Positions 1 through 64,000 of a DNA stretch of 64,000 nucleotides are shown one piece after another. The DNA comes from an uncultured Gammaproteobacteria bacterium (GTDB lineage Bacteria > Pseudomonadota > Gammaproteobacteria > DRLM01). The position numbers and the translations under genes were made by a program. The DNA lies in the NCBI GenBank assembly GCA_963729605.1, contig CAVSNY010000007.1, positions 1,024,001 through 1,088,000 of the forward strand. The letters run 5' to 3'. Position 1 is the stretch's first letter, and every line of letters begins with the position of its first letter. Below the pieces are notes generated by a model. That model was not told the DNA's origin and ran no database searches. It saw nothing but the letters and a program-made list of their open reading frames with translations.

Positions 1-1
1 G

Positions 2-58
2 GCGGCGGTGGCGATCCGCAACCGCCTGCGGGAAAAATACCGCGCCCTTGAGAGTTAA
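2..58 (+). CDS. pstA: 3' end of phosphate ABC permease PstA (partial)
   Basis: Frame 2 reads AAVAIRNRLREKYRALES*, a typical PstA C-terminus, directly upstream of pstB. Confidence 0.7.
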   Translation, partial: AAVAIRNRLREKYRALES

Positions 59-74
59 GTGACAACAGCGTACG

Positions 75-921
75 GTGAATGACATGAACGACAATGCCCC
101 GCGTACCCATGCGGTTGACATGAGCGCCCTCGGCCGGGGGCGCGGCCGCTTGCGGATGGCCGATGAGCAGTTGGCGCTGGAGGTGAAGGATTTAAACCTT
201 TATTACGGCGATAAACAGGCGCTCAACGGTGTGAACATGGTCATCCCCCGCCACCGGGTCACCGCCTTCATCGGTCCCAGCGGCTGCGGCAAATCGACCT
301 TGCTGCGCTGCTTCAATCGCATGAACGATCTGGTGGAAAACTGCCGGGTTGAAGGCGAAATATTATTGGATGGCAAAAACATCTACGCCAAGGGCGGCAA
401 CGTGGTGGAGTTGCGGCGACGGGTGGGCATGGTGTTTCAAAAGCCCAATCCGTTTCCCAAGTCGATTTATGAAAACGTCGCCTACGGCCTGCGCTTGCAA
501 GGCCTGCGCGACCGCCGCCGCATGGATGAGGCGGTGGAACGTTCCCTGCGCGGCGCGGCCTTATGGGATGAAGTGAAAGATCGTCTGCACGACAGCGCCC
601 TCGGTCTCTCGGGCGGCCAGCAGCAGCGCCTGGTGATCGCCCGCGCCACCGCCGTGGAACCCGATGTGTTGCTGTTGGACGAACCGGCCTCGGCGCTCGA
701 TCCGATTTCGACGCTGAAACTGGAAGAGTTGATTTACGAACTCAAAGATCGACTATACCATCGTGATCGTCACCCATAATATGCAACAGGCGGCGCGGGT
801 GTCGGATTACACGGCTTTCATGTATCTGGGCCAGCTGGTCGAATACGCGGATACCGATACCTTGTTCACGAATCCTCAAAAGAAACAGACCGAAGATTAC
901 ATCACCGGCCGTTATGGTTGA
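75..921 (+). pseudogene. pstB: Phosphate ABC ATPase PstB with a +1 frameshift near 744-750 (real or sequencing error)
   Basis: [16 protein letters not shown] and LLLDEP motifs; the C-terminus [19 protein letters not shown]...YITGRYG* continues in another frame to 921. Confidence 0.9.
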
Positions 922-979
922 ATTGATATTAAGCACCGCGGCGGTTTTTCCAGCCACGCGGCTACGATGAGGAACGACA

Positions 980-1705
980 ATGGACAGAATCAACATTGGT
1001 CATCATATTTCCCAGCAGTTCAATACCGAGCTGGAGGAAGTACGCAATAAAGTGTTGGCCATGGGCGGTCTGGTCGAGCAGCAGTTGAGCGACGCGGTGA
1101 GGGCGATCACCCTCGGCGACAGCGAGCTCGGCCATGTGGTGATCACCAACGATTACAAGATCAACGCCCTGGAAGTGACCATCGACGAGGAATGCACGCA
1201 GATTCTGGCGCGGCGTCAGCCCGCGGCCAGCGATCTGAGGTTGATCGTCGCCATCATTAAAACCATTACCGATCTGGAGCGCATCGGTGACGAGGCGGAG
1301 AAAATCGGCCGTCTCACCGTGCATCTCGCGGAGTTGGAGCACGGCAAGGCGGAATACGCGGAAATTAAACACCTCGGCGACCATGTGCGGCAGATGGTGC
1401 ACGATGCGCTCGACGCCTTCGCCCGCACCGATGCCGAGGCGGCGGTGCGGGTGGCCAAGGAAGACATCAATATCGATCGTGAATATGAGGCGCTGATGCG
1501 GCAGCTGATCACCTTCATGATGGAAGATCCCCGTTCGATCCGCCGCGCCTTGGACATGATGTGGGCGGCGCGCGCCCTGGAGCGTATCGGCGATCACGCC
1601 AGCAATATCTGTGAATACGTGGTGTATCTGGTCAAGGGCAAGGATGTGCGCCACACCAGCCTGGAACAGATGGAGCGCGAGGCGCGCGGCAATTCCGGCC
1701 CGTAA
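980..1705 (+). CDS. phoU: Phosphate signalling regulator PhoU
   Basis: [11 protein letters not shown] and two LERIGD repeats; follows pstB. Confidence 0.95.
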
Positions 1706-1725
1706 TTCCGCGGCGGATTCGCGAA

Positions 1726-1760
1726 TAAAAAAGGGGAAGGCTCAAGCCTTCCCCTTTTTT
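1726..1760. terminator. Bidirectional intrinsic terminator between phoU and sodB
   Basis: AAAAAAGGGGAAGGC-tcaa-GCCTTCCCCTTTTTT between convergent genes. Confidence 0.85.
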
Positions 1761-1788
1761 GTTTTTACTGACTCGGCGGTCGCGTTAA

Positions 1789-2367
1789 TCAGCCCGCGTA
1801 ATTCTTCGCCACGAAATCCCAGTTCACGATTTTCCAAAACGTCTCCACGTATTTGGCGCGGGCGTTGCGGTAGTCGATGTAATAGGCGTGTTCCCACACG
1901 TCGCAGGTCAACAGCGGTTTTTTGCCGTCGGTGAGCGGGCAGCCGGCGTTGCCGGTGCTGACGATCTCCAACTCGCCCTTGGCGTTTTTCACCAGCCAGG
2001 CCCAGCCCGAGCCGAAGGTGGTGATGGCGGTCTGGGTGAACTTTTGTTTGAATTCATCGATGGAACCGAAGGACTTCTTCAAGGCCTCGGCCAGGGCGCC
2101 GGTGGGTTCGCCGCCCTTGGGCGACAACGAGTTCCAATAAAAGGTGTGGTTCCAGATTTGCGCGGCGTTATTGAAAATGCCGCCAGAGGATTTTTTGACG
2201 ATGTCTTCCAAACTCATGTTCTCGAATTCGGTGCCGGGAATGAGTTTGTTGAGATTATCGACGTAGGTCTTGTGGTGTTTGCCATAATGATAGTCGAGCG
2301 TCTCCTTGGAAATGTGGGGCTCGAGGGCGGTCATGGCGTAGGGCAATTCGGGCAGTTTGTGTTCCAT
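1789..2367 (-). CDS. sodB: Fe superoxide dismutase
   Basis: [20 protein letters not shown] and DVWEHAYY motifs. Confidence 0.95.
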
Positions 2368-2577
2368 TAAAATTCTCCTATCACAAGTTCAGGGGTGGCC
2401 GGTGGTTTCGGTAATGGCGGTGGTGCGGCGCCGCGACGGCGCGGTGTGATGCCTGATATTACGCAATGAAATGGCGTTGGAATAACCGAGTATGAAGCTT
2501 GAAAATAAGTCTAAAGCAGGCGGCGGCTTGGCGCAAGGTTGGCGCCGGGCCGCCGGCCTCTTTGATAGGATGCGAAG

Positions 2578-4119
2578 ATGAATTCCATCGAACTCAGTTT
2601 GTTTTCCAGCCGCATCGCGGCGGTGTGCGACGAGATGGGCGCCGTGCTGCGGCACGCGGCCTTGTCGCCGAATATCAAAGACCGTTTGGATTATTCCTGC
2701 GCGGTGTTCGATGCCGACGGCCTGCTCTGCGCGCAGGCCGCGCACATCCCCGTGCATCTCGGCAGCATGGCCTACGCGATGCGCGACATCGTCGGCGGTG
2801 TGCGTTGGCGAGCGGGGGACATGGTGATCGTGAACGACCCCTATTTGGGCGGCACCCATCTGCCCGATGTGACGCTGGTGGCGCCGCTGTTCGTGGCGGA
2901 CGAGTTGGCGGGCTTCGTCGCCAATCGTGCCCATCACGCCGACATCGGCGCGGCCGCGCCGGGGTCGATGCCGCTCTCGCGGTTTTTGCACGAAGAGGGG
3001 TTGGTGATTCCGCCGACGCATTTGCTGCGTGAAGGTCGTTTGGATCAGTCATGGTTGGACGACCTGCTGACGCATATCGCCAATCCGATTCAAGGTCGGG
3101 GCGACTTCGCGGCGCAGATCAGCGCCAACCGCCGCGGCGTGCTCCGTTTGGAGCAATGGCTCGCAGCGCTGGGTTTGGCCCGCTACCGCGACGGCCTGCG
3201 CGCGCTCAACGACTACGCCGAGCGCCTGGCGCGGGGCGCGCTGCGGGACATTCCCGATGGGACCTATCGTTACACGGACTGGATGGACGACGACGGATTG
3301 GGTCATGCCGATATCGCGATCGCGGTCGAACTGCGGGTGAACGACGGCCGGATCGAGGTGGACTTCGCCGGCACGGCGCCCCAGGTCGAGGGCAATATCA
3401 ATTGCCCGCTGTCGGTGGCCGCGGCGGCGGTGTATTACGTGTTCCGCTGTCTGCTGCCCGCGCAGACCCCGGCCTGCGCCGGGAGTTTTCGGCCCGTGGC
3501 ATTGACCGCGCCGGCGGGCTGCCTGCTCAACGCCCGTCGCCCCGCCGCGGTGGCGGCGGGCAATGTGGAGACCAGCACCCGCATCGTGGACGTCTTGCTG
3601 GGCGCCCTGGCCCAGGCCATCCCCGCCCGCATCCCCGCCGCCAGCCACGGCAGTATGAATAACGTGGCGATGGGCGCGCGGGGCGGCGCGCGCAGTTGGG
3701 ATTATTACGAAACCGTGGGCGGCGGCATGGGCGCCGGACCGGCGGGCGGCGGCTTGAGCGCGGTGCAGACCCATATGACCAATACCCGCAACACCCCGAT
3801 CGAGAGTCTGGAGATGCACTATCCCTTGCGGGTGCGCCGTTACGAGATCCGCCGCGGTTCCGGCGAGCCGGGACGCGTCCCCGGCGGCGACGGTTTGGTG
3901 CGCGAATATGAATTTCTCGAAAATACCGAGGTCACACTCCTCACCGAACGGCGCACCCGCGCGCCTTGGGGTCTGCAAGGCGGAATGGCGGGCGCTTGTG
4001 GGCGGAATAGGCATCAAGGAATTGATCTACCGGGAAAAGTGAGTTTGATGGCCGCCGCCGCCGACCGCCTCGAAATTGCCACTCCGGGCGGCGGTGGTTG
4101 GGGCCGCAGCGAGTCATAA
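2578..4119 (+). CDS. Hydantoinase B / 5-oxoprolinase B family protein
   Basis: SPNIKDRLDYSCA, HIPVHLG, NDPYLGGTHLPD and TPGGGGWG motifs. Confidence 0.9.
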   Translation: MNSIELSLFSSRIAAVCDEMGAVLRHAALSPNIKDRLDYSCAVFDADGLLCAQAAHIPVHLGSMAYAMRDIVGGVRWRAGDMVIVNDPYLGGTHLPDVTLVAPLFVADELAGFVANRAHHADIGAAAPGSMPLSRFLHEEGLVIPPTHLLREGRLDQSWLDDLLTHIANPIQGRGDFAAQISANRRGVLRLEQWLAALGLARYRDGLRALNDYAERLARGALRDIPDGTYRYTDWMDDDGLGHADIAIAVELRVNDGRIEVDFAGTAPQVEGNINCPLSVAAAAVYYVFRCLLPAQTPACAGSFRPVALTAPAGCLLNARRPAAVAAGNVETSTRIVDVLLGALAQAIPARIPAASHGSMNNVAMGARGGARSWDYYETVGGGMGAGPAGGGLSAVQTHMTNTRNTPIESLEMHYPLRVRRYEIRRGSGEPGRVPGGDGLVREYEFLENTEVTLLTERRTRAPWGLQGGMAGACGRNRHQGIDLPGKVSLMAAAADRLEIATPGGGGWGRSES

Positions 4120-4239
4120 GCCCCTTTTCGGATAATTCCCTACTGATTTACTCTTAAAATTAAAGTCCGAGGCGTTTACACTGCGTGACAATACCCGGGA
4201 CGAATCCCACCCTAATTATTACTTTGAGGTAGCTGACCA

Positions 4240-4566
4240 ATGGACGCGATGGAATTTATCAAACAGCAAGTCGAGGGCAACCCGGTGGTGATCTTCATGA
4301 AAGGGACTCCCGATTTCCCCCAGTGCGGATTCTCCAGCCGGGCCTCGCAGGCCCTGGCCGCCTGCGGCGAGTTCGCTTATGTGAATATCTTCGAGAACCC
4401 GGAGGTGCATCGCAACCTGCCGCGCTTTTCCAATTGGCCGACCTTTCCCCAGGTGTTCGTGGGCGGGCAACTGGTGGGCGGCTGCGACATCACCCTCGAA
4501 TTGTTCGAGCGGGGCGAGTTGCAGACCCTGGTCAAAGAGGCCGTGGCCAAGACCAAGGGCGCGTAA
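4240..4566 (+). CDS. grxD: Monothiol glutaredoxin Grx4
   Basis: PQCGFS, WPTFPQ and GGCDI motifs. Confidence 0.95.
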   Translation: MDAMEFIKQQVEGNPVVIFMKGTPDFPQCGFSSRASQALAACGEFAYVNIFENPEVHRNLPRFSNWPTFPQVFVGGQLVGGCDITLELFERGELQTLVKEAVAKTKGA

Positions 4567-4592
4567 TTCAGACTTCGATTATCGTTGATTTC

Positions 4593-4621
4593 AAAACGGG
4601 GGCCACGCCCCCGTTTTTTTT
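4593..4621 (+). terminator. Intrinsic terminator after grxD
   Basis: AAAACGGGGG-ccacg-CCCCCGTTTTTTT hairpin plus U tract. Confidence 0.75.
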
Positions 4622-4955
4622 GCCGTCGCGCCAGACCGGCCGCCGTCTTCTTTAATTGCGATTCGGTAAACCCGGCCGCCGCGGTCATGCATTCCATGCC
4701 AGCGCACGGCGTGTGCCGTCTTTTACAGGGGCGGGTTGTCGCGGCGCGGCATATTCACTGTGCGGAAGGTGATGCTGTGCGAGCCGCGCCCGCGCTGCCG
4801 GCCGGTCGTCGCGTAGTGCAATTTATTGCAGCCGGTGCGGCTGAGGACGCTGGTCGGCTCTTATGGACCATTTGCGTGTCGTCCACGATGAGGACGCCGA
4901 GGTCGCGTTTGGCTATAAACGTTTTTTACGCTTGCCGGAAAATCCGCGCGGCGAT

Positions 4956-5879
4956 TTACATCATCAAGCTATTGCCGCCCGCCTCTTGCGCCTCGCGCAT
5001 TTTGCCGCTGGCCACCGCCAGCATGTCGAAGGCCGTATGTTCGGCGCGGCCGTCGTCGCAGGCGACGCCCACCGATATGCTGATGTCGATTTCGTTGAGC
5101 GCGGTCGAGAACGGCGGGTAATTGATGCAACGCAACAGGCGTTCGAAGATCCACGGCCGGATGTGATCGCTGTCGGGATAACGCAAGGCGACGCCGAATT
5201 CGTTGTCGCCGGTGCGCGCTAGAAAATCCACGGGCCGCAACGCGCCGCGCAAGCGTTTGGCCACCGTGCGCAACAATTCGTTTTTGAAGGACTGGCCGTG
5301 CCGCTCGCCGAGCCGGGCGAGTTGATCGATGCTGAGCAGGGCGCAACATGCCAAGCCGCCGCGCGCGCGCGTCTCCAGCAGCAGGCTTTCCAAATGACCG
5401 ATCAAGTAACGCCAATTGCCGAGGCCGGTGAGTGAATCCTGCAAGCTGCTTTCGTTTTCGGCGGAGGCTGTTTTGCGTTGATACAGCCGGGTCTCCAGCG
5501 CCGAGATGCGCCCCGCGGTTTTCAACCGTAAGGGTAATTCTCCGCCATCGAAGGGAACCAGCAGATAATCGTCTACGCCGGGGACGAGGACCGGCGGCAT
5601 GGCGCGCAACTGTTCCGCCGTCACGCATTGCACGACGGCGGTGTAGCGGCCGTACCGCTCGTCTTGATGGCGCAGATGGGTGATGGCGGAGGGGTCGAAG
5701 CCACTGGCTTGCGGATGGCCGAGAATCACCACATCCGCCGTTTGTTCGGCGCACAAGGCCGGGACGCCATTCAAATCGGGCGTGCGCCGCAGGTCTTGAA
5801 TGCCGGCATTTTCCAGCGCCGCTTCGCCGTGGGGATCGAGGTCCCCGACTATCACGATCGAGATCTGATTCTCAGTCAT
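4956..5879 (-). CDS. Receiver-like plus degenerate GGDEF domain protein
   Basis: GVDDYLLVPF receiver end, DSLTGLGN, RPVD I-site, GDNEF in place of GGDEF; start chosen at MTENQ. Confidence 0.8.
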   Translation of the reverse strand: MTENQISIVIVGDLDPHGEAALENAGIQDLRRTPDLNGVPALCAEQTADVVILGHPQASGFDPSAITHLRHQDERYGRYTAVVQCVTAEQLRAMPPVLVPGVDDYLLVPFDGGELPLRLKTAGRISALETRLYQRKTASAENESSLQDSLTGLGNWRYLIGHLESLLLETRARGGLACCALLSIDQLARLGERHGQSFKNELLRTVAKRLRGALRPVDFLARTGDNEFGVALRYPDSDHIRPWIFERLLRCINYPPFSTALNEIDISISVGVACDDGRAEHTAFDMLAVASGKMREAQEAGGNSLMM

Positions 5880-5920
5880 AGCAAGACCTACGCGAAATCC
5901 TTGTCTGATTGAACGCTTGT

Positions 5921-6574
5921 TTATGTATCGGCCGTCGCCTCGGCGCCATGAGTGCGTTGTCGGGTTTCGGAGAGACCGGTCCATAAATTCACGATTTGGC
6001 AAAACAGGTCGGCGGTGCGCTCCGCGTCGTAGATGGCGGAATGGGCTTCGCGGTGATCCCAGTCGATGCCGGCCGCCTGCGCGGCGCGGGCGAGTACGGT
6101 CTGGCCGAAGGCCAGCCCGCCCAAGGTCGCGGTGTCGAAGGTGCTGAAGGGATGAAAAGGATTGCGCTTGATGCCGCTGCGTGCGGCGGCGGCGTTGACG
6201 AAGGCCAAATCGAACGAGGGATTGTGTCCGAGCAGGATGGCGCGGGTGCAGAGATTGTCGCGGATCGCTTTGCGTATCGGCTGAAAGACCCGTTGCAAGG
6301 CGTCGTGTTCGTTCAAGGCCTCACGAAACGGGTGATAAGGGTCGATACCTGTAAAGGCAAGCGCCGCCGGTTCGAGCCGCGCACCGGGAAAGGGCGCGAC
6401 GTGGCAGGCGAAGGTCTGGTGCCGATGCAAACGGCCCGCTTCGTCCATGCGCAGGGTGACGGCGGCGATTTCCAAAAGGGCGTCGGTTTGTGGATTGAAT
6501 CCACCGGTTTCGACGTCGACCGCGACGGGCAGGAAGCCACGAAAGCGGTTGGTTAATGAGGGCGGTTGCGACAT
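5921..6574 (-). CDS. rnt: Ribonuclease T
   Basis: [28 protein letters not shown] and [10 protein letters not shown] motifs. Confidence 0.95.
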
Positions 6575-6651
6575 GCCGACAGCATACGGGATTCGGCGTG
6601 TATTGGCGATGGGGCCGCCCGCTTGGCGACTGAGACGCGAGGATAAATTTT

Positions 6652-7599
6652 ATGATAAAGCAAAGAATCAAAGGCCGAACCGGCCGTGGTTTTCAAATGT
6701 GGTTGGCGGCGTTGCTGACCCTGCTGATGGGCGGTTCGGCATGGGCCGCGGTGGGCGGCCTCACGCACCATGACGCGGGCTTGCTCAAGACCGCCGTGGT
6801 CACGGATAAGACTTTATTATGGCGGGTGGAACGCAGTGGTCTGCGGCCGAGTTATGTATTCGGCACCATTCATTCCGAAGACCCGCGGGTGGCCGAGTTG
6901 CCGCCCGCGGTGATCCAGGCCTTCCGCCTTTCCGATGCCTTCGCCATGGAAATGATCCCCGATCAGGCCGCCTTGGCGGGCATGAGCGCCGCGATGTTCA
7001 TCAGTGAAGGCCCCAATCTGCACGACATGCTGGGCGATGAATGGTTTCAACGCACCGCCGCCCTGGTGTCGCTGTACGGGGTGCCGCCCACAATACTGTC
7101 TTCGCTCAAGCCGTGGGTGGTGTTCACGGCCTTGACCATGCCCAAGGCGGAAGAGGGTATGTTTTTGGACGTCATCCTCTACGGCGCCGCCTTGCACGAC
7201 GGCAAATACATTCACGGCCTGGAAACCGCCGATGAACAGGTGAGCACCTTCGAGAGCATCGACATGGATGACCAGGTGGCCATCCTCAAGGATGTGGTGG
7301 TCAATCACGAGGCGATCGGCCATCTCAATCAAGAGTTGGTGAACAGCTACACCCGCGGTGACCTCGGCGCCATCGCCTCCTTGCAATCGCAATACATTTC
7401 CAACGGCGATCAACGTCTGGAAAAAATGTATCAGCAACGAACCATCGATGACCGCAATCTGCGCATGGTGGATCGCATGGTGCCGCGCATCGAGGAAGAA
7501 AATATCTTCATCGCCATCGACGCCTGGCACCTGCCCGGCGTCAACGGCGTGCTGCATCTGTTGGAACAGCGCGGCTACCGGGTGTCGCCGGTGCAATGA
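6652..7599 (+). CDS. TraB/GumN family protein (exported)
   Basis: Signal peptide; SYVFGTIH, GLETADEQ, RNLRM and HLPG..GVL motifs. Confidence 0.85.
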   Translation: MIKQRIKGRTGRGFQMWLAALLTLLMGGSAWAAVGGLTHHDAGLLKTAVVTDKTLLWRVERSGLRPSYVFGTIHSEDPRVAELPPAVIQAFRLSDAFAMEMIPDQAALAGMSAAMFISEGPNLHDMLGDEWFQRTAALVSLYGVPPTILSSLKPWVVFTALTMPKAEEGMFLDVILYGAALHDGKYIHGLETADEQVSTFESIDMDDQVAILKDVVVNHEAIGHLNQELVNSYTRGDLGAIASLQSQYISNGDQRLEKMYQQRTIDDRNLRMVDRMVPRIEEENIFIAIDAWHLPGVNGVLHLLEQRGYRVSPVQ

Positions 7600-7891
7600 T
7601 GTACAGCGGGGCTTAGAAAACCCGCCCGGTCTTGCAGAACGCCGAACAAACTTTCGACTGAAAAATAACAATCCGGCCTAATGAACCTCCTCTCCCCGGC
7701 GAGAGAGGAGGTTGCGCAATCCGCATTGATAATGCTTACTCGCCCTAAATTCACGTACGACCATGGAATGGTGTGACCCGTCTTTTTCATTAGGCCTCAT
7801 AAAAACAAGAAACCACTTATAGGTCATTGATCCATATTGACCATGCCGGAGTTATCCGCCAGACTGGCGCAAAGAAAGACGCCAATTAGGG

Positions 7892-7912
7892 TGTCTAATA
7901 CACGCTATGTTT
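7892..7912 (+). other. attI-like simple site / core site of first cassette (GTT appears mutated to GCT)
   Basis: TGTCTAA-tacac-GCTATGTTT matches 8/9 the reverse complement of the cassette-1 attC start AAACATAAC. Confidence 0.55.
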
Positions 7913-7927
7913 AAAAACCAATAAGCC

Positions 7928-8356
7928 ATGTGTGACGTTATTGAATCAGTAGAGTTTTGGAAGTTTGCGGCACCTCTGTTTGGTGCCGTTGTCGCTTGGT
8001 TTGTTAATGAATGGCGGAAACGTGTCTGGGAACAATATCAAAGGAAGGAGGAAAGCTACAGAGAGTTATTGCGATGCCTGAAGGGCTTTTATGTCGGGGC
8101 GAGTAATGCAAATGAACTCAAAGCAGAATTTCTCAACCAGCTTAATCGGTGTTGGTTGTATTGTCCGGATGATGTTATTTTGAAAGGGTATGCGTTTTTG
8201 AATACTGTGCATGCGTCTAACCCGTCAACACATGAAGTAAAAGAAAAGGCAATGGGTGATTTTGTCGCTTCGATTAGAGATGATCTCTTGTCAAGGAAAT
8301 TGGTAAAGAGCACAAAATTAAGTGGAAATGATTTCAAACATCTAAATGCAAATTGA
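7928..8356 (+). CDS. Integron cassette protein, hypothetical, N-terminal TM helix
   Basis: Low-GC ORF bounded by a core site and an attC; FAAPLFGAVVAWFV hydrophobic segment. Confidence 0.75.
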   Translation: MCDVIESVEFWKFAAPLFGAVVAWFVNEWRKRVWEQYQRKEESYRELLRCLKGFYVGASNANELKAEFLNQLNRCWLYCPDDVILKGYAFLNTVHASNPSTHEVKEKAMGDFVASIRDDLLSRKLVKSTKLSGNDFKHLNAN

Positions 8357-8362
8357 ACAAAA

Positions 8363-8425
8363 ACATAACATGGCGTTCGAGAGGGGCGTGCCAAAAGCGG
8401 CGCGTCCCTCAACTTTACGTTGGGC
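8363..8425 (+). repeat. attC site 1
   Basis: ACATAAC...GTTGGGC, imperfect palindrome of 63 bp immediately after the stop codon. Confidence 0.85.
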
Positions 8426-8477
8426 CGCATGTTCAGCAGATCACGATTGAAGTATAAAATCCTCGAAGGTGAAAACA

Positions 8478-8891
8478 ATGAAAGCAAGACCCAAAATAGT
8501 AATCTCAAGCGTAGATATTGATCGGCTAGAGAAGCTCATCGACACACTGCCAAGAAATGCCTTCGTGGGTAGGGCGGAACTAGAGTCTGAGTTGGCTAGG
8601 GCAAATGTTGTCGATCCAAGGGAAATTCCACCAACAGTCGTCACAATGAACTCAACAATACGGTTTATTGTTGAATCGTCGAGCGACGAATTCGAATTGA
8701 CACTTGTCTATCCGAAGGACGTGGATTCGAGTGGAAAGACAATCTCGATTTTGGCGCCAGTCGGCAGCGCGTTGCTTGGGCTCTCTCAAGGAGACGAAAT
8801 TGAGTGGCCGAGCCCCAGCGGTGGCGTTCTGCGTGTTCAGATTAAAGAGATCATCTATCAGCCCGAAAGGTCTGGCGAGTTTCATCGCTAG
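8478..8891 (+). CDS. rnk: Regulator of nucleoside diphosphate kinase (Gre-like), cassette-borne
   Basis: VVTMNS, LTLVYP, ISILAPVGSALLGL and YQPERSG motifs. Confidence 0.9.
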   Translation: MKARPKIVISSVDIDRLEKLIDTLPRNAFVGRAELESELARANVVDPREIPPTVVTMNSTIRFIVESSSDEFELTLVYPKDVDSSGKTISILAPVGSALLGLSQGDEIEWPSPSGGVLRVQIKEIIYQPERSGEFHR

Positions 8892-8948
8892 AAGAAAATG
8901 TGCGATCGGGCTCTGCGGCGCTGCCGAATTCAGTCATGAGGCGCTGCG

Positions 8949-9012
8949 GCCCAACAATTCGCTGCAGGCGCGACGGCCCTGACGGGCCGCGGCCTGAGCT
9001 CAAACGTTAGAA
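8949..9012 (+). repeat. attC site 2
   Basis: GCCCAAC...GTTAGAA; TGCGGCCCAAC is the exact complement of the upstream core GTTGGGCCGCA (11/11). Confidence 0.9.
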
Positions 9013-9016
9013 GCCT

Positions 9017-9310
9017 ATGCCCACCAAACCACTAGACCGTCTTATGTTTGTCCAAGGAGGCATCTGCTTCTTTTGCAAACAACCGTTGCCGAAGGCCGAG
9101 GCAAGTGTTGAGCATCTACTTGCCAGCGCTAATGGCGGCAGCAACAGTGATGAAAACTGCGTCGCTTGCTGCAAGGCGGTTAATGCGCTGCTTGGCAGGA
9201 TGTCGCTCAAAGAAAAATTTCAGATCGTTCTCAATCAGAAGGGGCAATTCAAATGCCCTAACGGAGCTGGCACAGTCAAAGCAACCGCAAAGCCAAAGGG
9301 GGCCAAAAAG
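9017..9310 (+). pseudogene. HNH endonuclease cassette gene, 3'-truncated by mini-element
   Basis: CFFC, VEHL..GG..ENCVACC..N HNH motif; the ORF runs into the repeat element at 9311; no attC follows. Confidence 0.75.
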
Positions 9311-9473
9311 CGGGACAGATTTATTTATCCCTTTTGGAGAGTATCTTGTCGTAGACAAGGTGGAAGCAATAGTAGGAAGGCGAATTGAAAAGCGCGTACC
9401 CGGCAGGCCGCAAGAGGCTGCGTCAAATGCGTAGTAGTTTATGATTGACGAGAGAATAAAATAAATCTTCCCC
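9311..9473 (+). mobile_element. ~162-bp inverted-repeat mini-element (Y1/RAYT transposase remnant), copy 1
   Basis: Ends GGGACAGATTTATTT / AAATAAATCTTCCCC; internal VDKVEAIVGRRIEKRVPGRP; near-identical copy at 39770-39931. Confidence 0.75.
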
Positions 9474-9554
9474 AATTTTTCCAGAGGCCGTCGTCGATTT
9501 CCTCGAGGCCGACGTATTGTCCGGCGCAGACAATGAAGACGTTGACCCAGTAGT

Positions 9555-9613
9555 GTAGGCTGGGTCAGCCGCGTGACGGCGTAACCCACCAACCCGCCGC
9601 GCAGCGACTCATC
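9555..9613 (+). repeat. GTAG-type REP hairpin with conserved arm
   Basis: GTAGGCTGGGTCAG...CGTAACCCACC followed by CGCGCAGCGACTCATC; same family as 22.4, 32.1-32.4 and 43.9 kb. Confidence 0.8.
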
Positions 9614-9668
9614 TACTGAAGAACGAACCGCAACCTAGAGTTGGTGCGACAGATACAACCCGTGGTTT

Positions 9669-10709
9669 TTACCCCGCCTCTTGCAAGCGCCAAGCGATCT
9701 TGCCGCCGGCCCGTAGCGGCACCACCGTCTCGCGGCCGAAAACATACGAGTCCGGAATTTCCTGTTCTTGTTTAATCAAGGTGACTTGCTCGTGATTGCG
9801 CGGCAGCCCGTAAAAATCCGCGCCGTGAAAACTGGCGAAGCCTTCCAGTTTTTCCAAGGCGCCGGTCTGTTCGAAGGCCTCGGCATAGAACTCCAGCGCG
9901 GCGTGGGCGGTGTAGGTGCCGGCGCAACCGCAGGCGGCTTCCTTGGTGGCGCGGCTGTGCGGGGCGCTGTCGGTGCCCAGGAAAAATTTGGGATTGCCGC
10001 TGGTGGCGGCGCGCAGCAGCGCGGCGCGGTCGTCTTCGCGTTTCAATACCGGCAGACAATAATAGTGAGGGCGGATGCCGCCGGCGAGCAGATCGTTGCG
10101 ATTGAGCAGGAGGTGATGCGCGGTGATCGTGGCGGCGATATTGGCGGAGGCGCCGAGTACGAAACTCACCGCGTCGCGGGTGGTGATGTGTTCGAAAACG
10201 ATTTTCAGCGCGCTGAAGCGCGCGGTGAGCGGCAGCAAATTTTGTTCGATGAAGATCCGTTCGCGATCGAAGATGTCGATGTGCGCGGCGGTGACCTCGC
10301 CGTGGACCAGCAGCGGCAGGCCGACTTCTTCCATGGCCGCCAGAGCGGGATGGCAGCGTTCCAGCGCGGTGACGCCCGCATCCGAATTGGTGGTGGCGCC
10401 GGCCGGATAGAGTTTCACTCCCTGCACGATGCCGCTGTTTTTGGCGCGGCGGATTTCCTCGGGCGGGGTATTGTCGGTGAGGTACAGCGTCATCAAGGGT
10501 TCGAAGCGCGCGCCGCGCGGCGCCGCGGCCAGGATGCGTTGCCGGTAATCCTGCGCCTGCGCGGTGGTGGTGACCGGCGGCCGGAGATTGGGCATGACGA
10601 TGGCGCGGCCGAATTGGCGCGCGGCGTGCGGCACCGTGGTGTTTAAAAAATCGCCGTCGCGGAGATGGATGTGCCAGTCGTCGGGGCGGGTCAGGGTCAG
10701 CTGCTGCAT
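9669..10709 (-). CDS. pyrC: Dihydroorotase
   Basis: [22 protein letters not shown] and GTDSAPH motifs. Confidence 0.97.
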
Positions 10710-10909
10710 GGGGGTATGATCCTTGGCGTCGAGGCGCCTATTATGCCACGGGCGATTCGCCGTGGTCCGGCCGCGCGCGGGGAAAATTCCGGCGCGATGG
10801 TATAAGATGATCGCCGCCCGCTGTCGTTCGCGGTGGATAACAAGGCAGCGTCGGCGCGTTGCCGTGGCCGCGCCTCGCTGGATTCGATAGTCGTGATGAT
10901 ATTCCGATA

Positions 10910-11887
10910 ATGACGTCCCCTCCCTTCAAGCCCGCCTGGTGGTTGCCCGGCGGCCATGTGCAAACCCTTTGGCCCGCGTTGTTGCGGCGGGCGGTCTCGC
11001 CGGTGACGCGGCGCGAGCGCGTCGAATTGCCCGACGGCGATTTCATCGACGTCGATTGGACGGGCGAGAGCGGCCCCATCGTGATCGTGCTGCACGGCCT
11101 CGGCGGTTCCATGGATTCGCACTACGCGCGCGGCATTTTACGTGCCGTCGCGGCGCGGGGCTGGCGCGGCGCGTTGATGCACTTCCGCGGTTGCAGCGGC
11201 GAGCCCAATCGTTTGTTGCGCGGTTATCACGCCGGCGACACCGGCGACCTCGCCAGTTTCGTCGCGTTGTTGCGTCAGCGCGAACCGCATATTCCACTGG
11301 CGGCGGTCGGTTATTCGCTGGGCGGCAACGTGTTGTTGAAATGGTTGGGGGAGCAGGGCGAGTCATCGCCCCTCAGCGCGGCGGTGGCGGTGTCGGTACC
11401 CTTTGATCTCGGCGCCGCCACCGCGCGGATGCAGCAAGGCTTTTCGCGGATTTACGACCGGCGTTTGCTGCGCTGTCTGCAAGACGCGCTCGCGCGGAAA
11501 CGCGCGGTGATGGCCTTGCCGTGGGATGCCGCCGCCATCGCCGCCATCGGCACTCTGCGCGCGTTCGACGAATGCGTCACCGCGCCCTTGCATGGTTTTC
11601 GCGACGCCGAAGATTATTATGACCGCGCCAGCTGCCGGCCCTATCTGCCGCGCATTCATACACCCACCTTGATCGTGCACGCCGCCGATGATCCTTTCAT
11701 GCCGCCTTCGGTGGTGCCGCCGCCGCATGTGTTGTCCGCGACCACCCGTTTGGAGTTGTCGCCGTCGGGCGGCCACGTGGGTTTCGTAAGCGGCGCACCG
11801 TGGACGCCGCGTTATTGGCTGGAGACGCGCATTCCCGATTATCTCGCCGCCACCATGACCGTGAGACGCCATCCGGCTGTGACATAA
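10910..11887 (+). CDS. YheT-like alpha/beta hydrolase
   Basis: GHVQTLW, LHGLGGS, GYSLGGN, DDPF and GGHVGF motifs. Confidence 0.85.
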
Positions 11888-11939
11888 TGCCCAAACGCAT
11901 CACGGTGTCCGCGGGTTTAGGTTTCCTATCCGAAAGGAA

Positions 11940-13190
11940 GTGGCGTTGATGGCTAAGCTCCGTAAGTCTTGGGTGTGGTCCGCGCTGGTGATCCTGGTCA
12001 TCGCCGTGCTGGTTTATTTTTACCGCGCCGGTCAGGTGCTGGAAGTCGAGACGGTGGCGGTGATCAAGGGAAATATGCTGGTGACCGTCACGCCGACCGA
12101 GACCGGTACCGTGGACAGCGACGCCACCGCGCAAATCAAGGCCGAAGTCGCGGGACGCATCAGCGAATTGCGGGTGGCGGAGGGCGCGCGGGTCAAGGCC
12201 GGCGACGTGCTGGCGCGTTTGGAGTCCAGCGAATTGGAGGCGCGGGTGGTGTTGGCGCGTTCGGTTTTAGAGGCCGCGCGTATGCGCTTGGAGTCGGCTC
12301 GCATCTCCCTGCCGTTGGAGAAGGCGCGCACCACCGCGGCGGTCGCGGAGGCGCAGGCCCGTTACGACGACGCCAAGCAGCGTTATGAAAAAAAGCAGAA
12401 GCTGCACGCGGCGCGCTTGATCCCGCAAGGCGAGATGGAATCGGCGAGCGCCGAACTGGCCACCGCCCAGGCGGTGCTGGAAACCGCGCGGGCCAATCAG
12501 GATCAAGTGGCCTTGCAGCAGCGCCAGATCGAGATCGCCGCCGCCGATGTGAAGCAGCAGGAGGCGGCCTTGCGCGTGGCGCAGGTCACTCTCGATCACA
12601 GCCTGATCCGCGCCCCCATCGCCGGCACGGTGGTCGAGTTGCCGATCAAGGTCGGTGAGTTGATGCAGCCGGGCAGCGTGGCGGCGCGCATCACCCGCCT
12701 CAATGCGTTGTACGTCAAGGCGCAAATCGACGAGGTCGATCTCAGTCGCCTGCAAGTCGGGCAAGCGGCGGAGATCCAATTCGACACCCAGCCTAATACT
12801 AAATATGCGGCGACGCTGTTCGAAATCTCGCCCGCGGTGTCGGTGGAGAAACTCAAGAGCCGCAACGTCACCGTGAAATTGCGGCTCGCCGAGCCGCCGC
12901 CGTTTTTGCGGCCCGGCATGTCGGCGGACGTGGAGATCATCGTCGCCACCGTGAACGATGTGTTGCTGGTGCCGGCCCAAACGGTGATGGCGAAAAACCA
13001 AGAGCAGTTCGTGTATGTGCTGGCCGACGGCGCGGTGGTCAAGCGGGTGATCGAGGCCGGCCGTTCCAATTGGGATGCCATCGAGGTGGTGCGGGGATTG
13101 AACCTCGGCGAGGCGGTGATCAGTTCGCTGGACGTCGAAGGTCTCAAGCCCGGCGCGCGGGCCCGGCCGGCGGCCAAGCAGGCACCTTGA
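11940..13190 (+). CDS. Efflux periplasmic adaptor (MacA-like)
   Basis: N-terminal TM, lipoyl-like halves, coiled coil, LRPGMSA. Confidence 0.9.
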   Translation: MALMAKLRKSWVWSALVILVIAVLVYFYRAGQVLEVETVAVIKGNMLVTVTPTETGTVDSDATAQIKAEVAGRISELRVAEGARVKAGDVLARLESSELEARVVLARSVLEAARMRLESARISLPLEKARTTAAVAEAQARYDDAKQRYEKKQKLHAARLIPQGEMESASAELATAQAVLETARANQDQVALQQRQIEIAAADVKQQEAALRVAQVTLDHSLIRAPIAGTVVELPIKVGELMQPGSVAARITRLNALYVKAQIDEVDLSRLQVGQAAEIQFDTQPNTKYAATLFEISPAVSVEKLKSRNVTVKLRLAEPPPFLRPGMSADVEIIVATVNDVLLVPAQTVMAKNQEQFVYVLADGAVVKRVIEAGRSNWDAIEVVRGLNLGEAVISSLDVEGLKPGARARPAAKQAP

Positions 13191-13192
13191 GT

Positions 13193-13894
13193 ATGGCGGA
13201 CACAGCGCTCATCGAATTGCGGGACGTGAGCAAGGTGTTCGTCACCGGCGCGATCCGTTATGAGGTCTTGAAAGGCATCTCTCTCCGCATCGAGCGCGGC
13301 GATTACATCGCCTTGATGGGTCCCTCCGGTTCGGGCAAATCCACCTTGCTCAATATCCTCGGTTGTCTCGACGCGCCCACCGGCGGCCACTATCACCTTG
13401 AAGGACGCGAGATCGTCAGCCTCGGCGATGCGGAACTGGCGCGGACCCGCAATCAGTTTTTCGGTTTCGTGTTTCAGTCCTTCAATCTGCTGGGGCGTTA
13501 TTCGGTGGAGGAAAACGTCGCCTTGCCCATGGTGTACCGGGGCCTGGCCAAGCGCGAGCGTTTACAGCGCGCCCGCGCCTTGCTGGCGCGGGTCGGCCTC
13601 AAGGACTTCAATCGCCACCTGCCCTCCGAGTTGTCCGGGGGCATGCAGCAGCGGGTGGCCATCGCGCGCGCGCTGGTCAACGCGCCCAAGGTGTTGTTCG
13701 CCGATGAACCCACCGGCAACCTCGACAGCAAGACCGGTCAGGAAATCATCAGTCTGTTCGGCGAACTCAACGCCGAGGGCACGACCTTGGTGGTGGTGAC
13801 CCACGACCCGCGGGTGGCCGAGCATACCCGGCGGGTGCTGACGCTCGCCGACGGCGCGATCGTGGAAGACCGGCGCAAGGAGGTGGCGGCATGA
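13193..13894 (+). CDS. ABC ATP-binding protein (MacB/LolD-like)
   Basis: [16 protein letters not shown] and ADEPTGNLD motifs. Confidence 0.92.
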
Positions 13895-15093
13895 ATCCCC
13901 TGGAACATTTTCGCATCGCGATGGGCGCCCTGGCCGCCAACAAGGTGCGTTCGTTTCTCACCATGCTCGGCGTGATCATCGGCGTGGCCTCGGTGATCAT
14001 GCTGGTGGCGATCGGTGAAGGCGCCAAGACCTACATCCGCCAGGAGTTGATGGGTATCGGCACCAATCTGCTGATCATTGTGCCGGGCAAGACCGAGACC
14101 AGCGGCATGGGGCACATGCCCTCCGGCGTGCAAAAGCTGACCCTCGCCGATATGCGCGCGCTGGAAAAACGCGCCACGCTGGTCACCGCCATGACGCCCA
14201 TCGTGGTGAGCAGCGCGCCGGTGAAGTTGGGCAACCGTCTGCGCAATGTGCAGGTCATCGGCACCGATCACAACTTCGAGACCGTGCGCAATCTGCACGT
14301 GGAGATCGGCTCCTTCATCAGCAAGGCGGATGTGGACGCCGGTCGGCGGGTGGCGGTGATCGGCCGCACGGTGAAGAAGGAATTGTTCGGCGAGAGCAAT
14401 CCCCTGGGCCGCACCATCAAACTCGGCGAGACCAAATTCCGGGTCATCGGCATCATGGAAACCAAAGGGGTGACCCTGGGGCAGGACATCGACGATCACG
14501 TGTTCATTCCGGTCGAGACCGCGCAAGAGATCTTCGATCAGGACGGTCTCACCAATATCCTCGCGCAAGCGATCAACGAGAGCGCCATCGAACGCGCCAA
14601 GGAGCAGATCCGCGACGTGCTTATCCAGCGCCATGCCGGTGAAGAGGATTTCACCCTGGTCAGTCAGCAGGCCATGCTCTCCACCATGCAGACCATACTC
14701 GGCACCTTCACTTATGTGCTGGGCGGTATCGCCAGCATTTCGCTGTTGGTGGGCGGGATCGGCATCATGAATATCATGTTGGTCTCGGTGCGCGAGCGCA
14801 CCCGCGAGATCGGTTTGCGCAAGGCCATCGGCGCCGCGCAGCGCGACATCCTGCTGCAATTCGTCATCGAATCGGTGGTGTTGTCCATGGTCGGCGGTCT
14901 GATCGGCATCGTATTCGGCACCGGCGTCGCCTATGGCGCCAAGGCGGTTTTCCCCGCCATTCCCATCGATGTCAGCACCTGGTCGGTGCTCACCGCTTTC
15001 ATCTTCGCCTTCATGGTCGGCGCCTTCTTCGGTATTTATCCCGCCAGCAAGGCGGCGCGCCTCAATCCCATCGAAGCCTTACGGTATGAATAA
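13891..15093 (+). CDS. ABC permease (MacB/FtsX-like)
   Basis: RSFLTMLGVIIG, ERTREIGLRKAIGA and PIEALRYE motifs. Confidence 0.92.
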   Translation: MNPLEHFRIAMGALAANKVRSFLTMLGVIIGVASVIMLVAIGEGAKTYIRQELMGIGTNLLIIVPGKTETSGMGHMPSGVQKLTLADMRALEKRATLVTAMTPIVVSSAPVKLGNRLRNVQVIGTDHNFETVRNLHVEIGSFISKADVDAGRRVAVIGRTVKKELFGESNPLGRTIKLGETKFRVIGIMETKGVTLGQDIDDHVFIPVETAQEIFDQDGLTNILAQAINESAIERAKEQIRDVLIQRHAGEEDFTLVSQQAMLSTMQTILGTFTYVLGGIASISLLVGGIGIMNIMLVSVRERTREIGLRKAIGAAQRDILLQFVIESVVLSMVGGLIGIVFGTGVAYGAKAVFPAIPIDVSTWSVLTAFIFAFMVGAFFGIYPASKAARLNPIEALRYE

Positions 15094-15501
15094 CATTGCG
15101 TGATAGTGGATGACGCGGGTGCGGAACCGGACATGATGAAACCCGTGATTAAATCCGACCGCGCGCGGCTGGAATTTTTTAGAACTATTCTCGTCGAGCG
15201 TGAAATACCATCCGTCGATTGCCGGGCGATTCCGGAAAAAGCGCGGCTGCCATTCAGCAAAATATTGTCGGTCCGCCGGGCGAACGGAGAAATACTCCGC
15301 CCCGCTTGCAAGCGGCAAGGGCGAGTGTTAAAAGGAAGGGCGGCGAAATGTTTTGCCGCCTCAGGCAATGGCGCGGAGCCGCCGCTTGCTGTGGGTGTTT
15401 AAAGGATTGGCCGAGGGTTGGCTGCTTGTCGTCGGACACGTTGTGCGTTAGTGATTCGATGGCTTCATTTCGATCAATGCACATTTCTGAGAGACTGATT
15501 C

Positions 15502-15774
15502 ATGAATATATATGTTGGCAATCTTTCCTATAGCGTTACCGAAAGTGATTTGAAAGATGCGTTTTCCCAGTTTGGACAAGTGTCGAGCGTGAGCGTGGTC
15601 ACCGACAAGTTTTCCGGACAATCGAAAGGCTTCGGCTTCGTCGAGATGCCGAGCAATGCCGAGGCGGATGCCGCCATCAAAGGCCTGAACGAGCGCGATA
15701 TCAAAGGCCGCAACATCAAGGTCAACCAAGCCAAACCCCGCGAAGAGCGCCCCGCCCGCCGGCCCCGTTACTAA
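15502..15774 (+). CDS. RRM RNA-binding protein
   Basis: RNP2 IYVGNL and RNP1 KGFGFVEM. Confidence 0.93.
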   Translation: MNIYVGNLSYSVTESDLKDAFSQFGQVSSVSVVTDKFSGQSKGFGFVEMPSNAEADAAIKGLNERDIKGRNIKVNQAKPREERPARRPRY

Positions 15775-15967
15775 AAGCAGGCCACCCATCTCCAAAACGG
15801 GGGATAGCGATATTCCCCGTGGTTTTTCCGCTTCGCCATTCAACGCGGCCGCTGGAAACATGCCGGCCTCTCGGTCGTGGCGCTCTCCCGCGCAGGCGCG
15901 GTAATTCACCAGCCAGATTCGAAGCACGGCCGGTACGACGCAGGCCCCGTCGCGCTCGTCCCGCCGA

Positions 15968-16211
15968 TTATTGGTGTTTGTCGTCGGTACGCATGTCGTC
16001 ATCCGAGCTGAAGTCTTCTTGCCGGGTCTCCGACATTTCGTCGTAATAATCGGCTTCGCGGCCAGGCAGCGTGGACTTGTCGTCGATCTTCAACCACACG
16101 TCGTAAAAGCGCGCGAGCATTTTTCTGCCTTGATCCGCCGAGGTGATGAAATCAAAGTCGCGGAGGAAATCATCGAAATCATGCACGCCCTTGGCGATGG
16201 TGCGGAGCATG
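15968..16211 (-). CDS. Small acidic hypothetical protein (start uncertain)
   Basis: Asp/Glu-rich ORF with plausible codon usage filling an intergenic gap. Confidence 0.4.
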
Positions 16212-16369
16212 GCCGGTAAATCGTGATCGGCGGCCCATGTCGAAAGGCATCGCGTGACTCCCATTCACGGACGCGGCAAGATGGCCGCGAAAAGAGTAGT
16301 CTGCATATTAGAATGGTGCCCTCGATCGACCCGGCGTGGGTCGTCGGAGCCCACCTGGTGGAGGATACG

Positions 16370-17359
16370 ATGGAGATGAATGCGGATACACCCAAGCCGT
16401 TACGGATATCCGATGGAGCGAATGGACGTATCGGTTTGGCGTTGGGCGGCGGCTCGGCGCGGGGTTGGGCCCACATCGGCGTCATTCGCGCGTTGGCCGA
16501 AATCGGCATAAAACCGGATATCGTGGCTGGGACCTCCATCGGCGCGCTGGTGGGCGCGGCTTACGCCGGCGAGCAACTGGACGCCTTGGAGCGCTGGGTC
16601 ACTGGGCTCAACTGGAAAGACATACCCGGTTATCTCGATTTGTCCTTGTTGAGCGGCGGCTTCATTCAAGGTGAAAAACTCCTGGAATTGGCCCGCGGCT
16701 GGATGAAGGACCTCCCTATCGAAGCCTTGCCGCGCCGCTTCGGTATGGTGGCCACCGAGCTCGATACCGGCCGCGAGATCTGGTTTCGCGAAGGGCCCTT
16801 GTTCACGGGGGTGCGCGCATCGATGGGCCTGCCCGGTTTGTTCGCGCCGGTCAAGGTCGAAGGACGCTGGCTGGTGGACGGTGGCTTGACCAATCCGGTG
16901 CCGGTTTCCTTGTGCCGCGCCATGGGCGCGGAGGTGGTGATCGCGGTCAATCTGAACGGCGACATCGTCGGCAAACACGGCCGCCGCCGCAATGGGCGCA
17001 ATGGAACGGCTGATGCGCCGGCGTTGAATCCGAGCGCCGAAGCCGATTTTTGGAATAAAATTTCCACTCAATTCAAAAACGGTTTGAACGAGCGTAAGCA
17101 AGTGTTGCTGGGGCGTGTGTTCGGTACCAGCCTTGATGCACCGGGTCTCTTCGATGTGCTGGCCAGTTCCATCAATATCATGCAGGACCGCATCACCCGC
17201 AGCCGCATGGCCGGCGATCCGCCGGAGATCATGTTGGCGCCCAGATTGTCGCAGTTGGGACTGATGGAATTCCACCTGGCCGCGGTCGCTATCGCCGAAG
17301 GCCGTGCCAGTGTGCAGCGCATGCGTCCGGCGCTGGAACAGGTCATTCAGGGTTTATGA
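16370..17359 (+). CDS. rssA: Patatin-like phospholipase (RssA-like)
   Basis: GGGSARGWAHIG, GTSIG, DGG and QDRITRSRMAGDPP motifs. Confidence 0.85.
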   Translation: MEMNADTPKPLRISDGANGRIGLALGGGSARGWAHIGVIRALAEIGIKPDIVAGTSIGALVGAAYAGEQLDALERWVTGLNWKDIPGYLDLSLLSGGFIQGEKLLELARGWMKDLPIEALPRRFGMVATELDTGREIWFREGPLFTGVRASMGLPGLFAPVKVEGRWLVDGGLTNPVPVSLCRAMGAEVVIAVNLNGDIVGKHGRRRNGRNGTADAPALNPSAEADFWNKISTQFKNGLNERKQVLLGRVFGTSLDAPGLFDVLASSINIMQDRITRSRMAGDPPEIMLAPRLSQLGLMEFHLAAVAIAEGRASVQRMRPALEQVIQGL

Positions 17360-17483
17360 TCGAGCCGGCTTCCGGCTCACGGTGATTGAAGAAACTCGGC
17401 GCGGCTCGATGTCCGCTTGCACCTCGCTCTTTCCCGCCGCCGCGCTTGGTTGATTCCTCGGGCGCGTCCTCATCGGCATGGGG

Positions 17484-19136
17484 TCAGGTATTTTTGAAAT
17501 GACCGACCCGCTTGATCAGCTCGCCGGCCAGCGATTCCAGGGTCTCCACCGCCTGCAAGGTCGCCGCCGTGGAGAGTTCGATCTGACCGGCGAAACCGCT
17601 GACGGTTTCGATCTGTTCCCCGACGTTCGCCGACACATAGGCCTGTTCCTCGGCGGCGGTGGCGATTTGGGTGGTTTGGTCGCGGATATCCTGCACCGAT
17701 TGGCTTATCGAGCCGAGTTTCTCACTGACCGAACTTATTCTGCCGCGCATGCCTTCCGAGGCTTGTACGCTTTCGCGCATGGTGCTGCGGGCGTTTTCCG
17801 CGCCGGTCAGCAATTCCTCGATGCGCGCGCGCACCTCCCCGGTGGATTCGCGGGTACGTTTCGCCAAGGTGCGGACTTCATCCGCCACTACCGCGAAACC
17901 GCGGCCCTGTTCACCGGCGCGGGCCGCCTCGATCGCCGCGTTCAAGGCCAGTAAATTGGTTTGGTCGGCGACGTCTCGAATCAGACCGATGATATTCCCG
18001 ACATCGGCCATTACTTTATTGAGGCGTTCCAATTCGTCGCGGCTGGTGTTGATCTTGATCTCCAGTTCCCGCATGTACCGGTCGGCGTCGGACGCCACCT
18101 GAGCGCCGGCTTGCGCGGCTTCACGGGCCTGTTCCCCCGCGGCGGCGGCATGGGAGCAGCTACGTGACACCTCGCTGGCGGTACTGGCCAGTTCGGTCGA
18201 CGCCGCGGCGACCTGTTGCGTCAGATTGCGTTGTTGGCCGATGCCTTCGCCGGCGGTGAGCATGGTGCGCCGTAGTTCGGCGCTGGCCGCGTGCAACTCA
18301 TGGCCGGTGCGGGAGAGGTCGGCGATCAATTGTCCCAACTGCGCGACCATGGCATTGAAGGCGCGGCCGACTTGCGCCATCTCGTCTTTGCCCTCGGCCG
18401 GCAATTGGCTGGACAGATCGCCCGCCGCCACGCTTTCGGTGATCTTCACCAAACGGTCGAGGGGCAGGGTGATGCGGCGTACGAAAATGATATAGCTCGC
18501 GACCAGCAGGCCGGCGACCAGCAGCACCAGGCTTAAGACGCCGACCACATTGGCATGGGCGCTGTCCACCAAGCGTTGGTAATCATTGTTGGTACGTTTA
18601 TCGAGCAGGGTTTGGAATTAAGTCACCGGTTCTTTGATGCGCGTCACGGCGTCGTGATAAGCGGTGTCATGCACCAGCTTAATGGCGTCGTCGCGGGTAC
18701 CGGGCGCCTTGCCTTCGATGATGTTGAAGGCGCGTTCCTCGGTGGTCACCAGGGCCAGCGACAACTCGTTGGCCCGCGCCAGCAGTTCCAGCTCTTCCGC
18801 GGTGAAGCCTTTTTCCCGCAAGAGGGCGTCGAAGGCGATGGTACGGCCGTCGGGGCGGGCGGCCTTGCCTTCCAACACCTCGACGAGATGCCAGTATTGA
18901 TCGCGAAATCCGGTGTCGCCGGTCACCACGTAGGTGCGCGCCAAGCGGGTCAACTCATCGGAGGTGACGCTCACTTCCTGTCCCAATTGATAGGATTCAA
19001 GGCGTTCCTCGGCGGCCTTCACCAGGCTCGCTTGATGGGCGATCAACCACCACACTAAGAGGGCGGTGATGGTGAGGGCGGTGAGCCCCGCGCCGACGAA
19101 GGTTTTCAAAAGACGTTTGATGCTCATGCCGGCCAC
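17484..19136 (-). pseudogene. Methyl-accepting chemotaxis protein with in-frame TAA at 18618-18620
   Basis: TM-sensor ORF and HAMP/MA ORF are in the same frame: [13 protein letters not shown]...; [17 protein letters not shown]. Confidence 0.88.
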
Positions 19137-19190
19137 CGAGGAATGAATAGAGAGAATAAACCAAGGGCGGCGCCGCTTGGCCCGGTGGGG

Positions 19191-19218
19191 TTATCGGTAG
19201 TTAAACGCCTGGCCTTGA
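19191..19218 (-). promoter_or_regulatory. Putative sigma-28 (FliA) promoter of the MCP
   Basis: TCAA-N16-ACCGATAA on the minus strand; spacer 1 nt longer than canonical. Confidence 0.4.
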
Positions 19219-19332
19219 ATATGTCTCACCGGCCTTGTCGCGGGGACCCGGCGCCGGTCGCCGGCTTGATCGCCGCCCGGCCGCTCAAGCCGGACCGAAT
19301 GCCGGCGCCGGCGTTGAAATTCAAAATAAATT

Positions 19333-19812
19333 TTAAAGACCCAGTTCGGACAGGCCGGGGTGGGAATCCGGCCGGCGGCCCAGCGGCCAGCGATACTTGC
19401 GGTCGGTTTCCTTGATGGGCAGGTCGTTGATGCTGGCGAGGCGCCGCCGCATGAGACCCTGTTCGTCGAATTCCCAATTCTCGTTGCCGTAGGAGCGGAA
19501 CCAGTTGCCGGAGTCGTCGTGCCACTCATAGGCGAAGCGTACCGCGATGCGCGCGCCGTCAAAGGCCCACAGTTCTTTAATCAGCCGGTAGTCCAGTTCC
19601 TTCGCCCATTTGCGGCGGAGAAACTCCGTGATGGCCTCGCGGCCGGAGAGAAACTCGGCGCGATTGCGCCAAGTGCTGTCCGTGGTGTAGGCGAGCGCGA
19701 CCCGCGCGGGGTCGCGGCTGTTCCAGCCGTCCTCGGCCATGCGGACCTTTTGGGCCGCAGTATCGCGAGTGAAAGGCGGCAAAGGCGGACGGCTGTCCGG
19801 TGTGGCGGTCAT
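19333..19812 (-). CDS. DUF1348 / NTF2-like protein
   Basis: [21 protein letters not shown] and [10 protein letters not shown] motifs. Confidence 0.88.
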
Positions 19813-20116
19813 GAATGGCTCCTGGGCGACGAGTGAGTTTCATTCATCATACTTATCGCGGGTCGGTTTGTAATCAGGCGAGGCGTGGGGGTGGTGTTCA
19901 CGCTGGCGGTTTGCGGCGCGACGTTTAAAGCCCATCTCAAAATGAGTCGCCGCGCTTTTTGAATGAAGCTTTCGTCATCATCCCCTTTCCCTGTCGCTCG
20001 CGGGACGTTGCTGATAACCGTGCAGGCCTTATTCCTCCGGTGGGAGAGGGGGGATGTCGAGATGGGTTGTAGTGGGGGGTGTTCATGCCGGGCCGTGATC
20101 GGCGGATAGGGCCGTT

Positions 20117-21106
20117 TCACTGCCAGACCAAGGGCGGCTCATCCAACAGCGCCGCCTGTTCGCGCAGGGCGAGGATTTGTTCTTCCCAATACCGCGGGGT
20201 GTTGAACCAAGTGAAGGCCTGTTTGAAGGCGGGGTCTTCCCAGCGCCGCGCGAGCCACGCGGAGTAGTGCAGCATGCGCAAAGTGCGCAGGGCCTCCACC
20301 AGATTCAATTCGCGCGGGTTGAAGTCGTGGAACTCGGTGTAACCGTCGAGTATCTCGGCGAGTTGCGCGGTCATGGCGTGGCGTTCGCCTGACAATAACA
20401 TCCATAAATCCTGCACGGCCGGGCCCATGCGGCAGTCGTCGAAGTCGACGAAGTGCGGGCCGGCGTCGGTCCATAAAATATTGCCGGGGTGGCAGTCGCC
20501 GTGCAGGCGGATGTGCTTGACGTCGCCCGCGCGCTGATAACAGGCGCGCACCTGCTTGAGCACGTCTTCCGCCAGGCTGCGATAGGGTAACTCTAAATCG
20601 CGCGGAATGAATCCCTGCTCCAACAGGTAGCGATAGGAGTCGTCGCCGAAGTGTTCGATGTCGAGGGTGGGGCGATGGAGAAACGGTTGCACCGCGCCCA
20701 GGGCGTGGATGCGGGCGATGAAGCGGCCCAGCCACACCAGGTTGTCCGGATTGTCGAGGTCGGGCCAGCGCCCGCCGCGGCGCGGATAAAGCGCGAAACG
20801 GAAGCCTTGATGGTGATGCAGGGTCTCGCCGCGCTCATCGAGCAGCGGCGGCACCACCGGGATTTCGCGTTCCGCCAATTCCAGGGCGTAGGCGTGTTCT
20901 TCCAGTATCGCGTCATCGCTCCAGCGGCCCGGCCGGTAAAATTTGGCGACGATGAAATCGCGCTCGTCGATGCCGATTTGATAGACGCGGTTTTCGTAAC
21001 TGTTGAGCGCGTGAAAATGGCCGTTGCAATGCCGGCCGGTGCCTTCCACGGCGTCGAGGATGCGATCGGGGCTGAGGTCTTGATAGACGAGTTGTGAGTC
21101 CGGCAT
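20117..21106 (-). CDS. srkA: Stress response kinase SrkA/RdoA
   Basis: LNSYENRVYQ, KFYRPGRW, RLHGDCHPGN and DFDD motifs. Confidence 0.9.
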   Translation of the reverse strand: MPDSQLVYQDLSPDRILDAVEGTGRHCNGHFHALNSYENRVYQIGIDERDFIVAKFYRPGRWSDDAILEEHAYALELAEREIPVVPPLLDERGETLHHHQGFRFALYPRRGGRWPDLDNPDNLVWLGRFIARIHALGAVQPFLHRPTLDIEHFGDDSYRYLLEQGFIPRDLELPYRSLAEDVLKQVRACYQRAGDVKHIRLHGDCHPGNILWTDAGPHFVDFDDCRMGPAVQDLWMLLSGERHAMTAQLAEILDGYTEFHDFNPRELNLVEALRTLRMLHYSAWLARRWEDPAFKQAFTWFNTPRYWEEQILALREQAALLDEPPLVWQ

Positions 21107-21295
21107 GGCGTCTCGGATTAGTTTCCATCAATCACGTAAAGGGAACTCGGCTATTTCCCCTCTCTTCTGCGGAAGACAGAATGGAGGTGAAAATCACCGT
21201 GTGTCCAGCGGCTGACCCCCGCCTTCCCTAAAAAGGGAAGGCGTTGCCGTGCAGTGTATTGGATTGGAAGATGGCTGACTATCGTAAGTGCCGCG

Positions 21296-22324
21296 TCAGC
21301 GCGTGGTCATTTCCAGAGGCGTGATCGCGAACTCGCGCAGTTGTCCGCGGCGCAATACGCGGATCGATGCCTCTTTGCCCACATGCTCCGCGCCCAACAG
21401 CCGATGCAAGGCGTCGATGCCCTCGACCCATTCGCCGTTGAACTGTACGATCACATCGCCGATTTCCAGTTCGGCGCGCGCGGCGGGGCCGTCCGGCTCT
21501 TTCTCCATTACCCGCACGCCGGCGCCGATCGGCAAATCGAAATGGCGGATCACCCGCCGCGACAGCGGGGTGGTCTGCGCGGCGATGCCGAGACCGGCGC
21601 GCCGCACCCGGCCGTGGCGTAATAGTTCGCTCACCACCCATTGCGCGGTGTTGATGGCGGTGGCGAAACACAGGCCTTGCGCGGGCATGATGACGGCGGT
21701 GTTGACGCCGATCACCTCGCCGTTGGACGCCACCAGCGGCCCGCCCGAGTTGCCGGGATTGAGCGCCGCGTCGGTCTGGATCACGTCTTCCATGAGCCGT
21801 CCGCTGTTGGCGCGCAGGCTGCGGCCGAGCGCGCTCACCACGCCGGCGGTGACGGTGCATTCAAAGCCGTAGGGATTGCCGATCGCCACCACGATCTGGC
21901 CTACCCGCACCGCGCGCGAGTTGCCGAGCCGCGCGTAGGGCAGGGCGCCGGGCGCGGAGATCTTGAGCACGGCGAGATCGGTGTGCGGATCGTGGCCGAT
22001 CAGCTGGGCGTCGAGATCGCCGCCTTCCGCAAGGCTGATCCGCAGACGACTACCCTCGGCGACCACATGGCTGTTGGTGAGGATCAACCCGTCGGGCGTG
22101 AACAAAAAGCCCGAGCCGCTGCCGGCGGCGGTTTCTTTGCCTTGCGCCGTGCGGCGATGGACGTCGATCTTGACTACCGCGGGACTCACCCCTTCCGCCA
22201 CGCCCACTACCGTGGCTGAATACGCGTCGAGCAGCGCGATGTCCGGATGCGCGGGCGCGTTGAACGTGGCGGGCTGGGTATTGCCCGCCTGGGGATCGTC
22301 TATCCATTTCAATACCGCCGCCAT
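21296..22324 (-). CDS. HtrA-like trypsin serine protease with PDZ domain
   Basis: TNSHV, DLAVL, GNSGGPL triad; C-terminal PDZ; no obvious signal peptide. Confidence 0.9.
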   Translation of the reverse strand: MAAVLKWIDDPQAGNTQPATFNAPAHPDIALLDAYSATVVGVAEGVSPAVVKIDVHRRTAQGKETAAGSGSGFLFTPDGLILTNSHVVAEGSRLRISLAEGGDLDAQLIGHDPHTDLAVLKISAPGALPYARLGNSRAVRVGQIVVAIGNPYGFECTVTAGVVSALGRSLRANSGRLMEDVIQTDAALNPGNSGGPLVASNGEVIGVNTAVIMPAQGLCFATAINTAQWVVSELLRHGRVRRAGLGIAAQTTPLSRRVIRHFDLPIGAGVRVMEKEPDGPAARAELEIGDVIVQFNGEWVEGIDALHRLLGAEHVGKEASIRVLRRGQLREFAITPLEMTTR

Positions 22325-22406
22325 GATCTACCTCCCAGCGGCCGCCTGAGTTGCGGTCGATTGCTTGAAAATGGGGGCGGCTGCGGGAGGAATCAAGAGT
22401 TACATT

Positions 22407-22462
22407 ATAGGGTGGGTTAGACGCGTTAACGGCGTAACACACCCAATCGTCGCGCAGCGACA
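22407..22462 (+). repeat. REP hairpin with conserved arm
   Basis: ATAGGGTGGGTTAG...CGTAACACACC followed by CGTCGCGCAGCGAC. Confidence 0.75.
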
Positions 22463-22561
22463 CCTTAATGAAAATGAACGCTTTCCAAACAGCGGCTAAT
22501 GGCCGGCCGCGCGAACCCGCCTAGCATTTATTTTTGCTGCCAGTCAGGTCGGTGCGGGTCG

Positions 22562-23626
<1,065 letters not shown>

Positions 23627-23638
23627 GTCTTTCTCTTT

Positions 23639-24508
23639 TCAATGTGCGGCGGAACGGTCGCGCTGGGTATGCCATTCGACCCAGGTTTTGGCGATCAAGG
23701 TAACCAGCGCCAGCAGCGCCAATAGCGAAGCCACGGCGAAGGCGGCGACGAAGTTGTATTCGTTGTAGAGTACTTCGACATGCAGCGGCATGGTGTTGGT
23801 GAAACCGCGGATGTGGCCCGACACCACCGACACCGCGCCGAATTCGCCCATCGCGCGCGCGTTGCACAAGATCACGCCGTAGAGCAGGCCCCATTTCACG
23901 TTGGGTAACGTGACATGCCAGAAGGTCTGCCAGCCGCTGGCGCCCAGCGATACCGCGGCCTCTTCTTCTTCCTTGCCCTGTTCCTGCATCAAGGGAATCA
24001 ATTCGCGGGCGATGAACGGGAAGGTGACGAACAGCGTGGCGAGCACCAGTCCCGGCACCGCGAAGATCAATTTGATGTCGTGCTCCGCGAGCCACGGCCC
24101 CAGCCAGCCTTGCGCACCGAACAGCAATACATACACGAGGCCCGCGATCACCGGCGACACCGAGAAGGGCAGATCGATGAGGGTGATGAGCAGACTCTTG
24201 CCGCGAAACTCGAATTTGGCGATGGCCCAGGACGCGGCCAGGCCGAACACCAAATTGAGCGGCACGGCGATGACCGCCACCAGCACGGTGAGCTTGATCG
24301 CCGACAACGCGTCGGGCTCCTTGAGCGCTTCCCAATAAGCAGCGACGCCGTTGCGCAAGGCCTCGACGAACACCGACAGCAACGGCACGAACAGAAAGGC
24401 CGTCAGAAAGGTCAACGTGACGGCGATCAGCAGCCAGCGCACCCAGGCCGCTTCGCGGGTGGCGACGTTGCGGGGAATGGGGGCGGTTATAACATTTGCG
24501 TTCGACAT
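23639..24508 (-). CDS. cysW: Sulfate ABC permease CysW
   Basis: DLPFSVSPV and [15 protein letters not shown] motifs. Confidence 0.93.
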
Positions 24509-24518
24509 GGTATTCCCC

Positions 24519-25340
24519 TTAGGCCAGGCGGCTCCTGCTCCACCACTGGAGCAGGTTGATGGCGAGCAGTAATACGAAGGAGGCGATGAGCATCACCACC
24601 GCGATGGCGGTGGCCTCGGCGTATTGGAATTGTTCGAGCTTGGTGATGATCAGCAGCGGCGCGATTTCCGATACCATCGGCATATTGCCGGCGATGAAAA
24701 TCACCGAGCCGTATTCACCCACCGCGCGGGCGAAGGCCAGCGCGAAGCCGGTGAGCAAGGCGGGCATGACGGTGGGAAAGATCACCCGGCTGATGGTCTG
24801 CCAGCGGGTGGCGCCGAGGGACGCGGCGGCTTCTTCCACTTCGCGGTCGAGGTCGGCGAGCACCGGTTGCACCGTGCGCACCACGAAAGGCAGGCCGATG
24901 AAGGTCAACGCCACCACGATGCCCAACGGCGTGTACGCGACTTTGATACCTTGCGCCGCCAGATACTGACCGATCCAGCCGTTGTCGGCATAGATCGCGG
25001 TGAGCGCGATGCCCGCCACCGCGGTCGGCAGCGCGAAGGGCAGGTCGACCAAGGCATCGACCACCCGTTTGCCGATGAAGTTGTAACGCACCAGCACCCA
25101 CGCCACCAGCAAACCGAACACGGCGTTGATCAACGCCGCGATCAGCGCCGTGCCGAAGCTCAATTTATAAGACGCCAACACCCGCGGTGCGGTAACCGTG
25201 CTCCAGAATTGTTCCCAACTCAAGGTCGCGGATTTCAAAAACAAGGCGCTGAGCGGAATCAGCACGATCAGACTTAAATAAAATATCGTGAAACCCAAGG
25301 CCGGACCGAAGCCCGGCAATATACTGTGTTTTTTTATCAT
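24519..25340 (-). CDS. cysT: Sulfate ABC permease CysT/CysU
   Basis: [12 protein letters not shown] and [12 protein letters not shown] motifs. Confidence 0.93.
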
Positions 25341-25494
25341 TGTTGATAAGTCCACTCGTTGTATAAGTAGGACATCGATCGCCCTTACTCGTCGTTGCTG
25401 TATTTGTGCGATCAACCGGCGTTATCGTTGCGCGAGGCGACGGCAGTCGCCTCGCGCTCCCTTCCAAATTTCTCTGGCTGGATCGCCGTTGAAC

Positions 25495-25716
25495 CTAGAG
25501 CTTGGCCAGCAGAACCTCCGTCGATTTGAATACGGTGAGGACCTCGGACCCCACTTGCAGATCGAGATCCTCGATCGAGCGCGAGGTCACCACCGACGTG
25601 ACGATGCCCGCCGGGGTCTCGACATCGACCTCCGACACCACGGGGCCGGCGATGATTTCCTTGATCTTGCCCCGGAACTGATTGCGGGCATTGATGGCGA
25701 CTATGGACTGTGACAT
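25495..25716 (-). CDS. TOBE/Mop domain protein (SsuF-like)
   Basis: INARNQFRGKI...KSTEV. Confidence 0.85.
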   Translation of the reverse strand: MSQSIVAINARNQFRGKIKEIIAGPVVSEVDVETPAGIVTSVVTSRSIEDLDLQVGSEVLTVFKSTEVLLAKL

Positions 25717-25774
25717 GTCGTTCTCCTCAGATTGGTATGTACTTCGGCGCTCGCCGTCATGAACTCCGCGTTGT

Positions 25775-26785
25775 TTAGCGGCCCGGCGTGTAGATCCGAT
25801 CGAACTCGCCCTCGTCGGCGAAGTGGGTTTTTTGCGCCTTCTGCCAGCCGCCGAACACCTCGTCGATGGTGAACAGGTTCACCTTGGGAAATTGCTTGGC
25901 GTACTTCCCGGTCACCGCCTCCAACCGAGGACGGTAATAATGTTTGGCGGCGATTTCCTGACCTTCCGGCGTGTACAAATATTCCAGATAGGCCTGGGCG
26001 GCGGCGCGGGTGCCGTGTTTGTCCGCGTTTTTGTCTATCAGCGCGACCGGCGGTTCGGCGAGGATGCTGACCGACGGCACGACGATTTGCACTTTGCCTT
26101 GGCCGAATTCTTTGGCCGCCAAAAAGGCTTCGTTTTCCCAGGTCACCAGCACGTCGCCGATACCGCGCTGCACGAACGTGGTCGTGGAGCCGCGCGCGCC
26201 GGAATCCAGCACCGGCACGTTTTTGTAGAGCTTGGTGACGAAGTCCTTCGCCGTCTGCTCGTTGCCGCCCGGTTTTTTCAAGGCGTAACCCCAGGCCGCC
26301 AGATAATTCCAGCGCGCGCCGCCGGAGGTTTTGGGATTGGGCGTGATGACCGAGATGCCGGGCTTGACGAGATCGTCCCAATCTTTAATGCCCTTGGGAT
26401 TGCCCTGACGCACCAGAAATACGATGGTGGAGGTGTAAGGCGAACTATTGTTGGGCAGACGTTTTTGCCAGTCGGCGGGCAGGAGCTTGGCCTTTTCGGC
26501 GATGGCGTCGATGTCGTAAGCCAGCGCCAGGGTGACGACGTCGGCTTCCAATCCGTCGATCACCGCACGCGCCTGTTTGCCGGCCCCGCCGTGGGACTGT
26601 TTAATCGCCACCTTGTCGCCGGTTTTTTTCTTCCAGTGTTCAGCGAAGGCCTTGTTGAAGTCCTGATAGAGTTCGCGCGTGGGATCATAAGAAACGTTGA
26701 GCAACTCAACATTTTTGGCCGTTGCGCTGGCGGCCATGCCGGTCAGCAATAGTGCACCAGCCAGCAGTTTGATGACGTGATTCAT
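25775..26785 (-). CDS. sbp: Sulfate-binding periplasmic protein
   Basis: [13 protein letters not shown] and [10 protein letters not shown] motifs. Confidence 0.95.
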
Positions 26786-26818
26786 GATTATTTCAACTCC
26801 TCTTGCATTTAAAATCGG

Positions 26819-27895
26819 TTAAAACTTGATGATGGTGCCCAGCGAGAACGCGCTTGCCGAGTCACCGTTATTGGCCGTGGCGATGGTCAAGTTATCGCTG
26901 CGTCCTTCGCGGAAAGGCGTCAAGCCGCGTCCGGCGTCGTTATCGATCGTCGCGTAGTCGGCATACAAGATGACGCCTTTCTGCAAGGTGTATTCGGTGC
27001 CGACCGCGAGCAAGGTTGCGTCTCTATTGGCGGCGTCCGCGTTCAATTGATAGGTTTGCGCCTTGAACAGCCAAGCCTGGTGTTTGAAGGAGGCGCCCAG
27101 ACCATAAACGTCTTCATCGTTGGCGCTGGTGGTGCCGCTTACTTTTTGCCAAAGCGCGTTGATGCGCCAGGCATTCCAATCGTAATAAGCGCCGAGCCGG
27201 ATAATGGACGGCGCATCGCCGGCGGCCGGCGGCGTGGCGGTCGAGACGAAGCCTATCGTTTCGTAACCGAGGCCGACGAACAGCGGACCTTGCGCGTAAT
27301 TCACCGCGGCGCTGATGAGATCGTTGTCGTTGGTCGCGGTGGCGGCGGTATCGACGTTGGTGGAATATTGAAAGTTGCCTTTAAAACCGGCCAGCTCCGG
27401 CGTGGTGTACCCCAGGCTGTTGTTGGGCCGCTCGTCGAAGCGGGCCAAGGTGTTCGCCGTGCCCGAGCCGTTGGCGCCGCGAGTCAGATTACGGGCGTCG
27501 CCCACTTGGTCTTTGAACAAATCGACCTGCCGGCCGATCAGTTTCACCGGCGTATCGAAGCGGCCGATGCGCAGCGTGCCGAACTTGCCCTGCAAGCCCA
27601 CGAAGGTGTCGCGGCTGGCGAGCACGCCGTTGTCGGTGGGGGCGGCGGTGTCGGCGCGCAGCTCCGATTCGATCTGATAAATGCCGGCGATGTCGCCGCC
27701 GATTTGAATGTTGCCTTTAACCCCGAGCCGGCTTGAATTGCTGGAGATATTGAGGGCGCTGTCGCTGCCGTTGTCGAGCTGGTCGATCGACAGATTGAGT
27801 TGTCCGTAGAGCGTGGGGGCGGCAGATAGGGTTTGTGAAAGAAGACCTCCCGCCAAGCCGGCGGCGAGTGTCAAATTACGATTAACGCTTTGCAT
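26819..27895 (-). CDS. Gram-negative porin
   Basis: Signal peptide, TLYG, SSRLGVKG, terminal Phe. Confidence 0.85.
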   Translation of the reverse strand: MQSVNRNLTLAAGLAGGLLSQTLSAAPTLYGQLNLSIDQLDNGSDSALNISSNSSRLGVKGNIQIGGDIAGIYQIESELRADTAAPTDNGVLASRDTFVGLQGKFGTLRIGRFDTPVKLIGRQVDLFKDQVGDARNLTRGANGSGTANTLARFDERPNNSLGYTTPELAGFKGNFQYSTNVDTAATATNDNDLISAAVNYAQGPLFVGLGYETIGFVSTATPPAAGDAPSIIRLGAYYDWNAWRINALWQKVSGTTSANDEDVYGLGASFKHQAWLFKAQTYQLNADAANRDATLLAVGTEYTLQKGVILYADYATIDNDAGRGLTPFREGRSDNLTIATANNGDSASAFSLGTIIKF

Positions 27896-28045
27896 TTTTT
27901 TACCTCATCAAATGAGCTGGTACGAACCTCCGGTCGTCCGGTCAGTTGCTAAGGTGATTGTTTGGTTGTTTCTTGACGCGGCCCCGACGGTGCGCGGGAT
28001 GCCGCTACGTTCAATTGAATAATTTATTTTGTTCGATGGGTTCGC

Positions 28046-28225
28046 TCAGCGCTGGGCCGGTGTTTCGAACCGCACTTTTTCCCTCCTCTCGATTTGCACT
28101 ACCTTGCCATCATGGACCACGACCTCTACCGAGCCGTACCGCAGATCCTTGATGACTTCCAAGACCCTTTGCAGGGTTCGCTCATCCGGGCCTTGCGGCT
28201 TCGGGGGCGTGGTCGTTTGAACCAT
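28046..28225 (-). CDS. YezD/DUF2292 (OscA-like) small protein
   Basis: LRYGSVEVVVHDGKVVQIERREKVR; first gene of the sulfate operon. Confidence 0.8.
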   Translation of the reverse strand: MVQTTTPPKPQGPDERTLQRVLEVIKDLRYGSVEVVVHDGKVVQIERREKVRFETPAQR

Positions 28226-28317
28226 GGCCGTTCTACCTTTCGGAATGTGGAAACCGCTTGGTCGGCTATCCGTATAACCCGGGTATCGCCAGACGGAGGC
28301 CATCCTAGCAAGCCGAT

Positions 28318-28370
28318 TTATAAAATTAGAAACAATATTAAATTCTATTTTTAGAATTTAAGGTTATAAG
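28318..28370 (-). promoter_or_regulatory. AT-rich promoter/operator region of the sulfate operon (CysB-type site inferred)
   Basis: Very AT-rich tract upstream of a sulfur-starvation operon; exact site not defined. Confidence 0.35.
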
Positions 28371-28496
28371 ATGGGGCAATATCTGCCAGCCTCAATACCA
28401 GAAGGGCGGATCTGATTCATGGCAGGTATGTAACCGGCGAAGGCGGAAGAAGCTTAGGAGTGGGGCGAATAACCCGGGAAGAGTTTTAATCGCCCG

Positions 28497-29987
28497 CTAT
28501 GTGGCGGTGGTTGGCTTGTGCATGATGCGTTTCGCCAACAGCAGATCGAGGGTATACCGCACCCCGAACCCCGTGGTGGCGGTGGGGACGTGGGCGAGTC
28601 CACCCTTATGGCTGGCGCTCGCGAGATCAAGGTGCAGCCAGGGAATTTTTTCGTCGACGAAACGGTTTAAAAAACGCGCGGCGAGGATGTGGTCGGCCTC
28701 GCCTTCCAAGCTGCATTGCTTGACGTCGGCGATGTCGCTTTCCAGGGCCTTGTCGTAATCGGGATCGGTGGGGAAGGGCCACACCCGTTCGCCGGAATCC
28801 ACTCCGGCGGCGATGATGTCGTTGATGAGTCCGCCTCGGTTGGTGAAGGCGCCGCTGTAGCCGGTGCCCAGCGCGTAGATGCACGTGCCGGTGAGGGTGG
28901 CGTAGTCGATGATGAAGGCGGGTTTCGCCCGGCTCGCCAGCGCCAGGGTGTCGGCCAGCACCATGCGGCCCTCGGCGTCGGTGTGCACGATTTCGATGGT
29001 GGTGCCGTTGAGGGCGGTGACCACGTCGTTCTGTTTATAGGCCAGCGGGCTGATCATGTTCTGCGCCAGCGCCAGCCAGCAATTCACCGGAAAATCCACT
29101 TTCAAGCGCGTCAGCGCCAGCAAAGTGCCGAGGGCCACGGCGCTGCCCGCCATGTCCTCGTGCATGCCGAGCATGCTTTTCGCCGGTTTGAGATTGTGGC
29201 CGCCGGTATCGAAGCAAATGCCTTTGCCCACCAGCGCCAGCGCCGGCTTCTTCGATTTGGCCTTGGGCGTGTAACGCAGATGAATGATACCGTCGTCCTG
29301 CGCGACGCCGCCCTGCGCCACGGCCAGGAAGGCCCCGGCCTTCATGCGTTGCAGGGTCTTGATGTCGAAAAACGTCATTTGCCAGCCATGTTCCTTGGCC
29401 AGTTTGGCGACGCGTTCGCGATACCGCGCCGGGGTGAGCTCGTTGGGCGGCAGCACGGTGAGGGTGCGGGCGAGGTGATTGCCCTCCGCCTCGGCGACGG
29501 TGCGCGCCAAGTCGAGTCCCGCCGGACCGGCGAAGATTTCGATGGTCTTGAGCGGCCGCTGCGGTTTTTGGTCGCTTTTATAACTGGGCAGCGGCCGGGC
29601 CTTGGCCAGCAGCGCCGCCGTCACCGCCTCGATCAGCCGCGCCGCGGTCGCGGTGTCGAAGCCGGCGGTGACGATGGCCACCTTGGCAGGCGGTAACGCG
29701 CGTTGCCAATGGGCGGCTGCCAGCTTGCGGGCGAGGGTCAGCGAGTCAAACGCCGAGAGGTCGGCGGCGATACGCGCCAGGCTGACCCGGGTGTCGCGGC
29801 CGTTGGGCAGATCGGTGACGTAGGGGCCTGCTTCGTCGGCGCCCTGTTTTTCCAGGCGCCTCTGCAACACTTCTTTATAGGGAAATTCGGGCCACGTCTT
29901 GTCGGGAATGAGAATGATGAGGTGATCCTGGCCGTCGATATCCTGGATCGTGGCCGGGTTTTTGTTTTGTTTTATAGCGACTTTCAT
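28497..29987 (-). CDS. Leucyl aminopeptidase (M17)
   Basis: VGKGICFDTGG, HTDAEGR and DYATLTG motifs. Confidence 0.92.
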   Translation of the reverse strand: MKVAIKQNKNPATIQDIDGQDHLIILIPDKTWPEFPYKEVLQRRLEKQGADEAGPYVTDLPNGRDTRVSLARIAADLSAFDSLTLARKLAAAHWQRALPPAKVAIVTAGFDTATAARLIEAVTAALLAKARPLPSYKSDQKPQRPLKTIEIFAGPAGLDLARTVAEAEGNHLARTLTVLPPNELTPARYRERVAKLAKEHGWQMTFFDIKTLQRMKAGAFLAVAQGGVAQDDGIIHLRYTPKAKSKKPALALVGKGICFDTGGHNLKPAKSMLGMHEDMAGSAVALGTLLALTRLKVDFPVNCWLALAQNMISPLAYKQNDVVTALNGTTIEIVHTDAEGRMVLADTLALASRAKPAFIIDYATLTGTCIYALGTGYSGAFTNRGGLINDIIAAGVDSGERVWPFPTDPDYDKALESDIADVKQCSLEGEADHILAARFLNRFVDEKIPWLHLDLASASHKGGLAHVPTATTGFGVRYTLDLLLAKRIMHKPTTAT

Positions 29988-30166
29988 TCCCTGGGCGCCC
30001 TCCCGGCCGGCGCTTTTGCTTGACCTGTCAACACAAAAACCCGATCATACCGCGTTTCCGCAGCCGGGGGGATATCCGAGGGATGACCGGCGGGAATGGG
30101 GGCGCCGCCGACTAAGCCGCTCTGCCACAACAGAATGTTTTCCAAAGACTAACGCTAAGGATTCCC

Positions 30167-31159
30167 ATGAACGCCGCTGACAAGAAACGGCTCCTGCGCG
30201 AGATGCTTTTCGCGCGACGTTTTGAGGAGCGCTGCTACGAGGCCTACGTGGAGCGCAAAATTGGTGGATTTCTCCATCTTTATCCGGGCGAAGAGGCCTG
30301 TGCCTTCGGGGTGTTGGACGCCGCGCGCCCCGGCCATGATTACGTGATCACCGGTTACCGCGATCACGTGCACGCCATCAAGTGCGGCGCCGATCCCAAA
30401 AAGGTGATGGCCGAACTGTTCGGCAAGGAGACCGGGTCCAGCAAAGGCCGCGGCGGCTCCATGCACATCTTCGACGCCGAACACCGTTTCATGGGCGGTT
30501 ACGCCCTGGTGGGCGGCCCCTTCCCGCTGGCGGTGGGCATGGCCAAGGGCATCAAGATGAAGGGCGGCGACGAGATCTCCATTTGCTTTTTGGGTGACGC
30601 CGCCAACAACCAGGGCACGTTCCATGAATCGCTGAACATGGCGTCCTTGTGGGAGCTGCCGGTGTTGTTCGTCTGCGAAAACAATCTGTACGGCATCGGC
30701 ACCCGCATCGACCGTTCCACCGCGGTGATCGAGCAATACAAACGGGTGTGCGGCTACAACATCCCCTCCGCGCAGGTGGACGGCCAGGACATCGAACAGG
30801 TGTACGCCGCCGCCAAGATCGCCGTCGATCACGTGCGTTCCGGCAAGGGGCCGTACTTCCTGGAATTGATGACCTACCGTTATCGCGGCCACTCCATGTC
30901 CGACTCCAATGCCTACCGCGCCAAGGAAGAAGAGCGCATGTGGGGTAAGCGCGATCCCATCATCATCCTGCGCGACCGCCTCATCGAGGCCGGCGAGCTC
31001 AGCATGGATGATTACAAGCGCATGGACGACGAGGTGTTGGAATTCATCGAAAAAGAAATCATCAAGTTCGCCGAGGAATCACCGGAGCCCAAGCTTGAGG
31101 AATTGGAAAAATACGTGCTGGCGGAGAACGATCCGTACGTACGCGGGGGAGTGCATTGA
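30167..31159 (+). CDS. pdhA: Pyruvate dehydrogenase E1 alpha
   Basis: GFLHLY, GRGGSMH, GDAANNQG and YRYRGHSMSD motifs. Confidence 0.93.
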   Translation: MNAADKKRLLREMLFARRFEERCYEAYVERKIGGFLHLYPGEEACAFGVLDAARPGHDYVITGYRDHVHAIKCGADPKKVMAELFGKETGSSKGRGGSMHIFDAEHRFMGGYALVGGPFPLAVGMAKGIKMKGGDEISICFLGDAANNQGTFHESLNMASLWELPVLFVCENNLYGIGTRIDRSTAVIEQYKRVCGYNIPSAQVDGQDIEQVYAAAKIAVDHVRSGKGPYFLELMTYRYRGHSMSDSNAYRAKEEERMWGKRDPIIILRDRLIEAGELSMDDYKRMDDEVLEFIEKEIIKFAEESPEPKLEELEKYVLAENDPYVRGGVH

Positions 31160-32136
31160 TGGCAGTCATGATGTATTGGGAGGCGATCCGCCGCGCCCAC
31201 GATGAAGAGATGGCGCGCGATCCGCTGGTGATCTGCATGGGCGAGGACATCGGCGTGGTCGGCGGTACCTATAAAGCCACCCAAGGCCTGTACGACAAAT
31301 ACGGCCCCGAGCGCGTAATCGATACGCCGATCTCGGAAAACAGCTACACCGGCCTCGGCATCGGCGCGTCGTTTTTAGGCATACGTCCCATCATCGAGAT
31401 CATGTCGGTGAACTTCGCCTGGCTCGCCACCGATCAGATATTCAACAGCGCCGCCAAAGTGCGCTACATGTCCGGCGGCCAGCTCACCGCGCCGGTGGTG
31501 ATCCGTTCGCCGGGCGGCACCGCGCATCAGCTCGGCGCGCAGCATTCGGCGCGCATGGAAAAGGTGTTCATGGGTATCGCGGGTCTGCGCGTCGTGACGC
31601 CGTCGAGTCCGAAGCAGGCTTACGGTCTGCTCAAGTCCGCCGTGCGCTGTAACGACCCCGTGTTCATCAACGAGCACGAACTCATGTACAACATGAAGGG
31701 CGAGGTGCCCGACGCGGAATATTTCCATCCGCTCGAAGGCTCCGAGGTCACCCGGGCCGGCAAGGACGTCACCCTGTTCGGCTACAACATCTCGGTGCAT
31801 TGGTGCGTGCAGGCCGCCGAGCAACTTGCCAAAGACGGCATCGACTGCGAAGTGATCGACCTCTATTCCTTGAGCCCGCTCGATCGCGCCGGCATCAAGA
31901 AGTCGGTGAGCAAGACCCACCGTGCGATCGTGGTGGAAGAGGCCGAGGCGCCGGTCGGCGTCGGTTCCGAAGTGATGGCCATCATCAACGAAGAGTGTTT
32001 CTTCGAGCTGGATGCCGCGCCCGTGCGCGTGTCCGCGGTGAACGTGCCCATCCCCTACAATCACCACTTGGAAAAAGCCGCCATCCCCAACGCCAAGAAG
32101 GTCGTCGAGGCGGTGCGCAAGATGTTGGGCAAATAA
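31159..32136 (+). CDS. pdhB: Pyruvate dehydrogenase E1 beta
   Basis: MGEDIG, DTPISE and AQHS motifs. Confidence 0.93.
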   Translation: MAVMMYWEAIRRAHDEEMARDPLVICMGEDIGVVGGTYKATQGLYDKYGPERVIDTPISENSYTGLGIGASFLGIRPIIEIMSVNFAWLATDQIFNSAAKVRYMSGGQLTAPVVIRSPGGTAHQLGAQHSARMEKVFMGIAGLRVVTPSSPKQAYGLLKSAVRCNDPVFINEHELMYNMKGEVPDAEYFHPLEGSEVTRAGKDVTLFGYNISVHWCVQAAEQLAKDGIDCEVIDLYSLSPLDRAGIKKSVSKTHRAIVVEEAEAPVGVGSEVMAIINEECFFELDAAPVRVSAVNVPIPYNHHLEKAAIPNAKKVVEAVRKMLGK

Positions 32137-32139
32137 AAT

Positions 32140-32429
32140 GTAGCGTGGGTTAGGCGCGTCTTCGCGCCGTAACCCACCAAGCCGCGCCGTCAGGCGCACC
32201 TTTAAAATATTAAGGAGTCGCTGCGCGACGCTCGGTGGGTTACGGCGTTGTCACCCTCACCCCATCCCTCTCCCGCTTGCGGGAGAGGGGGAGATGGAAA
32301 GGATGAATTGATCGGCGTCTAACCCACCCTACATTCTTACTCCCTCTCTCTTGATGGGAGAGGGCAGGGGAGAGGGTAAGCGCGACGGTCGGTGGGTTAC
32401 GGCGCAACAATCCGCCCAACCCACCCTAC
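32140..32429. repeat. Composite REP cluster with nested second palindrome family
   Basis: Three GTAG..GGGTTAG/TAACCCACC REPs plus two CCCTCTCCC..GGGAGAGGG hairpins, one inside a REP loop. Confidence 0.85.
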
Positions 32430-32461
32430 ATATACAACTTCAGTTTCTATCAGGGACAGTC

Positions 32462-35400
32462 ATGGCAGAACCCTACGCAATCAAAATGCCCCAGCTTTCC
32501 GACACCATGACCGAAGGCGTCATTGTGAGCTGGGAAAAGAAAATCGGTGACAAGATCGAGCGCGGCGACATCGTCGCCACCGTCGAGACCGACAAGGCGG
32601 TGATGGACGTCGAGGTGTTCCGCGCCGGTTATCTCTCCGGCCCGATGCTGCCCGCCGACAGCACCGTGCCGGTGGGTGATGCCATCGCTTATCTGGTCGA
32701 AAGCGCCGATCAAGTGCAGCGCGGCGACGCCGCGCCCGCGAAGAAAGAAGCTGCATCAGCGCAGCAGCCCGCGCCGCGCCAGCCGGATCGCGAAGAGATT
32801 CAGCGTGAAGCCGGGCCGGTGCATGAAACGACCGAATCGCACGACACGCATGCCGCCGCCGAGTCGCATGACGAGCACGCCTCCACCGCCGCCGAGTCCG
32901 AGGCCCCCGCAGGCGCGACCTATACCATCAAAATGCCGCAGCTCTCCGACACCATGACCGAAGGTCTGGTCGTGAGCTGGGAGAAGAATCTCGGCGACAA
33001 GATCGCGCGCGGCGACATCGTCGCGACGGTCGAGACCGACAAGGCGGTGATGGACGTCGAGGTGTTCCGCGAAGGTTACCTCTCCGGCCCGCAGGCCGCG
33101 GTCGACAGCACCGTGCATGTCGGCGGCGTGCTCGCGTATCTGGTCGAATCGCCCGAGCAGGTGCAGAAGGGCAGCATCGCCGCCGGCGCCGCGCCCGCGA
33201 AGCAAGCTGCCACGCCTGCCGCGACGAAATCCACGTCGGCCCCCGCGAAACGCGAAGCCGCACCCGTCGCGCCGCAATTGAGCGGCACGGCCAAGCCCGC
33301 GCCGCGTCCCGACAACAAACAGGCCTCGCCGTACGCGCGCAAGCTCGCGGGCGAGCTGCACGTGAATCTCAACAACGTGCGCGGCACCGGCCCCAATGGC
33401 GAGATCACCGCCGACGATGTATTGAAAGCGCAGCCTGTGCATCGTGCCGCCGGCACGGTCGCGCCGATGCCGGCGCACGCCATGCCCGAGGTGCAAGTGC
33501 CCGGCGATGGCCGCCCGATGACGTCGATGGAAAAGGCGGTGAGTCATTCGATGACCGCGTCGCTCACCATGCCGACCTTCCGCGTGTCGGTGAACGCGCA
33601 GCCCGGCGCGCTCATCAAGGCCGCGAAGAAGAAAGGCGTGTCGGTGACGGTCGCGATCGCCAAGGCGTGCGCCGAAGCGATCCAGAAACACCCGCGTATG
33701 AACGCCTGTTATCAGCCCGTCGACAAGATCGTCGAACGCAGCAACATCGACGTCGGCATGGCCGTCTCCGCCGACGGCGGCGGTTTGGTCGTGCCGGTGC
33801 TGCGTCACGCCGAACAGAAGTCGGTCGAAGAATTGAATGAAGCCTGGGGCGGCCTCGTCGAGCGCGCGCGCAAGCGCCGCCTCGCGCCCGAGGAATACGC
33901 CAATCCGACCTTCATGGTCTCGAACATGGGCATGCTCGGCGTCACGTATTTCGACGCGATCCCCACGCCCGGCACGGCCGCGATCCTCGCGATTTCCTCG
34001 GCGGGTAAAGACGGCATGCCGCTCACCATCACCGCCGATCATCGCGTGGTGAATGGCGCCGACGTCGCGGTGTTCCTGAACACGCTGAAGCAGAAGATCG
34101 AGCAGCCGGAAGAATGGATAGGCCCGCTGGGCTCTGCCATTCCCGAAGGCGATTGGAATTACGACGTGGTCGTGATCGGCGGCGGACCCGGCGGCGAAGA
34201 CTGCGCGCGCGATCTCGCCGAGCATGGCTTGAAGGTCGCGATGATCAACGACGCGCCGCTGCCCGGCGGCGAATGTCTGTGGCGCGGCTGCATACCGTCG
34301 AAGGCGTGGCGCGCGGCGGCGGATCGCATCCGCGACCGCGTGCACGATGAACACCTCGGCGTCGAGAACACCACCGACGCGCGCCTCAACTGGGCCAAGC
34401 TCGAAGAGACACGCCGCAAGGTGCTCGAGACGCGCGGCGAAATGGCGCTCAAGACCGACACCGGCGTCAAGATCAAAGTCATCCAAGGCTACGCCTCGTT
34501 CGAGACTGACCACCGCATCTTCGTCGACACCTCGAACAACCAAACCGAACGCCACGCGCGCGCCGCGGCCGGCGACCGCAGCAAAGGCGAACACATCACC
34601 TTCGGCTGCGCGGTCATCGCTACCGGCGCGCCGCCGTTCGTACCGCCCATCCCCGGCGCGCACGAAGGCGTGCAGAGCGGCGGTGTGCTCACCTCCGACA
34701 CCGTGTGGTGGCTGAAAGAAGTGCCGAAGACGCTGGCCGTGGTCGGCGGCGGCGCCATCGGCGTCGAGATGGCGCAGATCTTCCAGGACTTCGGCAGCGA
34801 AGTCGTGCTGGTCGAGGCGCAGCCGCGCATCCTCGCCGAGGTCGAGCCCGAGGTCGCGAAGAATCTCACGCAGATACTCAACGACGATCCGCGCCTCACC
34901 ATCCACACCGGCGCCAAGGTCAGCGAGATCAAAGGCACGCCCGGCAAGATGCAGCTCGTGTTCGAAGACGGCGAAGGCAAGAAGACTACGGTCGCCTGCG
35001 ATTACGTGCTGATGGCGACCGGCAAACGCCCCGTGCTCGAACCGCTCGAGTTGAATAACGCCGGCGTTGCGATCGAAAAAGGTGTGATCAAGGCCGACGT
35101 GCGTTGCCGCACCAGCGTGCCGCACATCTTCGCCGTGGGCGACGTCATCGGCGGCTACATGCTCGCGCACACCGCGGGGCAACAAGGCCGCGTCGCCGCC
35201 GCCAACATCCTCGGCGAAGACATGAAGTACGACCAGGATAAAGACTGTGGCGTCATCTTCACGCGACCCGAAGCCGCGTTCGTCGGCCTCTCCGTTGACC
35301 AAGCGAAAGCCAAAGGCATCGACGCCGCGGAAGTGAAAGTGCCCATGGCCATTGATGCCAAGGCCATGATCACCGCCGAGACGCAAGGCCTCATCAAAAT

Positions 35401-35623
35401 CGTCGCCGACAAACAAAGTCACCGCATCGTCGGCGTCCACTTCCTCGCCGACCACGCCGACACCTTGATCGGCGAAGCGGTGATGATGGTCTCCGCCAAC
35501 ATGAGCTTGGAACAAGTCGCGCAGGCCATCCATCCGCATCCGACGCAAACGGAGTTGTTCGGAGAGATGGCGAGGAGGCTGCTGTCGCGATTGAGGCGGA
35601 GTGAAAAAGCGAAGGCGAAATAA
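32462..35623 (+). CDS. Fused PDH E2 (2 lipoyl + binding + acetyltransferase) - E3 dihydrolipoamide dehydrogenase
   Basis: Two ETDKA lipoyl motifs, ASPYARKLA, DHRVVNG, then GGGPGG, CLWRGC and HPHPTQTE in one ORF. Confidence 0.92.
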   Translation: MAEPYAIKMPQLSDTMTEGVIVSWEKKIGDKIERGDIVATVETDKAVMDVEVFRAGYLSGPMLPADSTVPVGDAIAYLVESADQVQRGDAAPAKKEAASAQQPAPRQPDREEIQREAGPVHETTESHDTHAAAESHDEHASTAAESEAPAGATYTIKMPQLSDTMTEGLVVSWEKNLGDKIARGDIVATVETDKAVMDVEVFREGYLSGPQAAVDSTVHVGGVLAYLVESPEQVQKGSIAAGAAPAKQAATPAATKSTSAPAKREAAPVAPQLSGTAKPAPRPDNKQASPYARKLAGELHVNLNNVRGTGPNGEITADDVLKAQPVHRAAGTVAPMPAHAMPEVQVPGDGRPMTSMEKAVSHSMTASLTMPTFRVSVNAQPGALIKAAKKKGVSVTVAIAKACAEAIQKHPRMNACYQPVDKIVERSNIDVGMAVSADGGGLVVPVLRHAEQKSVEELNEAWGGLVERARKRRLAPEEYANPTFMVSNMGMLGVTYFDAIPTPGTAAILAISSAGKDGMPLTITADHRVVNGADVAVFLNTLKQKIEQPEEWIGPLGSAIPEGDWNYDVVVIGGGPGGEDCARDLAEHGLKVAMINDAPLPGGECLWRGCIPSKAWRAAADRIRDRVHDEHLGVENTTDARLNWAKLEETRRKVLETRGEMALKTDTGVKIKVIQGYASFETDHRIFVDTSNNQTERHARAAAGDRSKGEHITFGCAVIATGAPPFVPPIPGAHEGVQSGGVLTSDTVWWLKEVPKTLAVVGGGAIGVEMAQIFQDFGSEVVLVEAQPRILAEVEPEVAKNLTQILNDDPRLTIHTGAKVSEIKGTPGKMQLVFEDGEGKKTTVACDYVLMATGKRPVLEPLELNNAGVAIEKGVIKADVRCRTSVPHIFAVGDVIGGYMLAHTAGQQGRVAAANILGEDMKYDQDKDCGVIFTRPEAAFVGLSVDQAKAKGIDAAEVKVPMAIDAKAMITAETQGLIKIVADKQSHRIVGVHFLADHADTLIGEAVMMVSANMSLEQVAQAIHPHPTQTELFGEMARRLLSRLRRSEKAKAK

Positions 35624-35644
35624 TCCGCCGCTTTATATCCCCCC

Positions 35645-35673
35645 AAGGCCAGCACCCGCTGGCCTTTTCTTTT
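35645..35673 (+). terminator. Intrinsic terminator after the pdh operon
   Basis: AAGGCCAGC-accc-GCTGGCCTTTTCTTTT. Confidence 0.75.
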
Positions 35674-35755
35674 ACTGGGCTTGTGGCGCGTCCCCGCGCG
35701 TTCTATGATCGTGGCCAAATAACCCAATAAATACCGCGTATCTCGAGGGGGGAGT

Positions 35756-36100
35756 ATGTTGGTCGGCACCGTCCGCAGGCCCGGCGCCAAGGGCACTCGC
35801 AAATTCGTCGAACACTACGGCGACCGCTTGATTTGCGTGCGTTACCGTCACGACCCTGCCCAGGGCCGCCGTGACAAGACGGCGGAACCCATCGTAGAAG
35901 CAAGCCGGTGGTGTCCCTCGTCCGTATCCGTGTCTGCCCTCCTCGTGTGTCGCCGTGCGTATAGGCATATATGAAAAGACCTGCAACCCAAAACAACGCC
36001 TGGGCGGTATATAGCGAGCCGCGGAACGTCAGTGGCATACCCCGAATTCGAAGTGCGTAAGCTGGGCTTGGCGGGCTGTATTGTGAGGAAAGATGAAGGT
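35756..36100 (+). pseudogene. Degenerate hypothetical gene immediately upstream of cassette array 2
   Basis: PGAKGTRKFVEHYGDRLICVRYR..KT; other frames give VAVRIGIYE, GGI*, VRKLGL; frameshifts and a stop. Confidence 0.55.
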
Positions 36101-36175
36101 CTAGAGGTGCTGGATATGAGGCCTTGGGTACTGAATATAGGTCCGTGGTAGTACCGGTTGGAAAAGGCACTGTGG

Positions 36176-36196
36176 GGTCGAATTTAAGTTAGCCAA
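36176..36196 (+). other. attI-like simple site / first core site of array 2
   Basis: GGTCGAA-tttaa-GTTAGCCAA; matches 7/9 the complement of the downstream attC start TTGTCTAAT. Confidence 0.6.
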
Positions 36197-36214
36197 CAAA
36201 GAGGAGGTTGCGGA

Positions 36215-36598
36215 ATGGCTACGACAGACTGGGACTTGGCGGGTACTTTTCAGGCGCGATTTCCGCATACTTTTAACGCGCTGCAGAAGCTCGTTATGGC
36301 CATGGCCGCTTATAAAAAGAATCGTGGGAAGAAAACGATGCTCGGGAAGGACAAAGGGTTGGATTCATACAAGAAGTTCGAAAGCGTTCTTCGGGATACG
36401 TTGTTAGCCATGGTCGTGGATGGGGCAGTGGAAAGAAACGTAAAGGCGAAAGAGTGCCGCGAAACTCTTACGGAGATGGTCGCGGCTTTTGCGGAAGTAT
36501 TTCCAAATTGGCAGGACGCGTACTCATTTGCGGACGAATATTTCATAAAGAACGCTGTCACTGCCGAAGATAGAATTCGAGACATGTTGCGCCAGTAA
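36215..36598 (+). CDS. Cassette hypothetical protein (gene 1 of a two-gene cassette)
   Basis: Strong RBS GAGGAGG, lower GC, follows the core site. Confidence 0.8.
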   Translation: MATTDWDLAGTFQARFPHTFNALQKLVMAMAAYKKNRGKKTMLGKDKGLDSYKKFESVLRDTLLAMVVDGAVERNVKAKECRETLTEMVAAFAEVFPNWQDAYSFADEYFIKNAVTAEDRIRDMLRQ

Positions 36599-36880
36599 CC
36601 TGGCGACTTCTGTGAGGGTATAACGATGGGGCTATGGGACTCAGTATTTGGAAAGAAGGTTACGATTCAAGGTCGTGATGAAAACGGCAAACCATTCGAA
36701 ACCAAGGTATCTGAAAAGCAGTTCAAGAAATGGGAGCAGGAAGGTCTTCTGAGTAAAACAGAGGTAGTTGAAGTACACGTCCTCGATCCGAAAGGTAGTT
36801 ACACCACACATTGGAAAGTTGGTGAGGACATTTCCGCCGAAGTGGTCGAAAAATTCAAGAACCCGGCCACCATGTAGTGG

Positions 36881-38088
<1,208 letters not shown>

Positions 38089-38235
38089 TCACCCAGAATC
38101 AGGTGGCCAAATCGACTATGCCACTACACCAACAAACTTTACGCATTTACTGTGTACGAAGCAGGGGAACCAAAGACCAGCGTGCTTCAATACGCCAAGT
38201 GGCTGGAAATTAAAGTGGCAATGGGAGAGTGAATT

Positions 38236-38323
38236 GTCTAATAAGCACAAGCACGCAGACCGAAAAAAGCGCCACTCGTTCCTCTCTCTGCTTTTTTCGG
38301 CCGGTGATGCGCGGCGGTTAGGC
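38236..38323 (+). repeat. attC site 3 (R'' AAC appears mutated to AAT)
   Basis: GTCTAAT...CCGAAAAAAGC..GCTTTTTTCGG...GTTAGGC hairpin right after the stop codon. Confidence 0.8.
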
Positions 38324-38344
38324 TAACAAAAATGGGGGCGTGAA

Positions 38345-38797
38345 ATGATTGAACGTTTGAATCTAAAAATATTCATAATTGGTGCTGTCTTTCTAATTGT
38401 TGGTTGCGCATCTACTGCACGTCTCTATCCTAGCAACGATCTGGCTTCAAGCATTGGCATGCTTAAAGCTACATATATGGATTATGGTGTTGGTGGCGGA
38501 AAAATTACGATAAATATGCCTGATGGAGAAACCCTGACTGGGGAATACTCTACTGCGGATACAAGTTCCTATGGTTTTGGTAATGTCTATGCCAGTGTGT
38601 ATGGAACGAATGGCAGTGCGTTTGGTTCCGGGACATCGACAATGACTGCGGTTTCTGGTTCAAGTCCAGGAGTGGCTTCATTGTATGGTGACAAAGGAAC
38701 ATCTATGACCTGTGAATATTTTGTGAACAATTGGACTGGAAAAGGGGCAGGTGCATGCAAGTCATCCTCGGGCGCTCTTTTCAAGCTGCATTTCTAG
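38345..38797 (+). CDS. Cassette lipoprotein, hypothetical
   Basis: Lipobox IVGC; bounded by attC sites. Confidence 0.8.
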   Translation: MIERLNLKIFIIGAVFLIVGCASTARLYPSNDLASSIGMLKATYMDYGVGGGKITINMPDGETLTGEYSTADTSSYGFGNVYASVYGTNGSAFGSGTSTMTAVSGSSPGVASLYGDKGTSMTCEYFVNNWTGKGAGACKSSSGALFKLHF

Positions 38798-38807
38798 ATG
38801 TACCGCG

Positions 38808-38913
38808 GCCTAACAAGGCAAATTCACGCGGACACATTTCCGCAACGCTCGTTTGTGGCGAATGCCACAAGCCTCCTGTTGCTACAATGTGCCGGTGATT
38901 TGCGGCGTTAGGC
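38808..38913 (+). repeat. attC site 4
   Basis: GCCTAAC...GTTAGGC canonical ends, 106-bp imperfect palindrome. Confidence 0.9.
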
Positions 38914-38919
38914 TTCACC

Positions 38920-39675
38920 ATGAGCAACGGCGGTATCTATCTCATCATCCATAAGCCCACGGGCAAGGTATACGTTGGTCAAGCCATTAGCTACTTGCGC
39001 CGATGGAAAAAACATAGCGAGGATCTCGATTCAGGACTGCATCATAATTACAAGCTGCAATCGCTGTGGACTCGTGATGGCCCATCAGCTTTTGAATTCA
39101 AGAAGCTACGCTTGCTTCCTGATGGGTTAACCGCACTGGAACGCCAACGCTGGCTAGTCCGAATGGAGAGAGAATCTTGGGACTTCTATCGAAAGAGCGA
39201 TCTGGCACTGAATATTGCATCACCAGAAATCGTCGAAACACCAGACGCGTTGGCCGAATACAAATTGGAACGTAAGAACACAACAAGTGAATTAACCGCT
39301 CACATTAAATCACTAAAACCACAAATTGAAGAAGCCCAGCTTAACTTTCGCACGAAATCGCGTGACGAATACGAATTCCGAATGGCGTTTGAAAAAGCGT
39401 GGGCACTGCTAAAGAGAAATTCTGGCTGGCGCGGCTTCCTATTTGGTAAAACCACATCAACACCTGTGGAGATATTGAAGAGAGAAGCCGAACGCCGTGC
39501 AGCCGAACTTATTAACGCGGAACTAGCGACGCGCCATGCTAACGATCTACTTCAGTCACTTGAGAAGCAGCGAAAGGAGCTGTATCGCTCCTATCCCGGC
39601 AACCAAGACCGTCGGATACGCGGAACCGATCTCTTCTTATTTACCCGTCAGAAAAATAAGACCACTATACGGTAA
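38920..39675 (+). CDS. Cassette GIY-YIG nuclease with coiled-coil C-terminus
   Basis: GIYLI...VYVGQA...RW..H...HHN..LQ..W motif. Confidence 0.85.
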   Translation: MSNGGIYLIIHKPTGKVYVGQAISYLRRWKKHSEDLDSGLHHNYKLQSLWTRDGPSAFEFKKLRLLPDGLTALERQRWLVRMERESWDFYRKSDLALNIASPEIVETPDALAEYKLERKNTTSELTAHIKSLKPQIEEAQLNFRTKSRDEYEFRMAFEKAWALLKRNSGWRGFLFGKTTSTPVEILKREAERRAAELINAELATRHANDLLQSLEKQRKELYRSYPGNQDRRIRGTDLFLFTRQKNKTTIR

Positions 39676-39705
39676 AATGAAGCGGCGCGCTCAAAACCCA
39701 AGCTC

Positions 39706-39971
39706 GTAGGGCGGAAGCCCAAAGGGCGTTTCGCCGCATGGGTTAGGCCAACGGGACCAAACCCAAAACCGGGACAGATTTATTTATCCCTTTGAAAGAG
39801 TGTCTTTCGTAGACAACGTGGAAGAAATAGTAGGAAGGCGGATCGAAAAGCGCGCACCCGGCAGGCCGCAAAAGGCTGTGCCAAATGCAGAGTAGATTGT
39901 GATTGACGAGGGATAAAATAAATCTGCCCCCATTTTTCCCGGCCGAACGTCCTCTGGGCTTCCGCCCTATG
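39706..39971. repeat. Inverted REP pair (second REP family) flanking the mini-element
   Basis: CGTAGGGCGGAAGCCC...TTCGCC and GGCCGAA...GGGCTTCCGCCCTATG. Confidence 0.7.
39770..39931 (+). mobile_element. ~162-bp inverted-repeat mini-element, copy 2
   Basis: GGGACAGATTTATTT / AAATAAATCTGCCCC ends; FVDNVEEIVGRRIEKRAPGRP peptide; colinear with 9311-9473. Confidence 0.75.
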
Positions 39972-40005
39972 CGAGTTGGACTTGCCCTCCTCAGTTGGCG
40001 AAGGC

Positions 40006-40039
40006 GGATGCCGTCCCCTCTATCGAGGGGACGGCATCC
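40006..40039. terminator. Perfect 15-bp hairpin downstream of the repeat-protein gene
   Basis: GGATGCCGTCCCCTC-tatc-GAGGGGACGGCATCC; no clear U tract. Confidence 0.5.
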
Positions 40040-40069
40040 TAATCACCAGCAATGAACATCGTTGCTCCG

Positions 40070-41464
40070 TCAGGTCAGTCTCCGCTCGCGCCGGCATCGC
40101 GGGAAGACTGTAGCCGCGGCGAGCAGCAACGCCAGCAGCCCGAGACCCACAGCTCCGCCGCCACCGCCGCCGGACGTGCGATCCGACGTGTCACCGGACG
40201 TACCGCCGGACGTACCGCCAGGCGTGCCCCCGCCACTGTTGTTGCCGCCAGGCGTTTCGTCGCTAACGCCAAGCGCGACACGGACCACCGCACCGCAGGG
40301 CACAGTAGTGGGTCCAGGGGCAGCGCACTGGCCGCTGCCGCCGAATCGCGCCGTGCCATAAAGATGTCCGTCGCTGCCCTGGATAAAGCCACCCTGGAGG
40401 AAGCCCACTAAGTTGAAGCCCTGCGCCACTAGGTCCGACAGACTGATCAGCATCGTCACATTGCCCGCGGGTGTGATGCGGACGATGCCCATGTCTGCGT
40501 TGACGAACGTGTGCAGAATCTCAATCTCACCCGTTGGCGTAATACTGAAGAAGGAGTTGCCGGCGCCGCCGTAGAAGCCATAGAAATTGCCGTCCTCCGC
40601 ATAAACCAAGCCGCCGGCCGAGACGGAGCTAACGCTGCCCAGGCCCAACAAGCCATAGAGTTTGTCGCCAGGCCCACGCGTGAGGCGGGAAGGGATTTCG
40701 AAGTTCGCGGTGAAGGCGTGCACCAGTTCATAGTCTCCTTCGGAGGTGATGCGAAACACGGTGCCGCATTGCGAATTCGCGCAACTGCCGAATATTGGGG
40801 TCGTGCCATAGAGCGCACCATCCGGCCCCTGCACTAGGGTGGCGCGCGGGCCTGCCCCCTGGAGCCCGTTGAAGCTGTGCAGCAGGGTGACCCCCCCCTC
40901 CGGTGTCATGCGGTACGCCGCGCCGATGGTCGTTGACCCGCCGCCGCTGGTCGTCCCGTAGAAATTACCGTCGCCACCCAGAGTCAAACCACCCACGGGC
41001 GTGGCTGGATTCCCCACCCCCCCGAACGAATGCAGACGGGTGAATTCACCGGCGGGCGTGATCTTGAAGGCGGTTCCGAGGCCCGGAGCCGTTCCGGACA
41101 ACGACGTGACGCCGTAAAGGTTGCCATCCTCACCGACTGTGAGTTCGGCGGGGATCTGACAGCCATGCTGAGCGCCGAGCATCGAATGGAGTCGCTCGAA
41201 TTCTCCGGAGGCCGTCACGCTGAAGATCGTGCCGCAGCCGTCATCACCGCCCAGATAGGTCGTTCCGTAGAACTTACCCTGATGCTCCAGCAGACGCGAG
41301 ACCGGCTGCTGGCCTTGGCCGAGGCTGTCATCGAAGGAGTGAATGATGGTCAGAGTTGCACCGGCCGCGATTGCCGCTGGCGCAAGACCGGCGCATAGCA
41401 AGGCCAAGGCGAGGCCGACGAAGAACGGATTAGGTGAGATGTAGTAGCGCCTAAAAGCACACAT
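40070..41464 (-). CDS. Secreted tandem-repeat (GloVer-like beta-propeller) protein with GlyGly-CTERM anchor
   Basis: Signal peptide; repeats LHSF..G..P...L...DG.LYGTT..GG...GTVF; tail SGGGGGGAVGLGLLALLL...RRERR. Confidence 0.8.
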   Translation of the reverse strand: MCAFRRYYISPNPFFVGLALALLCAGLAPAAIAAGATLTIIHSFDDSLGQGQQPVSRLLEHQGKFYGTTYLGGDDGCGTIFSVTASGEFERLHSMLGAQHGCQIPAELTVGEDGNLYGVTSLSGTAPGLGTAFKITPAGEFTRLHSFGGVGNPATPVGGLTLGGDGNFYGTTSGGGSTTIGAAYRMTPEGGVTLLHSFNGLQGAGPRATLVQGPDGALYGTTPIFGSCANSQCGTVFRITSEGDYELVHAFTANFEIPSRLTRGPGDKLYGLLGLGSVSSVSAGGLVYAEDGNFYGFYGGAGNSFFSITPTGEIEILHTFVNADMGIVRITPAGNVTMLISLSDLVAQGFNLVGFLQGGFIQGSDGHLYGTARFGGSGQCAAPGPTTVPCGAVVRVALGVSDETPGGNNSGGGTPGGTSGGTSGDTSDRTSGGGGGGAVGLGLLALLLAAATVFPRCRRERRLT

Positions 41465-41583
41465 TTTGCCTCCAAATTATTGTTGCTTGTTGTAAAGCTG
41501 GTGGACCGAGCTTTCGGATCATACCCCAGTATCTGTACTTGAAGTGAACCGCCCCGTGTTTTGCGGAGGCTGTTTGGTTTAAG

Positions 41584-42435
41584 TCATGCTGCAATCGCAG
41601 CATGACGGCGGTATTGCCTGTAGTAGTTTGCCTCAGCTTCTGCTGGAGGGATATACCCCAGAGGCTCTAATAGCCGGTGGTGGTTAAACCACGAGACCCA
41701 TTCCAGGGTCGCCAGCTCCACGGATTCCCGGGTTTTCCAGGGTCCCCGACGATGGATCAGCTCGGCCTTGTACAGCCCGTTGATCGTCTCGGCCAATGCG
41801 TTATCGTAGCTGTCGCCCTTGCTGCCGACCGAAGGCTCGATGCCGGCCTCGGCCAGTCGCTCGGTGTAGCGGATCGAGACGTATTGCGAGCCCCTGTCGC
41901 TGTGATGGATCAGGGCATCCTCTGGTTCGGGCTGCCGGGCGTACAGAGCTTGCTCCAGTGCGTCGAGCACGAAGTCCGTGGCCATGGTGCGGCTGACCCG
42001 CCAACCGACGATGCGCCGGGCGAAGACATCAATGACGAAGGCCACATACAGCCAGCCCTGCCAGGTCGACACATACGTGAAATCCGACACCCAGAGCTGG
42101 TTGGGCCTGTCCGCCTTGAACTGTCGATTGACCCGGTCCAGCGGGCGTGGCGCCGAGTGGTCAGGCACGGTGGTGCGAACCGCCTTGCCACGGCGCACAC
42201 CCTGCAGGCCCAGGCGCTTCATCAGACGCTCGACCGTACAACGGGCCACCTCGATGCCCTCGCGGTTCAGCTGCCGCCAGACTTTGTCGGCGCCGTACAC
42301 CTGCAGGTGGGTGTGCCAGACACGCTGAATATGCGACATCAATACCTCATCGCGCTTGGCCCGGGCGCTGCGCAGATCCGGATCGCGCCGCCGGGCCGCA
42401 TGGCGCCGGTAGGCCGATGGGGCAACCTGCAACAC
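41584..42435 (-). CDS. IS3 transposase OrfB (DDE)
   Basis: WVSDFTYV, HHSDRGSQY and GDSYDNALAE motifs. Confidence 0.92.
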   Translation of the reverse strand: MLQVAPSAYRRHAARRRDPDLRSARAKRDEVLMSHIQRVWHTHLQVYGADKVWRQLNREGIEVARCTVERLMKRLGLQGVRRGKAVRTTVPDHSAPRPLDRVNRQFKADRPNQLWVSDFTYVSTWQGWLYVAFVIDVFARRIVGWRVSRTMATDFVLDALEQALYARQPEPEDALIHHSDRGSQYVSIRYTERLAEAGIEPSVGSKGDSYDNALAETINGLYKAELIHRRGPWKTRESVELATLEWVSWFNHHRLLEPLGYIPPAEAEANYYRQYRRHAAIAA

Positions 42436-42488
42436 CTTGCAGATCGGCTCGACCCCATAAGCATCCCGGTGCTGGTCGATGTAGGTAT

Positions 42489-42812
42489 TTACGACTTCAG
42501 TTTGCGGTCGAGCTCCGCCTGTGCGAAAAAAGCGCTGGCGGTACGCAGTATCTCATTGGCGCGCCGCAACTCCTTGTTCTCGCGCTCCAGCTCCTTGATG
42601 CGCTGTGTCTCGGACGTGGTCGTGCCAGGACGCGCTCCGGCATCGGCCTCCGTACGCTTAACCCACTCCAGCAGCGTCCCGGGTACACAGCCAATCTTCG
42701 GGGCGATCGACTCCACGGCCATCCACAACGACGGGTATTCCCCGCGATGCTCCTGCACCATTCGAACCGCACGTTCACGGACTTCAGGTGAAAACTTGTT
42801 CGACTTTTTCAT
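42489..42812 (-). CDS. IS3 transposase OrfA
   Basis: [14 protein letters not shown] and [12 protein letters not shown] motifs. Confidence 0.92.
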
Positions 42813-42994
42813 GGCTCCATTCTCTCAAATGTTGGAGCCTCCTCAAAACCCGGGGCGGTTCAAAGCGCCAACCCTTGCCCGGAGGAGTGACTATAAAAAA
42901 TCCGGGCTCGTCGTACAACCTTGGCAGCTTCCGGCCGGGTTTGGCGTTGCGTATCAAGTTCGCGTAGGGTGGATGCGTGAAGCGCGATCCGCTG

Positions 42995-43183
42995 GAGAAG
43001 CATAAAACTGTAAAAGAGGTGGCCGCAAAGATTTCTCAGGCTTTTAGAAGTGAAGTTGCACATGGAGAAAATGGAAATATCTTTTCCTATAAGATGTACT
43101 CCGAAGGGGAAGAACGTCATGCCATTGTTATGACGTTTTATGAAGGCTTTGAAATTACAGTGATCTTGCAAAGTAACATATAG
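42995..43183 (+). pseudogene. 5'-truncated low-GC cassette gene fragment
   Basis: Open frame begins at a REP (42963-42992) and ends at an attC-like hairpin. Confidence 0.5.
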
Positions 43184-43242
43184 CACGTCGCTTCAGCCGA
43201 CGCCGGTGCTAATCACCTCCTCGGCTGAGCTTGGCGTTCACA
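43177..43242 (+). repeat. Degenerate attC-like site
   Basis: GTCGCTTCAGCCGA...TCGGCTGAGCTTGGCGTT internal boxes typical of attC; ends eroded. Confidence 0.6.
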
Positions 43243-43296
43243 AGAGCCGAACTATCACGTTTAGGCTTTTATTCTACGCAATCCATGGGAGGATTT

Positions 43297-43656
43297 ATGC
43301 ACTACGTTGATGGATTCGTCATTCCGATACCGAAGAAGAATATACCGGCCTACCGCCGCATCGCCCGCAAGGCGGGGAGGATTTGGCGCGAGTACGGCGC
43401 GCTCGAATATCGGGAGTGCGTCGGAGAGGATCTTGATGCGAAGATGTTGGTTCCGTTTCCACGCAGCGTCAAATGCAAACCCGGCGAGACGGTGGTTTTT
43501 GCGTGGATTATGTTCAAGTCACGGGCGCATCGCGATCGCGTGAATGCCAAGGTGATGCAGGATCCGCGTCTCGCGAAGATGATGGAGGGAGTGGCCATGC
43601 CCTTCGACGTCAAGCGCATGGTCTATGGTGGGTTCAAGACCATGGTTTACCTTTGA
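43297..43656 (+). CDS. DUF1428 family protein
   Basis: YVDGFV, EYGAL, HRDRVNAKVMQDPR and MPFDVKRMVYGGF motifs. Confidence 0.9.
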   Translation: MHYVDGFVIPIPKKNIPAYRRIARKAGRIWREYGALEYRECVGEDLDAKMLVPFPRSVKCKPGETVVFAWIMFKSRAHRDRVNAKVMQDPRLAKMMEGVAMPFDVKRMVYGGFKTMVYL

Positions 43657-43860
43657 TCATGGAATAAGCGAAAGTGTGAACGGGGCCGTGTCCATGCAAC
43701 ACGCGCGCCCGTTAACCCGCCGCGAATTGCCCGGCGGTTTTTGACGACATTGCGGCGCCGACTCGTCGCGAAGCCGCTCTGTGTTCATCCGCTCGTTGAC
43801 GGAATTTTTCTGAAGGATGTTGTAATCGACGGCGTCGTTCTGCCGATTCCCTCGCCCTAT

Positions 43861-43982
43861 GCAGGTGGGTTAGGCCAAAGGCCGTAACCCACCAACACGT
43901 CGCGTAGCGACTCATCGATCAATCTTTATAAGGAGCGCCTGACGGCGCGGGTGGTGGGTTACGCTGCGCTAACCCACCCTAC
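43861..43982. repeat. REP doublet (REPIN-like)
   Basis: Inverted REPs; spacer homologous to the reverse complement of 32179-32233. Confidence 0.82.
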
Positions 43983-44022
43983 ATTGATTTTGGGCGGGCG
44001 GTTTTGAGATGGCGATGTCGGA

Positions 44023-45582
44023 TTAACCGGCGGGCTTCTGCGCCAACATCCGCGCGAGCGGCCGCACCAGCAAGGCCATCGCGACGGTGGCGAGCAAGGC
44101 GATGGCGGTGATCGCGGTAAACAGCGTCGGCAGGGCGAAGGATTCATACAAACTCGCGATCTGTCCGCCGAGATAATTGCCCACTGAGGTGGCGAGGAAC
44201 CAGGCGCCCATCATCAGCCCCGCGATGCGCGCGGGCGCGAGTCTGGTCATCGCGCTCAGGCCGATCGGACTCAGGCACAATTCACCCAGGGTGTGCAGCA
44301 GGTAAACGATGGCCAACCAGAGCGGGCTGACCCGCACGCCCGCTTCCGCTAGTTGCGCCGCCACGGCGAGTACGCCGAAACCCGCCGCCGCGAAGAAGAG
44401 GCCGATGGCGAATTTGGCGGGACTGGAAGGATCTTTCGCGCCTAGCTTCAACCACAGCCAGGCGAACAGCGGCGCGAGCAGGATGATGTAAAGCGAATTG
44501 AGCGACTGCCACCAGCTCGAAGGGAATGAGAAGCCGAAAATTGCATTGTCGGTATTGCGCTGGGCGAACAGATTCAAGGTGGAGCCCGCCTGTTCGAATA
44601 AAGACCAGAACACACTGGCGCCCACAAAGAGCACGGCGATGGCGATGAGTTGTTTGCGCTCCGTGGCGGTCCACGTCCCCGCCCGGAACAGCCATACGAA
44701 AAAGCCCAAGGTCACCACCAATAATAAATAACCGAAACCGGTGGTGACGGTCATCGCGCTGATCCGGCCGCTGGACGCCAGCCCGGCGATGACGATCAGC
44801 GCCGCGACGATGGCGGTTACGAGGAGATAAAGGCGTGTGCGCAAACGCGCCTCCGCCGCGGCATTTTCCACGTGCGGCGGACGCCATTCCTGCTCGTCCA
44901 TGTCGCGCCAACCTTTCAAATACCACACCAGGCCGATCGCCATGCCGACCGCCGCCGCGGCGAAGCCCCAATGCCAGGAAGTTTCGGGCGCGATACCCCA
45001 GCCGGCCAATGTCGCTTTGAAGCCTTCGCTTTGCGCCAGCCAACCGGTGACCAGCGGCGCCAGAAACGCGCCGAGGTTGATGCCGAGATAATAGAGTGAG
45101 AATCCGGCGTCGCGCCGCCGGTCGTCGGGCGCGTACAACTGGCCCACCATGAGGCTGATGTTGGGCTTGAGCAGGCCCGTGCCGATGACGATCAAACCCA
45201 GGCCAAAATAAAATGTGGCGAGTCCCGGTATCGCCAGGCTGATATGGCCGCACATGATGGCGATGCCGCCGTACAAGGTCGCCTTGCGCGGGCCGATGAA
45301 ACGGTCGGCGAACCAGCCGCCGGGCAGGGCGAGCAAGTACACCAGGGAGGTATAAGTGCCGTAGATCATGCCGGCCTGCGCGGTGTCCATGCCGAGGCCG
45401 CCGGCGACGACCGGCGCCGTCATGAACAGAATCAGCAGCGCGCGCATGCCGTAATAGCTGAAGCGTTCCCAGAATTCGGTAAAGAACAGCGTGCGCAGAC
45501 CGCCGGGGTGGCCGAAGAACGCCTGGTTGGACTGCTGTGGTTTCACCGGCAATAAGACCTTGGGGTTGCTATTCGCCGCCAA
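44023..45582 (-). CDS. POT-family peptide:H+ symporter
   Basis: EFWERFSYYGMR, GTGLLKPN and GELCLSPIG motifs. Confidence 0.93.
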   Translation of the reverse strand: MAANSNPKVLLPVKPQQSNQAFFGHPGGLRTLFFTEFWERFSYYGMRALLILFMTAPVVAGGLGMDTAQAGMIYGTYTSLVYLLALPGGWFADRFIGPRKATLYGGIAIMCGHISLAIPGLATFYFGLGLIVIGTGLLKPNISLMVGQLYAPDDRRRDAGFSLYYLGINLGAFLAPLVTGWLAQSEGFKATLAGWGIAPETSWHWGFAAAAVGMAIGLVWYLKGWRDMDEQEWRPPHVENAAAEARLRTRLYLLVTAIVAALIVIAGLASSGRISAMTVTTGFGYLLLVVTLGFFVWLFRAGTWTATERKQLIAIAVLFVGASVFWSLFEQAGSTLNLFAQRNTDNAIFGFSFPSSWWQSLNSLYIILLAPLFAWLWLKLGAKDPSSPAKFAIGLFFAAAGFGVLAVAAQLAEAGVRVSPLWLAIVYLLHTLGELCLSPIGLSAMTRLAPARIAGLMMGAWFLATSVGNYLGGQIASLYESFALPTLFTAITAIALLATVAMALLVRPLARMLAQKPAG

Positions 45583-45851
45583 ACAGGATGCGCTGCCTAT
45601 CCTGAGAAAATGGGTCGTTGCGCGCTCTTCTTGTGGAAATTATCACACTTGCCGTACCCGAGAAATCACGGACTGTTGGAGCGCAGGAATGATGGGGACA
45701 TGGCGGGGTTTTATCGCGCGGATGAGTGATCCCAATACCCAATATCGGCGCCGCCGTTTGGGGTTTCCGCTGGTATCGGTAAAAGGTCCGCCGCGATCGA
45801 TGTTGGCTTCATGAGCCTGACCGTCATACCCATAAAATGCAGAGGTATTCG

Positions 45852-45935
45852 CGTCGATGTTGTTTACAGTTATTCTCGGATAAAAATTTAAGCAATTGAA
45901 TTTAATAATTATTAATACTAGGCACGAGGTTTGCT
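45852..45935 (+). promoter_or_regulatory. Enhancer-like site plus sigma-54 promoter of the PEP-CTERM gene
   Basis: CGT-N11-ACA at 45852-45868, AT-rich spacer, AGGCACGAGGTTTGCT (GG-N10-GC) at 45920-45935. Confidence 0.7.
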
Positions 45936-45980
45936 AGATTGAGGACAGACCTGCATTAACTTTTTTCTCGGGATAAAAAC

Positions 45981-46604
45981 ATGAAGTTTAGAAAAATCGA
46001 CATGAAGCTCAATCTTATCGCCGCCGCCATCTTGTCTCTCGGATGCATAGCCGGGAGTGCCAATGCCTCGGTTCTGTATTCGCAAACTTACGCCGGCGCT
46101 CCGGACGGAGACCCGTGGTGCACGTCTTGCGGCGGTGCGTTCCGCGTCTTTGATCAATTCACGCTCGGTTCCGCCGCGTCGATTGGCGAAGTCGATTTTT
46201 CTATCGTCAATTGGTATGGCAGTAACTATAACCTGCAAGTGGGGATTTGGGAGACCGATCATACGACGAATCTCTATTTGAACACCTTCGCCCCCGGCGA
46301 CTATACGCTGGTCAACAATGTGGCACTCGGGTACTACACGGCGACCGTTGATCTGGGCGGCGTGGCGCTCGCGGCAGGCACCTACACGATGTCTTGGTGG
46401 GATGCCACTAACATGGCTATCGCATCTTGGATCGGCGCGCCGGGTAACTTGTATCAAGAAGGTGTTGGATTCCATTTGGGACAAAACGCGCAATTTACCA
46501 TTCGTGGCGTCGAAGCAGGAACGGTTCCCGAACCCGAGAGCCTTGCCCTGCTCGGCCTTGGGCTGCTCGGTCTGGCCGCTGTCCGCCGTCGCAAGACTGT
46601 TTAA
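45981..46604 (+). CDS. PEP-CTERM sorting domain protein
   Basis: Signal peptide; VPEPESLALLGLGLLGLAAVRRRK tail. Confidence 0.92.
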   Translation: MKFRKIDMKLNLIAAAILSLGCIAGSANASVLYSQTYAGAPDGDPWCTSCGGAFRVFDQFTLGSAASIGEVDFSIVNWYGSNYNLQVGIWETDHTTNLYLNTFAPGDYTLVNNVALGYYTATVDLGGVALAAGTYTMSWWDATNMAIASWIGAPGNLYQEGVGFHLGQNAQFTIRGVEAGTVPEPESLALLGLGLLGLAAVRRRKTV

Positions 46605-46622
46605 TCCGCAAGGCTGTTTGGT

Positions 46623-46656
46623 AAAAAAAGGCGACTCCAGAGGGGTCGCCTTTTTT
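46623..46656. terminator. Bidirectional terminator
   Basis: AAAAAAAGGCGACTCC-aga-GGGGTCGCCTTTTTT between convergent genes. Confidence 0.85.
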
Positions 46657-46668
46657 ATTGCGTGCGGA

Positions 46669-47067
46669 TCAACCGGCATTGCGTATCTCAAGCGCGGCGC
46701 CGCAGGTCGCGCAGTATTTCCAGAAGGTCGGGTAGTCATCGCGGGACAGTTCGATGTGGAGGGGATTCATGCAAGCCGGACATTGGCCCGCCACCGCGGC
46801 GCTGATGGTGCGCATACGCCAGCAGACGTAGATTTCGTAAGGGACGAACAGCAGAAAAAAGAGGCCGTAAAAAAGCGCTTCGCCGGGGAAGATCATCAGG
46901 CCGAAGCCCAATAATAAAAACTTGCCGGATTCTTTGATGCTGATCAGCAAGCGGCCCAGGGCGCCGTAAACGGTGTAATGATAGGTTCCCGGCAGTTGCT
47001 TTTCGAGCAAGGTGGATTTGATCCATACCGGTTTATTGCCGGGTTTGCCTGAGAAGAGGGTTCGCAT
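46669..47067 (-). CDS. Hypothetical membrane protein with C-terminal CxxC-CxxC
   Basis: Two hydrophobic segments, then CPAC...CATC. Confidence 0.6.
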   Translation of the reverse strand: MRTLFSGKPGNKPVWIKSTLLEKQLPGTYHYTVYGALGRLLISIKESGKFLLLGFGLMIFPGEALFYGLFFLLFVPYEIYVCWRMRTISAAVAGQCPACMNPLHIELSRDDYPTFWKYCATCGAALEIRNAG

Positions 47068-47406
47068 ACGGTAATCACTTACCAAAAAAGCCGCGTCGCT
47101 CCGACTATATACACTATCGGAAATGCGGGGTAGGTGACGGCCGGCAGACGGCGGCGCAGTCTCGTCCGCGGTGCCGGCGATGAAGCTTGCGAAGGTCAGG
47201 CGACGACGATGGATTGTTTGAACTCGGCAAGCCGCGTGGAAGACAGGTTACGCGGCGCTCACTCACCCTATATTGATTAACGGGGGCAGGACGCAACGAA
47301 TGACGCGCTTTGATTGCATGTCGCCCACCCCCTCCCGGCACGGGGAGGGGGAAGACAGAAGTGTATTGGGAAAAATAATTTCCAATCGGTTGCCCCCGCG
47401 GCCCCG

Positions 47407-47505
47407 TCAGCCCTGCTTTTTGGACTTCTTCTCCGCCCTTTTTTCCTTGAGGGATTTGGCCGGCTTTTTCTTGGCTTCCTTTTTCGCGTCTTGGCCCTTG
47501 CTCAT
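47407..47505 (-). CDS. 32-aa Lys-rich small protein
   Basis: MSKGQDAKKEAKKKPAKSLKEKRAEKKSKKQG* with AAGGAG RBS; below the ORF-track cutoff. Confidence 0.7.
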   Translation of the reverse strand: MSKGQDAKKEAKKKPAKSLKEKRAEKKSKKQG

Positions 47506-47610
47506 GCTCTCGGCTCCTTTAGGTTGAGATTGGTGATGATCCAGACTACGAAGTATACCGTTTTGCCGGTTCTTGTCAGCCCGTTTTCAGCACGCGGCAT
47601 AGCGGGGAAT

Positions 47611-49413
47611 TCACCGCGGGCCCGCTTGCCCAGCGTCCTTGTCCTGCGAGGCGGCGTCCGCCTCGAAGAGGTCCTGTAATGCCTCCGCCGCGCCCTTCAC
47701 GCTTTGGATCAATTGCGTCTCGTCGTGATGGAAAGCGTGTTGCTTGAGCAGGGCCGCCTCGTCGTGGACGCGGAATTTTTCGATGGATTCGACGACCTCG
47801 TTTTTCGGCAGCCCCAAACCGCAGAGCACCTGCTCGGCCAGGCGCAGGCTGGAGAAATAGGTCTCGCGTACGAAGACCTTGACCCCGAGGTCCATCAACA
47901 TATGGGCGTGATGACGGTTGCGCGCCCGCGCGTAGATGTCCAGTTTCGGGAAATGGGTCTTCACCAGCTCGGCGATTTTGAGCGAGGCCTCTACGTCGTC
48001 CACCGCCAACACGAAGAGCTTGGCCTGATCGATACGGGCGGCGCGCAGCAGGTCGAGGCGGCTGGCGTCGCCGTAATAAATCTTGCCGCCGTATTTGCGC
48101 ACGAAATCGACTTGAGTCTGGCTGATTTCGAGGGCGGTGAAGGAAATATGCTTGAGCCGCAATAAGCGGCCGATGATTTGCCCGACCCGGCCGAAGCCGG
48201 CGATGATCACCGGATTGCCCGGCTCGTCGATGCGGTCGAACACCGGTTCGGCCGGTCCGTCCAGCCAGGGTTTCAACAGCCTGTCATTGAGCAGGAACAA
48301 CAACGGCGTGGCGGCCATGCTCAGGCTCACCACCAGAATGAGCATCTCGGTCAGGGCGGGCGCGAGGATCTGGTAAGTCGTGGCCGCGGTAAACAGCACG
48401 AAAGCGAATTCGCCCCCCTGCGACAAGACGAAGGCCAGGATGCGCCCGTGCGGCGCCGGCATTTGAAAGGCCCGGGCCAACCCGTACAGCACGAGCCATT
48501 TCATGATCAGCAGACCGCCGACCAGACCCAGCACCGTCCACGGCGCCGAGCCCAGCAGGCCGAGATTGACCGACATGCCCACGGCGATGAAGAACAGGCC
48601 GAGCAACAGGCCCTTGAAGGGCTCGATATTGGCTTCGATTTCATGACAGTATTCGGAGTCGGCCAATAACACGCCGGCCAGAAAGGCGCCCAAGGCCATC
48701 GACAGGCCGGCCATGTCCATCAGCAAGGTGGCGACGATGACCAGCATCAGGCTGGTCGCCGCGAAAATGTCATGGCTGCCGGAGGCGGCCACCCAGCGGA
48801 AGACCGGACGCAGCAGATAACGGCCGCCGATCACCAATACGGCGATGGCCGCCGCGCCGGTGAAAACTTTTTGGACGATGCCGGCATCGCCGCTCTCGGC
48901 CGTGCTCACCCCCAGCAGCGGCAACAAGGCCAGCAGCGGAATGACCGCTAAATCCTGGAACAGCAGGATCGCGAAGGCCGAGCGGCCGTGTGCGGTGCCG
49001 AGCTGTTTTTTCTCGGCGAGGAGTTGCAGCACGAAGGCGGTCGACGACAAGGACAGGCCGAGGCCGACGATGACGGCGCTGGCGAACGGCAGACCCAAAG
49101 CCAGGCCGAGCAGGGTGAGCCCAAGGCCGGTGGCGAGCACTTGCGCGAGACCCATGCCGAAGATCGAACGGCGCAACACCCACAAACGGGAAGGTTGCAA
49201 TTCCAGACCGATGACGAACAGCAGCAGCACCACGCCCAATTCGGCGAAATGCAGAATATTGTCCACATCGGTGATCAGGCCCAGGCACCACGGACCGATG
49301 ATCACGCCGGCCACCAGATAACCCAGCACCGAGCCGAAGCCGAATTTGTTGAAGAGGGTCACCGCGACGATGGCAGCCCCGAGCAGGATGGCGGATTCTT
49401 GCAGGAAATCCAT
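47611..49413 (-). CDS. CPA2 K+/H+ antiporter (KefB/KefC-like)
   Basis: SLSSTA, LLFQDL, EPFKGLLLG, QGGEFAF and KTN GFGRVG motifs. Confidence 0.92.
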   Translation of the reverse strand: MDFLQESAILLGAAIVAVTLFNKFGFGSVLGYLVAGVIIGPWCLGLITDVDNILHFAELGVVLLLFVIGLELQPSRLWVLRRSIFGMGLAQVLATGLGLTLLGLALGLPFASAVIVGLGLSLSSTAFVLQLLAEKKQLGTAHGRSAFAILLFQDLAVIPLLALLPLLGVSTAESGDAGIVQKVFTGAAAIAVLVIGGRYLLRPVFRWVAASGSHDIFAATSLMLVIVATLLMDMAGLSMALGAFLAGVLLADSEYCHEIEANIEPFKGLLLGLFFIAVGMSVNLGLLGSAPWTVLGLVGGLLIMKWLVLYGLARAFQMPAPHGRILAFVLSQGGEFAFVLFTAATTYQILAPALTEMLILVVSLSMAATPLLFLLNDRLLKPWLDGPAEPVFDRIDEPGNPVIIAGFGRVGQIIGRLLRLKHISFTALEISQTQVDFVRKYGGKIYYGDASRLDLLRAARIDQAKLFVLAVDDVEASLKIAELVKTHFPKLDIYARARNRHHAHMLMDLGVKVFVRETYFSSLRLAEQVLCGLGLPKNEVVESIEKFRVHDEAALLKQHAFHHDETQLIQSVKGAAEALQDLFEADAASQDKDAGQAGPR

Positions 49414-49624
49414 GGTGCTGGCCTTTGACGGTTATGGCTTAAGATTACCTGGAGTGCATTGGGAGCGCACTATCCCCGAAGCGCCCGAGGTAAGAAAGGG
49501 TGCGCGAGCCGTCAGGACCAGAGCGGGCGATTTTTATGAGACCGGCCTTGGCCGAGCGTGAAGGACGATGAACGATATATCGATGAGCGGGGTGGGAAGT
49601 ACCCCGAATAAAGAGGAGTAGAAC

Positions 49625-50350
<726 letters not shown>

Positions 50351-50556
50351 GTGGAAAAGTATCGGGCGTTAAACCCGCTCAAAGTTCAGTGAGATTGAAT
50401 CGCTTTCAAGCGAAGAGAGGCCCGCGGCGCGGATGGAATGTGATCTTCAATGGTGTGCGTCGTAAAGGCCTTCCGCCGCGATAATTAGCTTCTATTCAAA
50501 CGCGCGGCGGCAAACCCGCTTCCGATCCGCGCACGCCGGGGGACTCGGATCGGCGT

Positions 50557-51102
50557 TCATTCGTCGAGCAGCCGGGTCGGCAGGCCGTCGATGCTGGTCT
50601 GATTCTTTTCCCGCCAATAGTCGGTGATACCTTGCGGCCCTTTTTTCTCGGCCCAGCGCAGCAGGGTGGCGCGTTCGCCGGCGTAGGCGTAGAGCGGCAC
50701 GCCGTAGCCGCAGGAGGTCTGCGCCGATTCCAGCGTCATCACCATGATTTGCCGCGCGCCCGCCAGCGCGGGAAAGTGCCGGGACCAGGCCGGCCACTCG
50801 TCGTCGCGCGGCCGCACCACCCGGCCTTGCCCGTAAAGGCGCAGGATCAACGGCTGATTGTCGAAGCTGCAAAACATCAGTGTGAGGCGGCCGTCGGCGC
50901 GGAGATGGGCGGCGGTCTCGTTGCCGCTGCCGGTGACGTCGAGATAGGCCACCGTTTTGTCGTCGAGACAGCGCAGGCTGTCCATGCCTTTGGGCGAGAG
51001 GTTGATGCGCCCCTCGCCGGTGGCGGTGGCGGTGAAATAGAGGTGTTGCCGCGCGATGAAGTCGCGCAGCTCGTCGTTCAATACGGAATAAAACTTGGCC
51101 AT
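50557..51102 (-). CDS. Pyridoxamine 5'-phosphate oxidase family protein
   Basis: NLSPKG, GSGNETAAH, QTSCGYGVP and SIDGLP motifs. Confidence 0.88.
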   Translation of the reverse strand: MAKFYSVLNDELRDFIARQHLYFTATATGEGRINLSPKGMDSLRCLDDKTVAYLDVTGSGNETAAHLRADGRLTLMFCSFDNQPLILRLYGQGRVVRPRDDEWPAWSRHFPALAGARQIMVMTLESAQTSCGYGVPLYAYAGERATLLRWAEKKGPQGITDYWREKNQTSIDGLPTRLLDE

Positions 51103-51447
51103 GACGAGGAAACGTGTCCGATTGATCCTCCGCTTATCTTGGCGGACGCCCGCGGCGCTGTCCAATTTCCCGCAGCGCGGCCGTCGCTGAGGTTGTGTTT
51201 CGTCCATTCAGGAACAGAACTCTTCCCGCCTGACGCGCTGGTTTTAAAGGAGGTCGTAAAAAAGGGTGTGCTTCGTCTACTCAGGCACAGAAATCTCGCC
51301 TCCTTGTATAAGGAGGGGTGCCCCGCAGGGGCGGGGTGGTTGATACGCGAGCGATGAAACAGTTTGCCCTTTCATCGCAGAGCGAATATTCCATTCATTG
51401 CCCAGTGCGACTCCGAGCTGCCGCCGGTTATGGTCCCCGCGTGGGAT

Positions 51448-53481
51448 TTACATCCCCGTGACGGTGAAGCGGCCGACCAGATTTTGTAATTGTATGGCCA
51501 GGCGCGCCAACTCGTCGCTGGCGCCGGTAGTTTGCTCGGCGCTGGCCGCGGTTTGCTCGGCGACATCGCGGATGCGGGTGATGCTGCGGTTCATGTCTTC
51601 GGTGGTGACGCGTTGCTGCTCGGCCGCGGTGGCGATCTGGATATTCATCCGGTTGATGATGGTGACGGCTTCGGTGATGACGTCGATGGCGCCGGCCGCG
51701 GCGCGGGCCTGTTCCACGCTGGTTTGGGCGTGTTGCCGGCTCTCTTCCATGACCTGGACCGCTTCGCGCGCGCCGCCCTGCAATGTGACGATCATGTCCT
51801 GAATTTCGCGGGTGGATTGTTGGGTGCGGCCGGCCAGGGTGCGCACTTCATCGGCGACCACCGCGAAGCCGCGGCCTTGTTCGCCGGCGCGGGCGGCTTC
51901 GATAGCGGCGTTCAGCGCCAGCAAATTGGTCTGCTCGGCGATGCCTCGAATGACGTCCAGCACCGAACCGATGTTCTGACTGTCGCTGTCGACGCGTTTG
52001 ATGACATCGGCGGCCTTCTCGATTTCGCCGGCCAGAAGGGTGATGCCCTGCGAGGTCAAGCCGACTACGCGTCTGCTGTTTTTCGCCTCTTGATCGGCCT
52101 GCTCGGCGGCGCCGGCCGCGCCGTTGGTGTTGTTGGCCACTTCCTGCACCGTGGCGGTCATTTCATTCATGGCCGTCGCCACCTGATCGGTCTCCAGGCG
52201 CTGGAGATCGACGTTTTCGGCGCTCTCTTTGGAAATGGCGGCCAGTTCTTCCGCGGCGGCCGCCAATTGCGAAGTCGAACCGTTGATTTGTTGAATCAGC
52301 ATTTCGAACTGCGCGTTCATGGCATTGAAGGCGGCGCCGATCTCGCTCAGTTCGTCGCGGCCGTTGAGTTTGACACGGCTGGTGAGATCGCCGTCGGCGA
52401 AACGGCGGGTGGCGTCGCCGATGGTTTTGAGGTTGCCGATGATCGAATAATAGAGGGCGCTGAACAGGTAAGCGACGATCAGCAACACCAAACCGGCGAT
52501 GCTTGCCGTCGTCAGCATTTTTTGGCGGTCGGCGTCGATACGGTCGTTTAAGATTTTGTCGAAGACGAGGGTGGCTCTGCCGTATAGCGCATAGGTTGCG
52601 CCGATGGCGGTGGTCGCGGTATCGAAGACGGCTTTGCTGTCGATGGCGGTTGCTTCGGTCTGCAACAGGCGATCGTTGATCATTTTCTTGAACTGGCTGA
52701 CCGCGTCGTTGCTTTTTTGCACGCTATCGCGCAAGGATGCGGTTACTTCGGCATTTTCAGCGCCGGCGGTTTTTAGATTTCTGTTCAGGTCCTCATTCAG
52801 TTTATTTATCCTGCCCACCAGCGCGGTGAGTGTGATGGCGTCTTCCCGGTCGAGGCTTCCGGCCGCGGCGGCCCCGGCGCTCAGGGCCCGGGCTTGTCCC
52901 ATGTCTTCGGCCAATTGCGGCAAAATATTGGTTAGCGTGTCGCCCAGGTAATAACCGTCGAGCCGGGGATCCAGGGTGATTTCCGAACTGTCGGTGATGT
53001 GATGGGCCAATTCGATAAAGCCGTCAATGAGGTCGGTGTGCGCCTTGAAGCTGTCCTCACGCGCCATGGTCATCGATTCGGATTTGATGCGCCGCCATTG
53101 TTGCTGGAGGGTTTGCAGACGATCCGCGGTCTTCAAGGCGGCGCCTTCCCGCTGGTCGATCCGCTGCAAGGCCGCCAGATGCTTCTCCACCTCGTCGCGT
53201 TTTTGCAGGATGCGATCATGAAAACCCTGGTCGCCATGCAAATAGGAATGGGTCATCCCGCGGTGTTGCTGGATATGTTCAATCGGCGGGCCGAGGGCAT
53301 CGATGTACGCCAATCCGCGCCGCTCGTTTTCCCAGGTATTGATTTTATTTTTCAACTCGCCGACCACGAAGGCGCTCAGGCCGAGCAAACACAGAAAAAC
53401 CAGCAGAAAAATCAATCCGAACTTGAAGGGATAACGCAGGTGTTCCATCAGCCGGATCGCCGGCGCGAGTACTGCGTTCAT
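51448..53481 (-). CDS. Methyl-accepting chemotaxis protein
   Basis: Two TMs, helical sensor, [22 protein letters not shown]. Confidence 0.93.
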
Positions 53482-53550
53482 AAGACGTGCTCCTTAAATG
53501 CAGAGGAAGGATGTCCGTAAGTCGAAACGTCACGAGGCAGGTAACGTCCT

Positions 53551-53578
53551 CTTCGCGGGCTAGCTTTAGCCTAGGCAC
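53551..53578 (-). promoter_or_regulatory. Putative sigma-28 promoter
   Basis: TAAA-N16-GACGTTAC upstream of the MCP. Confidence 0.35.
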
Positions 53579-53701
53579 CTGGTTTTTTATGGAGTAATGG
53601 GGACTTGCGTGACAAGGCCGGCGAAAGCAAGGCCCTGATCGATTCCGACACACTTGAACCTGATTCCATTACCATGAGTCTTTTTCGGCAGCGATGACCT
53701 C

Positions 53702-54931
53702 ATGCGGCAACCGGCCTCTGATTTATTTGATATTTACGCCAAGGCGGTGGCCGCCGTGCACGGCGCGGCCTGCGTGGAACACTGCCTGGCGGCGCGGCCG
53801 TGGCGCGGCGCGGTCCACGTCGTGGCGGTCGGCAAAGCGGCGGCGGCCATGTTGGCGGGTGCGCAGGCCGCCTTGGGACCCTCTTTGCACGCCGCGTTGC
53901 TGATCACCAAACCCGGTCACACGGCGCCGGAAACGGCACGCGATGCGCGGGTGACGGTAATAGAGGCCGGCCATCCGCTGCCGGATCAACGCAGTCTCGC
54001 CGCCGGCGCGGCCTTGTTGAATTTCATCGCCCAGACGCCGCCGGCCACGCCGCTCTTGTTCCTGATCTCCGGCGGCGCCTCGAGTCTGGTCGAGGTGTTG
54101 CCGCCGGGCGTGAGCCTCGCCGATCTGCGGCGGGTCAATCACTGGCTGCTGGGCAGCGGCCTCGCTATCCATGCCATGAACGCGCTGCGCAAACGGCTGT
54201 CCTGTATCAAAGGCGGACGGCTGGTGACGCATTTACAAGGCCGGCCGGTCTTGCAATTGCTGATCTCCGACGTGGCCGGCGACGCGCCGGCGGACATCGG
54301 TTCCGGTTTGTTGGCGCCGCCGGAGAACGCCGAACCGGCGCCGGCGGATCCGCCCGAATGGCTGCGCGAGTTGTTGCATCGCGCACCGCCCCCGCCGCCC
54401 GCGGACGCCGCGTGTTTCAACTCGATTGAGACTCGGATCATCGCCAATCTCGACCAGGCGCTGACGGCGGCGGCGCAGGCGGCGCGGGAACGCGGCTATG
54501 CGGTACACGCGCATGCCGACGGTTTGCGGGGCGACGCGGCGGCGCAAGGGCGGCGGCTCGCCGCTGAATTGCTGCAAGGGCCGGCGGGCGTGCATATCTG
54601 GGGCGGCGAGACCACGGTGGTGTTGCCGCCGCGCCCGGGGCGCGGCGGGCGCAATCAGCATCTCGCCCTCGCGGCGGCGCTGACATTGGCCGGGCATGAT
54701 AAGGTGTGGCTGTTGGCGGCGGGCAGCGACGGCAGCGACGGCGACGGCGAGGACGCGGGGGCTTTGGTCGATGGCGGCACCCTCGCGCGCGGTGAACTGG
54801 CGGGGTTGGATGCGGCCGAGTGTCTGCGGCGCGCCGACGCGGGGACCTTTCTCGAGGCCAGCGGCGATCTGATCAACACCGGCCCGACCGGGACCAATGT
54901 GATGGATCTGGTGATCGGGTTGAAGGAATGA
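53702..54931 (+). CDS. Glycerate kinase type 2 (MOFRL family)
   Basis: GKAA, AGHPLPD, ISGGASSL, GGETTV, GGRNQ and TGTNVMD motifs. Confidence 0.9.
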   Translation: MRQPASDLFDIYAKAVAAVHGAACVEHCLAARPWRGAVHVVAVGKAAAAMLAGAQAALGPSLHAALLITKPGHTAPETARDARVTVIEAGHPLPDQRSLAAGAALLNFIAQTPPATPLLFLISGGASSLVEVLPPGVSLADLRRVNHWLLGSGLAIHAMNALRKRLSCIKGGRLVTHLQGRPVLQLLISDVAGDAPADIGSGLLAPPENAEPAPADPPEWLRELLHRAPPPPPADAACFNSIETRIIANLDQALTAAAQAARERGYAVHAHADGLRGDAAAQGRRLAAELLQGPAGVHIWGGETTVVLPPRPGRGGRNQHLALAAALTLAGHDKVWLLAAGSDGSDGDGEDAGALVDGGTLARGELAGLDAAECLRRADAGTFLEASGDLINTGPTGTNVMDLVIGLKE

Positions 54932-55091
54932 CGGCCCGATCATTTTAAGCGATGCGGGTTAAGCGATGCGGGCCGCCAAGGCGGCGAGTGCCGGTTCTTC
55001 TCATTTCGAAATAGTTTCTCGGCGAGTTTGGCGTCTTGGCGGTTGACCGCCGGCGGCGCTGTAACGCGGCAAATACCAAATAGAGGTCAAG

Positions 55092-55898
55092 GTGCAAAGT
55101 TTATTTGACGGTGCCGCGGCGTGTATCGCCGAGTGCGACGCGGCGGAGAAGGCGCGCCTGAGCCGTGAAACCGCGGCACGCTGGCGCGCGGGCGAATTGG
55201 ATTTGACACAGGACGCGCCGCCCGCGCCCATCGGCGAGCCGGGGCGGCCGGCGCGACCCGCGCTGGTGGCGCCGCGCGATCTGGCGCGCCGCACACTCAC
55301 GACGCTGGAAGGGCGCGTGGCCTTGATCCACGCCGTCGCCCATATCGAGTTCAACGCCATCAATCTCGCCTGGGACGCGGTGTATCGTTTTCGCGGCATG
55401 CCGCCGCAATTCTACGCGGACTGGACGCGGGTGGCCGACGAAGAGGCGTATCACTACACCCTGCTGCACGGACGTCTGCGGCGGCTCGGTTATGACTACG
55501 GCGACTTCCCCGCCCACGACGGCCTGTGGCTCACGGCGCGCGAGACGGCCCACGACGTGCTGGTGCGCATGGCGCTGGTGCCGCGGGTGCTCGAGGCGCG
55601 CGGGCTGGACGTGACGCCGGGCATCATGGAACGGTTGCGCGGCGCGGGGGACGAAGAGACCGTGGCTTTGCTGGAAATCATTTTGCGCGACGAGATCGGT
55701 CATGTCGAAATCGGTTCGCGCTGGTTCCGCTGGCTTTGTGTACAACGCGGCCTCGCGCCGGAACCGACGTTCCAAACACTGATCGGACAATATTTGAAGG
55801 GCGGGATCAGAGGCCCGTTTCATCGCGCGGCGCGTTTACAGGCCGGTTTCAGCGAAGAGGAATTGAGCGCGCTCGAGCAGCTCGATAAAGCGCCGTGA
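55092..55898 (+). CDS. Ferritin-like DUF455 protein
   Basis: HAVAHIEFNAINLA, EARGLD and DEIGHV motifs. Confidence 0.88.
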   Translation: MQSLFDGAAACIAECDAAEKARLSRETAARWRAGELDLTQDAPPAPIGEPGRPARPALVAPRDLARRTLTTLEGRVALIHAVAHIEFNAINLAWDAVYRFRGMPPQFYADWTRVADEEAYHYTLLHGRLRRLGYDYGDFPAHDGLWLTARETAHDVLVRMALVPRVLEARGLDVTPGIMERLRGAGDEETVALLEIILRDEIGHVEIGSRWFRWLCVQRGLAPEPTFQTLIGQYLKGGIRGPFHRAARLQAGFSEEELSALEQLDKAP

Positions 55899-55997
55899 CG
55901 GTGCCGGGAAGCGGTTCGAACTTGAGTCTTTCTTTCGGCGTGGGCCGCGCCGCGATGCAGGACATGGCGGCGGCGCGGCCGCCGATGCGGGAGCCGC

Positions 55998-58406
55998 TCA
56001 CGGCAGTGTGTCGTTGCCCAGGTCCCGTTCCGCCGCCAGCACCTGCGGCAGCATGGTGAGCACGCTGTCGGCGTTGAGTGAAATCGACTCGATGCCGCGG
56101 CTCACCAGCCAGCGGGTGATCTCGGGATAGTCCGAGGGTGCTTGGCCGCAGATGCCGATGTATTTGCCCCGCGCGCGACAGGCCTTGATCGCCATCTCCA
56201 TGAGTTTCAGCACGGCGCCGTTGCGTTCGTCGAAGCCGGTGACGATGCCGGAGTCGCGGTCCACGCCGAGGGTGAGCTGGGTGAGGTCGTTGGAGCCGAT
56301 GGAGAAACCGTCGAACAGCGTTAGGAACTCGTCGGCGAGCAAGGCATTGGCGGGGATCTCGCACATCATGAAAATCTTCAAGCCCTGTTCGCCGCGGCAG
56401 AGGCCGTGTTGCGCCATCAAATCCAAAACCTGCCGCGCCTCGCCCACGCTGCGCACGAAGGGGATCATCAGCGCGACGTTGTCGAGTCCCATCGTTTCAC
56501 GCACCTGTTTCATCGCCGCGCATTCCATGGCGAAGCATTCGGCGAAGCTCGCGGCCGGATAACGCGAGGCGCCGCGGAAGCCGATCATGGGATTCTCTTC
56601 CTTGGGCTCGTACGCCTCGCCGCCGAGCAGCGCCGCGTATTCGTTGGACTTGAAGTCGCTCAAACGCACGATTACCGGCTTGGGGTAAAACGCCGCGGCG
56701 ATGGTGCCGACGCCCTCGGCGAGGCGGTCGATATAAAACGTCCGCGGATCGGGATAACCGGCGATCAGCGGGTCGATCCGTTCGCGCAGCGCGGGCGCGA
56801 GCCGATCGTACTCGAGCAGCGCGCGCGGATGGATGCGGATGCTGTTGTTGATGATGAATTCCAGCCGCGCGAGGCCGACGCCGTCGTTGGGCAGCTGGCA
56901 GACCTCGAAGGCGGTCTGCGGATTGCCGACGTTGATCATGATGTGGGTGTCGGGCCGCGGCAATGCCGACAGGTCCGCCGTTTGCTTGCGAAAGGGCAGT
57001 GTGCCTTGATACACGTAACCGTCGTCGCCCTCGGCGCAGGACACGGTCACCGCGCCGCCCGAGGCGATGCGCTGGGTGGCGTCGCCGCAGCCGACGATGG
57101 CGGGGATGCCGAGTTCGCGCGCGACGATGGCGGCGTGACAGGTGCGGCCGCCGCGATTGGTGACGATGGCCGCGGCGATCTTCATCACCGGTTCCCAGTC
57201 GGGGTCGGTGATGTCGGTGATCAACACCTCGCCGGGCTCGAGTTCCCCCATGTCCTTGGCTTCGAGTATCACGCGCGCGGTGCCGGCGGCGATCTTCTGG
57301 CCCACGCTCTTGCCGGTGGCGAGCAGCGGGCCGCGCTGTTCGAGGCGATAAGTTTCGAGCGCATGAGAGGCCTTGCCGGCGTGCACGGTCTCCGGCCGCG
57401 CCTGCAGGATGAAGAGTTCATTGCTCTCACCGTCCTTCGCCCACTCGATGTCCATGGGCATGGGGCGGCCAGCCTGTTTGGAATAATGTTGCTCGATCGC
57501 CACCGCGTACCGCGCGAGTTGCAGCACCTCGTCGTCAGTGAGCGCGAAACGTTCACGCTCTTCTTTTTTCACCGGGATATTGCGGGTGGAGACGCCGGCC
57601 ATGGCGTCGGCGGCGTAGACGAGTTTGCGTTCCTTGCTGCCGAGCTGGCGTTTGAGGATGGGGCGATGGCCCGAGGCGAGCGTGGTCTTGAACACGTAGA
57701 ATTCGTCGGGGTTGACGCTGCCCTGCACCACGTTTTCGCCGAGGCCGTAGGCGGCGTTGATGAACACCACGTCGCGGAAACCGGTCTCGGTGTCGAGCGT
57801 GAACATCACGCCGGCCGCGCCGAGGTCGGCGCGCACCATCTTCTGCACGCCGATGGAGAGCGCGACGCTCATATGATCGAAGCCCTGATCGACGCGATAC
57901 GAAATCGCGCGGTCGGTGAACAGCGAGGCGAACACGCGTTTGCAGGTCGCCAATAGATTAGCGGTGCCGCGGATGTTGAGATAGGTCTCCTGCTGACCCG
58001 CGAACGACGCGGTGGGCAGATCCTCGGCGGTGGCGGAGGAACGCACGGCCACGTCGGGGCTCGCGTCGTATTCGGCGGCGAGTTCTTTATAACCGGCGCG
58101 GATATCGGCGGCGAGGTCGTCGGGGATGTCGCCGCGCATGATCCACTGGCGGATCTTGGCGCCGGTGACGGCGAGGGCGCGCACGTCGCGGGTGTCGAGA
58201 TCTAGCAGCGCATCGTGGATGCGCTGGTCGAGGTGATTGTGCGCGAGATAATGGCGATAGGCGGCGGCGGTGGTGGCGAAGCCGTTGGGGACCCGCACGC
58301 CCTCGGCGGCGAGGTTGCGGTAGAGTTCGCCCAGCGAGGCGTTCTTGCCGCCGACCACTCCCACATCGCCGACGCCGAGTTCGTTGAAGCGGCGAATGTA
58401 TGACAT
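55998..58406 (-). CDS. ppsA: Phosphoenolpyruvate synthase
   Basis: GGKNASLGE, TCHAAI and SIGSNDLTQ motifs. Confidence 0.95.
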   Translation of the reverse strand: MSYIRRFNELGVGDVGVVGGKNASLGELYRNLAAEGVRVPNGFATTAAAYRHYLAHNHLDQRIHDALLDLDTRDVRALAVTGAKIRQWIMRGDIPDDLAADIRAGYKELAAEYDASPDVAVRSSATAEDLPTASFAGQQETYLNIRGTANLLATCKRVFASLFTDRAISYRVDQGFDHMSVALSIGVQKMVRADLGAAGVMFTLDTETGFRDVVFINAAYGLGENVVQGSVNPDEFYVFKTTLASGHRPILKRQLGSKERKLVYAADAMAGVSTRNIPVKKEERERFALTDDEVLQLARYAVAIEQHYSKQAGRPMPMDIEWAKDGESNELFILQARPETVHAGKASHALETYRLEQRGPLLATGKSVGQKIAAGTARVILEAKDMGELEPGEVLITDITDPDWEPVMKIAAAIVTNRGGRTCHAAIVARELGIPAIVGCGDATQRIASGGAVTVSCAEGDDGYVYQGTLPFRKQTADLSALPRPDTHIMINVGNPQTAFEVCQLPNDGVGLARLEFIINNSIRIHPRALLEYDRLAPALRERIDPLIAGYPDPRTFYIDRLAEGVGTIAAAFYPKPVIVRLSDFKSNEYAALLGGEAYEPKEENPMIGFRGASRYPAASFAECFAMECAAMKQVRETMGLDNVALMIPFVRSVGEARQVLDLMAQHGLCRGEQGLKIFMMCEIPANALLADEFLTLFDGFSIGSNDLTQLTLGVDRDSGIVTGFDERNGAVLKLMEMAIKACRARGKYIGICGQAPSDYPEITRWLVSRGIESISLNADSVLTMLPQVLAAERDLGNDTLP

Positions 58407-58421
58407 GGTTTTACCTCGCGG

Positions 58422-60074
<1,653 letters not shown>

Positions 60075-60196
60075 TTATTTAACGACTCGGGCGGGGACCG
60101 GCGCGGACTTGAAATCCACGGCGGCCATCCCCACCTCTTTTGCTCACTTTAGCACTTCAGTATCGCGAATACACCGGTTAAAAAAGGGAGGCAGCC

Positions 60197-62086
60197 ATGA
60201 CTGTAGCCGCGCACAGGGAGACCTTGGATTTTCAGGCCGAGGTCCGGCAGTTGCTCAAACTGATGATCCACTCTCTTTACTCCAACAAAGAGATTTTTCT
60301 GCGGGAGCTGATCTCCAACTCGTCGGACGCCTGCGACAAGCTGCGCTTCGAGGCCCTCGGCGACGAGGCTTTGTATGAAGGCGACAGCGATCTCAAGATA
60401 CGCGTGTCCTTCGACAAAGAGGCGCGTACCGTCACGGTGTCGGACAACGGCATCGGCATGAGCCGCAACGAGGTGATGGAAAACCTCGGCACCATCGCCA
60501 AATCGGGGACGCGGCAATTCCTCGAATCCCTTACCGGCGACAACGCCAAGGACACCCGGCTGATCGGCCAGTTCGGCGTGGGTTTTTATTCGGGTTTCAT
60601 CGTCGCCGACAAGATCACCGTGCTCACCCGCCGCGCCGGCCTGGGCGCGGAGCACGGGGTGCGCTGGGAGTCGGACGGCGAAGGCAGTTACGGTATCGAG
60701 ACCGTGGAAAAGCCGACCCGCGGCACCGAGGTGATTTTGCATTTGCGCGAAGGCGAGGATGAGTTTCTCGACGACTTCCGTTTGCGCGCCATCATCCGCA
60801 AATATTCCGACCACATCGCCTTGCCGGTGGTGATGAAGACTAAAGGCAAGGACGGGGCCGACGGCGAGGATGAAACCGTCAACCACGCCTCGGCGCTGTG
60901 GGCGCGCTCCAAAAAAGAAATCAGCGAGGATGAATACAAGGAATTTTACAAACATGTCGCCCATGATTTCGAAGACCCGCTGGCCTACGTGCATTCCCAG
61001 GTGGAGGGGCGGCAGTCCTACACGACTTTATTTTACGTGCCGCAGCGCGCGTCCTTCGATTTGTGGGACCGCGACAAGCGCCACGGCGTGAAACTCTACG
61101 TGCGGCGGGTGTTCATCATGGACGCCGCCGAGCAATTGCTGCCCAATTATTTGCGTTTCGTGCGCGGCGTGGTGGACTCCGACGATCTGCCGCTCAACGT
61201 CTCCCGCGAAATTCTCCAGCATAACCGCAACGTCGAGGCGATCCGCTCCGGCTCGGTGAAGAAGATACTCGGTCTGCTGGAAGACCTCGCGAAAAACGAG
61301 CCGGAGAAATACCGGACCTTTTGGGGCGAGTTCGGCCGGGTGCTCAAGGAAGGGCCGGGCGAGGATTTCGCCAACCGCGAGCGCATCGCCAAGCTGCTGC
61401 GGTTCGCCTCGACCCATAACGGGGATAATGCCGAAACCGTAGCGCTCGACGACTATATCTCGCGTATGAAAGAAGGCCAGGAGAAGATCTACTACATCAG
61501 CGGCGAGAGTTACGCCGCGGCCAAGAACAGCCCGCATTTGGAGGTGTTCCGCCGCGAAGGCATCGAAGTGTTGTTGTTCTCCGACCGCATCGACGAATGG
61601 TTGATGTCCCACCTCAGCGAGTTCGAGGGCAAGCACTTTCAATCGGTGGCCAAGGGCAGTCTGGATTTGGGCAAGCTCGGCAACGAGTCGGCCGCCGAGG
61701 AGATCAAAAAGGCAGAAACGGAATTTAAAGACGTGCTGGCCCGCGTCAAGGAGGCCTTGGGCGATAAAGTGCAGGAAGTGCGCATCAGCCAGCGCCTCAC
61801 CAACTCGCCGTCGTGCCTGGTGCGCGAGGAGCACGACATGGGCGCCGGTCTGCGCCGTATGTTGAAATCGGCGGGGCACGACGTGCCGGATGTCAAGCCT
61901 ATTTTGGAAATCAACGCCGGCCATCCGCTGGTGGCGCGTCTGCAAAAAGAGCACAACGAACGGCGCTTCGGCGACTGGGCCGGCATCTTGTTCGATCAAG
62001 CGACCTTGGCCGAAGGCGGGCAGGTTGAAGACCCCGCCGCGTTCGTGGCGCGCTTGAACGATTTGCTGTTGCTTCTGCCGGAATAG
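60197..62086 (+). CDS. htpG: Chaperone HtpG (Hsp90)
   Basis: [24 protein letters not shown] and LPLNVSRE motifs. Confidence 0.97.
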
Positions 62087-62141
62087 TTCGGCACAATCCG
62101 GTTCGGACGGGAATGATAGGGACGTCCAAATAACAGGGAAA

Positions 62142-62179
62142 GGGCGGCGGTATTCTTAAGGGGGTGCCGCCGCTTTTTC
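62142..62179 (+). terminator. Terminator after htpG
   Basis: GCGGCGGTATTC...GGGTGCCGCCGC followed by TTTTT. Confidence 0.6.
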
Positions 62180-63190
62180 ATTTTCAAGGCGGATGATTCG
62201 CCCTCGTGGCACACCTGTTTTGTGACCGTTTCGTGAAGGTCATGTTCTCGCCTCCGTGCATCTCGCGGCTGAACCGCGTCTTTCCCGCCGAGTGGTCAAA
62301 TTCATCGAACGCGTCGGCAATCGTTTTCCCGAGCTGAGCACTCGGTTTTTCGGCGCGGCGGCGCCTTCCCCCCGAAGTGGCCGGTCTCACCGCGAGCGCC
62401 GATTGGTGAACAAGAATCTGCCGTCGATTTGCTTATGGCGAATGATTTGCGGTCCCGCCGGTTGATGGTGCCGCCGTTTAGCGGGGAATTCGCGGCCGCC
62501 GGTTTGGCACGTCGGCGGATTCCCCTTGAGGTGGCTGCTTGATTTATCCCTCCCTATAAAAACCGCCAGTCGGGCCGTTGTAATCTGCCATAGACGTTTA
62601 AAATTCCCCGCGGCTTGCCGCAGGGGGCAAGGCGATGGAGGATGCTCTCTTCGGGGATTCATTCCCCATGCGCAGTCAGACCCATTTGGTTTTAAGGACG
62701 CCCTCAATAATTCCATCCTGGAATTCTCAGGGTAAGGAAAGTGAAAAATGCCATTTTCGCTTTCCTTTATTTTCATGTCTAACCGCCATTGAAAATGGCG
62801 GCGCCTCCGTGTGCCGCGGGAATATGTGAATAAATCAGAGATTCTTTTTTAAAGCGGCCGGCCGATGAAGGAATCTAATGGGTGGCAGGTTCGGCCCGCG
62901 TTCAGCGCGTTTTTCCCGGTCTTAACTTCCATTGAGCCGCTTTCAATGAATTCCCGCTCCCGCCGGGCCGGTGGAGGCGTCAGGGCGTGCTTGGCCCCCG
63001 TTCAAGATTTTCCGGGTCCGACCGATTTAATAAGCAAGCGGCAGGAGGCCCGGTTTGGTCCGTTCGCTCGCGGTTGTCGGTACCAATCCATTTATAAAAT
63101 TGGGACGAAGATCACAGTGGCCGGCCGAGTCAAGCTCTAGCATGGGAGCGGCTTGGATAATAAACCGCCTGTCGTGGCTGACAAGTATGG

Positions 63191-63712
63191 GTGATGCAAA
63201 TGCAACGCGGATTCAGTTTAGTAGAACTCATGATCACCATCGCCGTTTCCGCCATCATCATGACCATGGCGGTGCCTTCCTTCAGCAATATGGTGCTGAA
63301 TGGCCGTTTGACATCCAGCAGCGAGGAATTGGTGAAAGGCTTGCAGCTGACCCGCAGCGAGGCGATGCGGCGCGGCATGGTGGCCACCATCTGCGCCAGT
63401 AACGGCGGCACGTCCTGCAACGGCACTTCCTGGAATCAGGGCTGGATCGTGTGGGTGGACGTGAACGGAGATAACGCCGTGGCGGCCGGTGAGATACAGC
63501 GCGTGTTCGGCGCGTTGGCGGCCACCCAACAACTCACCAATGTCGAGAATGTTCTCACTATCAGTTATGCGGCCAATGGTTTCTTGAATGGGGTCGCCCC
63601 CGGTGCTCTGCGCAGTTTTGCCGTGTGTGATGAACGGGTCGGCGAAACGGGCCGCAGCGTGGTGGTGCGGGCCTTCGGTCACATCAGCACTACCTCCACG
63701 GTTTGCGGTTGA
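63191..63712 (+). CDS. fimT: GspH/FimT family minor pilin
   Basis: RGFSLVELMIT prepilin motif; RSEA and W..GW motifs. Confidence 0.85.
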   Translation: MMQMQRGFSLVELMITIAVSAIIMTMAVPSFSNMVLNGRLTSSSEELVKGLQLTRSEAMRRGMVATICASNGGTSCNGTSWNQGWIVWVDVNGDNAVAAGEIQRVFGALAATQQLTNVENVLTISYAANGFLNGVAPGALRSFAVCDERVGETGRSVVVRAFGHISTTSTVCG

Positions 63713-63719
63713 ACAGGCC

Positions 63720-64000
63720 ATGAATAAACCTATATCCCCTTCCCTCCAACCTTGGCGTTTCTCCCGCGGCTCGTCGCTCATGGAGGTGCTGATTACCGTG
63801 CTGGTGATGGCGATCGGTTTGCTGGGGGTGGCGCAGATGCAGATCAGCGGTGTGCGTAATCAAAGCGACGCCTTTCAACGCAGCATCGCCATTCAACAGG
63901 TCACCGACATGGCGGAGCGCATGCGCGCCAATGTTCCTGGCGTCGCCAATTACGTCACCGCCAACGCCGCGGGCACCAACCCCGGTTGCATTACGGCGGG
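63720..64000 (+). CDS. pilV: Type IV pilus minor pilin PilV (partial)
   Basis: RGSSLMEVLITVLVMAIGLLG...DMAERMRAN; runs off the window end. Confidence 0.85.
   Translation, partial: MNKPISPSLQPWRFSRGSSLMEVLITVLVMAIGLLGVAQMQISGVRNQSDAFQRSIAIQQVTDMAERMRANVPGVANYVTANAAGTNPGCITA

Follow-up and report, generated by a model that had tools for sequence, protein, structure and literature searches.

The window, the whole 64-kb stretch of DNA analysed here, contains, at integron cassette arrays, two copies of a short element that is almost certainly a mini-TIRtron and non-autonomous. TIRtrons are a known but little-studied kind of single-strand mobile DNA. The founder, which then multiplied in the genus, almost certainly arose when a subclass 2.1 Y1/HUH transposase element lost its interior in a single deletion. 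The copies are enriched at integron sites, occur in tandem and, at one left end, adjoin a deletion that is polymorphic between strains. Our best reading takes the element for a non-autonomous parasite of the integron network in this genus, with ends that both trim and duplicate the DNA beside them.

The two copies were delimited by sequence comparison. Copy A (9305..9480, plus strand) consists of a left terminal inverted repeat (TIR), the last ~30 codons of a TIRYT gene and a right TIR; copy B occupies 39765..39937 on the same strand. Aligned over their full ends, they are identical in 153 of 177 columns. The preliminary description had put their identity at 85-90%, and over its 163 bp we measured 87.7%. 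It had also correctly noted that both copies have inverted ends, that both run in the direction of the cassettes and that the window holds no further copy. It recognized the two copies but drew them too short: their ends reach about 6 bases further and read AAAA(A)-NN-GGGACAG...CTGTCCC-NN-TTTTT. The limits of copy A agree with public contigs, in which other copies of the element break off at 9305 and 9481. Nine near-full copies in this genome (G000) and in G003 share one common internal deletion and are 81-92% identical, while their flanks are all different and unique on both sides. Being short, gene-less, bounded by TIRs and multicopy, the element resembles a MITE. No target-site duplication is evident by eye in the flanks of seven near-full copies (including the copy at 1212 kb), and Y1 enzymes are not expected to generate one. 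The element ends carry no REP-like hairpin, with fold z-scores of -1.76 and +0.98 for the two halves and -1.87 for the whole.

The interior reveals the origin of the element. The remnant in copy A (9351..9434, plus strand) reads VDKVEAIVGRRIEKRVPGRPQEAASNA and then stops, and that in copy B (39806..39895, plus strand) aligns to residues 206-228 of the 235-residue protein of locus L037. With 14 of 23 residues identical to this full-length protein (pairwise E 1e-9), the interior indeed encodes the C-terminal tail of a Y1 transposase, and the element is non-autonomous and Y1-derived as proposed. The tail is of the TIRYT type and not RAYT-like, as had been suggested. Derivation from a RAYT/REPtron, i.e. 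a DHLH/YIHxNP protein with GTAG REPs, was rejected, as the genome's own RAYT (C7:14) has no such tail; against a RAYT profile cut-off of 80, the parent-type protein of L037 scores 77.7 and the genome's RAYT 203. Full-length TIRYT elements with the same termini do exist, in other taxa (L037, L026 and L027; also L264, L265, L266, L268 and L270). They encode a Y1 HUH gene with NHVH, WE and YIELNP motifs, which is deleted in the mini-elements, and their ends agree with the mini-element ends over 15-21 bases. The GGGG[AT][CG]A[CG]-like terminal motif is degenerate in the window copies and exact in L037. No TIRYT gene or full-length element was found in this genome. The direct parent was not found in plasmids, in metagenome contigs with the right-end pattern or among end-matched loci, nor, by DNA, among the best two candidates scored in each of 399 other genomes of the class. 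A search of the 41-residue tail, a query too short to be informative, against 1.84 billion proteins returned one spurious plant LRR match, and a word-indexed search returned none. Subclass 2.1 Y1 transposases matched in 100 of 400 class-level genomes and have been reported in 14.9% of species (Quentin et al. 2018, PMC6006769); at least six loci on viral contigs carry both ends.

Array A, encoded on the plus strand, begins with a type-2 attI-like site with its promoter (7832..7909), a module that also lies beside the intact intI of G001 and, natively in that genome, after addB. It continues with a cassette of 142 residues without a Pfam family (7928..8356), an attC (8363..8425; attC model, E 2e-5), a Rnk/GreA-like cassette (8469..8891), a second attC (8949..9012; identified by attC scoring and part of the model's training set) and an HNH endonuclease cassette (9017..9299), which the left end of copy A cuts at codon 95. 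Beyond the copy lie a short foreign scrap (9481..9550), which may be IS481-like and which is common to G001 along with the right junction, and, ~75 bp downstream of the copy, a GTAG REP hairpin (9555..9613, plus strand). The left side of array A shows no element end, and G002 and G004 lack the array altogether. We also considered the type-2 attI promoter as part of the element and rejected this, as the module occurs without any end at C7:328.4 kb, 1213 kb, 60 kb and position 7832 of the window.

Array B, located after lpdA, is the integron native to the genus, and attC-bounded cassettes lie there behind an attI. At the place where G001 and G002 carry an intact intI, this genome has a decayed small gene (35756..36170, plus strand), of which G003 holds an intact 136-residue form. 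No intI match above the cut-off was obtained in this genome; array B has lost intI in place. The array comprises, on the plus strand, an attI-like core (36165..36194), which by eye resembles the type-2 core, a 127-residue cassette (36215..36598), an attC-like site seen by eye only and called by neither scorer (38237..38323), a 150-residue cassette (38345..38797), an attC (38808..38913; attC model, E 3e-6) and a GIY-YIG cassette without attC (38920..39675); neither the 127- nor the 150-residue product belongs to a Pfam family. An IS3-family element lies within the array on the minus strand (36875..38129). Copy B is bracketed by a REP pair (family GTAGGGCGGAAGCC) with arms at 39706..39740 (plus strand) and 39940..39969 (minus strand), so that REPs were rightly said to lie close to both copies. 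Copy B is not the end of the variable region, as had been assumed, since the attC model calls a further site 3.2 kb past it (43182..43238, plus strand). Each copy was also described as following a last cassette that had lost its attC. The attC is absent in both cases, but copy A truncates the HNH gene itself (codon 95 of about 160-172, the length of most relatives).

A link of the copies to cassette arrays holds genome-wide. All ten copies, at six loci, are no more than 1.6 kb away from attC or attI-like sites and point in the direction of the cassettes, and the sister species shows the same confinement; in G003 every end found is near att sites, two matches with two mismatches being left out of this count. 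Orientation agrees with the cassettes at 9/9 loci, compared to a family-wide bias towards the neighbours' strand of 44:33. A replication-strand bias was rejected, with three loci leading and three lagging in this genome. The copies are not plain array caps: several sit mid-array or immediately before truncated attI modules. Of the att-bearing loci, roughly one in two lacks a copy. For comparison, ordinary IS are near att sites at 4 of 15 loci, att-adjacent DNA being 2.2% of the genome, and the 6/6 element loci exceed this rate (Fisher p 0.004). Among the REP families, the main one, REP1, is near att sites at 1 of 18 loci, REP2 at 7 of 13 and REP3 at 3 of 8; the element is not separable from REP2 (p 0.11). 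Low-GC DNA is near att sites in 45 of 443 windows (10%), and 11 of 123 low-GC islands bear them.

Across the family as a whole the association is weak, contrary to a family-wide targeting of arrays. Full-length TIRtrons are near attC at 1 of 42 loci, metagenome loci at 3 of 72, which is not above the 2.2% background (p 0.2), and the same ends in five other genomes lie beside an array in at least 3 of 145 matches. G307 and G224 have both arrays and ends, none of them together among the attC candidates scored. G157 has 94 end matches and no convincing attC among the candidates scored; its ends occupy intergenic spots of accessory islands. Thus, only the mini-derivative in G000 and G003 is found mainly at attC. 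The attC counts for whole genomes are floors, because the attC model scored 150 candidates per genome. An earlier attC scorer separates only at scores of at least 30; one control match reached 40, and leave-one-out failed to recover three of the training sites. Sites of L347, L375, L315 and L244, first found by this earlier scorer, belonged to the training set of the attC model.

The junctions scatter, lying inside attC, 8-37 bp past attC, after REPs or in genes, which argues against a fixed attC target. In G003, left ends cut attC just past the L'' box twice on contig C134 and mid-site on C68. Separately, attC sites interrupted by members of one REP family occur in G001, G002 and G003. Three of four related metagenomic strains extend the HNH cassette beyond the point where copy A cuts it here. 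In one contig of run X2, 244 other bases separate 9299 from the element, and contigs of X5 and X7 depart from the window at 9299, X7 continuing in HNH codons. Run X1 has the same form as this genome. Given the 244 additional bases before the element in the X2 contig, this genome therefore carries an end-adjacent deletion. One X7 contig jumps back from 9468 to 9304, and at the right end X2 carries 489 additional bases. G119 re-iterates left ends with variable lengths of downstream DNA, and a module at C5:230.2 kb (right-end tip, intI scrap and attI) has no counterpart at the corresponding site of G003. A search for empty sites in relatives gave none; the sequences flanking the 409 kb copies and copy B were not found in G001-G003 (G003 being 75% complete).

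We propose that a TIRYT supplied in trans, since lost from the genome, acted at the element ends, where it cleaved single-stranded DNA and joined it again. Copies that had entered the network of roughly fifteen integron platforms in the genus would have remained there, multiplying by local duplication and riding in blocks swapped between arrays, either through IntI, which relatives keep intact, or through recombination. Rejoining directed by the ends may have deleted flanking DNA, namely halves of attC sites, the HNH cassette's 3' portion and upstream portions of attI modules, with TIRYT as the presumed agent. The element would thus freeze and erode arrays and not be their builder. The suggestion that it generates integrase-less arrays is not supported: array B is native to the genus, and no element end lies to the left of array A. 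Nor is a 'REP/HUH-integron hybrid system' supported. Taken as a whole, this mechanism stands at about an even chance. That arrays behave as sinks is in its favor, with ordinary IS at 4/15 loci in 2.2% of the genome. Against it stand the excess of the six loci over both the IS rate and the 10% low-GC share, and the absence of an empty site among the relatives compared. Block riding predicts shared flanks, yet no full copy shares a flank with another on either side, so that it requires repeated trimming at both ends; enzyme-independent slippage could also cause the deletion.

A possible, if doubtful, alternative is an active preference: TIRYT would target a defined strand of extruded attC hairpins or cassette junctions for independent insertions of the mini-element, and trimming would follow. 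The position of all ten copies and of the G003 ends near att sites with unique flanks fits this, as do the co-orientation, which exceeds the family's bias and does not follow the replichore, and the three attC sites cut by left ends in G003. If the X2 HNH protein has 160 residues like P0001, the gap from stop to element would be ~44 bases, less than a whole attC. The same geometry recurs in unrelated DNA (L315, L318, L347, L375 and L409), and the attC-cutting REP family of G001-G003 behaves likewise. The junctions without a fixed position and the sparse attC association of full-length, metagenome and five-genome ends speak against it. Unlikelier still, TIRYT ends might form a second, HUH-based recombination layer, in which the enzyme prefers single strands of attC and cassette junctions, joins them to its own ends with variable loss, fixes cassettes, stacks attI-cassette modules and keeps arrays plastic after intI loss. 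If so, this chemistry would also explain how accessory genes come to lie between mini-ends in integron-free genomes (G157, G008).

We consider it improbable that attI-cassette blocks are mobilized by paired ends, or by just a left end, and that integrase-less arrays are created or stacked in this way. Truncated attI modules do lie directly against ends, at six places in this genome and once each in G003 and G008, the unit at C7:326845-327494 comprises an intact left end, attI, a cassette, a damaged inner left end and an intact right end, L375 has attC-gene-attC between two mini-ends, and the re-iteration in G119 copies non-transposase DNA. However, no block with the same boundaries was found at two distant sites, and the unbracketed array A, the native array B, the end-free and native type-2 attI modules and the att-bearing loci without a copy all argue against such movement. 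Least probable is chance accumulation in arrays that merely tolerate insertions: the IS, REP2 and REP3 rates, the inseparability from REP2 and the island positions in G157 would suit it, but low-GC islands and REP1 are rarely near att sites, co-orientation is strict and G003 repeats the pattern.

The parasite reading places the element among known systems as follows. TIRtrons and TIRYTs were described by Di Nocera et al. 2013 (PMC3733652), and TnpA-Y1 subclass 2.1 by Quentin et al. 2018 (PMC6006769); neither main text uses the word 'integron', and TIRYT literature searched by name comprised descriptive work only. The element shares with them GGGG[AT][CG]A[CG]-type inverted ends, a presumed Y1 parent with NHVH, WE and YIELNP, and ends that form repeat families in dimers and clusters. 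It differs as a gene-less internal-deletion derivative, array-confined in the genus, with an end-adjacent deletion polymorphic between strains. Like REPINs served by RAYTs (REPtrons; Corneloup et al. 2021, PMC8266576), it is non-autonomous DNA of an HUH Y1 enzyme, and REPs adjoin both copies; its ends, however, are linear inverted repeats without GTAG hairpins, its tail is missing from the genome's RAYT, and its parent falls below the RAYT cut-off. IS1111-attC elements (PMC11187229) and group II introns at attC (PMC7923331) are likewise mobile DNA in attC sites of cassette arrays, the former with a fixed insertion point, unlike the scattered junctions here. The IMU and MITE-flanked class 1 integrons (PMC3575428) also have non-autonomous ends beside integron parts. 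There, the ends enclose an integron and mobilize it, transposition duplicating the target. Arrays A and B contain a single copy each and are not bracketed, and no duplication is seen; C7:326845-327494 is the one bracket-like unit. CALINs, 38% of which have IS nearby (Cury et al. 2016, PMC4889954), are similarly integrase-less arrays with neighbouring mobile elements, and IS-driven break-up has been considered for them; arrays A and B differ in keeping attI-like sites, and B lost intI in place. Freezing and erosion of arrays by an HUH enzyme is one candidate route to CALINs. The ends are defined here, a candidate signature of cleavage is at hand, intact enzymes come with ends identical to these, and a deletion at an end is seen at strain level. 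The case thereby makes two questions testable: how TIRYT acts on end-adjacent DNA, and whether HUH enzymes help to freeze, erode or stack arrays.

The two repeat copies noticed in the preliminary description are both present and share 87.7% identity over the span considered there. An alignment of twelve copies and fragments places them at 9305-9480 (copy A) and 39765-39937 (copy B) and defines the unit as an A-run, GGGACAG ... CTGTCCC and a T-run; further copies in public contigs, with mixed flanks, end at 9305 and 9481. A 20-base left-end pattern retrieved 22 stretches from a species-level genome collection, including three full elements, 759-855 bp long and bounded by both ends (L037 from Sideroxydans, L026 from Pseudomonas and L027 from Geobacter) and two deletion derivatives retaining the same tail. 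The L037 transposase (PF01797) carries the motifs NHVH, WE and YIELNP, which are characteristic of subclass 2.1; Quentin et al. (PMC6006769) equate this subclass with TIRYT, the TIRtron transposase. Residues 206-228 of the L037 protein align with the peptide of the window element, hereafter mini-TIRtron, with 14/23 identities. A RAYT-like origin of the interior, as proposed earlier, did not hold, as the sole intact Y1 protein of the host genome (G000) is a RAYT without the element's tail. TIRYT was not found in G000 or in its relatives G001 and G003, and a further relative, G002, has a TIRYT whose ends differ from those of the mini-TIRtron; a direct parent was not found among the genomes, plasmids and metagenome contigs searched. 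The near-full copies have one internal deletion in common and are 81-92% identical, with the G003 copies interleaved among the others; their flanks differ and show no evident duplication.

The cassette arrays themselves are genuine: scored attC sites at 8363, 8949, 38808 and 43182 follow attI-like sites, and one of these attI-like sites matches that adjoining an intact intI in G001. Both copies had been thought to cap the arrays; instead, copies occupy array ends, a mid-array position (G003:C134) or sites directly before attI modules. Modules directly following copies are shortened to unequal extents (C7:325.6, 326.8, 327.5 and 1212 kb; C5:232.7 kb), and at C5:230.2 kb an element tip directly precedes a shortened module. 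Array B comes after lpdA. In this position intI is still intact in G001 and G002, its place being taken in G000 and G003 by a small unrelated gene; the mini-TIRtron is not located at this change. The small gene (window 35756-36170, decayed; L225:3806-4216), whose intact form in G003 encodes 136 aa, belongs to no Pfam family and is immediately followed by an attI-like core; look-alike clusters score 0.92-0.93 in the Atlas. The integron platforms of G000 number roughly fifteen, represent three or more attI types and retain intI only as 5' scraps; a module of addB 3'-tail and attI is copied at several sites, and two REP types cut intI at nearly one codon, after KHYS (C7:382.4 kb, 406.3 kb; L013:740).

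In G000 the element occupies six loci and is near-full in seven copies, reduced to the right part in one and to a left stub in two; each lies at a distance of 64-1562 bp from an attC or an attI-like site, in agreement with the proposed genome-wide association with arrays. Our map comprises 37 att sites, with 2.2% of the genome within 2 kb of one; part of them were added by eye, and each copy still lies within 1.6 kb of a site called genome-wide. As controls, 45/443 windows of low-GC DNA lie near att sites and 11/123 low-GC islands carry such sites; 4 of 15 IS3/IS5 loci (18 rows minus three RAYT rows) and 1/18, 7/13 and 3/8 loci of the REP families REP1, REP2 and REP3 are likewise near att sites. 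The 6/6 mini-TIRtron loci differ from the IS loci (p 0.004) and do not differ from REP2 (p 0.11), the loci not being independent. Mini-TIRtron DNA matched 2 of 40 relatives: three copies in G003, all within arrays, and one partial copy in G004, away from cassettes. In G003, attC sites are additionally cut by one left stub and by a mini of 57 bp. Copy orientation equals cassette orientation at 9/9 loci, and by GC skew the six G000 loci are evenly divided, three being leading-strand and three lagging-strand. At C7:699, a 57-bp mini with the same ends has an unrelated interior and no att site near; the 57-bp mini at C7:600-760 adjoins a RAYT gene and, presumably, a group II intron 3' end.

We compared 6900-10300 with assembled metagenome contigs of related strains (four runs, four studies). 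The HNH cassette before copy A ends at residue 95, with relatives mostly of 160-172 aa and the closest 93-98% identical. One X2 contig has 244 other bases between 9299 and the element, X5 and X7 contigs diverge at 9299, with X7 continuing in HNH codons, and X1 has the same junction form as G000. Judged from these contig forms, the left junction of copy A is a recent deletion whose edge is the element's terminus. The right junction is common to G000 and G001; X2 has 489 extra bases at this end, and one X7 contig runs back from 9468 to 9304. At 7694-7792, G000 has 99 bases including a hairpin where all four runs have 4 bases. One X7 contig departs mid-attC at 8986 and continues as an end of GGGTCAG type, so that attC may here be cut by a further TIR family.

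Across the TIRtron family, 1 of 42 full-length TIRYT loci has attC nearby. In five genomes with the same ends, 3 of 145 exact matches adjoin arrays, all in G119; G307 and G224 have both arrays and ends, located apart, and the 94 end matches of G157 lie between genes of accessory and housekeeping function, the seven regions retrieved from this genome containing no attC. Metagenome ends had attC at 4/80 loci on 3 contigs (reversed control 0), or 3/72 by the attC model with 7 overlapping loci dropped. Thus, the attC link holds almost without exception for this derivative and is weak in the family as a whole. Where TIRtron ends do meet attC, the geometry is often that of the window. The 2.0-Mb one-contig genome G157:C1 (L304, L307-L313) has one close TIRYT match; its mini-ends occupy most intergenic spots of several islands, flank toxin-antitoxin and ATPase genes and here and there stand in for gene starts or ends. 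In G008:C2 (L299:4774-11076), a full TIRtron precedes co-oriented genes with ends of several TIR families between them, the last left end being joined to an attI-like core.

Short repeated termini recur in the family. Left ends also recur in G119, followed by downstream DNA of unequal length, transposase or other; on C3 they stand in tandem (L295:8770-9242, L315:3558-4460), and the DNA after them is the start of a transposase gene or of a merR-like gene, which suggests end-anchored copying. TIRYT may have made both the copy A deletion and such repeated ends. In the leading reading, to which we give about an even chance, the mini-TIRtron is a parasite of the integron network whose ends trim and duplicate neighbouring DNA. 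An active attC preference is possible but less likely, the attC link being weak across TIRtrons. In G001-G003, attC sites are cut by a REP family as well, a finding compatible with both readings. The attC-cutting REP blocks (L470:1440-1620, L468:1425-1620, L472:2840-2900, G000:C5:231317) come from four species of the genus and are mostly of the GTAGGGCGGAAGCC family; the commonest REP family, unlike these, avoids arrays. That the element mobilises attI blocks is improbable, and that it marks a neutral sink still more so.

The mini-TIRtron as such is ordinary in nature; what is unusual is that it is confined to arrays and that strains differ by a deletion at its end. Our literature search, with most subscription journals and supplements outside its reach, found no publication linking TIRtrons with integrons. 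Known parallels are IS1111-attC elements in arrays (cited in PMC11187229), MITE/IMU-flanked integrons for the position beside integron parts (PMC3575428) and IS beside CALINs for the position at arrays (PMC4889954).
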